IMG/VR virus record: IMGVR_UViG_3300025138_000026
Span: 1 to 64,000 of that record
Direction: 5' to 3' (one strand)
Source: a virus
DNA: 64,000 bases
A model generated the notes under the pieces. That model saw only the letters and a list, made by a program, of their open reading frames with translations. It searched no databases and had not been told where the DNA came from. The position numbers were made by a program, and so were the translations under genes. Positions 1-64,000 of the stretch are shown here, piece after piece. Every line of letters begins with the position of its first letter. The stretch's first letter is position 1.

Positions 1-3000
1 GCCGTTCTTTAACCCTAAAAATATGTTATTGGTGTCGCTATCAGCGAAACTACTTATATTTCCAGAAACTCCTTGGTTTCCCTGTGATGCTACTGTGTAT
101 TTGCCGACTTGTAATAATCCCAAAGGACTAGTTGTTCCTATACCAACGTTGCCAGCGGAGGTAATACGCATTCTTTCTGCTGCGTTTACAGCAAAATTTA
201 ATGAGTCATTTGAATGGTCATAATCAATTTTTCCAATATTATCAGATTCGGTGTCTCCAAAGAATATTTGCGAGGCTCCATTGTTAGATGAAATTAAAAA
301 ATTAGTATCTCCAGAATCCCTATACAGTGTTAAGTCTTGAGCGGGACTAGTTGTTCCAATACCAACGTTGCCAGAAGAATTGATACGCATTCTTTCAGTG
401 CCACCAGTATCAAACCTCATGTAATTAGAAGAATTGTCGTATAAGATACGACCTCTCCAATCTGTTCCAGACGAAGAAAAATCAATAAATGATCCAGTAT
501 CTCCATTTAATTGAATATTACCATAATTGGAAGACCCAGAAGTATAAAGTCCCATTAGCACACCGTTGCCAGTTGGCGTGGTTGGTAAATTACCTGCGAC
601 ATGAAGAGAAGCTTGTGGACTCGTTGTTCCTATACCAACATTTCCCGCAGAGTCAATACGCAACCTTTCTACTACATTTGTACCTGCTCCAGTACCTCTT
701 GTTCCAAATGCTAGACTTGTATTGTAATTAGAGTTGTAGTTACCAATAGCGTGGATATATGCGCCAAGTTTATTAGTCCCTACGTTATTAGTATTAAAAC
801 CAATGCCCCATGTTTCACTTACTTCGGTAGCATCTCCATTTGTTAATAATAAGAAATTACTATCAAGTGTTGACGGGTCAGTGCTACTACTGTTATCAAA
901 TATTTCCAGTTTAGACGCTGGACCACTTGTTCCTATACCAATTTTGCCGTTAGGCACAACAACACTTCCTGATGTATTAAGTATAGTATTTGAACCTAAA
1001 CTATCTAAAGTTATAACAGCTCCTGCTGTCATAGACATTAGAGTTCTTGAGTTAGTTACTTCCTTAATGCTAAAAGTACTTGCATCTACTCTAAGCTCGT
1101 AAGGCAGATTACTACCTGTATCGGTTATTCTTAATGCAGCTGCAGATTTACTTATATATAAATCACCTGTTAAAGGTTTCCCTGACCCAGCTGTAAGTGG
1201 CAAGAAAGGACCGCCACTTCCTCCAACAGCATTATCAACGTAAGTTTTATTGGCAGCGTCTGTACCGTCTGTTACAGTATCTACCCCCTGTATCCTTCCT
1301 GTTCCACCTAATGTGATATCGCCGCCACTTACGGTTACATCACCTGCAAAGGTTGCGTTTAAATTAGTATCAAAATCTACATAAGAAGTTCCGTTTGATT
1401 TTTTTAAATTTAATGTATTACCACCATAAACAATACCGCCTGAATATACGGCTGTTGATGCTATAAGATTTGGAGCGCTTACATTACCTGCAAAAGTCGC
1501 ATTACCTGAACCATAGATGTTTCCATTAACTTCTAATTTATTACCACCTATAGCAGTAGAATCTGTATACCCTAAATAAACAACTCCATTGCTTTTAATT
1601 ATAGTGCCACCTGCAAAGGTTGCATTTTCTGATGAGTCTAAAGTTAAAGCAGTAGTATTACCTATTTTAAATAATATACTTGCAGATGCGCCACTATTTA
1701 AAGTTAAACTCTGACCACTTGAGAAGTAATCAGCGAAAACACCTTTTGCATTTATTTGTGTATCATCAAATCTTGCTCTTCCTACAACATGTAGTTTTGT
1801 AGCAGGACTAGTTGTTCCTATACCAACGTTGCCATTTTCCTGAACCCTAAAGAGTAAATTACCTCCAGAGGACCCAGTTCTGTTAGCTGCAATATCAAAT
1901 GTTCTGTCTGTCTGCGAGTCGTCGGAATCTATATTAAATATAAATCTTTGAGTTGAGTTGAATACAGCATTAACACCTCCAGAAACACTTAAAATACCGT
2001 TTGCCTCATATGTGGAATTGTTACTTGATAAATGTAATAGTGAGCTAGGACTAGTTGTTCCTATACCAACCTTACCGTCAGAAGCAATAAGCATTGCTGG
2101 GGCGTTATTGCCAGACAAGAATCTAATTTTACCTGATGCTGTGGTAGTCGCTATATCAAAAGTATTAGTTGTAGTAAAACCTAAATACCCTGCTCTAGAA
2201 GTGTTGTTACTTGCATAGTATTGTTGGTAAGCTTTAATATTATTTGCATCTGTAGTAGCAGTATCTGTGAATCTTAAGCACTCATCATCGGCTGTCGCTA
2301 CGTTTAATATAGCTGCTGGATTAGTTGTCCCTATGCCAACGTTACCAGAAGAATTAATGCGAACTTTTTCAGTATTAGTTCCATTTGTAATAGTTTGTAA
2401 TACTAAAGATCCGTCTTCTGTTGCGTTAGTATTATCATCTATGATTACTCCAATTCTCGCATAATCTTTAACTACGGAAGCTGAATTGATCCCTGCTATA
2501 TTAATTATTCCTGCAATACCACCCTCTGTACTCTGCGGTCTTAATACTCTTAATTGATCAGCGAAAGATACATTAGAAATTTCTAAGGCATTGCTAGGGC
2601 TTGTTGTTCCTATGCCGACATCGCCATTAGCTAATACCGATATGTTAGTAGATGCTGCTGTGTCCGCTCTTCCAAACGAGGCTATCGTCCCTTCTGCTAC
2701 CACATAAGCAGTAGTATCATTATCAGATACAGCTAGTTTGGCTCTATTGGTTCTAGATTTAATTTTGAGACCAACTTCTGCGCCGCCTTCTGAATTGAAG
2801 ATGGCAGTTTTTGTTTGTCCTGATGTGCTATTTCCAAGCTGTAATCCTACTGATGGCTCGGTTGCTCCTATACCAACGTTACCTGCATAGTCAATATTCA
2901 GAGCATCAATGGCATCGACTCTGAATGTATAACTATTATTTGTAGCAAACGTCCAAGGGTCATTATTTTGAGCGTTATCTGGTTGTAGGATGGATAATAC

Positions 3001-5691
3001 TCGGTCATCATTAGCGACTAGCTCAAATACTTTAGCTTCTGTCGTTGACGAACCTACTTTTACGGAGAGAGGAGCATCTGGACCCGTTGTTCCTATGCCT
3101 ACGTTACCGTCAGACCCTCTTGAGAAAATTGAAGCGCCACCATTATATCCAACACGGAAATCTATGTCTTGGTTTTCGTTGCCATTAAAATGAATTAAAT
3201 CTTGAGTTCCTTCAGAGAAATCTGCGAAGGTAAGTCCTCCAGCAGTAAACACAATACGATCACCAAAACCCTTCATGTGGGTATCAGGATCTCCTTGCCA
3301 TCCGTGTATACCGAAAGCTCCTTTGGCTAATACATCTTCAAACAATCCTGTAACGCCAGAAATATGTGGTCCCGTAGAAATGATTGAAGTTGTTGTTTCA
3401 TTCCCGCGATTAGTAACTGTCTGTAACGTATCTCCCTCTGGGGTTTCACCAGTAAGAACAGCGTTTCCATTTACATAAAGGGCGGTATTAGTATTCACAT
3501 AGACTCCATTAGCGAAGTCCATGACCATTGAGTTTGTCCCTGAAGATAAACTAGGGGTAGTGGTAGAATCGCTAAAAACAAATGCTCCATCATGGGTAGG
3601 CTGAACTTTAGAATAATTTCCTGCAGTTACAGCGTCATCTGCAGCTATATCCTGATATGCTCCTCCCAAGGTAACCGACCTTGATCCAGATATGATATTA
3701 TTATTACCGCCAGCTATTGAGCTTTGACCGCCACTAATTATATTAGAAACACCAGCCCCAATGAAATTGTAGCCCCCACCAACAGCTTGGAACCTAATTT
3801 CGTTAGATTCTCCTCCTCCTATTAAAGAAGACTTGTCTTTTATTATATTATTCTGACCTCCCCCAATTGTTGAGAAATTAGCTCCTACTGCATGGTTTGC
3901 AGTTCCTCCACCAATGAATGCTCGATCAGAATCTTCAATTTTATTAGAATCGCCTCCTCCAATAATTGCATAATCTGAACCAAATATATCGTTATTTAGT
4001 CCCCCGATACTTGAAGAATAACTTGAGCCAGTAATATCAATCCCTGTTCCTCCTCCAATGAAGTTATAGAAACCTCCTGAGATAGCATTATTAACCCCTG
4101 CGACAATAACATCAAAATTGCCACTAATGTGATTCCCTGAACCACCTAATATAGCAGATCCAGTTGCAGGAGAATTGTTAACGAGGCTACAGTCTATAGC
4201 ACTATAATCAGCAGAAGTCTGAGAAAATACATGCATTGTATCACTCTGAGCTGATTCAATCTTTGTTACTCCAGCACCCAATTTAAATTCGCCATTACTC
4301 TGATCTATCTCAATAGTATTGTCAGTATTACTGCCGAACTGAAGTTTGCCGTTGTTAGCATTTGAGGAGTCCTGTATCTTTACGTTTCCGTTTACATATA
4401 AAGAATAATTAGTATCAGGTGATGTTGTTCCAATTGCTGTATGGGTATTAAAGTAGTTACCAAAACTACTAGCAGTAAGCTTATTGACTGTAGTCTCACT
4501 TGAATCATTGACCTCGATTACTCCATTACAAGAAGAATCAGTCTTATATTCTTGAACTTTTTTTCCACCACACCAAACAGTAATAGCTTCATGATTAGTC
4601 GTATTTGTGACGACATTCAATGGCGCGGTTCCCACATCAACGCCGCTATTAATGGTTATATTGTGCGTTGTAAAAGAACCTGCACTAGTCGTATTTTCTA
4701 AATCACAACAACCTGTATCAACACTAATTGTAGGAGCGCAGGTATCTGTAGCATCAACGATTATCCCATCCCCAAAATTCAAACCTCTAAACTGAGCAGG
4801 GGTTTTCGTCCCATCGACATAGGCATTCCATTGAGCACCAGTACAGTTTATATCCTCAGATTTAATCTCTACAGTATCGCCCACTATAGAGATTTCAATG
4901 TTTTCTGCACCAGTTAGGGTTCTAAATTGGGCTGGATCAGTAGTTCCATCTACATATACTTTTCTACCTCCTCCGATATTTTGACCTGCAAACTCAGTAC
5001 CAGCCCCACCAGTGCTCCCACTTATCACGATGTAAGATGGTTCTTGAAAAACCTCAACTCCGCCTATGCCTCTTACCGCCCTAACTCTAACAGGATTAAA
5101 TTCTGCACCTTTTCCATCTTTAACTAAAACTTGCGCTCGATTTTCAATTCCAGTTGCACTTCCTTCTGCACCCAACTGCTTAAACTGTCTATCAGAGAGA
5201 AAAATATTGTTTCTTTGGGTATATTTTAAGAGTGATCCATTTTTTAACTGAAGAACAGGAAAATAACCTGTATAAGAAGCTTTTTCAACCTCATCTGCGA
5301 AAATAATTTGAGGAAACTCTGTTGATGGTTGATCACCGTCTGCATCAAAGCCTGTAAAAATAGCACTTTCTATTAGGAAATTAGAAGCACTTATCGATGC
5401 CTCTACATAGAATTTTTTGTCATGCTCTTTGCCCAACTCAAAAGACTGAGCCATTTGAGATATAGTGCATATACCAGTGTCCCCAATATCGTCAACTTGG
5501 GTTGCAGAAACCCTATTAAATATATAACCTTGGTTAAAATCAACTTTATAGCCCTCAAAATCTCCGTCATCACTATAACGGAATTCAATATTAGGATAAA
5601 ACGGATTAGTAGTTGGGACGACAAGTCCGTCTACAGACTCTTTTGAGGAAATGTCTGCATAAGCACTTCCTTCTTGGTTTTCTTCAGGCAT
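1..5691 (-). CDS. Giant tail fibre / receptor-binding protein (>=1897 aa, C-terminus runs off the left edge; absent from ORF track)
   Basis: ATG at 5691 overlaps the TAA of the upstream gene (TAATG). Hand translation of both ends (MPEENQEGSAYADISSK... and ...ERMRITSAGNVGIGTTSPLGLLQ...) is in the same frame. About 10 GNVGIGTTSP repeats, IGGGxxN beta-roll-like repeats at ~3650-4170, a DTLQTVTNRGN motif and NATFAG repeats. Confidence 0.9.
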   Translation of the reverse strand, partial: MPEENQEGSAYADISSKESVDGLVVPTTNPFYPNIEFRYSDDGDFEGYKVDFNQGYIFNRVSATQVDDIGDTGICTISQMAQSFELGKEHDKKFYVEASISASNFLIESAIFTGFDADGDQPSTEFPQIIFADEVEKASYTGYFPVLQLKNGSLLKYTQRNNIFLSDRQFKQLGAEGSATGIENRAQVLVKDGKGAEFNPVRVRAVRGIGGVEVFQEPSYIVISGSTGGAGTEFAGQNIGGGRKVYVDGTTDPAQFRTLTGAENIEISIVGDTVEIKSEDINCTGAQWNAYVDGTKTPAQFRGLNFGDGIIVDATDTCAPTISVDTGCCDLENTTSAGSFTTHNITINSGVDVGTAPLNVVTNTTNHEAITVWCGGKKVQEYKTDSSCNGVIEVNDSSETTVNKLTASSFGNYFNTHTAIGTTSPDTNYSLYVNGNVKIQDSSNANNGKLQFGSNTDNTIEIDQSNGEFKLGAGVTKIESAQSDTMHVFSQTSADYSAIDCSLVNNSPATGSAILGGSGNHISGNFDVIVAGVNNAISGGFYNFIGGGTGIDITGSSYSSSIGGLNNDIFGSDYAIIGGGDSNKIEDSDRAFIGGGTANHAVGANFSTIGGGQNNIIKDKSSLIGGGESNEIRFQAVGGGYNFIGAGVSNIISGGQSSIAGGNNNIISGSRSVTLGGAYQDIAADDAVTAGNYSKVQPTHDGAFVFSDSTTTPSLSSGTNSMVMDFANGVYVNTNTALYVNGNAVLTGETPEGDTLQTVTNRGNETTTSIISTGPHISGVTGLFEDVLAKGAFGIHGWQGDPDTHMKGFGDRIVFTAGGLTFADFSEGTQDLIHFNGNENQDIDFRVGYNGGASIFSRGSDGNVGIGTTGPDAPLSVKVGSSTTEAKVFELVANDDRVLSILQPDNAQNNDPWTFATNNSYTFRVDAIDALNIDYAGNVGIGATEPSVGLQLGNSTSGQTKTAIFNSEGGAEVGLKIKSRTNRAKLAVSDNDTTAYVVAEGTIASFGRADTAASTNISVLANGDVGIGTTSPSNALEISNVSFADQLRVLRPQSTEGGIAGIINIAGINSASVVKDYARIGVIIDDNTNATEDGSLVLQTITNGTNTEKVRINSSGNVGIGTTNPAAILNVATADDECLRFTDTATTDANNIKAYQQYYASNNTSRAGYLGFTTTNTFDIATTTASGKIRFLSGNNAPAMLIASDGKVGIGTTSPSSLLHLSSNNSTYEANGILSVSGGVNAVFNSTQRFIFNIDSDDSQTDRTFDIAANRTGSSGGNLLFRVQENGNVGIGTTSPATKLHVVGRARFDDTQINAKGVFADYFSSGQSLTLNSGASASILFKIGNTTALTLDSSENATFAGGTIIKSNGVVYLGYTDSTAIGGNKLEVNGNIYGSGNATFAGNVSAPNLIASTAVYSGGIVYGGNTLNLKKSNGTSYVDFDTNLNATFAGDVTVSGGDITLGGTGRIQGVDTVTDGTDAANKTYVDNAVGGSGGPFLPLTAGSGKPLTGDLYISKSAAALRITDTGSNLPYELRVDASTFSIKEVTNSRTLMSMTAGAVITLDSLGSNTILNTSGSVVVPNGKIGIGTSGPASKLEIFDNSSSTDPSTLDSNFLLLTNGDATEVSETWGIGFNTNNVGTNKLGAYIHAIGNYNSNYNTSLAFGTRGTGAGTNVVERLRIDSAGNVGIGTTSPQASLHVAGNLPTTPTGNGVLMGLYTSGSSNYGNIQLNGDTGSFIDFSSSGTDWRGRILYDNSSNYMRFDTGGTERMRINSSGNVGIGTTSPAQDLTLYRDSGDTNFLISSNNGASQIFFGDTESDNIGKIDYDHSNDSLNFAVNAAERMRITSAGNVGIGTTSPLGLLQVGKYTVASQGNQGVSGNISSFADSDTNNIFLGLKNG
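124..1834. repeat. Identical 31-bp direct repeats (124-154 and 1804-1834; 24-bp copy at 2047-2070) encoding GNVGIGTTSP
   Basis: aggactagttgttcctataccaacgttgcca read directly; more degenerate copies near 345, 620, 925, 2320, 2600, 2865 and 3085. Confidence 0.85.
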
Positions 5692-6032
5692 TAATTTTTC
5701 TCCTCATAAAATGATTCTTGAGGGGAATTAGCTATATCACTGTCTATTTGAGCGATTACACCATCTCCATCAAGGTAAAATAAATGATCAAACAAATTAA
5801 AATGATTATAATTTAAAGGTTTAATCTCTTTCTCTGTATTTTCATTGTCAAAAGAATAAAAATATTTTATTCCTCCTCGTTTCAGAGAACCATCTGGCCA
5901 CAAATATTGCTTTTCTGCGAAATAACAGTCCTTTAAGTTGTTATTTGTCCAGACTTCAATATACGCGAAATCATTATCAAAGTCATGGCGCTTTGTTTCC
6001 AGTTTTACTACCTTTTTTACGATGGTCTTCAC
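5691..6032 (-). CDS. Hypothetical protein translationally coupled to the tail fibre
   Basis: 113 aa ORF with GTG start, GTGTA motif upstream (6055-6059), stop overlaps the tail-fibre ATG. Confidence 0.7.
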   Translation of the reverse strand: MKTIVKKVVKLETKRHDFDNDFAYIEVWTNNNLKDCYFAEKQYLWPDGSLKRGGIKYFYSFDNENTEKEIKPLNYNHFNLFDHLFYLDGDGVIAQIDSDIANSPQESFYEEKN

Positions 6033-6097
6033 TTTAATAATGATATAAAATAATTACACTCATTTCAATTATTTGTATTGATATACGGTCCATCTAT

Positions 6098-6131
6098 AAA
6101 AAAACCATGGATTCCTCAGAACCCATGGTTT
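6098..6131 (-). terminator. Rho-independent terminator
   Basis: Minus strand AAACCATGG-GTTC-TGAG-GAAT-CCATGG-TTTTTTT downstream of the 6170 ORF. Confidence 0.8.
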
Positions 6132-6169
6132 CTTTAAGAAACTCTACAAACTGTAGATTATCACTACCC

Positions 6170-7735
6170 TCATCCCTCGCTCCCCTTCGCTTTTTTCACT
6201 TGATCTTCTGTGGGAGCACCCTTTTCACCCTTCTTCCTCATTTTTTCTCCAGAGCCTCGCTTGATTCGCTCCCGTTTATTACGGATATTTTGCCACAGAC
6301 TACTATCAGACTTCTCTTTTTCTTTGAGAATCTCTTCGTGTCGCTTCATGAAAGCTTCGTGATTAGGCCCAGCCATATACACCGTCTTGCCTTCTTCTGA
6401 TTTATGAGTATGAACCCCCTTCAAACCCATTTTCTCAGCATCCTTCATGGCCTCCTCTTCACTATCAAAATAATGATCCATTGGATCTGGAGACCCATAT
6501 GAATACTTTTTATCTCCATAACCAGCCGTACTTTGCTTCTGCTTCTGCTTTTCCAATATCTCTTTCTGGAGCCAAGTGGGAAGTTTTTTCTGTTTATCTG
6601 TCAGGCCAGCTTCATTTTCCTCCATTAATGTCGCCCTATCTTTTTTGTACTGAACCGCGCAAACACTCATAGATTGATCCATATCCATGTCTTTAGTGTC
6701 AGTCATTTCTGCATCATTTTTCATGCAATGACTCATGTAAGACTTAAACATAGGTTTTTCACTATCCTCCATATTCATTCCGTATATCTTTTTCTTGTAT
6801 GCCGCTTTCGCGATATCTTGGTCGGCTTTTCTATAAGATTCTTTTACCTTTCCCCCCCTCATCATTTTAAGAAAGGTATTTACTCTAGCCATTGCCCATC
6901 CATGACGAGACATATTAGGACGATGAGATGAGCTAAAAGCTCCAGCACCCCTCCTGTAGACTCGCTTGAGCTGCCCCAATGTCACTTTTTTAGAAGATTT
7001 TTCATTATGCTTCTTGACCTTTTCCTTTAAAGAGTTGGTGGTTTTCTCACTAAATGTAATTTTACCGCCCTTTTTCGCAGCACTTCCTTTCTTGTTTTTC
7101 TTAGAACCCTTTCTTCTCTCACTTGGTTCCGCTGGAGTTTGAGCGCCACTCTTCGGGCCACTTCGCTTAGCTGATTCACTAAGCTCTGCTGCGTCCACTA
7201 ATGAAGGATTAATTGCCAGCAAGTCATCGTGATCAAAAAAGCTTTCTCCATCCCACTCATACTCTTCAGACCCCTTTGTCATTTGGGTAACACTTTTTTT
7301 GCTCCACATTTTACAAGACCAGTAGCGAGCCTTCCATTTCGGACCAGCGTTATCACAGTTGTGACGGCTTCTAAACGCCTTTCTCCTCTTGGGGTCATCT
7401 CTTTTAATCTCCATATTTGGATCTCCGAAATTCACCTTGACCACGTTTCCCTTCTCGTTTTTCACATAAACTGAGAATTTTTTTGGACCCTTCGGAGTTC
7501 TGAATGGCTTATTCAAAGTTTTATTTTCATTGGCAGCGTCATTAAAAAATAATTTTTTATCATCTCCTTGGCCTATTTCCACAGAAGCTGAAGATTCAGA
7601 GTCCTTGAAGATATTCATGCAAACAGCTACCCTTTGTTTATTGTCTTCAAATTCTCCTTTTTTAGTCAAATCGGATACGCAGCGACCCATGAAGTCGCCT
7701 CTTTTCTCATCATTTCTTGGGGTGGGAATCGGCAT
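6170..7735 (-). CDS. Modular Lys/Arg-rich head/internal-protein-like polyprotein (start revised to MPIPTP at 7735)
   Basis: String of small domains typical of marine phage proteins (LNKPFRTP..VKVNFGDPNM..RHNC..ARYWSC; VYRRGAGAF..SHRP..WAMARVN; EEAMKDAEKMGLKGVHTH; LWQNIRNKRERIKRGSGEKMRK). GTGTA motif 9 nt before the ATG at 7735. Confidence 0.65.
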   Translation of the reverse strand: MPIPTPRNDEKRGDFMGRCVSDLTKKGEFEDNKQRVAVCMNIFKDSESSASVEIGQGDDKKLFFNDAANENKTLNKPFRTPKGPKKFSVYVKNEKGNVVKVNFGDPNMEIKRDDPKRRKAFRSRHNCDNAGPKWKARYWSCKMWSKKSVTQMTKGSEEYEWDGESFFDHDDLLAINPSLVDAAELSESAKRSGPKSGAQTPAEPSERRKGSKKNKKGSAAKKGGKITFSEKTTNSLKEKVKKHNEKSSKKVTLGQLKRVYRRGAGAFSSSHRPNMSRHGWAMARVNTFLKMMRGGKVKESYRKADQDIAKAAYKKKIYGMNMEDSEKPMFKSYMSHCMKNDAEMTDTKDMDMDQSMSVCAVQYKKDRATLMEENEAGLTDKQKKLPTWLQKEILEKQKQKQSTAGYGDKKYSYGSPDPMDHYFDSEEEAMKDAEKMGLKGVHTHKSEEGKTVYMAGPNHEAFMKRHEEILKEKEKSDSSLWQNIRNKRERIKRGSGEKMRKKGEKGAPTEDQVKKAKGSEG

Positions 7736-7748
7736 ATTTATTATTACA

Positions 7749-8288
7749 CTACAATAATTGCATAGGGGAACGATATTCTTCATAAGGAAGAACCCAATGC
7801 TCACACGAAACAAACACCTCATTCAAGGCTACCATAGTCATTAAATCACTCCTGTTTTTCCGAGAATAACCTCGATGATAGCAATCTAAAGCTGATGAAA
7901 CCAACTCATCTAAATCGCAACACTCTTCAGTAAGATTAAAAAGATCCGAATTCTTGACACATAAGAAGAATAGACCAAAATCAAAAGCAATAAATTCTGG
8001 AGACCCACTAGAGTTGCACCAGCCTGATTTGCCCTGAACATTTTTTAATTCTAAAAGAATTAATCCGTGTCTATGAGAATCTTTTATCCCCTTCACATCA
8101 AAAGTTCTCCCATCAACAACAAAATCCACATGATTTATATCGTCTTTAGAAGATGTTTTTTTAATATCTAACCCTTTAAAAGAGCAAGAGTCATAAAACC
8201 TCCTTTCTCCAGAAGCCCCCAATTTCAAAGACTTAGCTATATGGTCACCACCAGACAACCCTTTGGCTTTATTAGATATATAACTCAT
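7749..8288 (-). CDS. PD-(D/E)XK-like endonuclease (start probably MSYISNK at 8288)
   Basis: G..GE helix followed by HVDFVVDGRTFDVKG (D...DxK motif). Confidence 0.6.
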   Translation of the reverse strand: MSYISNKAKGLSGGDHIAKSLKLGASGERRFYDSCSFKGLDIKKTSSKDDINHVDFVVDGRTFDVKGIKDSHRHGLILLELKNVQGKSGWCNSSGSPEFIAFDFGLFFLCVKNSDLFNLTEECCDLDELVSSALDCYHRGYSRKNRSDLMTMVALNEVFVSCEHWVLPYEEYRSPMQLL

Positions 8289-8580
8289 CAAAAAATCTAT
8301 TCCCATTGTAAGCCTTGTCATCAATCCAAAAATCATATGATGGCTTATTCATACGAAGTTCTGTGTATTTTACACCCCATTCTTCAAGTTGATTTTTCGT
8401 AAGCTCAGACCAATCTTTACCAGAGTTCCCTCCTCTAGCGGTCCAATAAACTATTATATTCCCTTTCTTATGTAATTCGTTGAAATAAGAAATCCGACTA
8501 TGCATCGGTCTAGCTAATTCATAACGCCCTCTACTATCGGTACAAATTGTGCCGTCTATGTCTACAATGAATTTTTTCAT
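8272..8580 (-). CDS. Capless HAD-superfamily phosphatase (capsule-biosynthesis phosphatase-like)
   Basis: DIDGT motif I, WTARG motif II, KP..D.WIDD motifs III/IV. Confidence 0.85.
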   Translation of the reverse strand: MKKFIVDIDGTICTDSRGRYELARPMHSRISYFNELHKKGNIIVYWTARGGNSGKDWSELTKNQLEEWGVKYTELRMNKPSYDFWIDDKAYNGNRFFDELYI

Positions 8581-9323
8581 GACACTATTACATTTTCTTC
8601 CGAGGGAAAATGAGTTTTTAATTTTTTGATTAACTGTTCTCTTTGCGTTTTCTCTCCATGTACTTCAATATGTACCCTTTTTATATTTTTACTAAAATCT
8701 CTATTATGTTCAAATAAATAATTAAATATGCCATACTCAGAACCCTCTACATCTACTTTTAAATAAGATATATTATTGATGTTATTTAAAACGTTTTTTA
8801 TATGAGTATTTTTAAACTCACCAATTTCTTCATGACTTTCGTCATTTAAATCTGACTCAATAAAACAAGACTCTCCTTGAGAAAGATTAGAAGAAAACTT
8901 TAAAGTAACATCCTCTGATGCTGTAACAGCTGTATTGTAAAATTTTATGTTTTGAATATTATTGATAAAACAATTTAAACGCAAGGTTTCTAAAGCGCGG
9001 ACACAAGGATCAAAAGAGTGAACCGTGCAATTTGGATATAAGGCCGCGCAAACAATTGATATTAACCCATAATTGCAACCCAAATCAATAATGTTGTTGC
9101 CATCTTCAATGTTCAAATCAAAAAAATTAAATTCATATTTACAAAGACCTGCCAGAGTACCAATGAATGTTTCATCCCCCTCTGGCAACATAACATGCAA
9201 TTGTTTTTTATACCCATCTTTGCGGGAAACTTCTAACTTACTAAGAAAAAAATGCTTATTAATTTCAAATTTAAAATTAGAATTTTGTTTCTTGAGTTTA
9301 GCCCAGTCAATTATCTCTGTCAT
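8577..9323 (-). CDS. FkbM-family SAM-dependent methyltransferase
   Basis: IIDLGCNYG, SFDP, LKVDVEGSE and IEVH motifs. Confidence 0.88.
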   Translation of the reverse strand: MTEIIDWAKLKKQNSNFKFEINKHFFLSKLEVSRKDGYKKQLHVMLPEGDETFIGTLAGLCKYEFNFFDLNIEDGNNIIDLGCNYGLISIVCAALYPNCTVHSFDPCVRALETLRLNCFINNIQNIKFYNTAVTASEDVTLKFSSNLSQGESCFIESDLNDESHEEIGEFKNTHIKNVLNNINNISYLKVDVEGSEYGIFNYLFEHNRDFSKNIKRVHIEVHGEKTQREQLIKKLKTHFPSEENVIVS

Positions 9324-9822
9324 TTGTCAAGTTTATTTTTTTTATTATATCTGTTGAGCTAATATTATCTACAAAGGGAATCACTTTTAAAATAGCCGAA
9401 CCCTTAGACTTCAGTTCTGACTTGTTTAAAGAGGTTTCATCATAATCACCTCCCTTACACCAAAAATCTGGCTGAAGTTCCCTTAGTTGTTTTGACACTG
9501 TTTTGGTATTAAAAATAAATACATAATCTACCGCCTCATGGCAAGCTACTGTATAAGCTCTCTGTTTAGCAGATAGAACAGGTCTACCTTCTCCCTTTAA
9601 GGATTTAACGCTAGAATCACTATTGATACCTACAACCAATTTTGAGTTTAAACTGCAGCAATTTTTCATCGCGCTCAAAAGGCTTGCGTGACCTGAATGA
9701 AATAAATCAAAACACCCATTTGTGAAAATAAAAAACTTTTTTATACCACACTTTTCTAACTCTCTTGCGAACTGCCTCTCCTTCTTGAGTTCTTCAAAGC
9801 TTAATATTTTTTTATGTCTCAT
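9307..9822 (-). CDS. rfaE2: D-glycero-beta-D-manno-heptose 1-phosphate adenylyltransferase (HldE/RfaE domain II); start revised to MRHKK
   Basis: FTNGCFDLFHSGH, VGINSDSSV..LKG..RP, KGGDY and SST; ATGA overlap with the upstream gene. Confidence 0.88.
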   Translation of the reverse strand: MRHKKILSFEELKKERQFARELEKCGIKKFFIFTNGCFDLFHSGHASLLSAMKNCCSLNSKLVVGINSDSSVKSLKGEGRPVLSAKQRAYTVACHEAVDYVFIFNTKTVSKQLRELQPDFWCKGGDYDETSLNKSELKSKGSAILKVIPFVDNISSTDIIKKINLTNDRDN

Positions 9823-10565
9823 ATCGTAGTAACCCCCTTTTTCTTGATAACTTTTTGGCAACAATCCTGAGCTAATAGAATAGAGGTTCCTATATTTTTA
9901 GTAAGAGTATAAGAAAGAGAGAACGCAGAAAGAAATGTGTCTCCAGCCCCAGATACATCTCTAATATCAGAAGGGCTTTCAATTGGGTAGTCTCGCTCAT
10001 TATACCAACACCCCTTGGAAGCTTTAGTCACAATTAAATTGTCGCACATATACTTCCATCCATTCTCCTTGTATTCTTTTTCGTTTATTTTTATAAAAGA
10101 AAATAAACGAGCCCAATCTAGATTGCATTTTTTCTTGGTATCTAGGAAAGACAACTTAGCTCTACGACCTATTTCTTTTAATTGAACACTACTGAGAAAA
10201 CCTTTATTATAATCAGAAACAACTACTGCATCATATTCTTCTATATTATCTGGGAGATTGTAACAAAAAGGGTAAGTATCTGTATCGACCCTTAGAAACA
10301 TATGGTTTGATTGCTTATCAATATAGCGAGTCTTATGGCCTTCTGTCTCGTTAGTAACTAATTCTATTTCGTTTACAATAGGAGTTCCTTTGTGGATCTC
10401 CTTATCTACAGCCAACATATTTTTATAGACGTTATGGGCCATACCAAGATTATCATCACTGTATTCTGGAACAAATACAGGGGCAGGAGCTTCTGGACAA
10501 AGTCTTTTGGACTCCCCATAACAAAAACGATCACTACAGGTTTCCCCAATGACTAGCAATCTCAT
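9819..10565 (-). CDS. rfaE1: PfkB-family heptose 7-phosphate kinase (HldE/RfaE domain I)
   Basis: RLCPEAPAPV, SDYNKGFL, KINEKE and DVSGAGDTF. Confidence 0.88.
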   Translation of the reverse strand: MRLLVIGETCSDRFCYGESKRLCPEAPAPVFVPEYSDDNLGMAHNVYKNMLAVDKEIHKGTPIVNEIELVTNETEGHKTRYIDKQSNHMFLRVDTDTYPFCYNLPDNIEEYDAVVVSDYNKGFLSSVQLKEIGRRAKLSFLDTKKKCNLDWARLFSFIKINEKEYKENGWKYMCDNLIVTKASKGCWYNERDYPIESPSDIRDVSGAGDTFLSAFSLSYTLTKNIGTSILLAQDCCQKVIKKKGVTTI

Positions 10566-10936
10566 TTTTGAGAGTCTCCTTTCTCTACTCTGTATGAATC
10601 ATATTCGTGGTGTTCAGTACTTACCTCAAAAACACTAGCATCTTCTAAAGCAGTTAATTTGTGCGGAGTACAGGGTAGTAAATGAACAACATCTCCAGAT
10701 TCTAATTTTTTTTCTAACCGTTCTGCCTTTTTTAAATCAAAATATTCTAATTTTAATACCCCTTTAGTCACACACCAAGTCTCTTCTTTCTTGATGTGAT
10801 AGTGCATTGAAAAACTCGCCCCCTTATTAAAGCGCAAAATTTTACCGCAATATCTCTCGTTATTAATAATCCAAAGCTCATCTCCCCATCCTTTAGGGTG
10901 AACTTCAAGTCTAGAAAAAACAGGCTTAACACTCAT
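10562..10936 (-). CDS. Cupin sugar isomerase (mannose-6-P isomerase type II C-terminal / lyxose isomerase-like)
   Basis: PKGWGDE, SMHYH..KEETW, GD.V.L.P...H and EVST..DSYR cupin motifs. Confidence 0.8.
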   Translation of the reverse strand: MSVKPVFSRLEVHPKGWGDELWIINNERYCGKILRFNKGASFSMHYHIKKEETWCVTKGVLKLEYFDLKKAERLEKKLESGDVVHLLPCTPHKLTALEDASVFEVSTEHHEYDSYRVEKGDSQK

Positions 10937-10943
10937 TGAGAGT

Positions 10944-10971
10944 ATTATAGCCTGTTGAGATGATTATTCAA
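10944..10971 (-). promoter_or_regulatory. Sigma70-type promoter of the heptose operon (leaderless)
   Basis: TTGAAT-16-TATAAT, 7 nt before the ATG at 10936. Confidence 0.65.
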
Positions 10972-10987
10972 GGGTTATTTCAACCAA

Positions 10988-11170
10988 TCATTTCTGCTTG
11001 GCTTTACCGATATTTAACGCAGCCCAATCAATTGCCTTGTATACCTTAGATAAAAAAGTTCCTTCACGAGGAGTGGGGGTAGCTGCAGCGAGAGCGGAAG
11101 CAAAAGCGACAAAAGCTGTAACTACGCCGAACCAAGGGTTATCTTGAAATAATTGAAGAATAGAGTCCAT
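10988..11170 (-). CDS. Small membrane protein, holin-like
   Basis: 60 aa, hydrophobic segment followed by ATPTP, amphipathic KAIDWAALNIGKAK tail; GTGTA upstream. Confidence 0.6.
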   Translation of the reverse strand: MDSILQLFQDNPWFGVVTAFVAFASALAAATPTPREGTFLSKVYKAIDWAALNIGKAKQK

Positions 11171-11223
11171 AATTTTGTGTTGTAATATAAATATATTACA
11201 CCGTTAGAAATATAACGGAAAAT

Positions 11224-12117
11224 TTATATTCTGTTATAAGAGTACATTCTGCCCATATCATACTCTTTAGTAGTAAAATACTGCCATCCGAAATCAACCC
11301 ATCCGAAAGATCCATTAATTCTTGCATTCAAAGGTTCAAATCTTTGAATTTCTTTCTCCATCCAATCTAAATCAGAGTTTAAAATAATTTTCTTATTTAT
11401 ATGCGGATAACAATTCGCAATATTCATCGGCCCACTGTTTATTCCAATAAAAATTGAGCTTTTAGCGATAATTTCAACGGAATCCCAAATATCAAGACCT
11501 CTTTTGTCAATAAATGGAGAAGAGTGGTCTCTAGAACTTCCAATTTGAATTATCTTATAATTGGAATATCTTTTCTTTATCGTATCTAAAACATGATCGG
11601 GGATAAATTGGCCCGTGCTTTTACTAGGTCCAACATGAATTGCTATTTGATCTCTACAGACTTCATTCGGATCTTCATATTTATACAATCTCGGCGCTCT
11701 AGGAATATTTAATTCAGGTTTTTGACCTGTATTAATAAAAAGTTTTTGAAAAATCCATGTATTCCTACTGCTAGCTATCTGGTGCTCAGCGTAAGCGGGA
11801 CACAAACTGTGTATAAGTATTTGGACATTTTTATCAAGTGTTTTATGTAAATTTGTCGATGCCTTTATGTCGGGATTTATCCAATCTATCTCATCGCAGT
11901 AAAGACAGGGAAATCCTGAACTCTCAAATTTTATTTGAAGGTCATCGCTGTGGTCTTCTCTTCTAAGAACGTATGGATTGTGATCAAAAATCCAAGATTT
12001 ATTTATGTCAACTACTTTTTTACCATACCATTTATAAATAGCTTCTGGCACTGAAGCCATTTGAACCCTATCTCCTACTCCATTGTAATCGACATCTATA
12101 AATATATCTCCTTTCAC
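11224..12117 (-). CDS. Glycosyltransferase family 9 (heptosyltransferase-like)
   Basis: N-terminal GVGD, IIQIG and IFIGINSGPMNIA. Confidence 0.75.
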   Translation of the reverse strand: MKGDIFIDVDYNGVGDRVQMASVPEAIYKWYGKKVVDINKSWIFDHNPYVLRREDHSDDLQIKFESSGFPCLYCDEIDWINPDIKASTNLHKTLDKNVQILIHSLCPAYAEHQIASSRNTWIFQKLFINTGQKPELNIPRAPRLYKYEDPNEVCRDQIAIHVGPSKSTGQFIPDHVLDTIKKRYSNYKIIQIGSSRDHSSPFIDKRGLDIWDSVEIIAKSSIFIGINSGPMNIANCYPHINKKIILNSDLDWMEKEIQRFEPLNARINGSFGWVDFGWQYFTTKEYDMGRMYSYNRI

Positions 12118-12419
12118 GATGATAAGTCCACAAATATCGGAGCAATTTCCTCTAATTCTAGACTAATACGATCAATCTCAGAATTATCCATTTTTCTGGA
12201 AAATGTCTTTAGTTTTATTAACTCTTTTTCAAATTTGCAAAAAACCTTACCCTGAGGGAGATCTTCTTTTTTTTTATTATCAAAGATAAAAGTCTCAAAG
12301 ACTTCATAACGTATTGGATCAATACACTTCTCTATAGGATCAAAATTAGAAATACCTATGACATAATCAAAGATGTCATACCTGCTGACTTTGATTTTAG
12401 TTTTCTGCATCTGTAACAT
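12114..12419 (-). CDS. Hypothetical protein
   Basis: 101 aa ORF, stop overlaps the start of the GT9 gene. Confidence 0.6.
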   Translation of the reverse strand: MLQMQKTKIKVSRYDIFDYVIGISNFDPIEKCIDPIRYEVFETFIFDNKKKEDLPQGKVFCKFEKELIKLKTFSRKMDNSEIDRISLELEEIAPIFVDLSS

Positions 12420-12446
12420 TATATTACAGGAGATAATGGAATTCTA

Positions 12447-13067
12447 TTAGATAATCCTAATTCTACTCCGAATACAAGAAACATGACGTTTCTTCTCCAA
12501 AACAGAACCTCCTTCTCTGCTGCCAGCTCCATTAGTATTCCCCTCAATCGTGGTAACATAACCACTGGAATCAACATCTTTAACTGCTAACCCAATATGA
12601 GAAAAAGTGAAAACAACTATATCTCCAGCTTTTATATCTTCATTTGTAGGCTTCCGCAACTCAACTCCTTTTGAGACTTGTTTCCTCGCCCAGTTTTCAA
12701 AATCCCAAGCTCCTGCTGTTTGAGGTCTTTTAAATGAAATATCTTCACCTTCAATAGCCTCCCTAACGAGCCAACAGATGAAGGCAGCGCACCAAGGCCA
12801 ACCTTTATCAGGGTCCAACCAAGTTGCAGCTTTATATACGTCAACCATTGGACCACAGTTACTACCGTCAACTTCCGATACCCCAATCTCTCCACGAGCT
12901 AAGTTAACCATTTTTTCTGAAACACTACTCCCAGAAACTTCTGTTTCGTCTGTAGATAACTTCGCCAATATAGCATTCCAAGTAACTGGGCCATCTGCTC
13001 CGTCAGCAGAAATCTCAAGTAATTTTTGAACAGTTTTAACAACTTCTTTTTTTGATTTAAAGTCCAT
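12447..13067 (-). CDS. Endolysin: peptidoglycan-binding domain plus CHAP amidase
   Basis: N-terminal VQKLL...ADGADGPVTW; catalytic PWCAAF, SHIG and TIEGNT. Confidence 0.88.
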   Translation of the reverse strand: MDFKSKKEVVKTVQKLLEISADGADGPVTWNAILAKLSTDETEVSGSSVSEKMVNLARGEIGVSEVDGSNCGPMVDVYKAATWLDPDKGWPWCAAFICWLVREAIEGEDISFKRPQTAGAWDFENWARKQVSKGVELRKPTNEDIKAGDIVVFTFSHIGLAVKDVDSSGYVTTIEGNTNGAGSREGGSVLEKKRHVSCIRSRIRII

Positions 13068-13072
13068 TTTAA

Positions 13073-13387
13073 TTATTTTTTAATGATTTTTTCAGGGTTT
13101 TTCGCATATTTTTTTGCTAATGCAATAAGACCATTAATGATTTCAGGACTAATTACACCAACAACCCCATAAGAAACAGCTTTAACTAAATCACTTATGG
13201 GAGCATCATGCAAAATAAACCATAAAATCATAGAGAGTATCGCTGCAGAACTAACGTTTTTTGCGAATTCCTTCCAACAGTATTCTACTTTGGAGTTTAG
13301 CATCCTAGCTATCATACCCGCAGCCCCAATTATTGGAATAACCCATCCGCCATCCATAAATTCTCTCATTAGATTTTTTAGGTCCAT
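13073..13387 (-). CDS. Putative holin (start revised to MDLKNL at 13387)
   Basis: Three hydrophobic segments and a basic C-tail, directly upstream of the endolysin; GTGTA 11 nt upstream. Confidence 0.7.
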   Translation of the reverse strand: MDLKNLMREFMDGGWVIPIIGAAGMIARMLNSKVEYCWKEFAKNVSSAAILSMILWFILHDAPISDLVKAVSYGVVGVISPEIINGLIALAKKYAKNPEKIIKK

Positions 13388-13398
13388 GTAAATTAACT

Positions 13399-13423
13399 TA
13401 CACAAAAAAAAGAAATATGTGTA
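13399..13423. promoter_or_regulatory. Back-to-back GTGTA phage promoter motifs (holin on -, envelope cassette on +)
   Basis: TACAC at 13399-13403 and GTGTA at 13419-13423, each exactly 11 nt from its ATG. Confidence 0.65.
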
Positions 13424-13434
13424 TGATTTATTAA

Positions 13435-14610
13435 ATGGGGGAACATCGCAAAAATCTTGCGGAAGCGGAAGCTTTCGCAAAAAAATACTGCAATCCAGAT
13501 GATAGCGAAATCATCTCTAATTTAGACCGCTATGCAAGAGAAACAGCATGGACTTTATTACAGAGAATTAAACACTTGGAACAAAAATCTTGTGTTTGTG
13601 AAGAATGTGGTAGTGAGGTGGAAGAAGAGGTTGAGGAAGAAGAAGTTAAAGTTGAAAAAAATAAAGGTCAGGAAGTGAAGGCTGAAACCACTGAGTCTTC
13701 TACTATGGATAAGTTGTCTGAGATAGCCGAGAAGAATAAGGATATTTTAGATAAAGCTGCAAAAGGTACTGTTGCTGCAGCCGCTGCTGGAGCAACAACC
13801 CAAACAGCAAGTGCCGCTACTGGTCTAAGTGCTTTTGTACAAGAGACGGTTCAAAAAGTAGGAACGATTGGAATAGCTGGCACTATGTCTATAGGTAGTG
13901 GAGCCTACTTCCAAGCCAAAACAACAAAAGAAAAAGGTACTGAGATAGCTGTTGTGGCAGAACAAGAGCACCAGATATTTTCTAATTTAAATGATTTTAC
14001 TGAGACAACAATTGGGTTTCAGCCTTTTGGTGGCGTTTCCGAGGCGATTGTAGAATATGCCGAAAAAGGTTATGGAGATGTCATTGGGACATCTGAAGAA
14101 GGTTACGAGGGGGGAGAAGAAGGAGAAGATGAAGGGTCTGTTGGCGAAGAGGGGGAAGGCGAAGCGTCTGACGAGGCCGAAGGAAATGAGGGCGAGCCTA
14201 AAGAAGAGAATAATGAAGAAACCGAAGGAGAAGCTGTTAAAGAAGAGGATTCTGTAGAAACTGAAGAAGAGGAAACAGAAGAATCCGAAGAAGAGGAAAC
14301 AGAAGAATCCGAAGAAGAGGAAACAGAAGAATCCGAAGAGGAATCTAAAGAGGAGTCTGAAGAAGAGAAAGAAGAGCAAGAAGGAGAAGAGAAAGAAGAG
14401 GAAGAAGGAGAAAAAGTGGAGGAAGAATCTGAAGAGGGTGAGCCTGAAGAAAAAGAGGAGCCTGAAGAACAGCCTGAAGAACAGTCTGAAGAGGGCGAAA
14501 AAGAAAAAACAGATATTGAGAATTCAGAAGAAACATTTGAACTAGAAGAAGATGATCAAGTCACACAAGTCCCTGATGTGATTAAACTCCCCAACATGAT
14601 AAGAAAATAG
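13435..14610 (+). CDS. Glu-rich protein with central Ala/Gly hydrophobic segment, probably membrane-associated
   Basis: 391 aa; CVCEEC; GTVAAAAAGATT..GTIGIAGTMSIGSGAYF; ~170-aa acidic low-complexity C-terminus. Confidence 0.8.
   Translation: MGEHRKNLAEAEAFAKKYCNPDDSEIISNLDRYARETAWTLLQRIKHLEQKSCVCEECGSEVEEEVEEEEVKVEKNKGQEVKAETTESSTMDKLSEIAEKNKDILDKAAKGTVAAAAAGATTQTASAATGLSAFVQETVQKVGTIGIAGTMSIGSGAYFQAKTTKEKGTEIAVVAEQEHQIFSNLNDFTETTIGFQPFGGVSEAIVEYAEKGYGDVIGTSEEGYEGGEEGEDEGSVGEEGEGEASDEAEGNEGEPKEENNEETEGEAVKEEDSVETEEEETEESEEEETEESEEEETEESEEESKEESEEEKEEQEGEEKEEEEGEKVEEESEEGEPEEKEEPEEQPEEQSEEGEKEKTDIENSEETFELEEDDQVTQVPDVIKLPNMIRK
14263..14340 (+). repeat. 24-bp tandem repeat (about 3 copies) encoding EEEETEES
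   Basis: gaagaagaggaaacagaagaatcc repeated. Confidence 0.8.
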
Positions 14611-14615
14611 TTATT

Positions 14616-14807
14616 ATGGAAGATTTATTTGAAAAAATACTCGCTCCTTACATGGGGTCAATGCCTGAGTTTATTATTTCTATCTTGGGTTTATTGGGGA
14701 CGCTTTCTTACATTGTGCCTGAAAATAGTAAGCTGGGTAGGTTGTTAGGGAAGTTGACGGGGAATCTAACTAAACTCAAAAATTTTATACTGAAAAAGAA
14801 GAAATGA
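14616..14807 (+). CDS. Small membrane protein
   Basis: 63 aa, one hydrophobic segment (FIISILGLLGTLSYIV), basic C-terminus, ATGA coupling to the next gene. Confidence 0.65.
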   Translation: MEDLFEKILAPYMGSMPEFIISILGLLGTLSYIVPENSKLGRLLGKLTGNLTKLKNFILKKKK

Positions 14808-15634
14808 AGCGCACACTCATAACTTTACTTTCAATTATTTCTGTAGCTAAATCTGCCGTTATAATCTCTACAGGAGGTATAATACGTAAAATAGACCCAA
14901 CAGGGAACCCTACTATTAACCCTGTAATTAACCCTATAAGACCTACCTCGATTAGTAGTGAGGAAGTCGTAGACACATCTGAAAGCGAAGATAAAAAAGA
15001 AGATTCAATTATTACTTGGGATGCAGAAGAAGAGGATATTTATGATTTTTATGATGCTCCGAATTGGGACTTTTCAGAATCGGACTTGAAAGAGTTGGAT
15101 CGAGATTCTGCCATCACTAGCATACTAACCATAACAGATGCTAAAATACTTGAGGATAGCCCTTCTTACTCTAACATTGAAATTGGAAATGGGTTTTCAG
15201 TGACATTAAAATCTACGAATTTTACTTTCCAAAACAACAATGGTTTTACTGGAGTGAATGATGATGACGATGTTGTCTCTACTTTAAACATAACTGAAGG
15301 ATCGAGTATGAACGCTATGTTTTCTGCAATTGGAATGAAAATAAATGTAGATTCAACTAGTAGCTTGACGCTACGGGGAGCTGGAGACTCAATCAATAGT
15401 CAAATTGAAAGATCTATCGTTAACTTGTCTCCAAATGCTAAAATCACTTTAAATTCATTAGATCAGTTTGCAATACAAGGTGATGATATTTACTTAAATG
15501 GGGTATCTTTCTCCCAAAACCCTTCTATTTTAAAGTTTAATGGTAATACAGGCACTGCAATTCCAGAGGTCCATTTTATTTTTCTTGGTGCTATACCTAT
15601 AATTTTACTTTTAGGTAAACGCAAAACTTATTAG
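14804..15634 (+). CDS. PEP-CTERM-like sorted surface protein
   Basis: Signal peptide MKRTLITLLSIISVAKSA; C-terminus AIPEV-HFIFLGAIPIILLLG-KRK (PEP-like motif, TM, basic); beta-strand-rich S/T/N body. Confidence 0.75.
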   Translation: MKRTLITLLSIISVAKSAVIISTGGIIRKIDPTGNPTINPVINPIRPTSISSEEVVDTSESEDKKEDSIITWDAEEEDIYDFYDAPNWDFSESDLKELDRDSAITSILTITDAKILEDSPSYSNIEIGNGFSVTLKSTNFTFQNNNGFTGVNDDDDVVSTLNITEGSSMNAMFSAIGMKINVDSTSSLTLRGAGDSINSQIERSIVNLSPNAKITLNSLDQFAIQGDDIYLNGVSFSQNPSILKFNGNTGTAIPEVHFIFLGAIPIILLLGKRKTY

Positions 15635-15646
15635 CCTAACTAAATA

Positions 15647-15686
15647 AATGAAAACACGATAGCTAAAAAGCTACCGTGTTTTCATT
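15647..15686. terminator. Hairpin terminator between convergent genes
   Basis: aatgaaaacacg-a-tagct-aaaa-agcta-c-cgtgttttcatt inverted repeat (G-U pair on the minus strand). Confidence 0.75.
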
Positions 15687-15726
15687 ACCTTGTTTTTATG
15701 AACTGATAAATCTCAGTAGATTGGAA

Positions 15727-15924
15727 TTAATCCGATACTACTTCTGCTTCTTCAGCAAACTTGGGTTCAGAATCAACTTCAGGGGGGGGAGAAGCCGCTT
15801 CGCGAACTTTATCCGCTAAGATTACACCAGCTTGAGCTACGTTCAAGCCTTGAGATTTAATCGCGATATCGATTAATTGCATAAGAGCATTAAGCTCTTC
15901 ATCACTAAATTCAATAGAGTTCAT
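15727..15924 (-). CDS. Small hypothetical protein
   Basis: 65 aa; upstream TTGATA-17-TATAAT (15933-15961) 8 nt before the ATG. Confidence 0.7.
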   Translation of the reverse strand: MNSIEFSDEELNALMQLIDIAIKSQGLNVAQAGVILADKVREAASPPPEVDSEPKFAEEAEVVSD

Positions 15925-15978
15925 ATGTGATTATTATATGATTTATAGAATGTAATATCAACTATTTCTTAAAAGAAA

Positions 15979-16224
15979 TTAAGAAAAAGTGGAACCATCG
16001 CCCGTATACCTCAAGCCAGCATCATAAGGAGCTATATAAAGAGATTCTGGTTGGCCCAAATCTCTTATTTTTTTGTTGAATTCCCTACAGACATGTGCGT
16101 CTAAATCACTGCTAGAATAATCATTGTAAAGACCTGTTACTTCAACCCTATAACCAGTCCATGTTCCAGAAGTAATTGAGAAATTAGAGTGTATGTCTCC
16201 TTTTGTGTTATTTGGATCAGGCAT
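15979..16224 (-). CDS. Small TG-rich hypothetical protein (possible virion component)
   Basis: 81 aa with 3 TG and 1 SG; GTGTA motif at 16256-16260. Confidence 0.6.
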   Translation of the reverse strand: MPDPNNTKGDIHSNFSITSGTWTGYRVEVTGLYNDYSSSDLDAHVCREFNKKIRDLGQPESLYIAPYDAGLRYTGDGSTFS

Positions 16225-16270
16225 ATAAATTTAAAGTTAGTGTATATACAAGATCTACACTTAAAAAACT

Positions 16271-16540
16271 CTATTTCACGCTGGGAAAATAAAGCTGCCT
16301 CTCAAGTTTCCTAAATCTAGCATCAGAATGCCAAACTTCATCTGTCTGGGGGGTATATATACCTTTACTTGTCTGAACTGGAATCCCGTTCTGAAGACTT
16401 AGAGTAGAAGGTTGATAAATGTTTAAAGGATTTGTCTTCACTGATGAGTTGTTCCCGCAAGAGATCAGCCCTGTCAGCATCACCGTCATTAGACCTAATA
16501 TCTTCAATCTCTTGGATGATTTTTTTTCGTTTTTTTTCAT
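16271..16540 (-). CDS. Lipoprotein, putative o-spanin
   Basis: Basic n-region, hydrophobic h-region, lipobox LIS-C; overlaps the next ORF out of frame. Confidence 0.6.
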   Translation of the reverse strand: MKKNEKKSSKRLKILGLMTVMLTGLISCGNNSSVKTNPLNIYQPSTLSLQNGIPVQTSKGIYTPQTDEVWHSDARFRKLERQLYFPSVK

Positions 16541-16631
16541 GGTTATTTGTTAATTCAAAGAAGAATAGTTTATTCTTTAAAGTTAAATATAACTCTACTG
16601 ACTTTAATACTGATTTAACTAGAGAGAGCAT
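16365..16631 (-). CDS. Putative i-spanin (coiled-coil protein overlapping the lipoprotein gene)
   Basis: Rz/Rz1-like overlapped arrangement; helical charged body; weak N-terminal hydrophobic segment. Confidence 0.45.
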   Translation of the reverse strand: MLSLVKSVLKSVELYLTLKNKLFFFELTNNHEKKRKKIIQEIEDIRSNDGDADRADLLREQLISEDKSFKHLSTFYSKSSERDSSSDK

Positions 16632-17457
16632 TTAAATTTTCTTCTACATAATCCTTTACACTCTTCCATTTATAATCACCAATAACTTTCAACAACTTAG
16701 AGTTATTTGCTTTAGTAAATCTCTGATATTGTCCCACAAGCTGTTTCGGCATAGGTATTTCCTTGATTTCACATGTCATGTTTGATTGTATTATCTCAGC
16801 GACATCAGTAAACGAAATAGGATTGCCAGTTCCAACATTAAATATACCCGATTCATCTTTAAGAAGCATTTCGTAATGAATCTCACAAATATCATCGACA
16901 CAAACAAAATCCCTTTTTATCCTGTCGCTTTTTTCAAATAAACTTATCTCTCCGTCTTTGTAAGCTTGCTTAATAAACTTGGACACAGGACTCGCCTGAT
17001 CTCCCTTCTTATTTTCTCCTAAGCCATAAACATTAAAATACCTAAAACCTTGGTATGGATAATCTTGATTCAATAACCAGCAATCAAACATATATTTACT
17101 AAAGGCATACGGACTTATAGGTTTACAGAAGTCATCTTCATTAAAATTCCTTCCCACTCCATAAACAGAGGCGCTGCTTGCATACTGGAACTTAATATCT
17201 ACGCTCGCACATAGCTCAAATAGTTTTTTGGAAAATTCAAAATTCTGCTTGAGAATTTTCTTTAAATTTCTCTCTGTTGTGCTGGAATTTGCCCCAAGGT
17301 GAATAACAATATCTTGGTCAAGGACATTTGGCAACCCAACATCCCCAAGGTGAATATCAAATTTTGTTACATTATATCCCCTGTGAGATAAATAGGCGGC
17401 TAAATTGCCGCCTATGAATCCACCTGCGCCAGTAATTAATACTCTATTCGCTTTCAC
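16615..17457 (-). CDS. hldD: ADP-L-glycero-D-manno-heptose 6-epimerase (start probably GTG at 17457)
   Basis: ITGAGGFIG, HLGANSSTTE, YASSASVYG, YAFSK, RYFNVYG..E..KG and RDFVCVDD. Confidence 0.88.
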   Translation of the reverse strand: MKANRVLITGAGGFIGGNLAAYLSHRGYNVTKFDIHLGDVGLPNVLDQDIVIHLGANSSTTERNLKKILKQNFEFSKKLFELCASVDIKFQYASSASVYGVGRNFNEDDFCKPISPYAFSKYMFDCWLLNQDYPYQGFRYFNVYGLGENKKGDQASPVSKFIKQAYKDGEISLFEKSDRIKRDFVCVDDICEIHYEMLLKDESGIFNVGTGNPISFTDVAEIIQSNMTCEIKEIPMPKQLVGQYQRFTKANNSKLLKVIGDYKWKSVKDYVEENLNALSS

Positions 17458-17890
17458 AATTACATCTACATCCACTATCAGAATTACATTCTTCAATAAG
17501 ATTCTTGATCAGTTGCTCGCTAAAATCAGATTCTTTAATCTTAGCTAGTTCTTTATTAAGACTCTCATCTCCAGTATCGTCTTCTAGATCAGATTTACAA
17601 AAGAAATCAAAGTTATCATGCAGAGTATAATGCTGAATAACCTCTACAACTAACTCATTATTTTTAAATGACTTACTTAAAGAATAAGAAGAATACCTAT
17701 TTACAGCGTTTTTCTTATTTTCAGTTTCAATTTCAGAATTAGTCAACTCTACTTTTCCTCCCTGACTTTTATATTTTTTTAAAACCCAGATTTTTTTAGC
17801 ATATTCCGTACCCTGTTGAAACTTGATATCAGCGTCAAAAGATAAACTGCGATATAACTCATCATCTAAAAACTCAACTATATAAGGCAT
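17444..17890 (-). CDS. Hypothetical protein
   Basis: 148 aa ORF; GTGTA motif 11 nt upstream (17902-17906). Confidence 0.7.
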   Translation of the reverse strand: MPYIVEFLDDELYRSLSFDADIKFQQGTEYAKKIWVLKKYKSQGGKVELTNSEIETENKKNAVNRYSSYSLSKSFKNNELVVEVIQHYTLHDNFDFFCKSDLEDDTGDESLNKELAKIKESDFSEQLIKNLIEECNSDSGCRCNCESE

Positions 17891-17906
17891 TATAAGTGTC
17901 TTACAC

Positions 17907-18134
17907 CTATTCTTCTAAATTACCATCTGTATTTTCAACTGATGCTGACTCAACTTTGGATTGAAGCTCCTCTAGAGCCGAAACCTTTTCTTCTTCCGAC
18001 ATCTGCTCTATATTCTGCTCTACTTCTTGAACAGCTAGATTGTGCATAATGTTAATAGCTTCCGCCAAAGTAATCCGAGAAACCATCTCAGAAGTCAAAA
18101 AAGACTTTAGCTTATTTGTGTCTTCTTTGGTCAT
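17907..18134 (-). CDS. Small helical hypothetical protein (start revised to MTKEDT)
   Basis: ATG at 18134 immediately follows the stop of the upstream gene. Confidence 0.6.
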   Translation of the reverse strand: MTKEDTNKLKSFLTSEMVSRITLAEAINIMHNLAVQEVEQNIEQMSEEEKVSALEELQSKVESASVENTDGNLEE

Positions 18135-18135
18135 A

Positions 18136-18348
18136 TCAGTCTTTCTCTTTACTCGCGTAAATCCTAATATCTGGCTGGTTTGAACCCTTTTCTTTAAAAG
18201 AGTTTGGGAAACAGACAATTTTAAGCTCATTACCGTCTGCGTCCTTGATAGAACCACTATAGTAAGATTGCTTCTGACCGTCTACTCTCCAAAGAGCGCC
18301 TAATTCGCGCTGCTTCCATTCATCGTTTTGTTTAGTGTTTTCACTCAT
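18136..18348 (-). CDS. DUF736-like small protein (start revised to MSENTK)
   Basis: LGALW...YYSG.I....IVCFPN..KEK..NQPD.RIY pattern. Confidence 0.55.
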   Translation of the reverse strand: MSENTKQNDEWKQRELGALWRVDGQKQSYYSGSIKDADGNELKIVCFPNSFKEKGSNQPDIRIYASKEKD

Positions 18349-18514
18349 AATCTTTGTTTGTAAATCTTCCTTGAACGCTTTTCCAATATTCTTCGTCGCC
18401 CAACTCAATGTAACGTTTTTTCTGGATCTTGTAAAGCTTTTTTTGGATGTGGTTGCTATTTTTTTTGTCGTAGCCAATCAATTCACGTATTCTCTTAGCA
18501 GTGGAACCACTCAT
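18341..18514 (-). CDS. Small basic protein, 57 aa (not in ORF track)
   Basis: MSGSTAKRIRELIGYDKKNSNHIQKKLYKIQKKRYIELGDEEYWKSVQGRFTNKDYE*; fills the gap after the Clp gene. Confidence 0.6.
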   Translation of the reverse strand: MSGSTAKRIRELIGYDKKNSNHIQKKLYKIQKKRYIELGDEEYWKSVQGRFTNKDYE

Positions 18515-18528
18515 AATGTATGATCATG

Positions 18529-20853
18529 TTAGTGTCCACATTTTTCAACAAAAAGTTTAATGTTTTTCTCTCCAGATAAGACTCTTTCTGAAACAAATGG
18601 TGTTATTTCCGATAGGATCTTCTTGCTTAGAGCGTCTACTTTTACTTTCTCACTTTTAATTTGAGATACGATATCTTTAATATAATTAAAATTAAAAGTC
18701 AACTCTATATTATTGTCTTTTAATCTATTTTTTAATCTACTCAATTTAGACCAAAGCAATCTTCTTAGACCTTTGCTATCCAATTCTTTTAGAGAGAAGC
18801 ATTCATCTACAAGAGATAATATATCTGGGTGTATGACTAAATTGTCCTTATCTAACGTTGACTCTTGGAAACCCATAGATGATTGACTACTAGAAACAGC
18901 ACTTGTTAGGAATATTTTGCAATTTGTGAAATCAGCTATATCTCCATTACTCATTTGAAGCTGCCCATGCTTGAATATCTGATTAAATAAAGGAATGGAT
19001 ACTGGGCTAACTTTATGGAAATCATCTATAATTATCACACTATTCGGAGAAATTAAAACTTTTTCGCAAATAGATGTATTGTGTCCATCTGATGATGCTA
19101 TTTTATGAGCGGAATAAGAATCTGAAAAATGAACACCACTATAAGATAGTACATTTACTGAATTTTTATCCAAACTATCTTCAAGTAGCTCTACAAAATA
19201 AGATTTACCACTAAACCTTGACCCACTAACCACGAAACAATCTGGAGATGCGAAATTATCTGTCTTACGAATACCAAGTCCAGAAAGAATCATCTTCTCC
19301 CTTAAATTTTTAATAAATGTCTTTTGACCAATCAGGGATTCACTGATACAATCAAAAACTTTGTTTGTTATAGACCTATTATTTAGAGGATTTTTCTTGC
19401 GATCAAAGAAATCTCTTAGATGACAGAGCTTTACCTCTGGAGTTTTTTGAGAAACATCTCCTGTCCACTTCTCTAATGCACTGTTTAACTTCTCTAAAAG
19501 CTGTAGATGATCTTTTTCAGGATCTAGTGCTGCTGCCATAGCTTCTATTTGCTGATCTTTTATAGATGAATCTACCTCGTTATGGCTAACCTTTGATTGA
19601 GCACCGCAATGATCGATAATGTCAATCGCCTTATCTGGATAAAACTTATTCGGAATGTATTTCTCACAATAGTCTATAACATTATTTAAAAAACCGTCTG
19701 TATAAATAACCCCATGAAAGTCCTCATAATATGAAGTTATTGTAGGTAAGATCTCCTGCATCTGAAATTTAGATGGCTCACGAATTGAAATCCTCTCAAA
19801 CCTACGGTCAAGAGCTGAGTCTTTCTTAATCGTGTTCGTATACTCGTTAATCGTTGTGGCCCCAATACAACTAATTGTTCCGCGAGCCAACTCAGGCTTT
19901 AGTATATTTGAAGCTTCTAAGGAATTATTTGTAGCCCCTCCAGCCCCAACTAAGGTGTGAACTTCGTCAATAAATAAAACTAGATTAGTGTATTTCTTAG
20001 CTTCAGAAACAAAATCCTCTAAGCGCTTCTCAAACTGACCCCGATACTCTGTGCCAGCCACCATACTAGACAAACTAACAGAGTAAATAACTTTATTGGC
20101 TATTAGCTCTGGAGCATGTCCAGAAACTATTTTAGAAGCTAAACCCTCTACCAACGAGGTCTTACCTGTCCCAGCTGGCCCTACAAGTAATGCGTTTGGC
20201 TTTTTCTTCCTACAGAGCACTGTCGCGATCTCATCTATCTTCCCATCAAAATCAACAATAGTATCAAAATCTTCATTTAAAGCTTTTAAGTTTAAATTCT
20301 CAGCAAATTGAGATAGTATCTCGTTTTTAGAAAACATATCAATCCAATCCTCTGGAGTTTTAGCGGAAGAATCTACAAAATCACTGCCAAAATCAATATC
20401 TTTGACAATTAAAGATGATTCAGTAATAAAACCCAACACTACTTCTGCAGAAGCCTCGTCTCCTACAGGGAATAATTTTTTAATAACCTTCGGAGAATAA
20501 CCCTCTTCAAAGAAGACCATTAATATAACTTCTGGAGGTATATAGTCCAAAGAAAAACTATCCCTTGAAACTCTTTCCGCTTCTTGCAGGAGTTTTCTAA
20601 CCTCTGTTTTTAAAAATTTCTTCGTATACTTATTCTTTCTCTTTTTACTTAAAACCTTGCGAGACTCTTTTAAAAGATCTATTGGATCAACATCCACCTT
20701 CTTGAAAATAGAAGAGCAAGACTCACTTAAGTCATTGAGAAAACAGTGAAAAAACAAGTCTGTATCCGCTCCATTCCTATACAAAACATCACACAACTCT
20801 TCTGTCGTTTTGATGACACCCTCTATATGTGGGGTAAAAGGAAGATTAGTCAT
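18529..20853 (-). CDS. ClpA/ClpB/ClpC-family AAA+ ATPase
   Basis: Clp N-domain-like start; GPAGTGKT, AGTEYRGQFEKR, LFIDEVH, KPELARG, DSALDRRF and PDKAIDIID; second ring degenerate (GSRFSGKS, IIDDFHK). Confidence 0.9.
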   Translation of the reverse strand: MTNLPFTPHIEGVIKTTEELCDVLYRNGADTDLFFHCFLNDLSESCSSIFKKVDVDPIDLLKESRKVLSKKRKNKYTKKFLKTEVRKLLQEAERVSRDSFSLDYIPPEVILMVFFEEGYSPKVIKKLFPVGDEASAEVVLGFITESSLIVKDIDFGSDFVDSSAKTPEDWIDMFSKNEILSQFAENLNLKALNEDFDTIVDFDGKIDEIATVLCRKKKPNALLVGPAGTGKTSLVEGLASKIVSGHAPELIANKVIYSVSLSSMVAGTEYRGQFEKRLEDFVSEAKKYTNLVLFIDEVHTLVGAGGATNNSLEASNILKPELARGTISCIGATTINEYTNTIKKDSALDRRFERISIREPSKFQMQEILPTITSYYEDFHGVIYTDGFLNNVIDYCEKYIPNKFYPDKAIDIIDHCGAQSKVSHNEVDSSIKDQQIEAMAAALDPEKDHLQLLEKLNSALEKWTGDVSQKTPEVKLCHLRDFFDRKKNPLNNRSITNKVFDCISESLIGQKTFIKNLREKMILSGLGIRKTDNFASPDCFVVSGSRFSGKSYFVELLEDSLDKNSVNVLSYSGVHFSDSYSAHKIASSDGHNTSICEKVLISPNSVIIIDDFHKVSPVSIPLFNQIFKHGQLQMSNGDIADFTNCKIFLTSAVSSSQSSMGFQESTLDKDNLVIHPDILSLVDECFSLKELDSKGLRRLLWSKLSRLKNRLKDNNIELTFNFNYIKDIVSQIKSEKVKVDALSKKILSEITPFVSERVLSGEKNIKLFVEKCGH

Positions 20854-23407
20854 TTTTTACCTCCTTCAGTTTCATATATATATCCGTATTAATTGAATTG
20901 ATCTTATCCACAAAGTAAGCGTCACTACTTCTTGAACCATTTATAACAATAACTTGATTTTTGGCAATCTTTTCCCCACTTCCAAGAAAATTAGAAAGTT
21001 TCTGTTCCCTGCTATTATCCATAAATAAAAAATTCTTTGTCGCAGTGTTATCGCAAATTGTTAGTATCATATATTTATTATCATTGGATGATACTCTAAC
21101 AAAGAAATCTTTTACCTCCCCCACTACTTGAAAAGTCTCTCTTTCACTAAAAAACTCTAACTCTTTTATATCAACCAAAGAGGAAAACCTATCTATGAAG
21201 CAGTCACGTAGATTATGAGAATAACTATATCCTAGTAGGGTCGTTTCGTACCTCCAGTTTGAAAACATTTCATGCTTCCTATTCTGATTGTATATTTTCT
21301 TATAACCTGCGTATTTTTTCTCAAATGTCGTGAAACGTTTATCTTTCATTATCGGACGATTGTCATCCGCCAAGGTCTGACTCTTAACAACCTCTGATAT
21401 AGCATCTAAGATATCATAACCAAATCTTTCCCCCATCTTCACAAAGTTCCTCTTCTCTCTATCTGTTAATAGATTGAATGATTGAGCTTCCAAAACTAAG
21501 CGAGTCCTATTTGTTCCCGTATCATCCATTGTCCCAGCTTGTACAAGAGCCGCTAAAACAGAAATATTGATCCCACACTGCTTCGCTGCAAGAAAAACTT
21601 CATATTTATTATGAAATTTTTTCCCTCTGAAATCTATTAGGCTTTGTATGGATTTTAAAGAAATACCTTTAATACTATTTAATCCATACCTAATGTCTTT
21701 ACCCTCAATTTTAAAATTAAAATCGGATTTAAACAAACAAGGAGGTAGCATTTTGATACCAAAGTCTGCTAATTCTTCATTTACCCCAGATATTACTTCT
21801 AGTGGCTCTGGATCAAATTCAGAACACTCCAAGATTGAAAGGAAGAATTCCTGAGGATAAGTGTGTTTAAGATAAACTGTCTTAGCTGCTAAGTCGGCAT
21901 AAGCAAAGCTATGAGACTTGTTAAAAGAGTAATGAGACGCTGCAACCAGAGAATTCCAATAGAAGTCAGCTATTTCTTCAGTTAAACTTTTTGATTCGGC
22001 TGCATCATAAATTCTATCCTTCCACTTCGGCATTTCATCCACCTTTTTCTTTCCCACTATCCTTCTGAGAACCTCCGCTTCTTCAAGACTTAATCCAAAA
22101 ACATTGTGGGCAATTTGCATCAATTGCTCTTGATACAAGATAACATTTTTTGACCAAGATAAAATATCATCTAGCTCTGGATTTAAGTTTAATTCTGTAG
22201 GGTGGTCTTTCTGGTTCTTGTAAGAATCTACAAACTGTAGGGCTGCTGGTCTAGCAAGAGCGACAACATCTGAAAGCTCATTAATATCTACAGGTTTAAC
22301 TTTTTTACAAACTTTAAAGTTGGTCTCAGCTGAAATCTGGAACAATCCCATTGGGTGCTTGAAGTCTTGTAGTATATCGTAAATTAATTTATCATTTGGA
22401 TCAATATCCTCAAGGTCTACCTCTACTTTATCACATGTCTTGTGAGCAATAGTCAGTGTCCTTAGACCTAGAATATCAAACTTAACCATTAGATCTGCTA
22501 CGTCATTCATGTCGTATCCAGTAATTAGATCTCCGTCCTTAGTTCTTTGGAGAGGGACCATATCCTCAATTTTCTTAGAACAAATAGCAATCCCAGAGGG
22601 ATGAACCCCAGAGTTCTTAGGTAAACCCTCTACCTTCAAAGCATTTTCAAATGTTTTCTTGTGACTCTTAACCCAAGATTTAAAACTTTCCCCCTCCTCT
22701 CTCGCCTGATTCAAAGAAAAAACTTTTCCATGAATTTTAGGTATCATATCCGAAACTCTATTAGCTTCAATCTCTTTCGCTCCATCAAAGTATTTAGTGG
22801 CCTCTCTAATACAGAGCTTGGAGCTAAAAGTATTAAAGGTAAGTATTTTCGCTGTCCTGCCCTCGTGTTTCCTCTCGATATATTCTATGACCTTATGCCT
22901 TTGATCATAAGAGATATCAGAATCAACATCTGGGAGGAGGCTCCCAACAAGAAATTTATTACCCCTTTTGTCTTCAACCTTCTTTGCTCTTGATTTAGAC
23001 ACGAATCGCTCAAAAAAAAGATTATTAGGTATGGGGTCAATATTAGTAACTCCTAGCAAATATAAAACAAGAGAACCTGCAGCAGAACCTCGACCAGCAC
23101 CAGTGGGAATATCATTGTCATGGCAGAAATTAAGGACATCCCAGTTGAGTAAGATGTAATCTGTAAAATCCAAATCTACCAGAGTCTCTAACTCTTGTTG
23201 TGTTCTAGAAAAATAAACTTCTTTATTTTCGTACCGTACAATACCACGATCTTTTAATCCCTTCCTTGCAAGCTCATATAGGATCTCCTTATTCGTGCTA
23301 TCTAAATCCAGACCTAGCTCGTTTAACTTTGATTCGTTAACAACTGTTTTCGGAAGCTCAACTCCAGCTGGCTCGCAATCATCATATGGTGTGAAATCTT
23401 CAAACAT
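20846..23407 (-). CDS. dnaE: DNA polymerase III alpha subunit, catalytic part (lacks the N-terminal PHP domain)
   Basis: GRGSAAGSLV, FERF, PDVDSD, HPSG, KFDILGL, YQEQ, YSFNKSH; C-terminal OB fold. Confidence 0.95.
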   Translation of the reverse strand: MFEDFTPYDDCEPAGVELPKTVVNESKLNELGLDLDSTNKEILYELARKGLKDRGIVRYENKEVYFSRTQQELETLVDLDFTDYILLNWDVLNFCHDNDIPTGAGRGSAAGSLVLYLLGVTNIDPIPNNLFFERFVSKSRAKKVEDKRGNKFLVGSLLPDVDSDISYDQRHKVIEYIERKHEGRTAKILTFNTFSSKLCIREATKYFDGAKEIEANRVSDMIPKIHGKVFSLNQAREEGESFKSWVKSHKKTFENALKVEGLPKNSGVHPSGIAICSKKIEDMVPLQRTKDGDLITGYDMNDVADLMVKFDILGLRTLTIAHKTCDKVEVDLEDIDPNDKLIYDILQDFKHPMGLFQISAETNFKVCKKVKPVDINELSDVVALARPAALQFVDSYKNQKDHPTELNLNPELDDILSWSKNVILYQEQLMQIAHNVFGLSLEEAEVLRRIVGKKKVDEMPKWKDRIYDAAESKSLTEEIADFYWNSLVAASHYSFNKSHSFAYADLAAKTVYLKHTYPQEFFLSILECSEFDPEPLEVISGVNEELADFGIKMLPPCLFKSDFNFKIEGKDIRYGLNSIKGISLKSIQSLIDFRGKKFHNKYEVFLAAKQCGINISVLAALVQAGTMDDTGTNRTRLVLEAQSFNLLTDREKRNFVKMGERFGYDILDAISEVVKSQTLADDNRPIMKDKRFTTFEKKYAGYKKIYNQNRKHEMFSNWRYETTLLGYSYSHNLRDCFIDRFSSLVDIKELEFFSERETFQVVGEVKDFFVRVSSNDNKYMILTICDNTATKNFLFMDNSREQKLSNFLGSGEKIAKNQVIVINGSRSSDAYFVDKINSINTDIYMKLKEVKND

Positions 23408-24021
23408 TATAAATTCATATGTTTCTTTAATTTTAAGAAAATTTCATAACACTTCTTGATATCATACATGGCATTATGAAGCTTTTCCTCCTCAAACTCT
23501 ATACCGAAAAATTTCAATAGCTGATTTTGTGAGACCTTAGCCTTAAGGCTTCGGTCATTAATAATCTTGTATTGCCAACTCAACATGTCACTCTTCGGCT
23601 TATCTAACTCTTCTCTATATGCTTTACCTAAAGCTCTTGTATCATAGATTCTAGGTAAATAAGAGTAATCAGGCTCTTGACTTAACATCCTCTGTAAGAG
23701 AGCCACCATATAAACATCAAAGCCAAGTAAGTTTTGTCCAACCACAATATATTGGGGGTCAAATAAGTAGCTTTCAAATTTAGACCAAACCTCTGAAAGC
23801 GATCTGGATTTTTTATTATAATGATCCCAGTTGAACCCCGTCATTTCTTTTACAACCTTCGGGATGTTAAGCTCTTTATGAGAGATGAATTCATCATGCT
23901 CTTCTAAAACTTTGTTGCCTTGGCAAATTATCCAAGACAGCTGCCAAGGTTTAGAGGAATGTAAATTTAAACCTTCGGTTTCTGTATCAAAGACTAGATA
24001 TTTTTGGTTACTTGGCAACAT
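23407..24021 (-). CDS. DEDDh 3'-5' exonuclease (DnaQ/epsilon-like)
   Basis: FDTETEG, QNLLGFD and HNAMYD. Confidence 0.88.
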   Translation of the reverse strand: MLPSNQKYLVFDTETEGLNLHSSKPWQLSWIICQGNKVLEEHDEFISHKELNIPKVVKEMTGFNWDHYNKKSRSLSEVWSKFESYLFDPQYIVVGQNLLGFDVYMVALLQRMLSQEPDYSYLPRIYDTRALGKAYREELDKPKSDMLSWQYKIINDRSLKAKVSQNQLLKFFGIEFEEEKLHNAMYDIKKCYEIFLKLKKHMNL

Positions 24022-24706
24022 GTTCTAAAAAGGATTCGTATGAAAATTCATTGGAGCAAAAGTCGTCCAATCTTGGGTTACTGTAAGTCGGTACTCTGCC
24101 TTGTTTTCTACTGCAAACAGCTTTGTACATTTGGAATGCCTCAAAGTCTTCTTTGTCTCTGTAATAAATACTTTTCGCCTTCTCTGTTTTGACCTGAAGC
24201 TTCTTTAAAGCAGCACTAATTTGAAAATCAAATGGATGCTGGTTTGACTCTTCTATGTAAAAATGATCATAATTACTTAAGGAAAGTTCGCAAAGACCAA
24301 AGTGAAAAATATTATTGTAGACATAAGAGTCATAAAACGGGACTCCGATACTAACATCATCAAGCTCTGCGTCCCCCAACTCAGATAAATGTAAACAGTC
24401 TCCTTCACTAGTAAAGCACTTAGTATATAATTTCCTCACAACTGAGACTCCCTTGTTATTCTTTGGGAAAAACACTAGTTTGCTAGGTCTTTCAGACAGG
24501 TTTGATTGTACCACAGGTAATCTAACTCCATAAATCATGGGTATGCCGATTTCTAAGAAAGCTTTATTCACGACTCTAAACCCGTAGAAGTTATCCTCTA
24601 CCAGAATCATTTTATTTATGTCTCCTGATTGAGCAATCTCTACTAGATCCTCTACTCTTAAGAGAGATCTTCCTATGCTGAAGTTACTTTTGAATAACGG
24701 TATCAC
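24008..24706 (-). CDS. Stand-alone PHP domain of split DnaE
   Basis: PLFKSNFSIGRSLL..EDLV...ILVEDNFYGF...IYG...LVFFPKNNKG aligns by eye with DnaE N-termini; adjacent to dnaE. Confidence 0.75.
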   Translation of the reverse strand: MIPLFKSNFSIGRSLLRVEDLVEIAQSGDINKMILVEDNFYGFRVVNKAFLEIGIPMIYGVRLPVVQSNLSERPSKLVFFPKNNKGVSVVRKLYTKCFTSEGDCLHLSELGDAELDDVSIGVPFYDSYVYNNIFHFGLCELSLSNYDHFYIEESNQHPFDFQISAALKKLQVKTEKAKSIYYRDKEDFEAFQMYKAVCSRKQGRVPTYSNPRLDDFCSNEFSYESFLEHVAK

Positions 24707-24712
24707 TCTTGT

Positions 24713-24741
24713 AAATTACAAAAGTTCTACTCGCTTGTCAA
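24713..24741 (-). promoter_or_regulatory. Sigma70-type promoter (leaderless) for PHP-exo-dnaE-clp
   Basis: TTGACA-17-TAATTT, 6 nt before the GTG at 24706. Confidence 0.55.
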
Positions 24742-25756
24742 ATGAAAAAGCAGGGCATCCTGCATATTTTAACTTTTTAATTTTGAGTCCTTCTCTAAGA
24801 CGATCTTGTAAGTCTTCCTTATTGTCAGATGAAGCAATAAATTTCCCTTCACCATCCTCTAGATGATAATAATCTCTCGCGAACTTAAATGGACAATACC
24901 ACATTGGATTACCATCCTTTTTCAGTTGGCCAGCAAAATCAGCTCTACCACAAACGATTCTACCCGCAAACCCTTCTTCTTTTTTAGGATATCCTTTCTC
25001 CCAAGCTAACCCACTTTTTCCAACTTTTTCACTAAAATTATTTATAACCTGTTGGACCTCAGTTAAAAAATACTCAAAGCCTTCTAAATCTAATTCCTCT
25101 AACGGCTCCATCTCTAAAAGACCTTCTCCGTTTAAATCAAATTTAAGGAATAAAAATTCCATTCGTCTCTTCAAATATTCTGGGTAAAGATACTTAACTG
25201 CAAGACAATACATATAATCCTGCATATTATCAGAATATTCTTTTCCCTCAAAAATGCTTTTTGAAGTTTTGAAATCTCGTATAACAGCGGTCTTTTTACG
25301 TTTAAATAAAAACAACTTGTCTATAAACCCTAGTATCCTATAATTTTTGTCGCCATCATTTACCTTGATATCAAAATCTTTTTCTGAAATAGACTCAGTC
25401 GGCTTACTATCCGTATCTCCAAAAAAATCATAATTTAAACCCTCAACAGTCATTTTGTTGATAAGGTCCATGTTTTCAAAGTCATCTATCTCGTACTTTT
25501 TGGCATAAGCATCGACCATCCTTTTGATTGAAGGGCTGACATTTATATCTTGAGCCTTAAGAATCGCCTTGTAATGCTTCCTATGGCGAGGGTTTCCTAG
25601 ATTTTCAAATACTGCATGGCATATTGTTCCTCTCAAAGATCCATGATTAGACTTATCAGGGAGTCTCAAGTGGTATTTGCACCAATATTGCCAAGAACAT
25701 GTCTGTAACGTCTTAATTCGTGACGCTGACAGGGGTTTATTATCAAAAGTCTCCAT
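24716..25756 (-). CDS. PD-(D/E)XK RecB/Cas4-like exonuclease
   Basis: LSASRIK..C, RGT..H..E, GFIDKL, IRDFKTS, Q..MY and C-terminal Cys residues. Confidence 0.85.
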   Translation of the reverse strand: METFDNKPLSASRIKTLQTCSWQYWCKYHLRLPDKSNHGSLRGTICHAVFENLGNPRHRKHYKAILKAQDINVSPSIKRMVDAYAKKYEIDDFENMDLINKMTVEGLNYDFFGDTDSKPTESISEKDFDIKVNDGDKNYRILGFIDKLFLFKRKKTAVIRDFKTSKSIFEGKEYSDNMQDYMYCLAVKYLYPEYLKRRMEFLFLKFDLNGEGLLEMEPLEELDLEGFEYFLTEVQQVINNFSEKVGKSGLAWEKGYPKKEEGFAGRIVCGRADFAGQLKKDGNPMWYCPFKFARDYYHLEDGEGKFIASSDNKEDLQDRLREGLKIKKLKYAGCPAFSFDKRVELL

Positions 25757-26789
25757 AATAGAATGAGTTTTTCTTCACTAATTTATTTAGTGATGAGGAA
25801 AAACTTTTATTAACTCCTTTTTTATCCATGTCTCTCGCAATCTTTAAAACATGGGACATCGAGTTTTGATGTTGTTTATTATAACACTCAGTCGTGTATT
25901 TTTCTATTTGGATTTGATCCATCTCCCCAAAATCATTTTCTTCTGGGGGAATAAAATATACTTTATCAAAGTCTATTGAATCTACTAATTTAAAGACAGA
26001 CTTAATAGCCCCCTCAAACCCCCTGTTAACAGAAGACGTTTGATCATTATTAAATGATATAAAAATCTTTTTAATAGGTAAGAGGGCCAATCTAGATATA
26101 AAAGTCGGAGATATATTAAGGCCAAAAGAAACTAAAACATTTTTTACCCCCTTTTCATAAAGAGATAAGCAGTCTCCTACAGACTCTACAATATGGACTG
26201 ATTCTTTCTCCATTATAGCATCTCTAACTGAATCTATATTATAATATGGGAATAACCAATTAGAAGACTTCCCCATATGTAACCACTTGGGCCTACTATC
26301 TTGTGTTACCTTCCTACCAGAGAAACCATGGATACGTCCGTCTTTTCTAAAAATAGGAAATATAACTCTCTGATACATTTTACCAGACATAGCTAAACCA
26401 CACTTAAAATCCTCAAGGGTCTCCCTACTAATCCCTTTTTCTAAATAAAAATCGTAATGAGGAACAAGCTTTCTTAATGCCCGTTCTGGATATGTTTTTT
26501 CCTCTTTCAAAAGATATTTCTGTTTAATTCTCTCTCCTATACTTACACCATTATCTTTCAGATAATGGTTCACGGCCTTATCATCATTCGTGTTTAAAGT
26601 CTTTTTCAGTAGAGCCTCAAACGGCATAAATTGAGACTCCTCGACATAATCTTTCCAGACTCCAGTGTCTTTGTATATTTGAAGAGCTGTAGAATTATCT
26701 CCAGATCTGTAAACCGCATTCGTTCTCCAGTATGACCCATGGTCTTTCAGTCGATAACCAAGATTTTCAAGAACCTCTTTGTAGTTCAT
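25743..26789 (-). CDS. DNA primase (DnaG-like TOPRIM)
   Basis: RVIFPI..GFSGR...PKW, IVESVGD and NDFGEM; coupled to the helicase. Confidence 0.85.
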   Translation of the reverse strand: MNYKEVLENLGYRLKDHGSYWRTNAVYRSGDNSTALQIYKDTGVWKDYVEESQFMPFEALLKKTLNTNDDKAVNHYLKDNGVSIGERIKQKYLLKEEKTYPERALRKLVPHYDFYLEKGISRETLEDFKCGLAMSGKMYQRVIFPIFRKDGRIHGFSGRKVTQDSRPKWLHMGKSSNWLFPYYNIDSVRDAIMEKESVHIVESVGDCLSLYEKGVKNVLVSFGLNISPTFISRLALLPIKKIFISFNNDQTSSVNRGFEGAIKSVFKLVDSIDFDKVYFIPPEENDFGEMDQIQIEKYTTECYNKQHQNSMSHVLKIARDMDKKGVNKSFSSSLNKLVKKNSFYYGDF

Positions 26790-28315
26790 TACATCGGTAT
26801 TTGTTCCAAATCATTTTGGCGAACCTCAATTCCTCCCCCATTAGATGAATTTACAATATCTTGCAAGTCTCCACACTCATCAATCCTAAAGTTTTCTAAC
26901 TTAAGGTTAACAAAGTTTTGCCTCTTCGTCCCATCTGGCATCTCTACAGGATGGATAGCTCGTAAAGCATCTCTTCCTAAATGCCTAGCCTTTAAATTAA
27001 TAAGCTTATGAGTACCAAAATTAGAACCCTCGTCATGGATCTCTTCTGCCACCTTCCTCCTAAGCAAGAACAAATGTGAACAGAACTGGGTAATTCCATC
27101 TGAAAGAGAGACTACGCTCTCATCATCAACAATAGCTCCCGCATTTCTATTATTCGTAATGCCAAGTCTATTAGACTGAACCGAAGTTAACATAGAAACA
27201 CATGGTTTTCCATCAAAGGATAAATCTCTATGAATTGTCTGTTTAAATTTATGGACTAAATAAGAGACTTGCTGCCAACCATCTACCTTGCCAATACTTC
27301 CAAAATCACTCTTGATGTAATCAAAACTAAATATTAAACGGTTTCCTCTTCCTATTTTTGAGAAATAGAACCTCTTTAATAAAGAACACATTTCGTCAGG
27401 TGATAACCCTGCGACATTTTCATAATAAAATTCCATGTCCTTTATCTTTCCCCAAGCCGACCTAACTTTCTCGACAACCTCCTCTACACTCCAGTCTTTG
27501 TAAGCTGTTGTTCTCCACTTCCCTGTTTGCAAGAGCCATACTGGAATGCCTGTCATAGCGGAGCACTGCCTGAAAATTAATTCATCTTCACTCATCTCTC
27601 CATTATCAAAATGGAGAACTGGAACCCCATGCTCTGCAGAAACCTTTGTTGTATAATCCATACAAAAGTTTGTCTTACCAACTCCAGACCTAGCTACAAT
27701 AACAGAAATATTACCCGCTAGAAGTAGAGATCCATACATCTCATTAACTCTTGGGTGAGGTCCAAGCATTCCGAAATCTTCAACAGGATTATTCCCCCTG
27801 TCCTCTACAAGCTCTTCCATCATATCAAACAAATTGACTGGTCCAGCCTCTGTCATTTCAAAATCCTTAATGTTCTGATTATAGATTTGATCTGACTGCT
27901 CAACAATATCTCCATATTTAAGATTTGGATCTGCCTTTTTAACAAAATCAGCTACATTTTTACAGCTATTATAAATTTCTCTACGAGCTGTAAACTTTTT
28001 CAACTCCCGAACAGAACTTAAAAAGATATTCTCTGTGATCTTGTAGAAGGCAAGTGAATAAATATACTCTGCAACATCGACACTATCGGGGAATGTTGCC
28101 TTCAATTGATTAATTCTTTGAACTAAAATCGTTTCATCAATATTCTCTGCATTATTCAATGCGTTCTTAAGTAGCTTAAATATAGATACATTAACCTTTG
28201 AATCATCAGAATAAAAATCTCTCTCATTTAAAAAACTAGAGATTTCCTCCCACTTATGCTGGTGTTGAAGAACACCACTTAAAACCTTCTTTTCTAAATC
28301 AAATGAATGGATCAT
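26789..28315 (-). CDS. dnaB: Replicative DNA helicase
   Basis: LEKKVL N-domain, ARSGVGKT, EMS, FDYIK, QSNR and KAR. Confidence 0.9.
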   Translation of the reverse strand: MIHSFDLEKKVLSGVLQHQHKWEEISSFLNERDFYSDDSKVNVSIFKLLKNALNNAENIDETILVQRINQLKATFPDSVDVAEYIYSLAFYKITENIFLSSVRELKKFTARREIYNSCKNVADFVKKADPNLKYGDIVEQSDQIYNQNIKDFEMTEAGPVNLFDMMEELVEDRGNNPVEDFGMLGPHPRVNEMYGSLLLAGNISVIVARSGVGKTNFCMDYTTKVSAEHGVPVLHFDNGEMSEDELIFRQCSAMTGIPVWLLQTGKWRTTAYKDWSVEEVVEKVRSAWGKIKDMEFYYENVAGLSPDEMCSLLKRFYFSKIGRGNRLIFSFDYIKSDFGSIGKVDGWQQVSYLVHKFKQTIHRDLSFDGKPCVSMLTSVQSNRLGITNNRNAGAIVDDESVVSLSDGITQFCSHLFLLRRKVAEEIHDEGSNFGTHKLINLKARHLGRDALRAIHPVEMPDGTKRQNFVNLKLENFRIDECGDLQDIVNSSNGGGIEVRQNDLEQIPM

Positions 28316-28548
28316 ATGGAAATATCGTCATCTTTTTTAGTCATTGCTATCTCTATCAACTTGCTAAGAGCCATATCTACACAAGGATTTTCTGTTTTAG
28401 TTGTAACTGTTGGACAACCATCTTTATTAACGTAAATTAACATAAACCCTCTATTACCGCCATTCACAGACCCAGTTGAGTCATAAATCTTATCCAACAA
28501 AGATTGTGGGATATTGTCAGCAGGATCTTCTTCTTCAAGGTAACTCAT
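28312..28548 (-). CDS. Hypothetical protein
   Basis: 78 aa, ATGA-coupled within the replication operon. Confidence 0.7.
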   Translation of the reverse strand: MSYLEEEDPADNIPQSLLDKIYDSTGSVNGGNRGFMLIYVNKDGCPTVTTKTENPCVDMALSKLIEIAMTKKDDDISI

Positions 28549-28961
28549 TTTAAAAGTTTTATTAAATTCTTTGGGTAGTTTTCTGAGTCCATAATTTCTG
28601 ATTCTAGAACTCTAATTAATTTTATATTATTAATATCACAAAAATATTCCTTCTTCTCATCCCTGTTTAATTGACGAAGGAAATTCTGCCTTGAATTAGA
28701 ATGGAAAAATTTGTTATACTTATAGTGTTGATTTCCATCAACCTCAATTGCAATATTGAGTGTTGCATTAAAGAAGTCAAGAGTCATTCTTGTTCCTGCG
28801 ACAGGAAATTCTTCAAAAACGACATCCGCAAACCAATATGGTTTAATATTATTTTTTACATCTTTCTGTATGCCACTCCTACACTTTGACTCCCAGTCGA
28901 TCAAATACTTGGTAATATTTTTAATCTTCTTCTCTCTACCATTTGCACACAAGAAAGTCAT
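28545..28961 (-). CDS. Vsr/DUF559-like endonuclease
   Basis: LDFF...IAIEVDGNQH...RD..K...C...I.LIR. Confidence 0.8.
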   Translation of the reverse strand: MTFLCANGREKKIKNITKYLIDWESKCRSGIQKDVKNNIKPYWFADVVFEEFPVAGTRMTLDFFNATLNIAIEVDGNQHYKYNKFFHSNSRQNFLRQLNRDEKKEYFCDINNIKLIRVLESEIMDSENYPKNLIKLLK

Positions 28962-30097
28962 ACTAATTTTTTATTTAAGATATTATCTCTTACAAAATCT
29001 GTCAATAAAGACGTTACCTTTTCATCATTTTCCAAAAACTCGTAGAACGCACGACTACCCTGATAAGACTCTTTGAAATCGATTTTTTTGCTAGTAAGGT
29101 ATCCCTTCAACTCTTCATCAAGCTTAATCCAAGCTCCAGCTTTTTCTAAATAGCCCCACATAAGAAGCATTTCTACAATCTCCCTCTCTATCCAAATAGA
29201 CTTGCCATCCATGCGTCCATGTTTAATTGGGTAACTAACTACTTGGCCTGTAGATTCATTTGTTGATTTCAAAATAGCGACCTTAGCAAGATGTCCATAA
29301 ATCTTGTTATCTGGAGTTATCTGTTCATTAGGTTTTTCTAAAATCTTGTCAGACTTGTTCTGCTTCAAAAATTGAAGAATCCAATCTGGATAATGGAGAA
29401 TAGCATTACCTCCGCTACTGTTTGTTTGGTTATTTGGATCTGCTTTAGCGTATTGACTAACATTAATTGAGCTACGAACTTGAGAAATCATAATACACAT
29501 ATGCCCGAATTTACTCATTCCCAAGCTAACCCGTCTTAAAAAATCAGAACACATCAACGCTCCTCCTGCGACCTTTCTCGCGTCAGAAGAACTTTTTTCT
29601 AGATCTTCTTTGCTTATTAGACCGTCCATACTATCGATTACGATACAAAACTTTTCTTGATCATGGTTATTCTTCAATAACCCCCTCAAAAAATCTACCA
29701 CAGTATCTGTAATATTACACTCCCACACCAAACAAGTTCCAGTTACCCAATCTTCTGGATTGTTAACAAATTTAATTCCAGCTCTATTCCTTATGTCTTC
29801 ACTGAGGCGACCCTCTGCCATTACGAACAATCCTTTTGAGTTTTTTACTCCCTTCATCATATTATGCATTACATGTAATGCTTCGTTCGTTTTGCCTCCC
29901 TCGTTGGCTCCAATGAATCTATGTAAGCCTGAACCCAACCCTCCCCCTAAAACCTTATCAAGAATCATAGATCCGCTAGACACAAGATATTGCTCAGCGG
30001 CTTCTTCAAAATTAAGGTGATACTCTTGGTTTGACTTAAAGTATGCTTCTGTATATTCCTTTGAACTATTTAAGTTCTTGCTCTTCTTTTTACTCAT
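28958..30097 (-). CDS. recA: RecA/UvsX-like recombinase
   Basis: SSGS..LD..LGGG, GANEGGKT, VIDS, ISQVR, GGNA..H and KAGAW. Confidence 0.9.
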   Translation of the reverse strand: MSKKKSKNLNSSKEYTEAYFKSNQEYHLNFEEAAEQYLVSSGSMILDKVLGGGLGSGLHRFIGANEGGKTNEALHVMHNMMKGVKNSKGLFVMAEGRLSEDIRNRAGIKFVNNPEDWVTGTCLVWECNITDTVVDFLRGLLKNNHDQEKFCIVIDSMDGLISKEDLEKSSSDARKVAGGALMCSDFLRRVSLGMSKFGHMCIMISQVRSSINVSQYAKADPNNQTNSSGGNAILHYPDWILQFLKQNKSDKILEKPNEQITPDNKIYGHLAKVAILKSTNESTGQVVSYPIKHGRMDGKSIWIEREIVEMLLMWGYLEKAGAWIKLDEELKGYLTSKKIDFKESYQGSRAFYEFLENDEKVTSLLTDFVRDNILNKKLV

Positions 30098-30533
30098 TTA
30101 AAAAATCTTTTAAGGTTTTCTTCTTCGTCTCTAAGATATCTTCTCCCGCTTTCTCCTTCGTGTCAATAAATTTATCCTTATCTGGAGGCTTATAATAAAA
30201 TTCCTTATGCTTCTTAAGTAAATACTCCTTGCCCTCTCTAGTTAAAAAGTATTTTATTGTATTTTTAAATAAAAACGGCGGTTTCACCTTCTCTAAAAAA
30301 TCTAGATCGTTATTAAATTGATTAAAGACTGTCGTTGCTGCATGCATCTCCATGCGCCAATCTGTAGCCTTAGAGCCACCTAACATTCTTTTCACAAAGT
30401 CTCTCCGATCTTTAAAAAAAGGTTTCGGAGCCTTCTTCTTGGTAGGCTTAAATATGTAACCACATTCACATGAGCCTGCTCTAGCTCCAACTAGGACACT
30501 ACATGAAGGACAGGTCTTTTTACCTCTAGGCAT
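30090..30533 (-). CDS. Zinc-ribbon protein
   Basis: CPSC...CECG at the N-terminus; first gene of the replication operon. Confidence 0.75.
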   Translation of the reverse strand: MPRGKKTCPSCSVLVGARAGSCECGYIFKPTKKKAPKPFFKDRRDFVKRMLGGSKATDWRMEMHAATTVFNQFNNDLDFLEKVKPPFLFKNTIKYFLTREGKEYLLKKHKEFYYKPPDKDKFIDTKEKAGEDILETKKKTLKDFLNE

Positions 30534-30536
30534 GGA

Positions 30537-31571
30537 TTAAACCATACTCAACTTCAAATCATTGTCAACCATTTTTCTTACGAGACCAATAAAGTCTGTT
30601 TTAGGCTTCCAACCCAAGTGCCTTCTAGCCTCCGAAGAATCACCCCAAAGAACTTCTACTTCAGCGGGTCGATAGAAATCTGGATTAATTTTCATTAGGG
30701 TCCGACCTTCATGTAAATATTTTTCCTCCACACCCTTTCCAACCCACTTGCACTCTTCTACAGCGAAGCCAGCGAAGTTAAACGCTTGTTCTACGAACTC
30801 TCTAATAGTATGAGTTTCATTAGAGGATAGAACATATTCCTTAGGCTCTTCTTGGCTCAGCATTAGCCAAATACCTTCTACGAAGTCCTCAGAATCACTC
30901 CAATCTCTTTTCGCGTCAATATTCCCCAACTCAAGAGGTTTAAAATCATTTAAAATATACTCTTTTTTAATGCGAGCTACATTCTTTGTGATCTTACGAG
31001 TAACAAACTCTTCACCACGACGAGTCCCTTCATGATTAAATAACCAGCCCTGTACAGCAAACAAGTCGTAAGAGTCTCTCCAGACTTTCACCATATGCCT
31101 CGCGCTAGCCTTAGAAACCCCATATGGGCTTCTTGGGCGCAGAGGATGAAGTTCTGACTGGGGAGAATATAAAACGTCCCCAAACTCTTCTGAGGAGCCA
31201 GCATTATAATAACGACAATTAGGGCAATGCTTCCTTATAGCTTCCAACTGGTATAAAACAGCCATTGTGTTCGTTTCCATGTGATTGACTGGCATCTTCC
31301 AGCTAACCCCGACAAAAGAATTAGCAGCAAAGTTAATAAAATAATCTGGCTTCTCTTCTGAAATCACAAGATCTGTATTTGCTTGGTCTGCAACATCAAG
31401 ATCAATTAATTTAAATCTAGGATTATCCTTAAGATGAGAAATATTCTCATGGTTTTTGACACTAAGGCGGCGGACTCCCGCAATAATAGTATGTTCCGTA
31501 TTCTCCAAAAGATAGTCTGTCATGAAACTACCGTCTTGACCTGTAACTCCTGTAATTATTACTTTTTTCAT
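30537..31571 (-). CDS. gmd: GDP-mannose 4,6-dehydratase
   Basis: ITGVTGQDGS, AANSFV..SW, SSEEFG, PRSPYGVSK, FNHE..RRGEEFVTRKIT and RPAEV. Confidence 0.95.
   Translation of the reverse strand: MKKVIITGVTGQDGSFMTDYLLENTEHTIIAGVRRLSVKNHENISHLKDNPRFKLIDLDVADQANTDLVISEEKPDYFINFAANSFVGVSWKMPVNHMETNTMAVLYQLEAIRKHCPNCRYYNAGSSEEFGDVLYSPQSELHPLRPRSPYGVSKASARHMVKVWRDSYDLFAVQGWLFNHEGTRRGEEFVTRKITKNVARIKKEYILNDFKPLELGNIDAKRDWSDSEDFVEGIWLMLSQEEPKEYVLSSNETHTIREFVEQAFNFAGFAVEECKWVGKGVEEKYLHEGRTLMKINPDFYRPAEVEVLWGDSSEARRHLGWKPKTDFIGLVRKMVDNDLKLSMV
30541..30568 (-). promoter_or_regulatory. Sigma70-type promoter (leaderless) of the replication operon
   Basis: TTGACA-16-TATGGT, 7 nt before the ATG at 30533. 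Confidence 0.55.
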
Positions 31572-32729
31572 TTAAATATTATTTAATTTAGAAACCAGTT
31601 TTTCAATTTTTGTTTCTCTTAAATTATGGAAAAGGCCCACGTAAAAGCCATTGTGATGTAGATTAATCGAGTTGACATAGTCAATTCCATCTTGGAAAAA
31701 CTCTTTATAGCAAGTTTGATAGCCTAAAAATCCAGATATAATAGGTCTGTATTCTATATCTAGATCTTCACATATACTCAATGCTTTCTTTTTTTTATTA
31801 CCTTTACATATAATAGGCAGACAAAATGGAACATGTTCTCCGTCTTCTAATTCAGAAGGTAAGTAAAATTTACTTAAGTCTAGCTTTGATTTAAATACAT
31901 TATACAATTTCTTTCTAGATTCCGTGTATTTCTGCACTCTTTTCAGATCGAGCATACCAACAAAAGCATTGAAATCTGAGTTTCTAAAATTATTACCGAG
32001 AGTATGGAAATCAAAAAGACTGTCCACTAATTTGTTCTCATAGCTAGAGGTATCTATATTGTAAGCCTTTAAACTCCTAACCATGCCATGATTTCTGTTG
32101 ATTAGATAATATTCATATTCCTTTTTTGAATTAGTGAATATAAAGCCACCCTCAATAGATTGTATTTGATGACCAAAGTAAGTTGAGGTTGTAGACGTAA
32201 AAAACGAAGATACATTTCTGTTATTATAAGTGCCAAATGTATTTTCACAATTATCAAAATTTATATTTACTCCATATTTTCTTTGCAACCTCTGATATTC
32301 GCTCATTTTCGGCGTAAATCCAATCAGTGAAGTTGGGAAAACACAAGCTATTCTGTCTTTATTCTCGATAATGAAATCTTCCAGTTTAGATAAATCCATA
32401 GAAAAATCAGACAAGCACACATCAATAAATTTAGGATTGAACCCCGCTTTAATCCAAGGAGAACAAGATGTCTGCCAAGTAGTTGAGGGTAATACTATAA
32501 TATCCCTATCTTTACAAATAGATTTTTGATAATCTGCCAAAAGAGAATTGGCAGTAGACCCGCTTGAAACATAAACAGAATATTTGCACCCTACATAATC
32601 TGCCATTTTGGATTCAAACTCTTTAACTCTATCTCCTTGAGTCCATCTATTAGCAGGATTCAATATAAATTTGCAGATCTTGAGCCGATCTAAAAAAGAA
32701 AAATTATTAATATTTAAAGGCCAATTCAT
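31572..32729 (-). CDS. colD: PLP enzyme of DegT/DnrJ family, ColD-type GDP-4-keto-6-deoxymannose 3-dehydratase
   Basis: SSGSTAN, DNCE, STYFGHQIQSIEGG (His at the position of the catalytic Lys) and RNHG; adjacent to gmd. Confidence 0.72.
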   Translation of the reverse strand: MNWPLNINNFSFLDRLKICKFILNPANRWTQGDRVKEFESKMADYVGCKYSVYVSSGSTANSLLADYQKSICKDRDIIVLPSTTWQTSCSPWIKAGFNPKFIDVCLSDFSMDLSKLEDFIIENKDRIACVFPTSLIGFTPKMSEYQRLQRKYGVNINFDNCENTFGTYNNRNVSSFFTSTTSTYFGHQIQSIEGGFIFTNSKKEYEYYLINRNHGMVRSLKAYNIDTSSYENKLVDSLFDFHTLGNNFRNSDFNAFVGMLDLKRVQKYTESRKKLYNVFKSKLDLSKFYLPSELEDGEHVPFCLPIICKGNKKKKALSICEDLDIEYRPIISGFLGYQTCYKEFFQDGIDYVNSINLHHNGFYVGLFHNLRETKIEKLVSKLNNI

Positions 32730-33661
32730 AATTTATTATATTGTTCTATTATATTTCTAGCTATAGATACTTTGCTAAACCTATTCTTATATTCATCACT
32801 AAATTTATCTACAAAATCTTTACAATTTTTGTTCCATATTGGATCATTTATTAATTTAGCTATCTTGTCTGAGCAAGCAGGAACAGAGATACCTGACCAA
32901 AATTCTTCACTTGTTGGGTCGTCATCGCAAACAATTATTTTTGTTCGTGCTACAACTGATTCCAAAGCTGGTAAACCGACTGATTTAAATGCAGAAGGAA
33001 AAAATATATATTCTACAGAGTTGTAAAGAATATTTAAAATTTCATCACTAACTATACCATAATAATTTCCAAACCTTGGATTTTCTGAACCCACTACAGC
33101 CAAAGATTGAGCAGTATCTCCTGACTTTATAATAGTATCTGAAACAATATTGAATCTTTTATTTGGATCGTTGGCCCTGCCCACATAAAGATATTTGTAA
33201 TTATCTCCATTTTGATTTTTTATTTTATCATTATCATCTATATCTAGATATGAAACTTCTTTAATTGGATTATAAATAACTTCACTCTGTAGGCCACACC
33301 AGTTCAATATCTGCCACTGCACTTCCTTGCATATGCATGTTATTAAATCACAATCTTTTAATTTTTTCTTCAGATCTGAGGGGTCATAGTTTCTACCATA
33401 CGGGTTATCTATATAAGGATATCTAGAAATATCGTAGTTCCTGCCATCAATACAATGAGGAGGCAAATCTAAAACATTGTAAATAATTTTAGCTTTAGAA
33501 TTTTTTATCCTAAAATCTGAGTCATAAGATGATGGATCATTGCAGTAGATTATATCAGCGTCTTCCACCCTTGTTATATTGCACCCAAATTCTATAAAAC
33601 CTTCTCTTATCCTATCTATTTGATTTATGTAGTGCTCAGCTCCAGCGCAGTAAATATTCAT
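32726..33661 (-). CDS. Glycosyltransferase, GT-B/GT4-like
   Basis: LYVGR..DPNKR and LYN..EYIFFPS....GLPALES. Confidence 0.8.
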   Translation of the reverse strand: MNIYCAGAEHYINQIDRIREGFIEFGCNITRVEDADIIYCNDPSSYDSDFRIKNSKAKIIYNVLDLPPHCIDGRNYDISRYPYIDNPYGRNYDPSDLKKKLKDCDLITCICKEVQWQILNWCGLQSEVIYNPIKEVSYLDIDDNDKIKNQNGDNYKYLYVGRANDPNKRFNIVSDTIIKSGDTAQSLAVVGSENPRFGNYYGIVSDEILNILYNSVEYIFFPSAFKSVGLPALESVVARTKIIVCDDDPTSEEFWSGISVPACSDKIAKLINDPIWNKNCKDFVDKFSDEYKNRFSKVSIARNIIEQYNKL

Positions 33662-33662
33662 T

Positions 33663-34436
33663 TTAAATTATTTTAATCTCTGGTTTAATTTGATTGAATC
33701 TACAATAGAAATCGTCGTTAAAACATAATTTGTTTTTTTCTTGATCCCATTTATATGAACAAACTCCATTATATCTTTTTAGCTGATATTCCACTTTTGC
33801 TTTCAAAAACTCATCGGAACCAATCCAAGAATAATGATCAGGAAAACAACTTTCTTTAGGAATTTGCGAGACAGAAAGGCTTTTATAATCTACAAGATTA
33901 TTATCGATATTATAAGCAACATCATTTTCATAATAAAAATGACTAAGAGATGTTTTCCCATTAACTTTCGTAGAGAAAATTCTCGGAGGATTAAAATCTT
34001 CTATATATTGATTTTTTGAAAAAACAAAATTTTTAAAGTTTATTTTATATGTCTGACTCTTGGGATTTTCTTTTATATATTGGATAGCTTTCTTTATATC
34101 TTCTTCTGAATAAAACTCATCTTGATCTAATAGCCATATATAATCAAGATCGTAAGCCATTAAATGTTGTAGAGGAGAGTTTCTAGAAAAAGAATCATTT
34201 GATTCCTTACCCAAACAAATGTAATCTACAAAACCTCTATGCTCTTTCAATAACTGCATGGGAGTTTCTGTATCATCAATATCCCATCCGCACTCAACAT
34301 ACTGAGGATACTGATAACTTGAAACAGCAACTTTATTTATCTCTGGTATATTTTTCCAATTTTCTAAACACCTATTTGTGTATTGAGGAAATCCATAAAA
34401 ATTGCACAGTAACCCTATTTTCATACTTTTTCCCAA
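33663..34436 (-). CDS. Glycosyltransferase, GT-A/GT2-like
   Basis: RN..LQ...DYIWLLDQDE DxD motif; HYSW. Confidence 0.75.
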   Translation of the reverse strand: MGKSMKIGLLCNFYGFPQYTNRCLENWKNIPEINKVAVSSYQYPQYVECGWDIDDTETPMQLLKEHRGFVDYICLGKESNDSFSRNSPLQHLMAYDLDYIWLLDQDEFYSEEDIKKAIQYIKENPKSQTYKINFKNFVFSKNQYIEDFNPPRIFSTKVNGKTSLSHFYYENDVAYNIDNNLVDYKSLSVSQIPKESCFPDHYSWIGSDEFLKAKVEYQLKRYNGVCSYKWDQEKNKLCFNDDFYCRFNQIKPEIKII

Positions 34437-35215
34437 AGTTTTAATCCATGTTTAACCCTACCTCTGGCTTTTAATTCTTCTTCTGTAACATCGTGTGTAT
34501 TAGGATCTCCTCCTGTTGCCTCCACCCAAAAACTATGCCAGAATTTATTAACTTTAAGTCTTTCTTTTAAATCTACATAACCTAAATGATATACAAAAGG
34601 CGCACCACTTAAGCAATATTGGAGAGCTTTCTTTTCATCATTAAAATCACAGAGAGGGTAAGTTTGAAGTAGCTCTCCTTTATCATTAATTAACTCGTCA
34701 GTACTAGTCTTATTATAATCTGGTCTACCATCTTTCTTTATGGCGAAATTGACTGGACCCCTTTTTAAGCCTCTTTTATGGATATACCATTTAGCAGCTA
34801 TGTCTATATAATGATCATAATCTCCATATAAATTTATAACAGGAACAAAGAAAGAAGCATAATCATCAGAAGAAAGAAGTTGTTCTCCCAGATCTTCAAT
34901 TATAAACTTCTCTCCTCCTAAACGTTCGTCTAGATTTTGTTGTATTAGCAAATCTCCAGAACAAGCTTGAAGAGCTAAGTCTTCAGTTTTGCCGTAACAA
35001 TATGGATCATCGTAAGGAATATTTACAGAAATAACTTTTAAGTTATAATTTTTCTCTTCTCCATACTTCCTAATAACAGACTCTGTATCATCAACACTTT
35101 TATTAACTGCAATACAAACTTCATCTGCGTAATAAAACCAGTTATCTAAAGCATCCTTGTGATCAAATGCTTTATCTAAAATATTGAACGCCGTTGAGTA
35201 TATGCTAATTTTCAT
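34421..35215 (-). CDS. Glycosyltransferase, GT-A/GT2-like
   Basis: MKISIY, ADEV, SVDDT, ALQACSGD...NLDE and YHLGY. Confidence 0.78.
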   Translation of the reverse strand: MKISIYSTAFNILDKAFDHKDALDNWFYYADEVCIAVNKSVDDTESVIRKYGEEKNYNLKVISVNIPYDDPYCYGKTEDLALQACSGDLLIQQNLDERLGGEKFIIEDLGEQLLSSDDYASFFVPVINLYGDYDHYIDIAAKWYIHKRGLKRGPVNFAIKKDGRPDYNKTSTDELINDKGELLQTYPLCDFNDEKKALQYCLSGAPFVYHLGYVDLKERLKVNKFWHSFWVEATGGDPNTHDVTEEELKARGRVKHGLKLWEKV

Positions 35216-35217
35216 TA

Positions 35218-36060
35218 TTAAAATTTAATTTGCTTGAAGCAGTTAAAATCATGTTTATCTATAAATCCTTCTTTTTGTTCTTGTATATTGTATCTATACC
35301 AATCATTTAAAAATTTGTCAAAATTTATACACTCTTTTATTTCATCATTTAACCTAAATCTAAAACACTCTTCTACAGAAGATATACAAAAAGGATTTAA
35401 ACCCTCTTTTTTAATAAGCTCTATTAATCTATTGCGGTTTTCATATCTTTTATTTACTAATTCTAAATCGTCTTCAAATCCCAATAAAAGATGATTGGTG
35501 TTATAAAAAAAATAATATTTAAAATTATGATTAATAAAGTGCAAGGGGTCTTGTCTTTTTTCTTCTCTAATATTTTTTTGATAACCTTCTTCCCAAAAAG
35601 GTTGATTTGATAACTCAATTGATTTATTGACTCCGACAATACCTTCGTGAGGATTATTCACAAAAGCAGTTCGTTCATTAAATTTAAATAATAATCTTTT
35701 GTTATGCAGATATACTCCATTTACTCCCGAATAATCTAGATGGCCGCAAATGTGTTTCAATTTGCATGTAAAATCTGGAGAAAGTCTCTCCAAAGTATCT
35801 ATTGTAAGAAACCAATCGCCAACTTGCATCCGACTCTGAAATAACGAGTGATTCCTACTGAAGTCTAACCTATTACACCATTTGGTATAAATTATTTCTC
35901 CCTGACCCTTTACGCTTTCCAGATAATCTGCACCATCATCTTTAGGATAATGAAAGGTCCAAATCAAACCATCAAAGTGATCTTTAATTGGCTCAATCAA
36001 TTCTTGAAGATCTTGTTTATGACCTTCTGTAGTTATACCTATTAACCAAAGTTTATTCAT
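35218..36060 (-). CDS. Glycosyltransferase, GT-A/GT2-like
   Basis: W..RLDFSRN, GDWFLTIDTLE and PHE. Confidence 0.7.
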   Translation of the reverse strand: MNKLWLIGITTEGHKQDLQELIEPIKDHFDGLIWTFHYPKDDGADYLESVKGQGEIIYTKWCNRLDFSRNHSLFQSRMQVGDWFLTIDTLERLSPDFTCKLKHICGHLDYSGVNGVYLHNKRLLFKFNERTAFVNNPHEGIVGVNKSIELSNQPFWEEGYQKNIREEKRQDPLHFINHNFKYYFFYNTNHLLLGFEDDLELVNKRYENRNRLIELIKKEGLNPFCISSVEECFRFRLNDEIKECINFDKFLNDWYRYNIQEQKEGFIDKHDFNCFKQIKF

Positions 36061-36791
36061 CCTATATGTTCAGAGTATAATTTTTCTGGATTAAAGAAAG
36101 AAAACGGAGTATTGCTATTGCTCATGGGTTTCAAAAGATCTCCAGACATCAACTCACAATGATAAGATCCAAGTTTATCTAAATGTTGTTGAGCCGCCTT
36201 CCACGCAATAAATATTTCGTTAGTCCTACTAATATTAGGTTGGAAAGTAAAGGTGGGGCCATATTGAGTATAATTTATAGCTTGAGTTAAAATATCTCCA
36301 GTCTCGTTATTATGATCTCCATCTGGAGGTCCATATTCTTTACCCCGATTAAATCTAACACAAAGTTGGTCAGGATTATTGTCCAGAAATTCTAAGCTTT
36401 CTTCAAGGACTTCATTTAAAGATATTTTTGAATTGATCAACCAATCGTCTTCCAACCACAAAGAATATTTTTGTTTTCTAACTTCTTGATCAGAATACGC
36501 TTTATAAATATCCTTGAAATAACCAGCCGAGTGAGATAAATGATTTTCACTGTGATGCACAATCGACTCTTTAGTCTCGATGACTCTTATACCATACACA
36601 CAGCAGAAAGATTTTATTTTGTCTGCTACTGATTCCTCTTCGTCTCTAGTCTTTAAATGTAAAACTTTGTTTGAGAAAAGATTGGGATCTACTTTTTTAA
36701 ATAGATCTTCAATAACATCTCTGTAAGTATGCTGACCACCATGACCCATGGTAGTGCTAAATAAGATTAAATTTAACGGTAGTTTTTTCAT
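36057..36791 (-). CDS. Glycosyltransferase, GT-A-like
   Basis: YSLWLEDDW, VRF, FTFQP and C-terminal HIG. Confidence 0.7.
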   Translation of the reverse strand: MKKLPLNLILFSTTMGHGGQHTYRDVIEDLFKKVDPNLFSNKVLHLKTRDEEESVADKIKSFCCVYGIRVIETKESIVHHSENHLSHSAGYFKDIYKAYSDQEVRKQKYSLWLEDDWLINSKISLNEVLEESLEFLDNNPDQLCVRFNRGKEYGPPDGDHNNETGDILTQAINYTQYGPTFTFQPNISRTNEIFIAWKAAQQHLDKLGSYHCELMSGDLLKPMSNSNTPFSFFNPEKLYSEHIG

Positions 36792-36794
36792 AAA

Positions 36795-36865
36795 CCTCTG
36801 GGCCTTGTATGGAAAAGTTAAGACCCAGAGGCTACTATGACCTCAAGGAGGCAAATCCTTGACCT
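36795..36865 (-). ncRNA. Candidate structured 5' leader or small RNA (two hairpins) ahead of the glycosylation operon
   Basis: UCAAGGA/UCCUUGA hairpin (36843-36862), then CCUCUGGGUCUU/AAGGCCCAGAGG hairpin (36795-36831) ending 3 nt before the ATG. Confidence 0.45.
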
Positions 36866-36870
36866 CCCTT

Positions 36871-36899
36871 ATTGTATTGAGAAAATTATCTAAAATCAA
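36871..36899 (-). promoter_or_regulatory. Sigma70-type promoter
   Basis: TTGATT-17-TACAAT. Confidence 0.65.
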
Positions 36900-37016
36900 C
36901 TAATCTTCGGCAATATGTTCGTTTATTTTGCCCAAAATATAAGCTAAAGTCTCATCATATTCTAATTCAACATTTTCAATGTCTTCCTTCTCAATTATAG
37001 GTTCTGCAATAGTCAT
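36900..37016 (-). CDS. Small acidic protein, 38 aa (not in ORF track)
   Basis: MTIAEPIIEKEDIENVELEYDETLAYILGKINEHIAED*; GTGTA motif 13 nt upstream (37030-37034). Confidence 0.55.
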   Translation of the reverse strand: MTIAEPIIEKEDIENVELEYDETLAYILGKINEHIAED

Positions 37017-37054
37017 AGTAATGACTATCTACACTAAAATATATATATCGGAAA

Positions 37055-38698
37055 TTAACCCTCACACGATTTGCATTGCATCAAGGATCTTGAAAGCTCT
37101 TGACTTGGATTAGCGCTCCTTTGGTAATACAAGCCTTTTACTCCATTTTCCCAAGCATAAATCATAAGTTGATTAACTTCTTTCGCAGGAGTATTTGGGG
37201 GTATCATTAAATTTAATGATTGTCCTTGATCTAAATATTTCTGCCTCTGGGCAGCTTGAATAACAACTTCTTTCTGAGAAATCTCTTCAAATGTCTTAAA
37301 TATACCCTTATCATCATCAGACATAAAGCTCAAATTTTGAACAGATCCTCCTGTTTTAAGTATACTCAACCAGACTTCGTCATTATCTTTCCCATATTCT
37401 CGTAATACATTTTTCAAGTAAGGGTTCTTGTAAGTGAATTTCCCCTTAGCCAAATTCTTGACAAAATAATTTGAATTCAAGGGTTCAATAGAAGGAGATA
37501 CTTGACCCAAAATAAAAGAACTACTGGTTGTCGGAGCTATAGCTAGAGTAGTTGTATTTCTGCGACCGTAATCTTTAGCATACAAGGGACCGCCTAAAAT
37601 GTTAAAAAGATCCCCTGTTGCTTTGTCACTAGATTTTCTAATCTTTTTGAATATAGAACTATTAGCTAGCTTGGCCTCCATACTCTCAAAAGTAATACTC
37701 TTACTCTGTAGGTAAGAGTGCCAACCAAGGACTCCCATGCCTAAAGCCCTGTGCCGTTTAGCGAAATTATGAGAAGATTCCATAAATGGAATATCTTTAG
37801 TTTTAATAATATACTCTTCCATTACCGCATCGAGAAACATAGTCAAAACCTCAATAGCGTCAGTTTTAATAATTTCATCCCATTGAACTAGATTAAGGGA
37901 AGACAAACAACAAACAAAGGATTCATCTTCTTTTGAAGGAAGGCTTATCTCATTACAAAGATTAGAAGCGAATATCTCCATCGCATTATCTTTGTAACAG
38001 TCTGGGGCTTGATTATTAGCAGTATCTTTGAAAAATAAATATGGGTATCCCGTTTCAAACCTTTTTTTAATTACTGAAGCCCAGATCTGACGTTTATCTG
38101 AATCTCCATCAATCATAGATTTCATCCAATCATCTCCAACAGTAATCCCAAAAGACATCTCTTGGATTGCATTACCCTCACTCCTTATACGCAAAAATTC
38201 TTTGATATCAGGATGATCAATAGGTAAATAAGCAGCGAAAGAACCCCTACGGACATTACCTTGAGAAACTACAGCTGCCACCTTATCAAAAAGTTCCATA
38301 AAATGGACTGCCCCAGAAGATTCCCCACCTGAATTTATTTTAGCTCCCCTACCACGGAGTTCTCCAAAATAAGCTGAAGTCCCAGAACCGTGTTTGGTTT
38401 GCATTCCAACCTCACTTTGCTTTGACAAAATTCCATCCATTCTGTCAGGAACATATACCCCATTACAAGAAATAGGGAGACCCCTCTTCCTCCCGAAATT
38501 AGACCAAACAGGAGAAGCGAGGGAATAAAACCCTTGCTTCATATAAGAAATGAATTTATCAGAAAATCCCTCAATACCCAAATATCCTTGGGCAGTATTA
38601 GCTATATCTTCAATCCTTTCTTCTGGAGTTTCTCCTTTTAAATAGCCCCTTTCAAGGAAAATCCTTGAATCTTCATTTAGCCAATAGTATTCAGTCAT
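37055..38698 (-). CDS. nrdA: Ribonucleotide reductase class Ia alpha subunit (no ATP cone)
   Basis: PISC, SNLCNEI, CCLSSLN, IAPTTSSS, DQGQSLN, GLYY and C-terminal CKSC. Confidence 0.95.
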   Translation of the reverse strand: MTEYYWLNEDSRIFLERGYLKGETPEERIEDIANTAQGYLGIEGFSDKFISYMKQGFYSLASPVWSNFGRKRGLPISCNGVYVPDRMDGILSKQSEVGMQTKHGSGTSAYFGELRGRGAKINSGGESSGAVHFMELFDKVAAVVSQGNVRRGSFAAYLPIDHPDIKEFLRIRSEGNAIQEMSFGITVGDDWMKSMIDGDSDKRQIWASVIKKRFETGYPYLFFKDTANNQAPDCYKDNAMEIFASNLCNEISLPSKEDESFVCCLSSLNLVQWDEIIKTDAIEVLTMFLDAVMEEYIIKTKDIPFMESSHNFAKRHRALGMGVLGWHSYLQSKSITFESMEAKLANSSIFKKIRKSSDKATGDLFNILGGPLYAKDYGRRNTTTLAIAPTTSSSFILGQVSPSIEPLNSNYFVKNLAKGKFTYKNPYLKNVLREYGKDNDEVWLSILKTGGSVQNLSFMSDDDKGIFKTFEEISQKEVVIQAAQRQKYLDQGQSLNLMIPPNTPAKEVNQLMIYAWENGVKGLYYQRSANPSQELSRSLMQCKSCEG

Positions 38699-39670
38699 TT
38701 AGAATAAGTCGTCTGCATTATAAGTCTGAGAATTTTTTGAGTATTCTACAGGTCGGGAATAAAAAAAGTCCGTGGCATTGTTCCCAAGTAACTCCTCTTC
38801 AAACCAGATTGTATCTTTTAGCAGGTTTTTGTCAACTTCAAAAGGTTGTTTAAAACCAATTTGTTGCATGGACTCATTAATTCTATTTTTAATGAACTCT
38901 TTCAATACAATAGCATTCAACCCTTTTTGACGAATTCCGTTGATCATCCAATCAATAATCTTACTTTCAGCTTCAAAAGCACATACTGCTTCTTGAGCTA
39001 TTTTTTCCCCAAGCTCTTCATCAAAAAATTCTGGGTGTTCTTCCCGAATAGTATTAATCAGCTTCATGCCTACGAGAGCGTGAATATTCTCTTCATTCCT
39101 TGTATACTTCACTTGCTGGTCAGTATCTTTTAAGACATTTTTGTTACGAGCAAACCAGTTTATCACGTAAAATTGAGAAAACAACGATACATTCTCTACA
39201 AAAAGAGTGAATAGGATTAAAGCATAAACATATTGCTTCTTGTTATTTTTGTAAAACTTGTGTGTATATTTACGCAAATAGTTTACTCGACCCTGTATGA
39301 AGTCTAGCTTAAGATTTTCTTCAAAAACCTCTTCTAGTCCGAGTACCTCAAGGAGTCTCTCATAAGCATTATTGTGAATAACTTCAACATTGGCCATAAC
39401 AAAGCCCAAATCACTAAGAGACGGATGAGGTAAATTATCACCTAATTTACTCCAAAATTTCTTAACAGCTACCTCAATTTGACCAATCGCTGAAAGAGTT
39501 CTTATAATAATCTCTTTTTCTTGATCGTCTAAAACCACGTTAAAGTCTTGAATATCTGAAGCAAAACTGAATTCTTTATCAGTCCAGAACCCATTATGCA
39601 TTGCCTCGATAAATTCTCCCGCCCATGAATAATGGTCAGGCTTTCTGGAAATTTGTTCGTCAAAGATCAT
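38699..39670 (-). CDS. nrdB: Ribonucleotide reductase class Ia beta subunit
   Basis: FW, EVIHNNAY (radical Tyr), VENVSLFSQF, EENIH and DFF. Confidence 0.95.
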   Translation of the reverse strand: MIFDEQISRKPDHYSWAGEFIEAMHNGFWTDKEFSFASDIQDFNVVLDDQEKEIIIRTLSAIGQIEVAVKKFWSKLGDNLPHPSLSDLGFVMANVEVIHNNAYERLLEVLGLEEVFEENLKLDFIQGRVNYLRKYTHKFYKNNKKQYVYALILFTLFVENVSLFSQFYVINWFARNKNVLKDTDQQVKYTRNEENIHALVGMKLINTIREEHPEFFDEELGEKIAQEAVCAFEAESKIIDWMINGIRQKGLNAIVLKEFIKNRINESMQQIGFKQPFEVDKNLLKDTIWFEEELLGNNATDFFYSRPVEYSKNSQTYNADDLF

Positions 39671-39680
39671 CTTGTAATTT

Positions 39681-39714
39681 TACACAGAATATCGCCTCGT
39701 CAGAACTGAGTCAA
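39681..39714 (-). promoter_or_regulatory. Tandem promoters for nrdBA: sigma70-type plus GTGTA motif
   Basis: TTGACT-17-TATTCT (39714-39686) followed by GTGTA (39685-39681) 10 nt before the ATG. Confidence 0.55.
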
Positions 39715-39757
39715 CTCTATTTTTAATAAAAAGAGCAAAGCTCATTTAAATTAATAT

Positions 39758-39821
39758 AAACGTATGGGTAACGTATGGAATATTATTTAAATACGTATCC
39801 CATACGAGCGTTTCCAATACG
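39758..39821. repeat. CGTAT(G/T)G repeats forming an imperfect palindrome in an AT-rich divergent intergenic region
   Basis: cgtatggg-ta-acgtat-[14 nt]-atacgt-at-cccatacg, plus caatacg. Confidence 0.7.
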
Positions 39822-39884
39822 ATATATTTCTTATATTAAGATAAGATTCTAGCCTGTCAAGAACAAAATTTTATGAGATTTTAC

Positions 39885-39912
39885 TTGATTTTTTTGACTT
39901 TTTACTTATAGT
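39885..39912 (+). promoter_or_regulatory. Sigma70-type promoter of the phage sigma factor
   Basis: TTGATT-16-TATAGT, 9 nt before the GTG at 39922. Confidence 0.6.
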
Positions 39913-39921
39913 AAGAAAAAA

Positions 39922-40518
39922 GTGATCAATAATCTCTCAGATTCCGATTTAACTGTATTAATTAGAGAAGATAATGACGAAATAGCCTTGAACGAGCTAA
40001 TCTCTAGACATTCAGGTATTTACGTTGACATGCTTAAAAAGTTTGGTTCAAATTGCCTGACCAGAAATCAAGTCTGCGATATAATGGGCGAAAAAGATTA
40101 TGTAATCTACAAAGCTGCTCTAGAATATGATGAAAATAGGGCTAAGTTTTCCACTCATTTGGCAAATAAGACGAAATATATGTGCCTTACTCAGAAGACT
40201 AAAAACAAGAATAATAGGGTCACTTCAAATTTTGATGAAATACAATTTTGTCAAAAAGACAAGAGTCACACTCCAGACCAGTCTTGTAATATGAATGATT
40301 CGTTTTCTAGGATCATTAATCTGATTGAAAAACATCAAGATAGCCGCTTAAAAATAATCTTTCACGAGAGGTATTTTTGTGGTAAGAGGGGCAAATTAAA
40401 ACCTTGGAAGGAAGTTGCTGATATATTAAATCTCTCAGCACAAGGTTGCATAAATATTCATGACAAAGCAGTGTTAGAATTAAATCAAAAAATAGATAAT
40501 GAAAAGATTAAATTTTGA
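39922..40518 (+). CDS. Phage-encoded sigma70-family sigma factor
   Basis: SD.DL...D..AL.ELI.RH; region 2 KAALEYDENRAKFSTHL; region 4 HTH WKEVADILNLSAQGC. Confidence 0.8.
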   Translation: MINNLSDSDLTVLIREDNDEIALNELISRHSGIYVDMLKKFGSNCLTRNQVCDIMGEKDYVIYKAALEYDENRAKFSTHLANKTKYMCLTQKTKNKNNRVTSNFDEIQFCQKDKSHTPDQSCNMNDSFSRIINLIEKHQDSRLKIIFHERYFCGKRGKLKPWKEVADILNLSAQGCINIHDKAVLELNQKIDNEKIKF

Positions 40519-41584
40519 AGGGCCAATAAACTCACTCAGTTTAGGGAATGTAACAGTAAATATTCTAAGAGAACTAAAAGAAAGAGACCTTGAAATATCC
40601 TTCTTTCCCGTAGGAGATAAAGGTGATTTTTCCGCTTACGACAAAATATCCAAAGATTTCCAGCAATGGGTTAGTAATATTTCAGCTACTAGACTTAAAA
40701 AATTAGACAAAAATACGCCATCCTTAAAAGTTTGGCATATTAATGGTTCAGAAAAAGTTCTGCCTAATCAATTCCTTTATACTTTTTATGAACTTGATTC
40801 CCCTACGGAAGAAGAAGTAAATATAGTCAAACTACAAAAACATGTATTTTTCTCATCATCAGAAGCCTCGCAAGCCTTCAAAGACAAAGGCTGCAATAAT
40901 GTTAGTCATGTCCCTCTTGGTTTTGATCAGGATTTCCAAGAAACGAAAAAAGAATATCTAAAGGATACAATCCATTTTGGTTTAGTGGGTAAATTTGAAA
41001 GAAGGAAAAATACTCAGGCTATTATAAAATTGTGGACTCAGAAATTTGGTAATAACCCCAAATATCAATTATCCTGTCTTGTCGCGAACCCATTTTTAAA
41101 TGGAGACCAAATGAATCAAGCGATTAATAATTCTCTTAGTGGGCAAACTTGGTCAAACATTAATTTTTTACCTCACTTAAAAACAAATTCTGAAGTAAAC
41201 GATTTTACAAATTCAATTGATATCGATCTTTCTGGACTTTCAAATGGAGAAGGTTGGAATCTTCCCGCTTTCAATGCAACAGCTCTTGGTAAATGGTCTG
41301 TAGTTAGCAATTGTTCCTCCCATAAAGATTGGGCAACGGAAGATAATAGTATTCTTGTAGATCCAATTGGCAAACAACCTTGTTATGATAACTTCTTTTT
41401 TAAAGAAGGGATGCCTTTTAATCAGGGAGAATATTATAAATTAAATGCAGATGATATTGAAAAAGGTTTTGACAAAGCCCTAGAGAAAGTGGGACAAAAA
41501 AACACAGATGGGACAAAATTGCGCGACATGTTTACATATTCTAAGAGCGTAGATGCTATTTTATCTCGTATCTATGAGGATTAG
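40499..41584 (+). CDS. Glycosyltransferase, GT4-like
   Basis: VPLGFD, VGKFERRKN and S.GEGWNLP. Confidence 0.85.
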   Translation: MKRLNFEGPINSLSLGNVTVNILRELKERDLEISFFPVGDKGDFSAYDKISKDFQQWVSNISATRLKKLDKNTPSLKVWHINGSEKVLPNQFLYTFYELDSPTEEEVNIVKLQKHVFFSSSEASQAFKDKGCNNVSHVPLGFDQDFQETKKEYLKDTIHFGLVGKFERRKNTQAIIKLWTQKFGNNPKYQLSCLVANPFLNGDQMNQAINNSLSGQTWSNINFLPHLKTNSEVNDFTNSIDIDLSGLSNGEGWNLPAFNATALGKWSVVSNCSSHKDWATEDNSILVDPIGKQPCYDNFFFKEGMPFNQGEYYKLNADDIEKGFDKALEKVGQKNTDGTKLRDMFTYSKSVDAILSRIYED

Positions 41585-41616
41585 ATCCTTGGCATGAGTT
41601 GTGTTATATAGTAAAT

Positions 41617-41904
41617 ATGAATTACTCATATAATACAAATAAAACTGAAATTAAAGACAACGGAGACGATTATATCGCCCAATTTGAACTAGCAGGTTTC
41701 TCAAAAAAAGACCTTGATGTTACAGCTACAAATTCAAAATTAATCATTGATGCGAAGAATGAAGATAGACAAAGTCATTTTAAATTAAATTTATATGGAA
41801 TTGTTTCTATTGAAAATATAGTATCAAATATGAAGAACGGTCTTCTTACAGTAACTCTTCCCAAAAAGAGTGTAATAGGACGAAGAAAAATAGAAGTTAT
41901 ATAA
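41617..41904 (+). CDS. Hsp20 small heat-shock protein
   Basis: ELAGFSKKDLDV and MKNGLLTVTLPK alpha-crystallin motifs. Confidence 0.88.
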   Translation: MNYSYNTNKTEIKDNGDDYIAQFELAGFSKKDLDVTATNSKLIIDAKNEDRQSHFKLNLYGIVSIENIVSNMKNGLLTVTLPKKSVIGRRKIEVI

Positions 41905-42284
41905 TGTCAATATACCTATATAAACACCCCACGAAAGACGAGTATGAAGAGGTTATTCAGGGAATGAATGACCCCCATACTTTCTCAAAAGATGGAGAGG
42001 AATGGCGAAGAGTATTCACAGTTCCACATGCCTCGATATCAAGTAACGATGACCCTTTTAACTCTAACGCCTTCGTCGAGAAGACAGGTAAAATGAAGGG
42101 TACTGTGGGAGATATGATGAGCTATTCTGAAGAGTTGAGCCAGAAACGAGCAGATAAACATGGAGGACAAGACCCCGTTAAGACTAAACACTTCAAAGAC
42201 TACGAAAGGGACATCGGCAAAAAGCACATTGCAGATAAGCAAACTAGTTTTGAGAATAAATCAATAAAGATTGATATGGATTAA
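41904..42284 (+). CDS. FmdB-like protein lacking the zinc-ribbon cysteines
   Basis: MSIYLYKHP...EEVIQGMND...WRRVF pattern. Confidence 0.5.
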   Translation: MSIYLYKHPTKDEYEEVIQGMNDPHTFSKDGEEWRRVFTVPHASISSNDDPFNSNAFVEKTGKMKGTVGDMMSYSEELSQKRADKHGGQDPVKTKHFKDYERDIGKKHIADKQTSFENKSIKIDMD

Positions 42285-43117
42285 ATGGAGGTTAAACCGA
42301 TTCCAGCCCAACTCCCTCCAATAAATACACATAAAGTAGATCCTGAAATCGCTAATGCTCCAGTTGCTTCCACTGAAGGAGAACCATCAGAAGAACCCAT
42401 ACTATTACCTAACCATTTAGGGAGGGCAAATCCCGTCTGATATCTTACAATGCCCGTTACAGTGTGAGGACCGTTAAACATTTCTTCATTGACAATGGTG
42501 CTGCCGCTTAATACCGCATCGCTCAAAACATCTAATTGACCACTAAATATGCCAGTTCCGTCTACACTTAAGCTCTGTTGGAAATAAGTGTCTCCACCTT
42601 GGAAGAAATGACCAGAACTAAATTTCGCATATAAGGCGTCTTGCTGACTTACGGTAATTGAGTTTGTAGTTAGGTTATCTTTTAAGACGACACTACCCGT
42701 TGCAGTTTCAGTAAACGTTATACCATGCCCAGCTAAGCAAACATTTTCTTGACTTCCCGTTCTGAATTCTACAGAATCTGCGCGAAAAACAGCATTATTA
42801 ATCCCGCTAATGCTACTGTCATTGCATGAAATTGCAAAATTATTATATGCGTTTAGTCCATCTCCTATTTCAGTATCACTACCTAGAAACAAAAAGTTTC
42901 CACTATTTGTATTATAGATGTTATCGATTTTCTGAGCAAAACTTGCAATTGATTTACCGTTATTAGTCAAATCTCCTGTAAAAGAAAAATCACCTGTCAA
43001 GTTCCTAGAAACATTGATTTGAACTCCCGTATTTGTTTGAGTTATATTTAGATCTCCAGAATCACTAAAGAAAGTGTGCAATTGGATCTGTTCAGGTTGA
43101 ATTTTATTAAAAGCCAT
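42281..43117 (-). CDS. TG/SG-rich putative virion structural (fibre-like) protein
   Basis: Beta-rich S/T/G/N composition, 9 TG and 7 SG; GTGTA upstream (43144-43148). Confidence 0.65.
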   Translation of the reverse strand: MAFNKIQPEQIQLHTFFSDSGDLNITQTNTGVQINVSRNLTGDFSFTGDLTNNGKSIASFAQKIDNIYNTNSGNFLFLGSDTEIGDGLNAYNNFAISCNDSSISGINNAVFRADSVEFRTGSQENVCLAGHGITFTETATGSVVLKDNLTTNSITVSQQDALYAKFSSGHFFQGGDTYFQQSLSVDGTGIFSGQLDVLSDAVLSGSTIVNEEMFNGPHTVTGIVRYQTGFALPKWLGNSMGSSDGSPSVEATGALAISGSTLCVFIGGSWAGIGLTSI

Positions 43118-43155
43118 GATACAATAGATTATCTTCTATAAATTACACAAATTCA

Positions 43156-43749
43156 ATGAAATTTACTCTTTATAAGCCAAACTCTAAAAATGCAGGATCT
43201 GCATTCAGTTTTGATATCGCAAAAGACAAGAAGGGAAATGCAGTTATGTACGTCTCTATGATTCAACAACATAGCTGGAATGATCAAACTAAAAGCGGGT
43301 CTTTTAAAGAAAATGCTAAAAATCCAGAAAAGTCTGGAACCATTAAGTTAACAGCTAATGAAGCTGGAGAAATTTTATCTTCACTAAAAACCAGAATCCC
43401 TTTTGTAGCATTCCATAGACGGGATAAAGACACTACGATCATTAAATTCACCCCTTGGGACAAAAAAAGAAAAATCATGAATAAAAATGGGGAAGAATGG
43501 CTTGAAACCCCTGCATTTGGGTTCACGGTAACGAGAAATTCTTCTCAGATATTCAAGCTTCCTCTAGAAGCTGGAGAAACAGAAGTTCTTGGAGAACTAA
43601 TGAAAAAGTATATTTTAGACTCTTTTTTTGTCGCTGACGCTTATCAGAATCAAAAACCCAAATACGAAAAGAAAGAATACGAAAAAAAACAATACGAAGA
43701 GCCAAAACAAGAGGTAACTGAAGACGAAGATGACGGAGTCCCATTCTAA
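43156..43749 (+). CDS. Putative single-stranded DNA-binding protein
   Basis: Acidic tail EDEDDGVPF resembling the SSB C-terminal DDDIPF; duplicated beta-strand/helix units. Confidence 0.55.
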   Translation: MKFTLYKPNSKNAGSAFSFDIAKDKKGNAVMYVSMIQQHSWNDQTKSGSFKENAKNPEKSGTIKLTANEAGEILSSLKTRIPFVAFHRRDKDTTIIKFTPWDKKRKIMNKNGEEWLETPAFGFTVTRNSSQIFKLPLEAGETEVLGELMKKYILDSFFVADAYQNQKPKYEKKEYEKKQYEEPKQEVTEDEDDGVPF

Positions 43750-45445
43750 AAAACTAAGGGTCTTAATACACTCTAATCATAGCAGACTTGTTACGGGGTT
43801 TGGGAAAAATGCTAAAAATATTTTGTTAGCATTACATAATGACCCACACATTGAAGTGATTGAAGCTGGAAATGGCGCGAAATTTGGAGCCGACTTACTG
43901 ACTCCTTGGGAGTCTTATGGGACTCACCCCAGTGATCCATCATTCTTAAGATCAATCCGAGGGGACGGGCCGAAAGAAAGAATGGCTCAATATGGTTACT
44001 ATACGATAGATGAAATTGTAGAAAAATCTAAACCAGATGTATATCTTGGGATTGAAGATATTTGGGCCTTTGCCGAATATCACAAAAAACCTTGGTGGAA
44101 TAAAATTAACAAAGTTCTTTGGACGACTTTAGATAGCCTCCCGATATTGGATCAAGCAAAACAAATGGAGCCTCACTGTGATAAGATGTTAGTGTGGGCA
44201 TCATTTGCAGAGGAAGAAATGAAGAAGCTTGGACACAAAAATGTAGAGACAATTCATGGTGCTGTCGATTACTCTCATTTCAAACCAATGGATTATAGAT
44301 CTGCTGTAAGAAAGAGATTTGGTTTAGACTCAAGTTATGTAATAGGATTTGTTTTCAAGAACCAATTGAGGAAATCAGTACCGAATCTTTTAGAAGGATT
44401 TAAGATTTTCAAAGAAGAAAACCCGAATGTTAATGCAAAATTACTATTGCATACAGATTGGGGGGAAACATCTCATGGCTGGGACATACCAAGGTATCTT
44501 AAAGAAATGGATATTGATCAGGATGATGTATTGTCCACTTACCTTTGCCATGCTTGTGATTATTACCACATTGCACCTTATCAAGGAGAAGACAAGGACT
44601 GTCCACGTTGTAAAAAAGAAAAATCGTTTAAAACTAAAAATAGCGCAAAGGGGATTAATGAAAAACAGTTGAACGAACTCTATAATTGTATGGACGTTTA
44701 TTGTCATCCATTTACAAGCGGAGGGCAAGAGTTACCGATTCAAGAGGCTAAAGCAGCGGGTCTAGTGACTTTAGTCACGGAATATTCCTGTGGAACAGAT
44801 TCGTGCTATGAACATCAAGGAGGAATCCCTCTTAAATGGAATTCATATAGAGAACCCAGCACCCAGTTTATTAAAGCATCGACTTGTCCGAAGGATATAG
44901 CTGCAAAGTTAAAAATGGCGCGAGGGATGACAGAAGTTGATACTATGGTTCTAGCGGAGAAGGGGATAGAATACGTAAAGAAGGAGTTTTCAGTACAATC
45001 TACAGTAGAAAAACTGAAGAAAGTCCTATTAAACCTAAAAAAACCCGAAGTTAAAGAAGAAGAGGCTAAAGACTCCCCCAAGACTTTAGGGATTGAAGAT
45101 GTATTAGGCGATGAAGGCATTTCTAATAGAATCGCCGTTGTTCTTCCTGAATCAGCTGGAGATATTCTCATCCTAAATTCTTTAATGAAAAATCTTAAAG
45201 ATTTATATCCAGAAAAAAATATATACGTATTTACTAAACCCCAGTTTTATCAAATGATTGAGGATAATCCAAGCGTTCATAAAATCCTTCCATATCAAGA
45301 TAGTCTTCAAAACCTATTAATGCTAGAAGGGAAGGGAGACCATCAGGGGTATTTTGACATGGCTTTTTTACCTAATATCGGGACGCAAAAACATTTAAAC
45401 TATCTTCATAACGGTAAAGATAAAACACAATTTGAGTTACGATGA
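43730..45445 (+). CDS. GT4-like glycosyltransferase with CxxC..CxxC insert, fused to a GT9 N-terminal-like domain
   Basis: TGFGK, NQLRKS, LYNCMDVY..P..GGQELPIQEA; CHAC..CPRC; C-terminal ESAGD.L...LK..YP...NP.VH. Confidence 0.82.
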   Translation: MTESHSKKLRVLIHSNHSRLVTGFGKNAKNILLALHNDPHIEVIEAGNGAKFGADLLTPWESYGTHPSDPSFLRSIRGDGPKERMAQYGYYTIDEIVEKSKPDVYLGIEDIWAFAEYHKKPWWNKINKVLWTTLDSLPILDQAKQMEPHCDKMLVWASFAEEEMKKLGHKNVETIHGAVDYSHFKPMDYRSAVRKRFGLDSSYVIGFVFKNQLRKSVPNLLEGFKIFKEENPNVNAKLLLHTDWGETSHGWDIPRYLKEMDIDQDDVLSTYLCHACDYYHIAPYQGEDKDCPRCKKEKSFKTKNSAKGINEKQLNELYNCMDVYCHPFTSGGQELPIQEAKAAGLVTLVTEYSCGTDSCYEHQGGIPLKWNSYREPSTQFIKASTCPKDIAAKLKMARGMTEVDTMVLAEKGIEYVKKEFSVQSTVEKLKKVLLNLKKPEVKEEEAKDSPKTLGIEDVLGDEGISNRIAVVLPESAGDILILNSLMKNLKDLYPEKNIYVFTKPQFYQMIEDNPSVHKILPYQDSLQNLLMLEGKGDHQGYFDMAFLPNIGTQKHLNYLHNGKDKTQFELR

Positions 45446-46572
45446 GCCATCTAGCAGAGGAATACGCCAAATCATGCGGAGTAAAGATTGGTAAACCAGT
45501 ATTGAATCCTCATTATTTCCCAGTTTTATACGATAAGTATATTACAATTCATAATGACAAGAAAGTTCAGGCGAAAGAATATGACATGTGGGTTGATGTT
45601 GTTGAACTTCTTAAAACGCATTTGGGAGATATTAAAATCATCCAAGTCGGAGCTAAAGGAGAAAAAACAATTGACGGCGTAGATGCTCATATGCCCACAG
45701 AAACTCTGAAGCAATCTGCATATATTATAAAAAACTCTCTGGGACATGTCGGGATTGATAGCGTCCCTGTTCACATAGCTTCTGCATTAGATAAGCCCGT
45801 TGTAGGTATCTATGCTCACACATATGCAGACACATGTTCTCCGCTTTGGAATGATAAAACAAAAGCGATAACAATTGAATCAGATAGGGGTGGAAAAAAA
45901 CCCTCATTTTCTTTAGAGGAAAATCCAAAAACAATTAATTTCATAAAACCAGAGGAGATCGCTCAAGCTGTTCTTGATGTTTTAGAGATCGATGAAAAAG
46001 TTGTTCATGAAACTATTTTCATTGGGGGTAATTATAAGTCAGATTTTTACGAGGTTGTACCGATAAAGCGCACAAATATTGTGTCTGATCATATCGATGT
46101 AAGGATGGACTACGCTCATAACGAAGAAGTCCTGTATCATATTCTACAAAGAAATAAAGTTGAAGTTACTACTTCAAAACCCATTAGCGAGAGCCTGATT
46201 AAATCCAAGAGAATAAAAAAGTTAATATATAAAGCGGATTTGTTTGATCTTGATTTCTGTAAACTTGTAAAAGATCAGGGTATACCCACTATCACAATAT
46301 GCACCTCTTCAGATAACCTCACTGAAGAAAGATCAAAAAACTTTGATCAGCTAATTAATTATCTAGATACTGAGGCTATTATTGAGAATAATAAAAAAAG
46401 GATTGATATCGACGATTTTAATACAATTAAAATTAAAAGTAATAAAAAAATTGTTTGTGGAGACGAGATTTATCCTAGCTATTTTGATTTAAATGAACGA
46501 AAAAATTTAGATCATTTTTATCTTGACTTAGAATTTTTTAGAGTTTACCGTGAGCCACATGAGCAAGAATAG
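45442..46572 (+). CDS. GT9 (heptosyltransferase-like) C-terminal domain plus unknown domain
   Basis: IIQVG and IIKNSLGHVGIDSVPVHIASALDKPVVGIY. Confidence 0.78.
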   Translation: MSHLAEEYAKSCGVKIGKPVLNPHYFPVLYDKYITIHNDKKVQAKEYDMWVDVVELLKTHLGDIKIIQVGAKGEKTIDGVDAHMPTETLKQSAYIIKNSLGHVGIDSVPVHIASALDKPVVGIYAHTYADTCSPLWNDKTKAITIESDRGGKKPSFSLEENPKTINFIKPEEIAQAVLDVLEIDEKVVHETIFIGGNYKSDFYEVVPIKRTNIVSDHIDVRMDYAHNEEVLYHILQRNKVEVTTSKPISESLIKSKRIKKLIYKADLFDLDFCKLVKDQGIPTITICTSSDNLTEERSKNFDQLINYLDTEAIIENNKKRIDIDDFNTIKIKSNKKIVCGDEIYPSYFDLNERKNLDHFYLDLEFFRVYREPHEQE

Positions 46573-47332
46573 TGTTTACGGTCCAGATATTTACAAAAGA
46601 AACGAGCACGGCCTTTTAGAGAATGCTTCGTATTGTTTTAATGAAGACGGATCTGTTGATTGGAGATCCATGATCAAAGACGATTTCCTTTATCCTAATA
46701 AAGGTTGGTTTGAAGCAAGAAAGAAGCCTGTCCCAAGCTCTACTGATGGATTGAAAGATAATCAACTCCTAATCATGCTTGGAGGCATTAAAGAACTAGC
46801 CAAGCTAAGAGGTTTTGAATCAGTGTCATTTGAAACAGAGAACATTTCCGATGGATATGTCAAAGCAACTTGTAGAATTATTTGGGGAAAGAATTACGAA
46901 AGCTCTGGAATCAACACAATTTACGAAGATGTCGCCAATGCCTCATTAGATAATACGGATGATTTTTGCGCTAAATTCCTAGAGACTATTGCTTGTAATA
47001 GGGCTTTTGTTCGTTGTGTCCGTAATTTCTTAAATATCCATATCGTAGGGGCAGACGAGATTGATAAGTCAAAAGGAGCGAATAATTCTAATAGTGTGGA
47101 ATATGATGCCTCTAGTGACTCAGTAATGCTCCCATTAACCCCCTCAGGATCGCTCCAGAAGGCTTTGAACGAGAATCATGGAGTAAAGTCCTTTGAGGAG
47201 TTTAAAACGTTTCTAAGGTCATTGTGGAAGAAGGAGTCTTACCGAAATGAAGAGGCCGCGAATTGGATGTCTTATGAGGACATCCCAGCCAAAGAATGCA
47301 GGAAATTGATGGCAATCTGCAAAAAATCATAG
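46559..47332 (+). CDS. Putative Rad52/Sak-like single-strand annealing protein
   Basis: GG.KELA..RG....V.ATC.I...ANA......ETIACNRAFVRCVRNFLNI...DEI pattern. Confidence 0.5.
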   Translation: MSKNSVYGPDIYKRNEHGLLENASYCFNEDGSVDWRSMIKDDFLYPNKGWFEARKKPVPSSTDGLKDNQLLIMLGGIKELAKLRGFESVSFETENISDGYVKATCRIIWGKNYESSGINTIYEDVANASLDNTDDFCAKFLETIACNRAFVRCVRNFLNIHIVGADEIDKSKGANNSNSVEYDASSDSVMLPLTPSGSLQKALNENHGVKSFEEFKTFLRSLWKKESYRNEEAANWMSYEDIPAKECRKLMAICKKS

Positions 47333-49822
47333 ACCTAGAGTGTTCCTCTGTCTCGCATTAAAGGAGCTTGGAAGCATTGATTTCGGAGTCAGCGCCTCCA
47401 TTCCTTCTGTAATCTGGAAACCTTGATCTGGTGGAATTAGCTTTATCGTAGACTCACTCACTGTAGTTGTAATACCATCTGGACCGATAGAGATAGAAAC
47501 AGAATTCATTGTTGGAGAAAACTCTGGGATCTGAAGGCCATAGAAAGTCCTACTAGAAGATTCAGGCTTATCAAAGCGATTACGGTATTTACCTCTAATT
47601 TTTTGGAGAACCTTCATTTCTGCAGTTGAACCAGAAGCAGATGATAGACTGAGCTTGTTTAACATATTATGAGGTGGGCTTTCAATTGAATTATATTTCA
47701 AATCATAACGATCAAAAAGTTCAGCGATCTTCTGATCGTCTTCTGAAGCTTCTGCCAATTCATCGTCTTCAGCTTCTTCTCCATCTTCGCTTGTTTTATT
47801 GACCCGTGTCTTACTTCGTTTATAGGTTAATCGTAAAGTCGTTTTTTTCTTTATGGCTCTATAATAATTGTCAATTGATTGATTCATCAAATGTTTCATT
47901 CCCTCAACAAGAGTTTTATCGATAAGGTTGTTGGGGAAAGTTGGTCCACCTACAAGTAATCCTTCTGTGTGATTAGGATCTTCATAAATTTCATAATATT
48001 CCTGCAAAGGAGAAAAATCTACCTTCGCATCTTTTTGAACTATTTTCTGATTGTTCGTGGATTTAACTCTTTCTAACTTAGGTATAGACCTAATAGCTAT
48101 GAAATGATGCTCATGAGTGCTTTTTGCTGGGACTCCTCCAATACGATTTTCTGCTTGAGTCAAATTAGCTAGACCTTTGACTGTCACATCTTGGTCTATG
48201 CCCAAAGAGTCAAAAAAGTCTGTTATGGGGGATAATTCCGAAATTTCGTTTATTTTATCAGAGGCTTTTAAAGGACCAACAACATTGACATTGTTACTAT
48301 TTGAGAACTCCATTCTCTCTACCTTATATTCTGAATAGCCATTTGAAATGTAAATACCTCCAGCTATTTGATAAAATAATTTCAGAAAGCTATATAATTG
48401 ACTTCCATGGGGTCTAGGCATTTTTTTAAGATCGGTTCCTTCAAAGTGTTGGAATCTCACATACTTAAATTTGTTTGTGATCCTATTCATATTAAGAAGA
48501 GATGTTTTCTTCGCTTCTTTTTTCGCTTCTGCATCGTTAATAGCGAATACTGCTCTGTATTTTTCATCAGCATCTCCCCCATGCTCTTCTAGGAAAGGAA
48601 TTAGTGGTAGAGCAGTTCCTTCTGGATTTAAAACAGGTTCATAATCATATAGTTTACTTAAATCAAACGGATGATCATTTAATTTTTCTTTACCAAAAAC
48701 TTCATTTTTCAAAGCTTTATTTTTAGCTATTGCAGTTGCGAAATAGGTAAATTTATCAAAAACATCAACACTTTCCTCCTGATCAAACAAACTGAAAAAA
48801 GCAGCCAAAACAGTTCTAGATGCTTTTTTATGTATCCCTAGAGTCTCAAATCGACATCTTTTAAAGAAAATCGGTCTAGGTCTATCGTCATCTTTAGGAT
48901 TGTTTGAATCTTTTTCTGTAGATCCATTATAAACGTTAACTATTTTATTAGAAACGATACTCTCAGTGAAAGATGCACTTACAATATCGGAATTGGTTGT
49001 ATCTGTATAATTATCAATTGGTATTTGACTAGCTATTTCACTGTTAATTAAGTTAATACTTCCATTTCTAGGGTCTACATACCAATAATAACCCAAATAA
49101 CTTGCTATACTACTAACAACACTACTTAGAGTGCCACTGGTCTCAAATAAAGTATTATTGCTTGAGGGTAATCCATTTATAGATATGCCAACACTATTTA
49201 AAGCTGATCTAAAATCAGAAAGGGTATAACCAAATTTCAAATCGTATTGAGATAAATCTGGAGCAGCCTTATAAGTGCCATTTACAAACTCAGTGTTTAA
49301 ACTAAGATCTTCTTTTAATTTCTTATTGTGATAGACAAGGCTAATCTTAACTCCTTGAAAGTTGGCTGCAGACTCTACATTATAAACTTTTCCCATGTAG
49401 ATAACAGACCCTTCAACTCTTGGTCCCTGAGATCTAAAAGATGTTAGGGGAGTATTTGCAACCTCTGTAAAATATGGAACTGGACCTTCAAAATCACTAC
49501 CTCCATTTGGACCAGAATTGATACCCCGAACTAAAACCACATAAGATTCTAAAAGTAAGGACGTTCTATCCACATACCTTCTGGTGATCGCTTTTTTTGT
49601 AGGGCCAGCCGAAGTAGTTTTCTGAGTGCAGATAAAATTACCAAGCATCTCAGTAATTTTAGGATTAGAAAAGTTATTGATCTCACCTAGCCCACCGACG
49701 ACAATGCCCAAATCTTCCCCAGTCTCTACAGATTTGGGGTTCAAGAAAGAAGTTACAGACGCTGTGTGACCTCCTCCAGCGTTTGTAAAATTCAAATCTA
49801 CTTTTGTTATGCCTTCTCTCAT
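47327..49822 (-). CDS. Tail tip / baseplate hub-like structural protein
   Basis: 831 aa, last gene of the post-tape-measure operon; IASYLGYYWYVD and SISIGPDGITTT hub-like segments. Confidence 0.6.
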   Translation of the reverse strand: MREGITKVDLNFTNAGGGHTASVTSFLNPKSVETGEDLGIVVGGLGEINNFSNPKITEMLGNFICTQKTTSAGPTKKAITRRYVDRTSLLLESYVVLVRGINSGPNGGSDFEGPVPYFTEVANTPLTSFRSQGPRVEGSVIYMGKVYNVESAANFQGVKISLVYHNKKLKEDLSLNTEFVNGTYKAAPDLSQYDLKFGYTLSDFRSALNSVGISINGLPSSNNTLFETSGTLSSVVSSIASYLGYYWYVDPRNGSINLINSEIASQIPIDNYTDTTNSDIVSASFTESIVSNKIVNVYNGSTEKDSNNPKDDDRPRPIFFKRCRFETLGIHKKASRTVLAAFFSLFDQEESVDVFDKFTYFATAIAKNKALKNEVFGKEKLNDHPFDLSKLYDYEPVLNPEGTALPLIPFLEEHGGDADEKYRAVFAINDAEAKKEAKKTSLLNMNRITNKFKYVRFQHFEGTDLKKMPRPHGSQLYSFLKLFYQIAGGIYISNGYSEYKVERMEFSNSNNVNVVGPLKASDKINEISELSPITDFFDSLGIDQDVTVKGLANLTQAENRIGGVPAKSTHEHHFIAIRSIPKLERVKSTNNQKIVQKDAKVDFSPLQEYYEIYEDPNHTEGLLVGGPTFPNNLIDKTLVEGMKHLMNQSIDNYYRAIKKKTTLRLTYKRSKTRVNKTSEDGEEAEDDELAEASEDDQKIAELFDRYDLKYNSIESPPHNMLNKLSLSSASGSTAEMKVLQKIRGKYRNRFDKPESSSRTFYGLQIPEFSPTMNSVSISIGPDGITTTVSESTIKLIPPDQGFQITEGMEALTPKSMLPSSFNARQRNTLGL

Positions 49823-50679
49823 AAAATAATATCTTCTACTAATGTTTTTACAGTGAACTCATTCCCCTCGATAGATCCACTAATCAAAGCATTAACTCCT
49901 GACTTTATTATACTTACACCTGTATAAAGCTCTAGATAGTTAGATTGAAGCTCTGAGACTCCATTAATATAATAATTTGTTCTTTTCTCTATAAATCCAG
50001 AACCAAAAACATCAGGATTTACCCCTGTTACAGAGTCTGACCTAAATCTCTTCTTGTAAGCAGAGTATTTAAATTTATTTTTATTATTTGTTGTGACTAC
50101 ACCTCCGACATTTTGGGCTTCTGATCCAGCTCCTCCAAAAAGAGGTATGAAATTAGACTCTGTCCCAACAGAAACTCCAACGCCAACACCAGAATAAACC
50201 TTTTGACCATTTAAAAAATAATCACAATCTGAGAAACTAACCGACCCCACAGAATTTACGATGGAAGCTTTTAAAGTTTCCCCTAAATCACCTGTCGCAG
50301 CAATTATCCCAGAGCCAGAAACTAGATTATAAGAAATATCATCCGAAGCATTTGCTGGAGTGGTCTGATCAAAAAATATCCTACTCTTATCAATCGGATC
50401 ACTCTCCTCATCTTTAATAAAGAAATCTCCAGTATTTATTTGGTAAGATATTTCATTAATCGCTAACCCAGTTATCGGAATCTCCTGAGTTAAAGTTTGC
50501 CCATTTAAAGATAATTGAAATCTCCGATCCTCAAGAGATACTCTTCGGTCATAATAAACGATGTCTTGAGACCCCGCTACATCTTTATTTAATAAAAGAA
50601 AATTATCTGTATGCAAATCCAAGGAAGAGCATCCAGAAATCGTAGCGTCACCAGTAAATATAACAGAGTCGTAAATCAT
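49819..50679 (-). CDS. TG/SG-rich tail structural protein
   Basis: Position in the tail operon; repeated (Y/F)LNG(Q/V) units. Confidence 0.65.
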   Translation of the reverse strand: MIYDSVIFTGDATISGCSSLDLHTDNFLLLNKDVAGSQDIVYYDRRVSLEDRRFQLSLNGQTLTQEIPITGLAINEISYQINTGDFFIKDEESDPIDKSRIFFDQTTPANASDDISYNLVSGSGIIAATGDLGETLKASIVNSVGSVSFSDCDYFLNGQKVYSGVGVGVSVGTESNFIPLFGGAGSEAQNVGGVVTTNNKNKFKYSAYKKRFRSDSVTGVNPDVFGSGFIEKRTNYYINGVSELQSNYLELYTGVSIIKSGVNALISGSIEGNEFTVKTLVEDIIL

Positions 50680-52064
50680 ATCCTATCTCCTAAATAATAA
50701 ATGTAATCTTTCTTCAAGTATTCTCCACTTACGTCCATTCTAATTCCTGAATCATTAGACTTGGGGGTATCTATTACAGTCTCATACATAGGCTCTTGAA
50801 TAACTCCACTTATTTTATCCAAAAACCCTGTTTGTATTCTAGACCCAAATAACTGAACAGAAACAGTAGCGGCTCCAGATATACCCCTTTGTTCTATATA
50901 CTCTGCTACTGCTCCCTCGACATCTTGTAATCCCAAGGTATCAAATGCAGAAGTGTCTCCAGTCGGCAAGTATTGATAACCAGAATCTGGATGTAGAAAC
51001 CCGACCTCTTCTTTTACAAACCCAGTTACTTGGTTTACATCAAAAGATCTATAAATAAAATATCTATCACCCTCTCCCGTGTTAGTATTTGAATCAAAAG
51101 AGAAGTTTCCTGTAAGCATCCCTCTTCCCGTAGACAGGTTAAGACTTCCAGTATTCTCATAGTCGTACCCAGTTATACCCGTTTCATAAACTGTGGTTTG
51201 ATGATATCCTGTAATTCTAGTCTCCGTTGTAGCTGATTCAGAAGAGGTGAAGTAATTTCCTATCATTCCACTACCCAGACCAAATATAGTATTAGGAGAA
51301 ATATAACCCGACAGTAAAGCGAAGGAATTTAGGCTTACATTAGAAGTCTTAAATTCTCCGTTTGTCCCTCTAAAATATTGATTAGAACCCCCGATGTAAA
51401 AATCTTCATTATTAGCGATAAAAGATGTGTCAACATTGAAATCATCCTTATCAATTTGTTGATTGAAGAAATCATATTTGCACATGGTGACTTGATTAAA
51501 TCCAAGGGAAAAACTAATTATGTTTCTTTTAGATAATTCTAAATCACTAGAAGTATATATGAAATCCCCGTCTTTGCCAAACCCTTGGTAAAAAAGCTTC
51601 CCCCTATCTGTTATGCCGAAATTAAATCCTTTTGCTCCTGTTATAACTTGATCATTGATAGTTGTTGAACTCTTCTCAAGAGAACCAAATAATACGCAAT
51701 CATTCACTTCTCCATTAAATTCAAAGTCCATGATAACAGAGCAGTTAGAATAAGGCAGTGTCTCAGTACCTGTAATTTGCAAGTTTGATTCAGACAAGTC
51801 GGCTTTATCATTAATTAAAAATGTTCCTGTAGTTAGCTGTTTAGCCCCTGCATTTGTGGTAGAACCTAACCCAACTACAATTCCGCTATATATTCCTGTA
51901 TCATTTGCTGGCTCGCAATTTTCTATAACAGAATATTTGGTTCCTGCTCTATTATCAATTCCAATATGCCTACCACTAAGCCCAGAAAAATCATAAAAGA
52001 CAAGTAAGTCATTATTATTTCCTAATGATTCTGTTAAAGAGTAATTTAAACCTTTTTCGCTCAT
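50676..52064 (-). CDS. TG/SG-rich tail protein with LamG/concanavalin-like N-terminal domain
   Basis: LLVFYDF, FYIGG, beta-sandwich-like pattern. Confidence 0.6.
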   Translation of the reverse strand: MSEKGLNYSLTESLGNNNDLLVFYDFSGLSGRHIGIDNRAGTKYSVIENCEPANDTGIYSGIVVGLGSTTNAGAKQLTTGTFLINDKADLSESNLQITGTETLPYSNCSVIMDFEFNGEVNDCVLFGSLEKSSTTINDQVITGAKGFNFGITDRGKLFYQGFGKDGDFIYTSSDLELSKRNIISFSLGFNQVTMCKYDFFNQQIDKDDFNVDTSFIANNEDFYIGGSNQYFRGTNGEFKTSNVSLNSFALLSGYISPNTIFGLGSGMIGNYFTSSESATTETRITGYHQTTVYETGITGYDYENTGSLNLSTGRGMLTGNFSFDSNTNTGEGDRYFIYRSFDVNQVTGFVKEEVGFLHPDSGYQYLPTGDTSAFDTLGLQDVEGAVAEYIEQRGISGAATVSVQLFGSRIQTGFLDKISGVIQEPMYETVIDTPKSNDSGIRMDVSGEYLKKDYIYYLGDRI

Positions 52065-52065
52065 A

Positions 52066-53670
52066 TTAATAGTATCTACTTACATTATAAGAAATAGAAT
52101 TGTCATTTAAACTACTTGACTCAGAAAATATATATACTCCTGTCATATATCCACTCACAACATCCTTTAGTTCTTGCAACTGTCCTGTGGAGGCTTCACA
52201 AACAGCAGACGCAGAAAACTCTCCTGCACTACGGTTATTTATTTTTTGTTTTGCAAACCCCCCTAAACTTGGAACTATTCCACTTCGCTCCAATGGTTGT
52301 TTATCAGTTAAAGTAACTTTTAAACCCGTCAGGGTTCCATTAGAAAGATCTGGCCTATTATCAAATTCTAATGAGTAATTAATTATACTATCAGATGGAT
52401 TTTTAGAAATGGACCTACTAAGCGGCTCAGGGTTAATATAGTCTCCACTTATATAGTATCCAGTTGCATACCCTGTAAAGTCTTGCAAAGCCTCAATAGC
52501 TAAATTTAAAAACCCAGACCCAGTAGCTATCCCACTATATTGCTCATCTATTTCAATAAACCTTTGCCCAGTAGCTGGGTCTCCAGTAGGGATAACTTCA
52601 AAAGGAGAATTATATTTAAATTCTCCCTGAATTGAAACTTTAACTTTTGAATCATCTTTGCTAGCATTCACAGAAGAATTTCTCTTATGTGAAACATTTC
52701 CGACTTGGTCTGTATTTTCAGGGTCAGAGAATACATAGGAAAAGTTAATAACATTAGTTCCTGTATCTATATCATAAGATACTGTTTTCGGACCTCTATC
52801 CATAAAGGTATAGATTCCGCTTTCATAATCAGATAGGGAAGATGCGATGGCGTTAACTGCAATTTCTTGAGCTTGAGATGCTGTAAATAGTCCTGTAGTC
52901 ACAAGACCCTCCGAGTTTCTAATGGAGTCAAAGTCCCCTTGAATACTAGCGTTAACGTTCACGCTTAAACCAGCTTCTTTCTCGTAAGATATAGAACAGT
53001 TTGATGAAAAAACTCCAGATAAGCCAGTCTTCATATACTCGCTTGAGTTATAACGATAAGTTTCTTGCAGCCCGTAGATATTCTGGCTCTTGTCTATATT
53101 CTCTGTCCTAGACATCAAATAGCCTGTCGCTCCAGTCAAAAATAGACTTAAATCACGATAACCTGTTGTTCTACCAGTGACGAAGTGTCTAGCATTTACC
53201 AATGGAGAGGTCGCATCAACTTTTAACCCTTGTGCCGAAACATTGTGGCTAGCCTCTACCACACGACCATCTTGTTCATTAAAAGACCAAGTATCGGTAG
53301 GATTATTTATTCCAAAAAATTCAGAAAAGTCTTCCGATTTATAACAGCTAAAAGATACAGAATAAGGCAAGACAGTACTCAAATCAGAATCGGAAAAAGA
53401 AATTGTCTCAGGCTTTGCTTGTGTAAAAGTCTTATTACCTGCGTCATGAGAAACAGTAAGAGTTTCAAATGTTGACATTAAACCACTAACCATTTGCATC
53501 TTCTGCAAGTGTAAACCACTTAAATTTTCTCCAGTTAAGTTGCCTACGAGTTCAACCGTATTTCTAAAGTGGTCAGCCTTGCCTCCAAGGTAAACAGGCT
53601 CAACCCCTTGTCCAACGAAAGGGAAAGGAGTTGGGAAAGTATAAGTTCCATATGTAATTTGTTCAGACAT
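52066..53670 (-). CDS. TG-rich tail/baseplate structural protein
   Basis: Position in the tail operon; beta-rich. Confidence 0.65.
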   Translation of the reverse strand: MSEQITYGTYTFPTPFPFVGQGVEPVYLGGKADHFRNTVELVGNLTGENLSGLHLQKMQMVSGLMSTFETLTVSHDAGNKTFTQAKPETISFSDSDLSTVLPYSVSFSCYKSEDFSEFFGINNPTDTWSFNEQDGRVVEASHNVSAQGLKVDATSPLVNARHFVTGRTTGYRDLSLFLTGATGYLMSRTENIDKSQNIYGLQETYRYNSSEYMKTGLSGVFSSNCSISYEKEAGLSVNVNASIQGDFDSIRNSEGLVTTGLFTASQAQEIAVNAIASSLSDYESGIYTFMDRGPKTVSYDIDTGTNVINFSYVFSDPENTDQVGNVSHKRNSSVNASKDDSKVKVSIQGEFKYNSPFEVIPTGDPATGQRFIEIDEQYSGIATGSGFLNLAIEALQDFTGYATGYYISGDYINPEPLSRSISKNPSDSIINYSLEFDNRPDLSNGTLTGLKVTLTDKQPLERSGIVPSLGGFAKQKINNRSAGEFSASAVCEASTGQLQELKDVVSGYMTGVYIFSESSSLNDNSISYNVSRYY

Positions 53671-55217
53671 TACTCTTCAATAAATAAATAAGTTAAGTTT
53701 CTAGTAGCTTTCCCGTCCCCTAGGTTTAGACTTGTTGTATCCGAGGTAATATGAATAACATCCTCATCAACCAATTCATTTAATTCCGCAGTTTTTGATT
53801 GCAAAATTTCTTTGGCTTTGAGTATTCCTGCACTTTGACTAACTGTAGCTTCAGCTGACACGCTCGCTTGTCCGACAGTTTTTAGATTACTCTGTACAAT
53901 CTGATCTGTTAAATCTTCTAAATTTAAAAATTTCTCCAATCTATTAATTTGATTTGTTTTATTTAAAGTCTTTTTAAATTTAAGTAATCCATCGTCAGAT
54001 GATTGATATGCATCATCACTAGTGAATACTACACTCTCAGTAATCTTTCCCTCGGTTTTTAAGAAGTTTGTTGACCTACTCTTTTCAAAAAATTGAAATG
54101 TAGGATGAAATAATCTACGAATTTTTAATGAATATAGAGGCTGCTCGTTTCCCCAAGAAGCCCTAGTATTTTTAAATTTATCTATATTGTTCTTTCCATC
54201 CGATACGTATTCTATAGATAATGAATAACTTATAAATCTTCCATCTTTACTCTCAGTTCCAGAATATGATATCACATTCTCTTGAGATTTTTTGGGATCT
54301 GTTGAAAAAGAAAGGGAGATAGTTGCTTTATTTCCGTCTGTAGAGACTGCTTTAGATATAGAGTGTGGGTTGCCAAATTCAACTTGTTCTTCAGCCTTCT
54401 TCGCGTCAATAATATTTGCTATAGCTGCATTGATAACATTTTCAGAATCTAATCTAAGAGAAGTAAGATCTATATTTATAGTTTTGTTTAAGTAACCTCT
54501 TTCATCAATACTCAAGTTTTGAGTCTCTTTTTTACTGACCTTATTTGCATCATCAACTATTGAAGAATTCACATTCTCCTCTAAAGAAACGCTTAGCCCA
54601 ATAAGATCATAAGTCTCACTTATCAAGCCCCGAAAATTATTGCTAATTTTAGCGTTTTCAGATATTCCATCTTCTTGATAACCAAAGTCAGGTCTATTCC
54701 CGAAATAATAATTAGTTAAAAAGGTCTTGGCATTATTGAGAAATTGATCTCCCGCATCTTGAATATATGTTAAGGATATCTTTCTACTTGAGCTGTAATC
54801 AGAGCCATTTCTAGAGAAATCATAAGACTCAGAAAAACTAGATATTGCATGAGGGTTTGGAATGTATTTTGCAAACTCAGAAGAAGAATAATCATCTAAT
54901 CTTCTATACTCTTCTATTGTAACAGATACAACTTCAGATCCTACTAGAGTCCCAGCATCAAAACTATATGAAGTTATTTGACCATTTATATAATCATCAG
55001 CTCCGATTCTTGCTGTAATGTTTGGCCTGTTGTAGGCGCTTTCAATAGCGTCCCTGCCTTTAACTAAAGTAGTGTCTTCTTGTTCAATATTAATATCAGA
55101 AACGTCAATCTGATAAGATCCAACAACCTTATAGCCAAATAGCTCCTCAGTGTTCAGATAAGAATATTCTATCTGAACCGAAGAAGTTAAAACATTTGTT
55201 ACTATTAAGCTAGCCAT
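53670..55217 (-). CDS. Tail/baseplate structural protein (distal-tail-like position)
   Basis: Directly downstream of the tape measure; beta-rich. Confidence 0.65.
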   Translation of the reverse strand: MASLIVTNVLTSSVQIEYSYLNTEELFGYKVVGSYQIDVSDINIEQEDTTLVKGRDAIESAYNRPNITARIGADDYINGQITSYSFDAGTLVGSEVVSVTIEEYRRLDDYSSSEFAKYIPNPHAISSFSESYDFSRNGSDYSSSRKISLTYIQDAGDQFLNNAKTFLTNYYFGNRPDFGYQEDGISENAKISNNFRGLISETYDLIGLSVSLEENVNSSIVDDANKVSKKETQNLSIDERGYLNKTINIDLTSLRLDSENVINAAIANIIDAKKAEEQVEFGNPHSISKAVSTDGNKATISLSFSTDPKKSQENVISYSGTESKDGRFISYSLSIEYVSDGKNNIDKFKNTRASWGNEQPLYSLKIRRLFHPTFQFFEKSRSTNFLKTEGKITESVVFTSDDAYQSSDDGLLKFKKTLNKTNQINRLEKFLNLEDLTDQIVQSNLKTVGQASVSAEATVSQSAGILKAKEILQSKTAELNELVDEDVIHITSDTTSLNLGDGKATRNLTYLFIEE

Positions 55218-55234
55218 TTTAAATTTTATTATCT

Positions 55235-58200
55235 TTACTCAAGATCTGTTTCTGTAGTAAGCTTCCCAACTTTCAACTTTAAGGAGGCTAACTCTTTAGT
55301 TAATGTAGTTATTAAGGCTTTCTGAGTTGATACAAATTCAGCGTTTGTCTCAATTAAACCACTTGTGTCAACAACTGTTTGAGTTATCTTGGCTGAAAAT
55401 TTATTTAAATTAGCTACATTTGCAGCTGCATTGTTCATTTCATCCAACAAGCTATTTATATTCTTAGCTAACCCAGCAGTATCTGCGTCCGTTTCTAATC
55501 TTTTGTAATTTTCTTTTGTTATCTCAAGTTGTCTTCTTAAATCTTCTTGAGTTTTAGTCAATTCATCTATCGCTTTTTTCTCTGACATCCCTTCTCCAGC
55601 AAGGAGATCGTCAACAACACTCTCCCCTTTGTAACCTCCTTTTCTAGCTGCTCTTTCTAGCGCCTCTCTAGACTCTTTATCCCCGAAATAAACTCTAGCT
55701 CTGGATTTAGCTCCCATAGCCCCCTCTCCAGAAAATATTTTAGAAAGTTCAGGCGCTAGTTTCTTAATTAGTTCAGAGAAGTTTTGAGTCAACCCTGCAT
55801 TCTCTCCACCCTGCTGAACAGCGGCTTGCATTTGAGCTAATTTACGGACCTCTTCTCTTGTCATTTCAAAAGTCCCTCCTCTTCTTTCTACAGCAGACTT
55901 CCTAGCTTGGATATCTTTTGTAAAAGCTCTTAGATTGGTCATAGAGTCCATTAAGAAATTCAATGATCCCCCCCCTTTATTTCCCGCTACGGCTTTTTGA
56001 ATAAAGTTTTCTGAAGCTTGAACTTCTTTTTCTTTTAGTTTTGATTTTTGCTTCTCTATATCTAATATACCTTTTTCAAGAGCTACCATTTTATTCTTAA
56101 ATGAAATAGCCGACTTATTCACAATTGAATCAAAGTTTTCTCCAGCTGAAGTTACAGCATCCTGAAGCCCCTTTAAATCTTCTTCCGAAATTCCAGATCC
56201 AAACTTATTGGCTTCATCAAATTGTTTTTGAGCTATTGCTTTTTCATTTCTGGCTGCATTAATATCCCTAAACATTAAGTTTTGTTCAGAGGCTAATCCT
56301 ACAGCGCCAGCGAAGGGACCAGAGACAGATTCAGATAACTGGGTTCTTAGTGTACCCTGAGTTTGCTCTGATTTAATTCTATCACCCACAAGAGCGCCCA
56401 TAGCTAGAGCTTCTCTAGCCTTAGCTAACTTAAAACTTGCGACTCCTATAGCATCATTTGCCTTAATTATGTTTTCTTGATTTTTTAGTTCTGCCTTTTC
56501 GGTTAAGAATCTAGTACCCGCTAGCCTCATCGCAGCTTGATTTAAATTATGTTGAACTATTTCTCTCTCTTTATCCGAAATCTCTTCTCCCCTTTTGCCC
56601 CGCTCAAGGATTTCTGTTTTGGCTGCTAAAGCTGCTGAATAAGCGTTTTCAAGACCTACAGAGGCTGCAAAACCATCTGACTGTTTAACAAATTCTAAAT
56701 TCTTTTTTACTTCTTCATTAAATGTAGATACGTCAAAATCTAAAACTCCAGATTCTCTAGCCTCTCTAGAGGAAGCCTGTTTCCTAAGCTTTACTTCTTG
56801 GTCTGCTCCTTCAGAGTCTCCTAATTTGCCGCCTAAGTATCCTCCTATTGCTCCCCCTATAATAGTCCCAACAACAGGTACTACAGAACCAATCAGTCCA
56901 CCTATCAAAGCTCCACCCGTAGAGCCAGCGGCACTTTTATATCTCTCGTCTTTTTGAGACTGTTCTAAATCTTTATCAAAGAAAGCTGAACCAGCTTGAA
57001 ATGCTCCCACCCCAATTGCTCCGACAGTTCCGAGTCTTTTAGCCGCCACACCCGCTTGAGAACCCTTCATTGCAGCTTGTGGGCCAAGTCCCATTTTTCT
57101 AAACTTGCCATAATCTCTCATTTGAGACATCTGACCCTTTCCTCCTCTTCCTAGATTGCCCAGAAAACCTGTTGAAGCAGCACCTCCTAAACCAGCTCCT
57201 CCTCCCAAAAGGAATTTCCCAGCTGCACCAGCCCCCCCTCCAGTAACGAGATTTAGGGTACTTAAAGTTATTAGTGCGTTAGCTGCTATTGAAGCACCCT
57301 CTGCTAGACTCTGCATTGCTGATTTTGCTCCTACTCTAGCCTTGCCTTCTTCTTTAATAGCTTTGATGCCAGATTTTATGTCTGCATAACTTTTTTTACT
57401 TTGTTTTAAAGATTCTATTTCCTCTGAAGTACTAGCATCTACAGCGTTTTTATTTTGTTCGTAACTTGATGTTACGCCTCCCAAGATACCTTGTAGTGAG
57501 AAAAGACCAATCATTAATGCACCAGTCGGACCAGTTTCGCCGCCTCCACCAGTATCCCCTTTAGCCCCTTTAGCCCCTTTAGTCCCTTTAGCAAACTTAG
57601 GCATATAGCCTCCAGCAAAACTTTTCTTAGAAAACTTGGGCCTCTTAACCGTAGTATATCTCCCTTGGTTAGCTAATTTTTTAGCAAAACTAGAATAACT
57701 ATTCTTTCCAGCATTCTCCTTATAATCATACAGGTTTGTCGCTTGGTTTTTAACTCCAAACATGGTGTTAACATCTTTGCGTTTCTCTCCACTAACCCCC
57801 TTAATATCAAAATCTCCCCCATCGACCTTTCGGGCTGGACTAATTCCTAATCCAACATTAACAGCAGCTTCAAATGCCGCGCCAACAACTCCTCTGAGTG
57901 CTCCTTTACCACCACCCTGTCTTTGTAGCATTTTGCTAATTTGAGATGGTTTAGGCTTACCTAGAATAGGATTTAACGATCCAGCATAGTTTGCTGCACT
58001 TGTAGTAACCCCTCTTGTTATATTCTTCCTCAGTCTTTCGTCTTGAGGGTTGGCTGCTCCATCAACAGTTTCTGGAACCTTGGGTCCATAAACACCCAAT
58101 CCCGCCCCGTATTCAAACCCCATGTTCTTACCCTTGAATTTAAATCTACCTCTAGTCCCCTTATTTATTCTAGAGGTTTTACCTATATTCGGAACAAGCA

Positions 58201-60154
58201 TAGCTGATCCAGTAGGATTAACTTGAATTACATCCTCCATTTTTTGAGTAGGCGCAACCTTCGGGGCTGCTCCGAATCTACTACTGGCAGCAGCTCCACT
58301 ATATCCAGCATCTATAGCTTGTTGCCTAGTTGTTATATCTGTCCTATTCTTGAGGGGAGATAAAAACCCTCTGTTATATTTGGGTAGATTTCCTCCAGCA
58401 TACATGGGGATAACAGCAGAATTTCCTCCTGCAAAATTAGGTATCTCTACCTCATTGTCATTCATGACAAATCTACGGCCACCAATAGTCCCCTTACCGA
58501 AATGAGCTTGCACATTATTAGGAGCGCCAAGCATTCTAGCGGTAGCCTCTTCCTCCATAAATCCAGAAGCATAACGCTTGCCCCGCCGACCCTTAAAAGT
58601 CCCAGAAGTAGCACTAAACCCAGTAACACCTTTCGCGGCAGCAGAGGTCGCAATTTGCCTCACCAACTGGGCTTGTCGCTCCAAAAGTTTGTTTTCGCTC
58701 CTTATAGCATTTAAAACTAATTGTTCTTTTTGGGCTTGAGTTATTGTCGAGCTTGTAATTGCATTTCTAAGGCTTTCATCCTTTTGCAGCAAACCGACGA
58801 TCCCCCCTTCAATATTTTTAATCCTCTCTGTCTGGGTTCCAATCGCGAACAAGGATTTTAATCCGTCTCCAGCGAACCTAGCGACTAATTTGAAAATCTT
58901 AATAAAAGCAGCTGTAAAGATGACTACAGCGGGGCCACTCAGGAAACTACCTATGGCTTTAAACAATCCTTTAATAAACGTATTGCCCTTATCTGGATCA
59001 AGAGCCTTATCCAAAAACTCTGTAAACTTATTGGCTAAACCAATTAGGTTTTGTAGAAGAGGCCCAAAAGTAATTGTCCCTATCTTTTCAGAAAGACTGG
59101 TTAAACCCTGAACAAGTACATTTATTTGAGATGATATTGATTTGCTTAACTCTGCGTTCTTTTGAAAAGCTTCATTTGTGGCTTGAGAGGCTGTTCTCGC
59201 TGCACTGGCAAATATAGAAGTATCAGAACCCAAGTCTTTTAAAGCAGCACTAACAACGTTAATTTGGAATACGCCACCTGCGAGTTCTTTGATTTGAGAA
59301 GCCACAGTTGGATCGGAGACATTCTGCAAGGCTACAGATAAAGCGTTGAGTTTTTGAATTCCTGTTTGAGTCGCATCAATTTCAACCCCCAACTCTTTAA
59401 GTTTGTCAATTGTACTTCCCCTAGATATTCTAGTGAAAATAGATTTAAATGCGTTACCAATAACCGCTCCTCCCCTAGCTGTCTTTTGTTCTACAGCTGT
59501 CACAAGCCCCAAGAGCTGATCAAAACTAACTCCAGCATCCTCCGCTGTAGATCCAGCACGACTAAATGCCTCTGCCAAATCCTGAGCAGATACAGCGAAA
59601 GCTGTGTCAACAGCAACCAATTTATTAACGATTTGATTTGCGTTTAATCCAGCAGATGCAAACCCGTTAATCGCAGCAGTGAGGGCTTTAACAGATTTCT
59701 CTGCATCTAATCCAGAGATTCTCGTTAGGACTAAAGACGCTTTTAGTCTTTTAGCGGTCTCTTCTGCGCTTAGACCTTGCCTAGCTAATTCAGCAGCACC
59801 ATCTGCAACGGTCGCAAATGATTGGCCAGTTTCTTTTGCAACCTTAAATATTGAATTCCTAAATTTATTGAATGTCGCGTCAGTAGCTTGAAAAATAGAG
59901 TTTATTTCAATTAATCGTTTTTCTACTTCAATAGTTGAAGAAACTAATTTTTTAAAAGATTGAGTTACTCCGTTTAGAACGGCGGTAGTAGCTCCAAATG
60001 CAAAGACACGAGCCGTGGAAGCATCCAGAGATTTCTGGAACTCCGAGGCTTGTCCCGTGATTCTCCCTAAAGCCTGTTGAACCTGCTTCGTAGAAGAATT
60101 CAGGCTCTGCGGGTTTAGAGAGACATTTAGGGATGCATTTAGACTGGTAGCCAT
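55235..60154 (-). CDS. Tail tape measure protein
   Basis: 1639 aa; TP901-type N-terminal region (ELARQGL, DLAEAFSRAGSTA, GGAVIGNAFKSIF), Gly/Ala hydrophobic stretches, coiled-coil C-terminus. Confidence 0.92.
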   Translation of the reverse strand: MATSLNASLNVSLNPQSLNSSTKQVQQALGRITGQASEFQKSLDASTARVFAFGATTAVLNGVTQSFKKLVSSTIEVEKRLIEINSIFQATDATFNKFRNSIFKVAKETGQSFATVADGAAELARQGLSAEETAKRLKASLVLTRISGLDAEKSVKALTAAINGFASAGLNANQIVNKLVAVDTAFAVSAQDLAEAFSRAGSTAEDAGVSFDQLLGLVTAVEQKTARGGAVIGNAFKSIFTRISRGSTIDKLKELGVEIDATQTGIQKLNALSVALQNVSDPTVASQIKELAGGVFQINVVSAALKDLGSDTSIFASAARTASQATNEAFQKNAELSKSISSQINVLVQGLTSLSEKIGTITFGPLLQNLIGLANKFTEFLDKALDPDKGNTFIKGLFKAIGSFLSGPAVVIFTAAFIKIFKLVARFAGDGLKSLFAIGTQTERIKNIEGGIVGLLQKDESLRNAITSSTITQAQKEQLVLNAIRSENKLLERQAQLVRQIATSAAAKGVTGFSATSGTFKGRRGKRYASGFMEEEATARMLGAPNNVQAHFGKGTIGGRRFVMNDNEVEIPNFAGGNSAVIPMYAGGNLPKYNRGFLSPLKNRTDITTRQQAIDAGYSGAAASSRFGAAPKVAPTQKMEDVIQVNPTGSAMLVPNIGKTSRINKGTRGRFKFKGKNMGFEYGAGLGVYGPKVPETVDGAANPQDERLRKNITRGVTTSAANYAGSLNPILGKPKPSQISKMLQRQGGGKGALRGVVGAAFEAAVNVGLGISPARKVDGGDFDIKGVSGEKRKDVNTMFGVKNQATNLYDYKENAGKNSYSSFAKKLANQGRYTTVKRPKFSKKSFAGGYMPKFAKGTKGAKGAKGDTGGGGETGPTGALMIGLFSLQGILGGVTSSYEQNKNAVDASTSEEIESLKQSKKSYADIKSGIKAIKEEGKARVGAKSAMQSLAEGASIAANALITLSTLNLVTGGGAGAAGKFLLGGGAGLGGAASTGFLGNLGRGGKGQMSQMRDYGKFRKMGLGPQAAMKGSQAGVAAKRLGTVGAIGVGAFQAGSAFFDKDLEQSQKDERYKSAAGSTGGALIGGLIGSVVPVVGTIIGGAIGGYLGGKLGDSEGADQEVKLRKQASSREARESGVLDFDVSTFNEEVKKNLEFVKQSDGFAASVGLENAYSAALAAKTEILERGKRGEEISDKEREIVQHNLNQAAMRLAGTRFLTEKAELKNQENIIKANDAIGVASFKLAKAREALAMGALVGDRIKSEQTQGTLRTQLSESVSGPFAGAVGLASEQNLMFRDINAARNEKAIAQKQFDEANKFGSGISEEDLKGLQDAVTSAGENFDSIVNKSAISFKNKMVALEKGILDIEKQKSKLKEKEVQASENFIQKAVAGNKGGGSLNFLMDSMTNLRAFTKDIQARKSAVERRGGTFEMTREEVRKLAQMQAAVQQGGENAGLTQNFSELIKKLAPELSKIFSGEGAMGAKSRARVYFGDKESREALERAARKGGYKGESVVDDLLAGEGMSEKKAIDELTKTQEDLRRQLEITKENYKRLETDADTAGLAKNINSLLDEMNNAAANVANLNKFSAKITQTVVDTSGLIETNAEFVSTQKALITTLTKELASLKLKVGKLTTETDLE

Positions 60155-60173
60155 ATAGTGTAATTTACACCTA

Positions 60174-61043
60174 TCAGCTTAAAAAGTCCTCTGCTTTAAG
60201 TTCTCCCCCTCTTACTTGAGATTTACGTCTTAGATCATCTAGACCATGAGAAACCTTTGTGTCCTTCTCTTCTTTCTCCTCGTAATTCATCATTCTTACT
60301 GGGTCTCCATAAATTTCCTCGGGTATTCTTGTGTTTTTAATCTTATTTAATAACCCATTGGAGACTACGATTAGATATTTTTGAAAGTTTGTTATATCCT
60401 CAAATGTCTTACCCAAGAGCGTTAAAGGATTCCCATCTTGAGCAGAGAATAAATCAAAAAACCCACCAAAATAAGAGGCTTTTAATATTGATTCTCGATT
60501 ATTGAGTTCCCCATACCTAGAGAACATAGCTGTAGTAAAAACAAGCTCTTGCTCTTGAGTCGGAGATTCTGTAAAATCTAAATCCATAAAAATAGACTGT
60601 TTAAACATCCTCTTAACTCTTTTTACTTCAGATAAGTGCTCCGCACTATAAGAAGTTATATTGGCTCTTTTAACCCTGATTTCTTTGAGTTCGTCTTCTT
60701 GACTATCTATCTGCCTCTTGAATATTTCCTTTTGCTTGGGATCTTCAATCTTACCGAAAGCTGTAAGTGATTTTTTTATAGTCCACTCTAAGGACTTTAT
60801 TTTATCCTCTTTCTGCACTGACCAAGACTTTCTTTTAATAGCGGTCTCAACTAGATCTTTCTCGGTCTTAATACCTGATTTTATAGATCGACTAATATCA
60901 AGCTCTTGTAGGTTATCTAATTCAAGAAGTTCAAGCACAGTAAAGTGCTTGAAATAGCATTGACTATCAGAACTTGTTAAAACACTGTATCCACGAACTA
61001 TGTCTAATAAGTCAATAGAGTATTTATTCTCCTTGTTGTTCAT
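60174..61043 (-). CDS. Putative tail assembly chaperone
   Basis: Helical protein immediately upstream of the tape measure. Confidence 0.55.
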   Translation of the reverse strand: MNNKENKYSIDLLDIVRGYSVLTSSDSQCYFKHFTVLELLELDNLQELDISRSIKSGIKTEKDLVETAIKRKSWSVQKEDKIKSLEWTIKKSLTAFGKIEDPKQKEIFKRQIDSQEDELKEIRVKRANITSYSAEHLSEVKRVKRMFKQSIFMDLDFTESPTQEQELVFTTAMFSRYGELNNRESILKASYFGGFFDLFSAQDGNPLTLLGKTFEDITNFQKYLIVVSNGLLNKIKNTRIPEEIYGDPVRMMNYEEKEEKDTKVSHGLDDLRRKSQVRGGELKAEDFLS

Positions 61044-61836
61044 CTAAAGCTTCTGCTTCAGGTTCAAACAGGTCTTTTAGAGCTTCATCAATTGATTTCT
61101 GATCATTGCCCATTTTATTATACCAAATACTAGCAACCCTAATAAGCTTCTCAAAACACTCGTCGTAAATCTTTTTGGCTCTTAAGAATGTAGCGTCTTC
61201 AATGTCTTCGTCTTCAGCTTCTTGTAGTCTAATCAAGAACATCCGTTTTTGCTCAAATTCGTCTCCTTCAAAAATATCAAACAAATCTTTCTTGTCATTG
61301 ATACTATCTTCAAAATAAGAGAAGTTTAACACCAGCCACTCAATAACTTTTATCTCAGCTTTTGAGTCTGCAGTTTGACTGAATTGAGACCTTAGAGAAG
61401 TTTCATATTCATGTAGTTGAACTCTAGTATGCGTGAACAGTTTTTTAGCTTCTTCTAACTGCTCTTTTTGCTCTTCAGACAAATCTTTTGCACCAGCAAA
61501 AAACTCAATTGTTCTTGAGGATTCCATATTATCAATGATAATCTGGTTCATGGCTTCTTGGGACGTTTTAGAAGTAAGCCCGCCCATGTCTCCAAGTTTC
61601 TTAGACAGCATAGCTTTAGTTAAAAATCCAGCGTTAATATATTCGTTGTATTTCTGCCCGTAGAAGAACTCGGCGTCTTCAAGGTCTAGAATAGATGGCT
61701 TCCGAAAAACAATTCTATTCTTAATGGTGTTTTTTACTTTTTTAGTAGTTTCAACTGGACCATTTTTAGTTTTTTTGACATGAGGAACCTCTTTCTCAAT
61801 GGTTCTCTTTACATCAAACGAGTATAGCTCTTTCAT
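61024..61836 (-). CDS. Putative tail assembly chaperone
   Basis: Helical acidic protein between the tube genes and the tape measure; TTGATT-16-TATAAT (61844-61871) 7 nt before the ATG. Confidence 0.55.
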   Translation of the reverse strand: MKELYSFDVKRTIEKEVPHVKKTKNGPVETTKKVKNTIKNRIVFRKPSILDLEDAEFFYGQKYNEYINAGFLTKAMLSKKLGDMGGLTSKTSQEAMNQIIIDNMESSRTIEFFAGAKDLSEEQKEQLEEAKKLFTHTRVQLHEYETSLRSQFSQTADSKAEIKVIEWLVLNFSYFEDSINDKKDLFDIFEGDEFEQKRMFLIRLQEAEDEDIEDATFLRAKKIYDECFEKLIRVASIWYNKMGNDQKSIDEALKDLFEPEAEALDEQQGE

Positions 61837-61867
61837 GTATATTATTATATAAATATACAGAAAAAAA

Positions 61868-62269
61868 TCAACTTATACAACCTGTGGCCTCTAAAGAAAG
61901 TACCGAGTCCCCATGTTTAGTGAACATAACTAGATTTGACCTTCCATTCAAAACGCTATCTCCCGTCACATCTAATCCATTAGCTATTAAAATATCATCT
62001 TTATAATAAGAAAACGTGGAGTTTAGAAAATCATGATGTATTTCAAGGTCAAAGGGGACTCCGCTTCTATAACCCCCAAAGAAATTACCACTTTGGTCAA
62101 ATATATAACCTTCCGCTCCAGAAAACGTCATTAAGTTAGCTGTTTTAAAACCTCCGTCTATACCTGTCTCCATAATGGAAAACTCAAAACCACTGATAGG
62201 AGAATCAATCGTTACATCTACATTGTAGATACAATTTTTATAATTTGGTAGGTTTCCGCTAGTAATCAT
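61868..62269 (-). CDS. SG/TG-rich small structural protein
   Basis: 133 aa, beta-rich, coupled to the tube paralog. Confidence 0.6.
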   Translation of the reverse strand: MITSGNLPNYKNCIYNVDVTIDSPISGFEFSIMETGIDGGFKTANLMTFSGAEGYIFDQSGNFFGGYRSGVPFDLEIHHDFLNSTFSYYKDDILIANGLDVTGDSVLNGRSNLVMFTKHGDSVLSLEATGCIS

Positions 62270-63111
62270 TTTATTATTGGGAAATAGTAAGAGAAACTTA
62301 CAGAAGTATTATCGTCTAGAGAAGTCGATTCCTCAACAGATTCTAAACAACAGCCACTTGTAGTAAAATCTAAAATAGATTCATTGTCTCTACCTTTTAA
62401 GTCGATAGTAATCACCCCGCTTTCGCAAACTAGACTGGAAATATTAATTCCAGTAACATCTGTCTTTAAAACATTAAAATTAAGACTCCCCTGAGCTGGC
62501 ATCTGAGGATATCTGTATTGAGGGACTCTAGTACCCAACCTAGTTACAGGAGTCTTTTGAAGAGAAACTGATATAGAAAAATCTTGTATATTTAAGCCAG
62601 TAGTATCTATTCCTTCGTCGCCGTTAGAAGATGTGTAGATCTCGATATCTTCAGGTCTAAAGAACCCGTCAAATATATCGTTAGATTCACTTGTTAAAGC
62701 TCCAGCGTTAGTAAAAATAGCTCCATCTCCCTCGTAAGAAGAAGATCCCTTAACAATATCCCCCACAGATCCATTAATAGAATAAGATGTTAAAGCTGCT
62801 CCAGAAATAGTGGTCACACCAACAGAGTCCTTTGCTTTAAATTCAAAAAAACCAGTAGATAAAAAACCTGACTTCATATTTTGGTAGCTGTAAATAGGGT
62901 CAATCCCAGTAGCTCCAGTTGTTAAATTAACGTCATAGGTTAATGTGGTAGATTGGTTGGAGGTTAATATTCTGTCTACAGAGTGGGAAGCTCCTAATCT
63001 TTGGATATCAACAACACTCTTAGGAGATGAAATAGATAGCGAGGTTACAGAAGGAATCCGCTGATCATCTACAAAAAGCTGAACATCACTAGAATGAATC
63101 CTATCTGGCAT
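62266..63111 (-). CDS. Tail tube-like protein (paralog of the major tail protein)
   Basis: IQDFSISVSLQKTPVTRLG and SLDDN mirror VQSASIEVPLSRTPIEALG and GLDDN of the upstream gene. Confidence 0.65.
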   Translation of the reverse strand: MPDRIHSSDVQLFVDDQRIPSVTSLSISSPKSVVDIQRLGASHSVDRILTSNQSTTLTYDVNLTTGATGIDPIYSYQNMKSGFLSTGFFEFKAKDSVGVTTISGAALTSYSINGSVGDIVKGSSSYEGDGAIFTNAGALTSESNDIFDGFFRPEDIEIYTSSNGDEGIDTTGLNIQDFSISVSLQKTPVTRLGTRVPQYRYPQMPAQGSLNFNVLKTDVTGINISSLVCESGVITIDLKGRDNESILDFTTSGCCLESVEESTSLDDNTSVSFSYYFPIIK

Positions 63112-63125
63112 ATAGTAGTTTACAC

Positions 63126-63156
63126 AAAAAAGCCCCGCATTCCTGCGAGGCTTTTT
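63126..63156 (-). terminator. Rho-independent terminator after the major tail gene
   Basis: AGCCTCGCA-GGAA-TGCGGGGCT-TTTTT with a GNRA loop. Confidence 0.88.
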
Positions 63157-63174
63157 CTAGATATAATAGTTATA

Positions 63175-64000
63175 TTAAGACCCAGCTCCGTCTTCCGAGG
63201 AATAAGGTGATATGGTATTGTTCTTTTTATACATGAATCCTTCTCCAAATTTTTGAGAAGCAGTAGTGCTATATACATCAGGTTGATTTGCATTAATTCC
63301 AGAGTAAAAGAATCCTTGATCAGTTTGGTTTACTCCTCCAACCTGAGTGGAGAATGTCAATTCAATTGATTCATTATCATCTAAGCCTTGAGAGAATCCC
63401 TGTGAATCCATCACAGCCTTCTGCATAGTGTATTGATGTTTAGTTTTCCCGTCACTTCCCTTTACGGTAAGAGAGATATTTGTCGTCTCATTTCCAGCGT
63501 TTCCAGTCAAGATCTTATCTATTTGACCTGATTGAATATTTTTGAGCAGCGCACTCACAGACATGGTGACGTTGATTGGGAAATCCAAGGGCTTAGCAAC
63601 AGCCTTGGCTGATCCTAGGGCTTCAATAGGAGTCCTAGAAAGAGGGACTTCAATAGAAGCACTCTGAACATGCATATCTCCGAGATCAGTTCCTCCAAAA
63701 GAAAATTCTTCTGTGGAAAAAGCTAGAGTTACATCTTCTGGGCGTAGAACAAGAACATCCATATTACCTGTACTAGGAGTACCAAGCATAAATTGACCCG
63801 TATCTGCGCGGCCACCAGCTCTATTCAAAGATGGGTTATAAAGGCCAGAACTTGTTGTATCAAATGTAATGTTTTCTGCAGTTCCATCAATATCTACCCT
63901 TGGGATCTCTCCAACAGCAAAGTTAACAGAATAACTCTCAAAGTTACAGTTCCCGAGAGAAACAACATCATGACCAGCTCTTTCCGCTGTAGAGAATCTC
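63175..64000 (-). CDS. Major tail tube protein (N-terminus beyond the right edge)
   Basis: Frame is open to the window end (RFSTAERAGHDVVSLGNCNFESYSVNFAVGEIP...); followed by a strong terminator; tube-like beta pattern; upstream of chaperones and tape measure. Confidence 0.7.
   Translation of the reverse strand, partial: RFSTAERAGHDVVSLGNCNFESYSVNFAVGEIPRVDIDGTAENITFDTTSSGLYNPSLNRAGGRADTGQFMLGTPSTGNMDVLVLRPEDVTLAFSTEEFSFGGTDLGDMHVQSASIEVPLSRTPIEALGSAKAVAKPLDFPINVTMSVSALLKNIQSGQIDKILTGNAGNETTNISLTVKGSDGKTKHQYTMQKAVMDSQGFSQGLDDNESIELTFSTQVGGVNQTDQGFFYSGINANQPDVYSTTASQKFGEGFMYKKNNTISPYSSEDGAGS

Follow-up and report, generated by a model that had tools for sequence, protein, structure and literature searches.

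The window analyzed here covers the opening 64 kb of a fragment (79.6 kb) from an uncultured, tailed marine phage whose relatives have complete genomes of up to ~147 kb, and it carries a series of tail genes on the minus strand. The 1639-residue tape measure protein (55235–60154; PHROG tape-measure families, E down to 5e-41) is directly followed by a 515-residue protein used as a control (53670–55217). Beside it lie genes for a 534-residue hub/Dit-like baseplate protein composed of modules with the tail-tube fold (52066–53670), a 462-residue baseplate protein (50676–52064), and a 286-residue tail-tip protein (49819–50679) that is joined to the 462-residue protein in some relatives (fused forms of 752–771 residues). 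The same strand encodes a fast-evolving, 278-residue fibre-like protein (42281–43117), flanked by two plus-strand islands, and a 133-residue tail protein (61868–62269) upstream of chaperone-position genes. The AlphaFold model of the hub (pLDDT 75) gives weak Foldseek matches to tube, terminator, Dit, and baseplate chains; the 462-residue protein is predicted to have a ConA/lectin-like jelly roll at its N terminus and long β-hairpins in its C-terminal domain.

Five of these tail-module proteins, the hub and the 462-, 286-, 278-, and 133-residue proteins, are rich in Thr or Ser followed by Gly ([ST]G), for which the reverse dipeptide, G[ST], served as the comparison. Pooled over the five, the observed/expected ratio (O/E) is 2.43 for [ST]G and 0.85 for G[ST], whereas the other 71 ORFs of the window give 1.00 and 1.01. 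In shuffles that preserve the composition of each protein, the excess is significant at p ≤ 0.001 for the hub (25 [ST]G against a shuffle mean of 9.9 ± 2.6) and for the 462-residue (24 versus 10.5 expected), 286-residue (13 versus 5.3), and 278-residue (16 versus 7.1) proteins, and at p = 0.0025 for the 133-residue protein (8 versus 2.7, with 0 G[ST]; family mean O/E 2.9). The hand counts in the original prediction were reproduced exactly, with TG/GT of 16/3 in the hub, 14/4 in the 462-residue protein, 9/1 in the 278-residue protein, and 6/1 in the 286-residue protein, and 7–10 SG in each. The bias that it placed in 61868–63111 holds for 61868–62269 and is weak for 62266–63111 (9 versus 5.6 expected, p = 0.08; O/E 1.0–1.7 in relatives). 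It is likewise weak in the small protein at 15979–16224 (4 versus 1.6, p = 0.035) and in the fibre N terminus (8 versus 4.5 in the first 300 residues; 52 versus 50 in the whole fibre). Among 142 baseline ORFs of phages lambda, P2, Mu, SPP1, and TP901-1 (pooled [ST]G O/E 1.15–1.48), no real gene has a comparable excess.

The residues preceding Gly in the five proteins are enriched for Thr (3.2-fold) and Ser (1.85-fold) only and depleted of Asn (0.77) and Asp (0.51); 48% of all Gly follow Ser or Thr, versus 12–16% elsewhere. Hydrophobic residues at the flanks of the sites stand at 58–60%, versus a background of 37%. The motif is a conserved, linear hydrophobic-[Thr/Ser]-Gly-hydrophobic signature, ~2.4 times as dense as expected. 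Its sites use mixed codons, indicating selection at the protein level, and HHalign detects no homology among the five families (probability ≤1.3%), indicating that the bias is convergent.

The excess was assessed in 28–112 relatives per family, in which it is conserved, and its protein selectivity is real and inherited. The control protein, which the original prediction had singled out as an [ST]G-poor neighbour, contains 0 TG and 1 SG (1 [ST]G versus 5.3 expected; mean O/E 0.47 in its homologues) and uses D-G instead (6 versus 1.9 expected). The homologues of the protein at 47327–49822 have a mean O/E of 0.89, and the tape measure is unbiased (23 versus 26 expected). No [ST]G excess is seen in the capsid-region proteins, the tape measure, the giant fibre, or two neighbouring baseplate proteins, and the predicted decoration of exposed virion proteins in general is not supported. 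The hub sites are conserved across 110 homologues. Motif Ser and Thr are conserved like their Gly and well above other Ser and Thr (0.82 versus 0.44; 82% versus 44% for the remaining Ser and Thr of the 462-residue protein), and sites are still present at 24–30% overall identity; site positions are conserved with little turnover, and the choice of Ser or Thr is fixed site by site. Together, these results support a bias that is real, protein-selective, conserved, and specific for hydroxyl residues. In some clades, hub homologues have lost 24 of the 25 sites, with Ser/Thr and Gly swapped together for ordinary residues (L-A, E-Q, I-E), which implies that the hub fold does not depend on Gly there. 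Of the motif Gly in the hub model, 68% are at most one residue away from a secondary-structure boundary, at helix C-ends and strand starts, and several sites match the Schellman-type helix C-cap, in which a hydrophobic residue comes after Gly. The predicted settings differ by protein, as half of the sites of the 462-residue model fall inside very long strands, in a domain that is modeled with low confidence and is probably oligomeric.

One of the plus-strand islands opens with a 197-residue SSB-like protein (43156–43749), the invariant acidic C terminus of which ends in D-V-P-F, like bacterial SSB tails; Atlas provides a Whirly-like lead, and a PDB sequence search returned no match. The island closes with a strongly conserved 260-residue protein (46550–47332), for which Rad52/Sak similarity is a lead only. 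Between them lies a two-gene glycosyltransferase. The first protein (571 residues, 43730–45445; phrog_2170, 3.5e-20; weak Pfam matches to GT1 and Zn-ribbon; >3,000 metagenomic homologues) combines a GT4-like GT-B domain with a GT9-like N-lobe at residues ~461–571, its C terminus aligning with residues 9–67 of a GT9 structure (E = 0.09). The GT4-like domain holds a Cys4 ribbon (C273, C276, C291, and C294), invariant in 36 homologues. The second protein (376 residues, 45442–46572), whose gene start overlaps the end of the first gene, comprises the donor-binding GT9 C-lobe (residues ~17–145; PF01075, 36.9 bits against a cut-off of 22, matching model positions 170–228 only) and a ~200-residue domain without assigned function. 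The GT9 profile search retrieved the LPS heptosyltransferases WaaF (1psw, E = 0.006) and WaaC and did not retrieve TibC; with the Cys4 insert in the GT4-like rather than the GT9-like domain, the predicted kinship with AAH/TibC is not upheld. The pair adjoins the biased genes in every relative whose flank reached there (~40 of ~50 loci) and is conserved at 56–91%, above the tail proteins. It lies on the strand opposite to the tail genes, co-oriented with the SSB-like gene. All sampled relatives carry both the motif proteins and the pair, so co-occurrence provides no contrast.

A 361-residue GT4-like transferase (40499–41584, plus strand; phrog_2170, 1.4e-18; weak Pfam GT1) matches the PHROG family that is also matched by the N-terminal part of the 571-residue protein. 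A minus-strand deoxysugar/glycan cluster (30537–36791) encodes Gmd, a DegT-family enzyme, two weakly GT-like proteins (32726–33661 and 33663–34436), and three unassigned proteins, which brings the supported glycosyltransferases to ~5, two of them weakly, rather than the ~9 originally counted. The enzyme once read as ColD is merely of the DegT family, with PseC/RfbH-like top matches. A minus-strand ADP-heptose operon (8272–10936) encodes a HAD phosphatase, an FkbM methyltransferase, an HldE-type adenylyltransferase, an HldE-type kinase, and a cupin, and an HldD-like ADP-glyceromanno-heptose 6-epimerase is found at 16615–17496 (minus strand; TIGR02197, 221 bits against a cut-off of 274.6). The assignments of FkbM, HldE (split into kinase and adenylyltransferase), HldD-like, and Gmd are confirmed, at scores below NCBIfam equivalog cut-offs. 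The HldE/HldD genes are accessory among relatives and outside the conserved core: the HldD-like gene occurs in two relatives, and the ADP-heptose genes, HldD included, are absent from the complete 147-kb relative that keeps both motif and pair. Heptose priming and the phage's own sugar pathways are thus not supported as part of the system, and colitose capping and methylation of glycans are speculation.

The best reading of these data, unproven and tentative, is that the [ST]G motif tags acceptor sites for O-glycosylation by enzymes that the phage encodes. A trans-acting enzyme, most likely the two-chain GT4/GT9 glycosyltransferase at 43730–46572, would read the motif in the cytoplasm prior to or during baseplate assembly, requiring the hydroxyl group and gaining access through the following Gly. 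The donor of the GT9 half, whose N-lobe and C-lobe are on consecutive chains, would be of the nucleotide-heptose type, and a second sugar would be added, or used for extension, by the GT4 half; the phage ADP-heptose and GDP-deoxysugar genes, both outside the conserved core, would merely boost or vary the donor supply in some lineages. Such a modification could serve stability, shielding, or receptor interplay. Arguing for this reading are the size and specificity of the excess, its restriction to hydroxyl residues at the expense of turn formers, the mixed codons and convergence, the persistence of motif Ser/Thr at low identity and their joint loss with Gly, the differing structural settings suggested by the models, and the synteny of the pair with the biased genes. 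Arguing against it are the lack of a contrasting relative, the retention of the pair in clades whose hub lost its sites, the location of the pair downstream of an SSB-like gene and on the other strand from the tail genes, the resemblance of its GT9 part to LPS heptosyltransferases, and the lack of the motif in capsid-region proteins and the large fibre.

Nearly as likely as an acceptor tag is a structural role alone, in which the motif would form a hinge, cap, or bulge of co-assembling baseplate proteins, at helix C-caps, strand starts, or kinks in long intertwined β-strands, and the glycosyltransferases would act elsewhere. Their most plausible target would then be glycans of the host envelope, for instance the LPS core, with receptors masked against superinfection or progeny loss on debris. 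The modeled boundary positions, C-caps, and long oligomeric strands are consistent with this role, as are the hydrophobic flanks, the fixed choice of Ser or Thr, and the low turnover, and X-Gly-hydrophobic turns are common in fibrous viral shafts. The WaaF/WaaC matches also fit, GT4 and GT9 being the classic LPS-core families, and the multiple transferases, deoxysugar genes, and methylase resemble envelope-glycan synthesis. However, structure alone would be expected to favor the usual turn pairs N-Gly and D-Gly, which are depleted, and does not readily account for convergence in five families when other β-rich virion proteins of the same phage show none, for predicted settings that vary between proteins, or for the absence of a comparable gene in five reference phages; motif-poor hubs, moreover, indicate that Gly is not conformationally required.

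The same evidence for a trans-acting reader would suit a tag that serves some other hydroxyl-directed modification or a partner (phosphorylation, acylation, or a dipeptide-reading assembly factor) and is unrelated to the glycosyltransferases, and the physical link between their island and tail-gene expression is weak. This we consider unlikely, as the window shows no kinase, acyltransferase, or other enzyme that could be a candidate, and none is conserved next to the tail genes, where sugar transferases are the only conserved enzymes. Similarly improbable is glycosylation of phage DNA by the pair, as in T-even phages, with the protein motif unrelated. The SSB-like gene and the Rad52/Sak-like lead at the ends of the island speak for it, and core glycosyltransferases of lytic phages are often DNA-modifying, with GT-B enzymes of the T-even/RB69 type likewise encoded among DNA-metabolism genes (PMC13326640). 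Unlike in those phages, the required hydroxymethylase/hydroxylase of the thymidylate synthase (ThyA) family was not found in the record or in four relatives, including the complete 147-kb genome; an ordinary ThyX occurs in just one of the four, and a TET/JBP search gave no match, but its control was silent too, and it carries no weight here. Neither GT9 enzymes nor ADP-heptose are known to have a role in DNA. An origin of the bias in composition, in a DNA motif, or in shared ancestry was tested and rejected, and is very improbable: the motif-rich proteins are rich in Ser, Thr, and Gly, and the reference phages show a mild general bias of [ST]G over G[ST], yet the excess survives composition-preserving shuffles, codons are mixed, the families lack profile similarity, and equally Ser/Thr-rich neighbours are [ST]G-depleted.

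Precedents exist for the acceptor-tag reading. Aah and TibC heptosylate Ser/Thr at the loop start in strand-loop-strand motifs (PMC3835316, PMC4358343). As in the bacterial autotransporter heptosyltransferase systems TibC/TibA and Aah/AIDA-I (BAHT family), a GT9-type enzyme, here of predicted cytoplasmic action, is encoded beside its substrate gene, here a candidate, multiple O-modification of Ser/Thr at loop starts of β-rich proteins is predicted, and a GT-B enzyme carries a Cys4 metal knuckle as an insert (PMC4358343, PMC3835316). The phage enzyme differs in its GT9 fold split over two genes, its fused GT4 domain carrying the ribbon, and its profile matches to WaaF/WaaC rather than TibC; the candidate substrates are baseplate proteins, not secreted β-helix adhesins, and have a conserved dipeptide, whereas Aah acts without a sequence consensus. 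Compared with WaaC/WaaF (GT9) and WaaG (GT4), the pair shares both CAZy families, the top sequence matches of its C-lobe, and ADP-heptose supply genes in the genome, and differs in its split and fused chains, Cys4 ribbon, and extra 200-residue domain, and in being a phage core gene adjoining tail genes. Virions of the mycobacteriophages Che8, Corndog, and Myrna are glycosylated by phage glycosyltransferases (Freeman et al. 2023, cited in PMC11256854). There, too, the proposed targets of the phage-encoded glycosyltransferases are structural proteins of the phage itself. Unlike there, the signal here is a dipeptide within folded baseplate proteins, known from sequence, and capsid-region proteins lack it. 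The mycobacteriophage glycans were reportedly proven chemically in the 2023 work of Freeman et al., on capsid and tail-tube proteins. In eukaryotes, [S/T]-Gly acceptors are used on folded or compact substrates by the proteoglycan xylosyltransferase (Ser-Gly) and by EOGT (EGF domains); the enzymes, compartments, and organisms are unrelated, and the likeness would be one of logic only, with a hydroxyl residue plus Gly as the acceptor signature.

Dipeptides of Ser or Thr followed by Gly ([ST]G) are concentrated in a small set of proteins encoded by the window. The hand counts of TG, GT, and SG behind the original prediction, which took these dipeptides for virion O-glycosylation sites, were reproduced exactly. 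Composition-preserving shuffles reveal 25 [ST]G versus 9.9 expected in the 534-aa hub protein (52066–53670), 24 versus 10.5 in the 462-aa protein (50676–52064), 13 versus 5.3 in the 286-aa protein (49819–50679), and 16 versus 7.1 in the 278-aa protein (42281–43117), with p ≤ 0.001 in each case, and a further excess in the 133-aa protein at 61868–62269 (p = 0.0025). Pooled, the five proteins have an observed/expected ratio (O/E) of 2.43 for [ST]G and 0.85 for the reversed G[ST]; the remaining 71 ORFs stand at 1.00 and 1.01, which excludes an avoidance of [ST]G across the proteome outside the rich set. The bias had been claimed for the whole of 61868–63111, where it holds for 61868–62269 and is weak for the candidate tube-region protein at 62266–63111 (p = 0.08); it is weak as well in 15979–16224 and the fibre N terminus. 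The capsid-region ORFs (63175–72741) have no [ST]G excess in the shuffles, a result that does not support a general decoration of exposed virion proteins. Five reference phages (lambda, P2, Mu, SPP1, and TP901-1) carry a mild general [ST]G bias (pooled O/E 1.15–1.48), and no real gene among their 142 ORFs has a comparable excess.

The residues enriched before Gly in the rich proteins are Thr (3.2-fold) and Ser (1.85-fold) only, and Asn (0.77) and Asp (0.51), with which Gly usually forms turns, are depleted in this position, a pattern that is repeated in the two large families. As a result of this preference, Gly is preceded by Ser or Thr in 48% of cases in the five rich proteins versus 12–16% elsewhere. 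The flanks of the dipeptide are hydrophobic at 58–60% versus a background of 37%, in the rich proteins only. Codons at the sites are mixed, indicating that selection acts on the protein and excluding a DNA-level cause, and common ancestry of the five proteins is excluded by the lack of profile similarity (HHalign probability ≤1.3%). Avoidance of deamidation through replacement of N-G and D-G is excluded as a general rule, as other virion proteins retain these pairs at 0.86–0.87; the 515-aa neighbour at 53670–55217, which is rich in D-G (6 versus 1.9 expected), also counts against it. This neighbour, encoded after the tape measure gene, is itself depleted in [ST]G (O/E ∼0.2–0.5 across 44 relatives), the opposite of the proteins next to it.

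In terms of conservation, all five rich families hold an O/E of 2.1–2.9 in 28–43 IMG/VR relatives, and the poor neighbours stay poor (0.47 for 53670–55217 and 0.89 for 47327–49822). For both the 534-aa and the 462-aa protein, most [ST]G sites are conserved across 110–112 homologues, and in the 462-aa family the Ser/Thr residues of the motif are 82% identical versus 44% for other Ser/Thr. At 24–30% overall identity most sites still occupy the same alignment columns, which points to little turnover; turnover of sites at constant density, considered as a candidate explanation, is weak at best because positions are mostly conserved. In some relatives (P0132, P0181, and P0185; locus L023) the 462-aa and 286-aa proteins are fused into a single protein of 750–770 aa.

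The hub family, comprising 587 representatives at 50% clustering, is patchy in [ST]G, with O/E ranging from 0.12 to 2.8. In its motif-poor members Ser/Thr and Gly are swapped jointly for ordinary pairs such as L-A, E-Q, and I-E, which indicates that the hub fold does not need Gly at these positions. Two such phages, L053 and L052, the latter complete, encode a poor hub together with rich 462-aa and 286-aa homologues and retain the transferase genes. Searches with single distant rich or poor hub members returned nothing, or just a 2-kb contig.

The model of the 534-aa protein (pLDDT 75) folds into repeated strand-strand-helix-strand modules, for which Foldseek returns weak matches among tail tube, terminator, Dit, and baseplate chains, and places the motif Gly mostly at helix C-terminal ends and strand starts. 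The model of the 462-aa protein (pLDDT 82) combines a lectin-like jelly roll with a domain of very long hairpins, and half of the motif Gly in this protein fall within strands. The settings thus differ between the two models, and the motif is not tied to a single one. For residues 1–270 of the 462-aa protein, the best Foldseek matches are receptor-binding domains of clostridial neurotoxins (10–14% identity, TM 0.3). A toxin reading of this domain was dropped, as the match reflects only the common lectin-like jelly-roll fold; the domain probably serves the baseplate as a carbohydrate-binding module.

A candidate enzyme is encoded in an island of four plus-strand genes (43156–47332), which is found in the same position in every relative with a long enough flank, including the distant loci L052–L054, and whose proteins exceed the tail proteins in conservation. 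Its second gene (43730–45445) encodes a 571-aa GT4-like enzyme whose GT4-like domain holds an invariant Cys4 ribbon (C273, C276, C291, and C294) and whose C terminus is a GT9-like N-lobe, the latter matching 3tov at E = 0.09. The overlapping third gene (45442–46572, 376 aa) opens with a GT9 C-lobe, which matches PF01075 at 36.9 bits, above the cut-off, over model positions 170–228 only, followed by ∼200 residues without assigned function. A single GT9 fold is thus split over two overlapping genes (43730–46572), in a family with more than 3,000 metagenomic homologues. The first island gene product (43156–43749, 197 aa) has no Pfam, PHROG, or PDB sequence match; it carries an invariant acidic D-V-P-F tail as in bacterial SSB and probably represents a new kind of SSB, for which there is a Whirly-like lead. 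The 260-aa product of the last gene has weak Rad52/Sak-like leads only and no match in a PDB profile search. With such genes at its two ends, the island cannot be regarded as a mere section of the tail operon. In each relative sampled, the transferase pair lies next to [ST]G-rich genes and is encoded on the other strand.

A functional precedent is provided by Aah and TibC, GT9-type enzymes that multiply O-heptosylate Ser/Thr at loop starts of adjacently encoded β-rich proteins (PMC3835316, PMC4358343). In these enzymes the C-lobe of the heptosyltransferase domain carries a four-Cys iron finger as an insertion (PMC4358343), whereas the Cys4 ribbon of the phage pair sits in the GT4-like domain and not in the GT9-like C-lobe. 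BAHT enzymes (TibC/Aah) combine an ADP-heptose-binding GT9-type GT-B domain with an N-terminal β-barrel and a β-hairpin thumb and assemble into a dodecameric ring. Their genes are linked to the substrate gene; the phage pair adjoins the rich genes, but within the opposite-strand island headed by the SSB-like gene. Sequence kinship with TibC/Aah was not detected: profile A3 searched against all PDB sequences (E ≤ 1) returned WaaF (1psw) and WaaC (2gt1, 2h1f, and 6dfe), the best solved relatives, and no TibC entry. The phage C-lobe shares with WaaC/WaaF the donor-binding G-x-D-S/T-x-x-x-H motif, in which G104, D106, S107, and H111 are invariant; however, WaaC/WaaF carry both lobes on a single polypeptide, whereas the phage lobes reside on two proteins, each fused to other domains. 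Some sites, such as T303 in the hub model, would fit a BAHT-type acceptor setting, but many are found at the ends of helices or within long strands. In virion glycosylation of the mycobacteriophage type, glycans added by phage transferases to capsid and tail-tube proteins have reportedly been demonstrated chemically; the present phage, which is uncultured, has no [ST]G excess in the capsid region.

The hydroxyl specificity of the motif, the convergence of families without detectable homology, the differing structural settings of the sites, and the joint loss of Ser/Thr and Gly all argue for a reader that recognizes the dipeptide itself, and the sole conserved candidate enzymes near the rich genes are sugar transferases. 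We therefore lean, tentatively, toward [ST]G as a glycosylation acceptor tag of baseplate proteins; that it signals some other modification seems very improbable. Against the glycosylation tag count the loss of the motif from the hub while the transferase pair stays, the resemblance of the GT9 part to an LPS-core enzyme, and the presence of the pair in every relative sampled, which leaves no transferase-less contrast. An almost equally likely alternative is that the motif is purely structural and that the transferases act on host glycans, and the hydrophobic flanks of the sites, the site-wise fidelity of Ser versus Thr, and their positional conservation also suit a structural hinge or cap. Glycosylation of DNA by the pair likewise seems very improbable: its usual prerequisite in phages is a ThyA-family or TET/JBP enzyme that makes a hydroxylated base (PMC13326640), and PF00303 (ThyA family) has no match in the phage's own record or in four relatives, including the complete genome. 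ThyX (PF02511) is found in one relative only, and a search with PF12851 (TET/JBP) gave no match with a silent control and is uninformative.

The more specific form of the glycosylation-tag reading is rather unlikely as a whole: a widespread group of marine phages would have a system for sequon-directed cytoplasmic O-glycosylation of their own baseplate, in which hydrophobic-[T/S]-Gly-hydrophobic would be recognized by the two-chain GT4/GT9 enzyme in five or more structural families without detectable homology, and in the course of evolution the tag would be gained or lost per protein. Should glycosylation be what the tag signals, phage virion glycosylation would have its first acceptor motif defined by sequence; this motif would sit in abundant uncultured ocean phages, given the number of transferase homologues, and would bear on phage particle survival, adsorption, and escape from recognition. 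Glycoengineering would also gain an enzyme of interest, a soluble protein O-glycosyltransferase made of two chains and acting on a short tag. If the motif is purely structural, half of all Gly following Thr/Ser would constitute an unusual convergent design rule of baseplate proteins, usable by structure predictors and annotators.

The heptose priming and dedicated sugar pathways that had been proposed find no support, as the genes for ADP-heptose are accessory, two relatives having both HldD and the adenylyltransferase and the complete one lacking them. The pathway to ADP-L-glycero-D-manno-heptose was scored as GmhA isomerase, HldE kinase, GmhB phosphatase, HldE adenylyltransferase, and HldD epimerase. 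The best matches (kinase, 91.6 bits; adenylyltransferase, 132 bits; HldD, 221 bits) all fall under the equivalog cut-offs, the HAD phosphatase in the operon is matched only weakly, and the scanned window proteins include no recognizable SIS-type GmhA isomerase. At 8272–10936, a cupin and a short HAD phosphatase stand where GmhA and GmhB are expected. Colitose capping was not borne out either, nor was a count of nine transferases, several glycosyltransferase-like genes being found.

The source record, of which the window covers bases 1–64000, comprises 79,643 bp at 57% completeness (CheckV), and its head genes lie beyond the window; one related record of 146,905 bp with direct terminal repeats is rated complete. 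INPHARED (50,697 deposited phage genomes) holds no near or annotated relative, by DNA or hub protein, and the terminase is only ∼25% identical to those of known phages. PHROGs gave no match for any head protein, and tail matches were limited to the tape measure (55235–60154) and the fibre (>1,897 aa). The gene set further includes a DnaE-type replication module, RecA, ribonucleotide reductase, a ClpB-like ATPase, an ADP-heptose operon that includes an FkbM methylase gene, and genes for an HldD-like epimerase, Gmd, and a DegT-family enzyme. A weak hint at Flavobacteriaceae as the host group comes from a 30-kb contig (L057, CAKZOO010000042.1) that is binned in a MAG of an uncultured member of this family and carries a hub gene of 45% identity. 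The DnaE-type polymerase is apparently in pieces on consecutive genes, with the core at 20846–23407, an RNase T-like exonuclease at 23407–24021, and a PHP-domain protein at 24008–24706. The 550-aa protein at 6170–7822 consists of several small modules that match different short PHROG or DUF families (phrog_16028, 7595, and 28338; DUF5824). The phage also encodes a two-ring ClpB/Hsp104-like AAA+ ATPase of 774 aa (18529–20853) and a small HSP20 chaperone (41599–41904).
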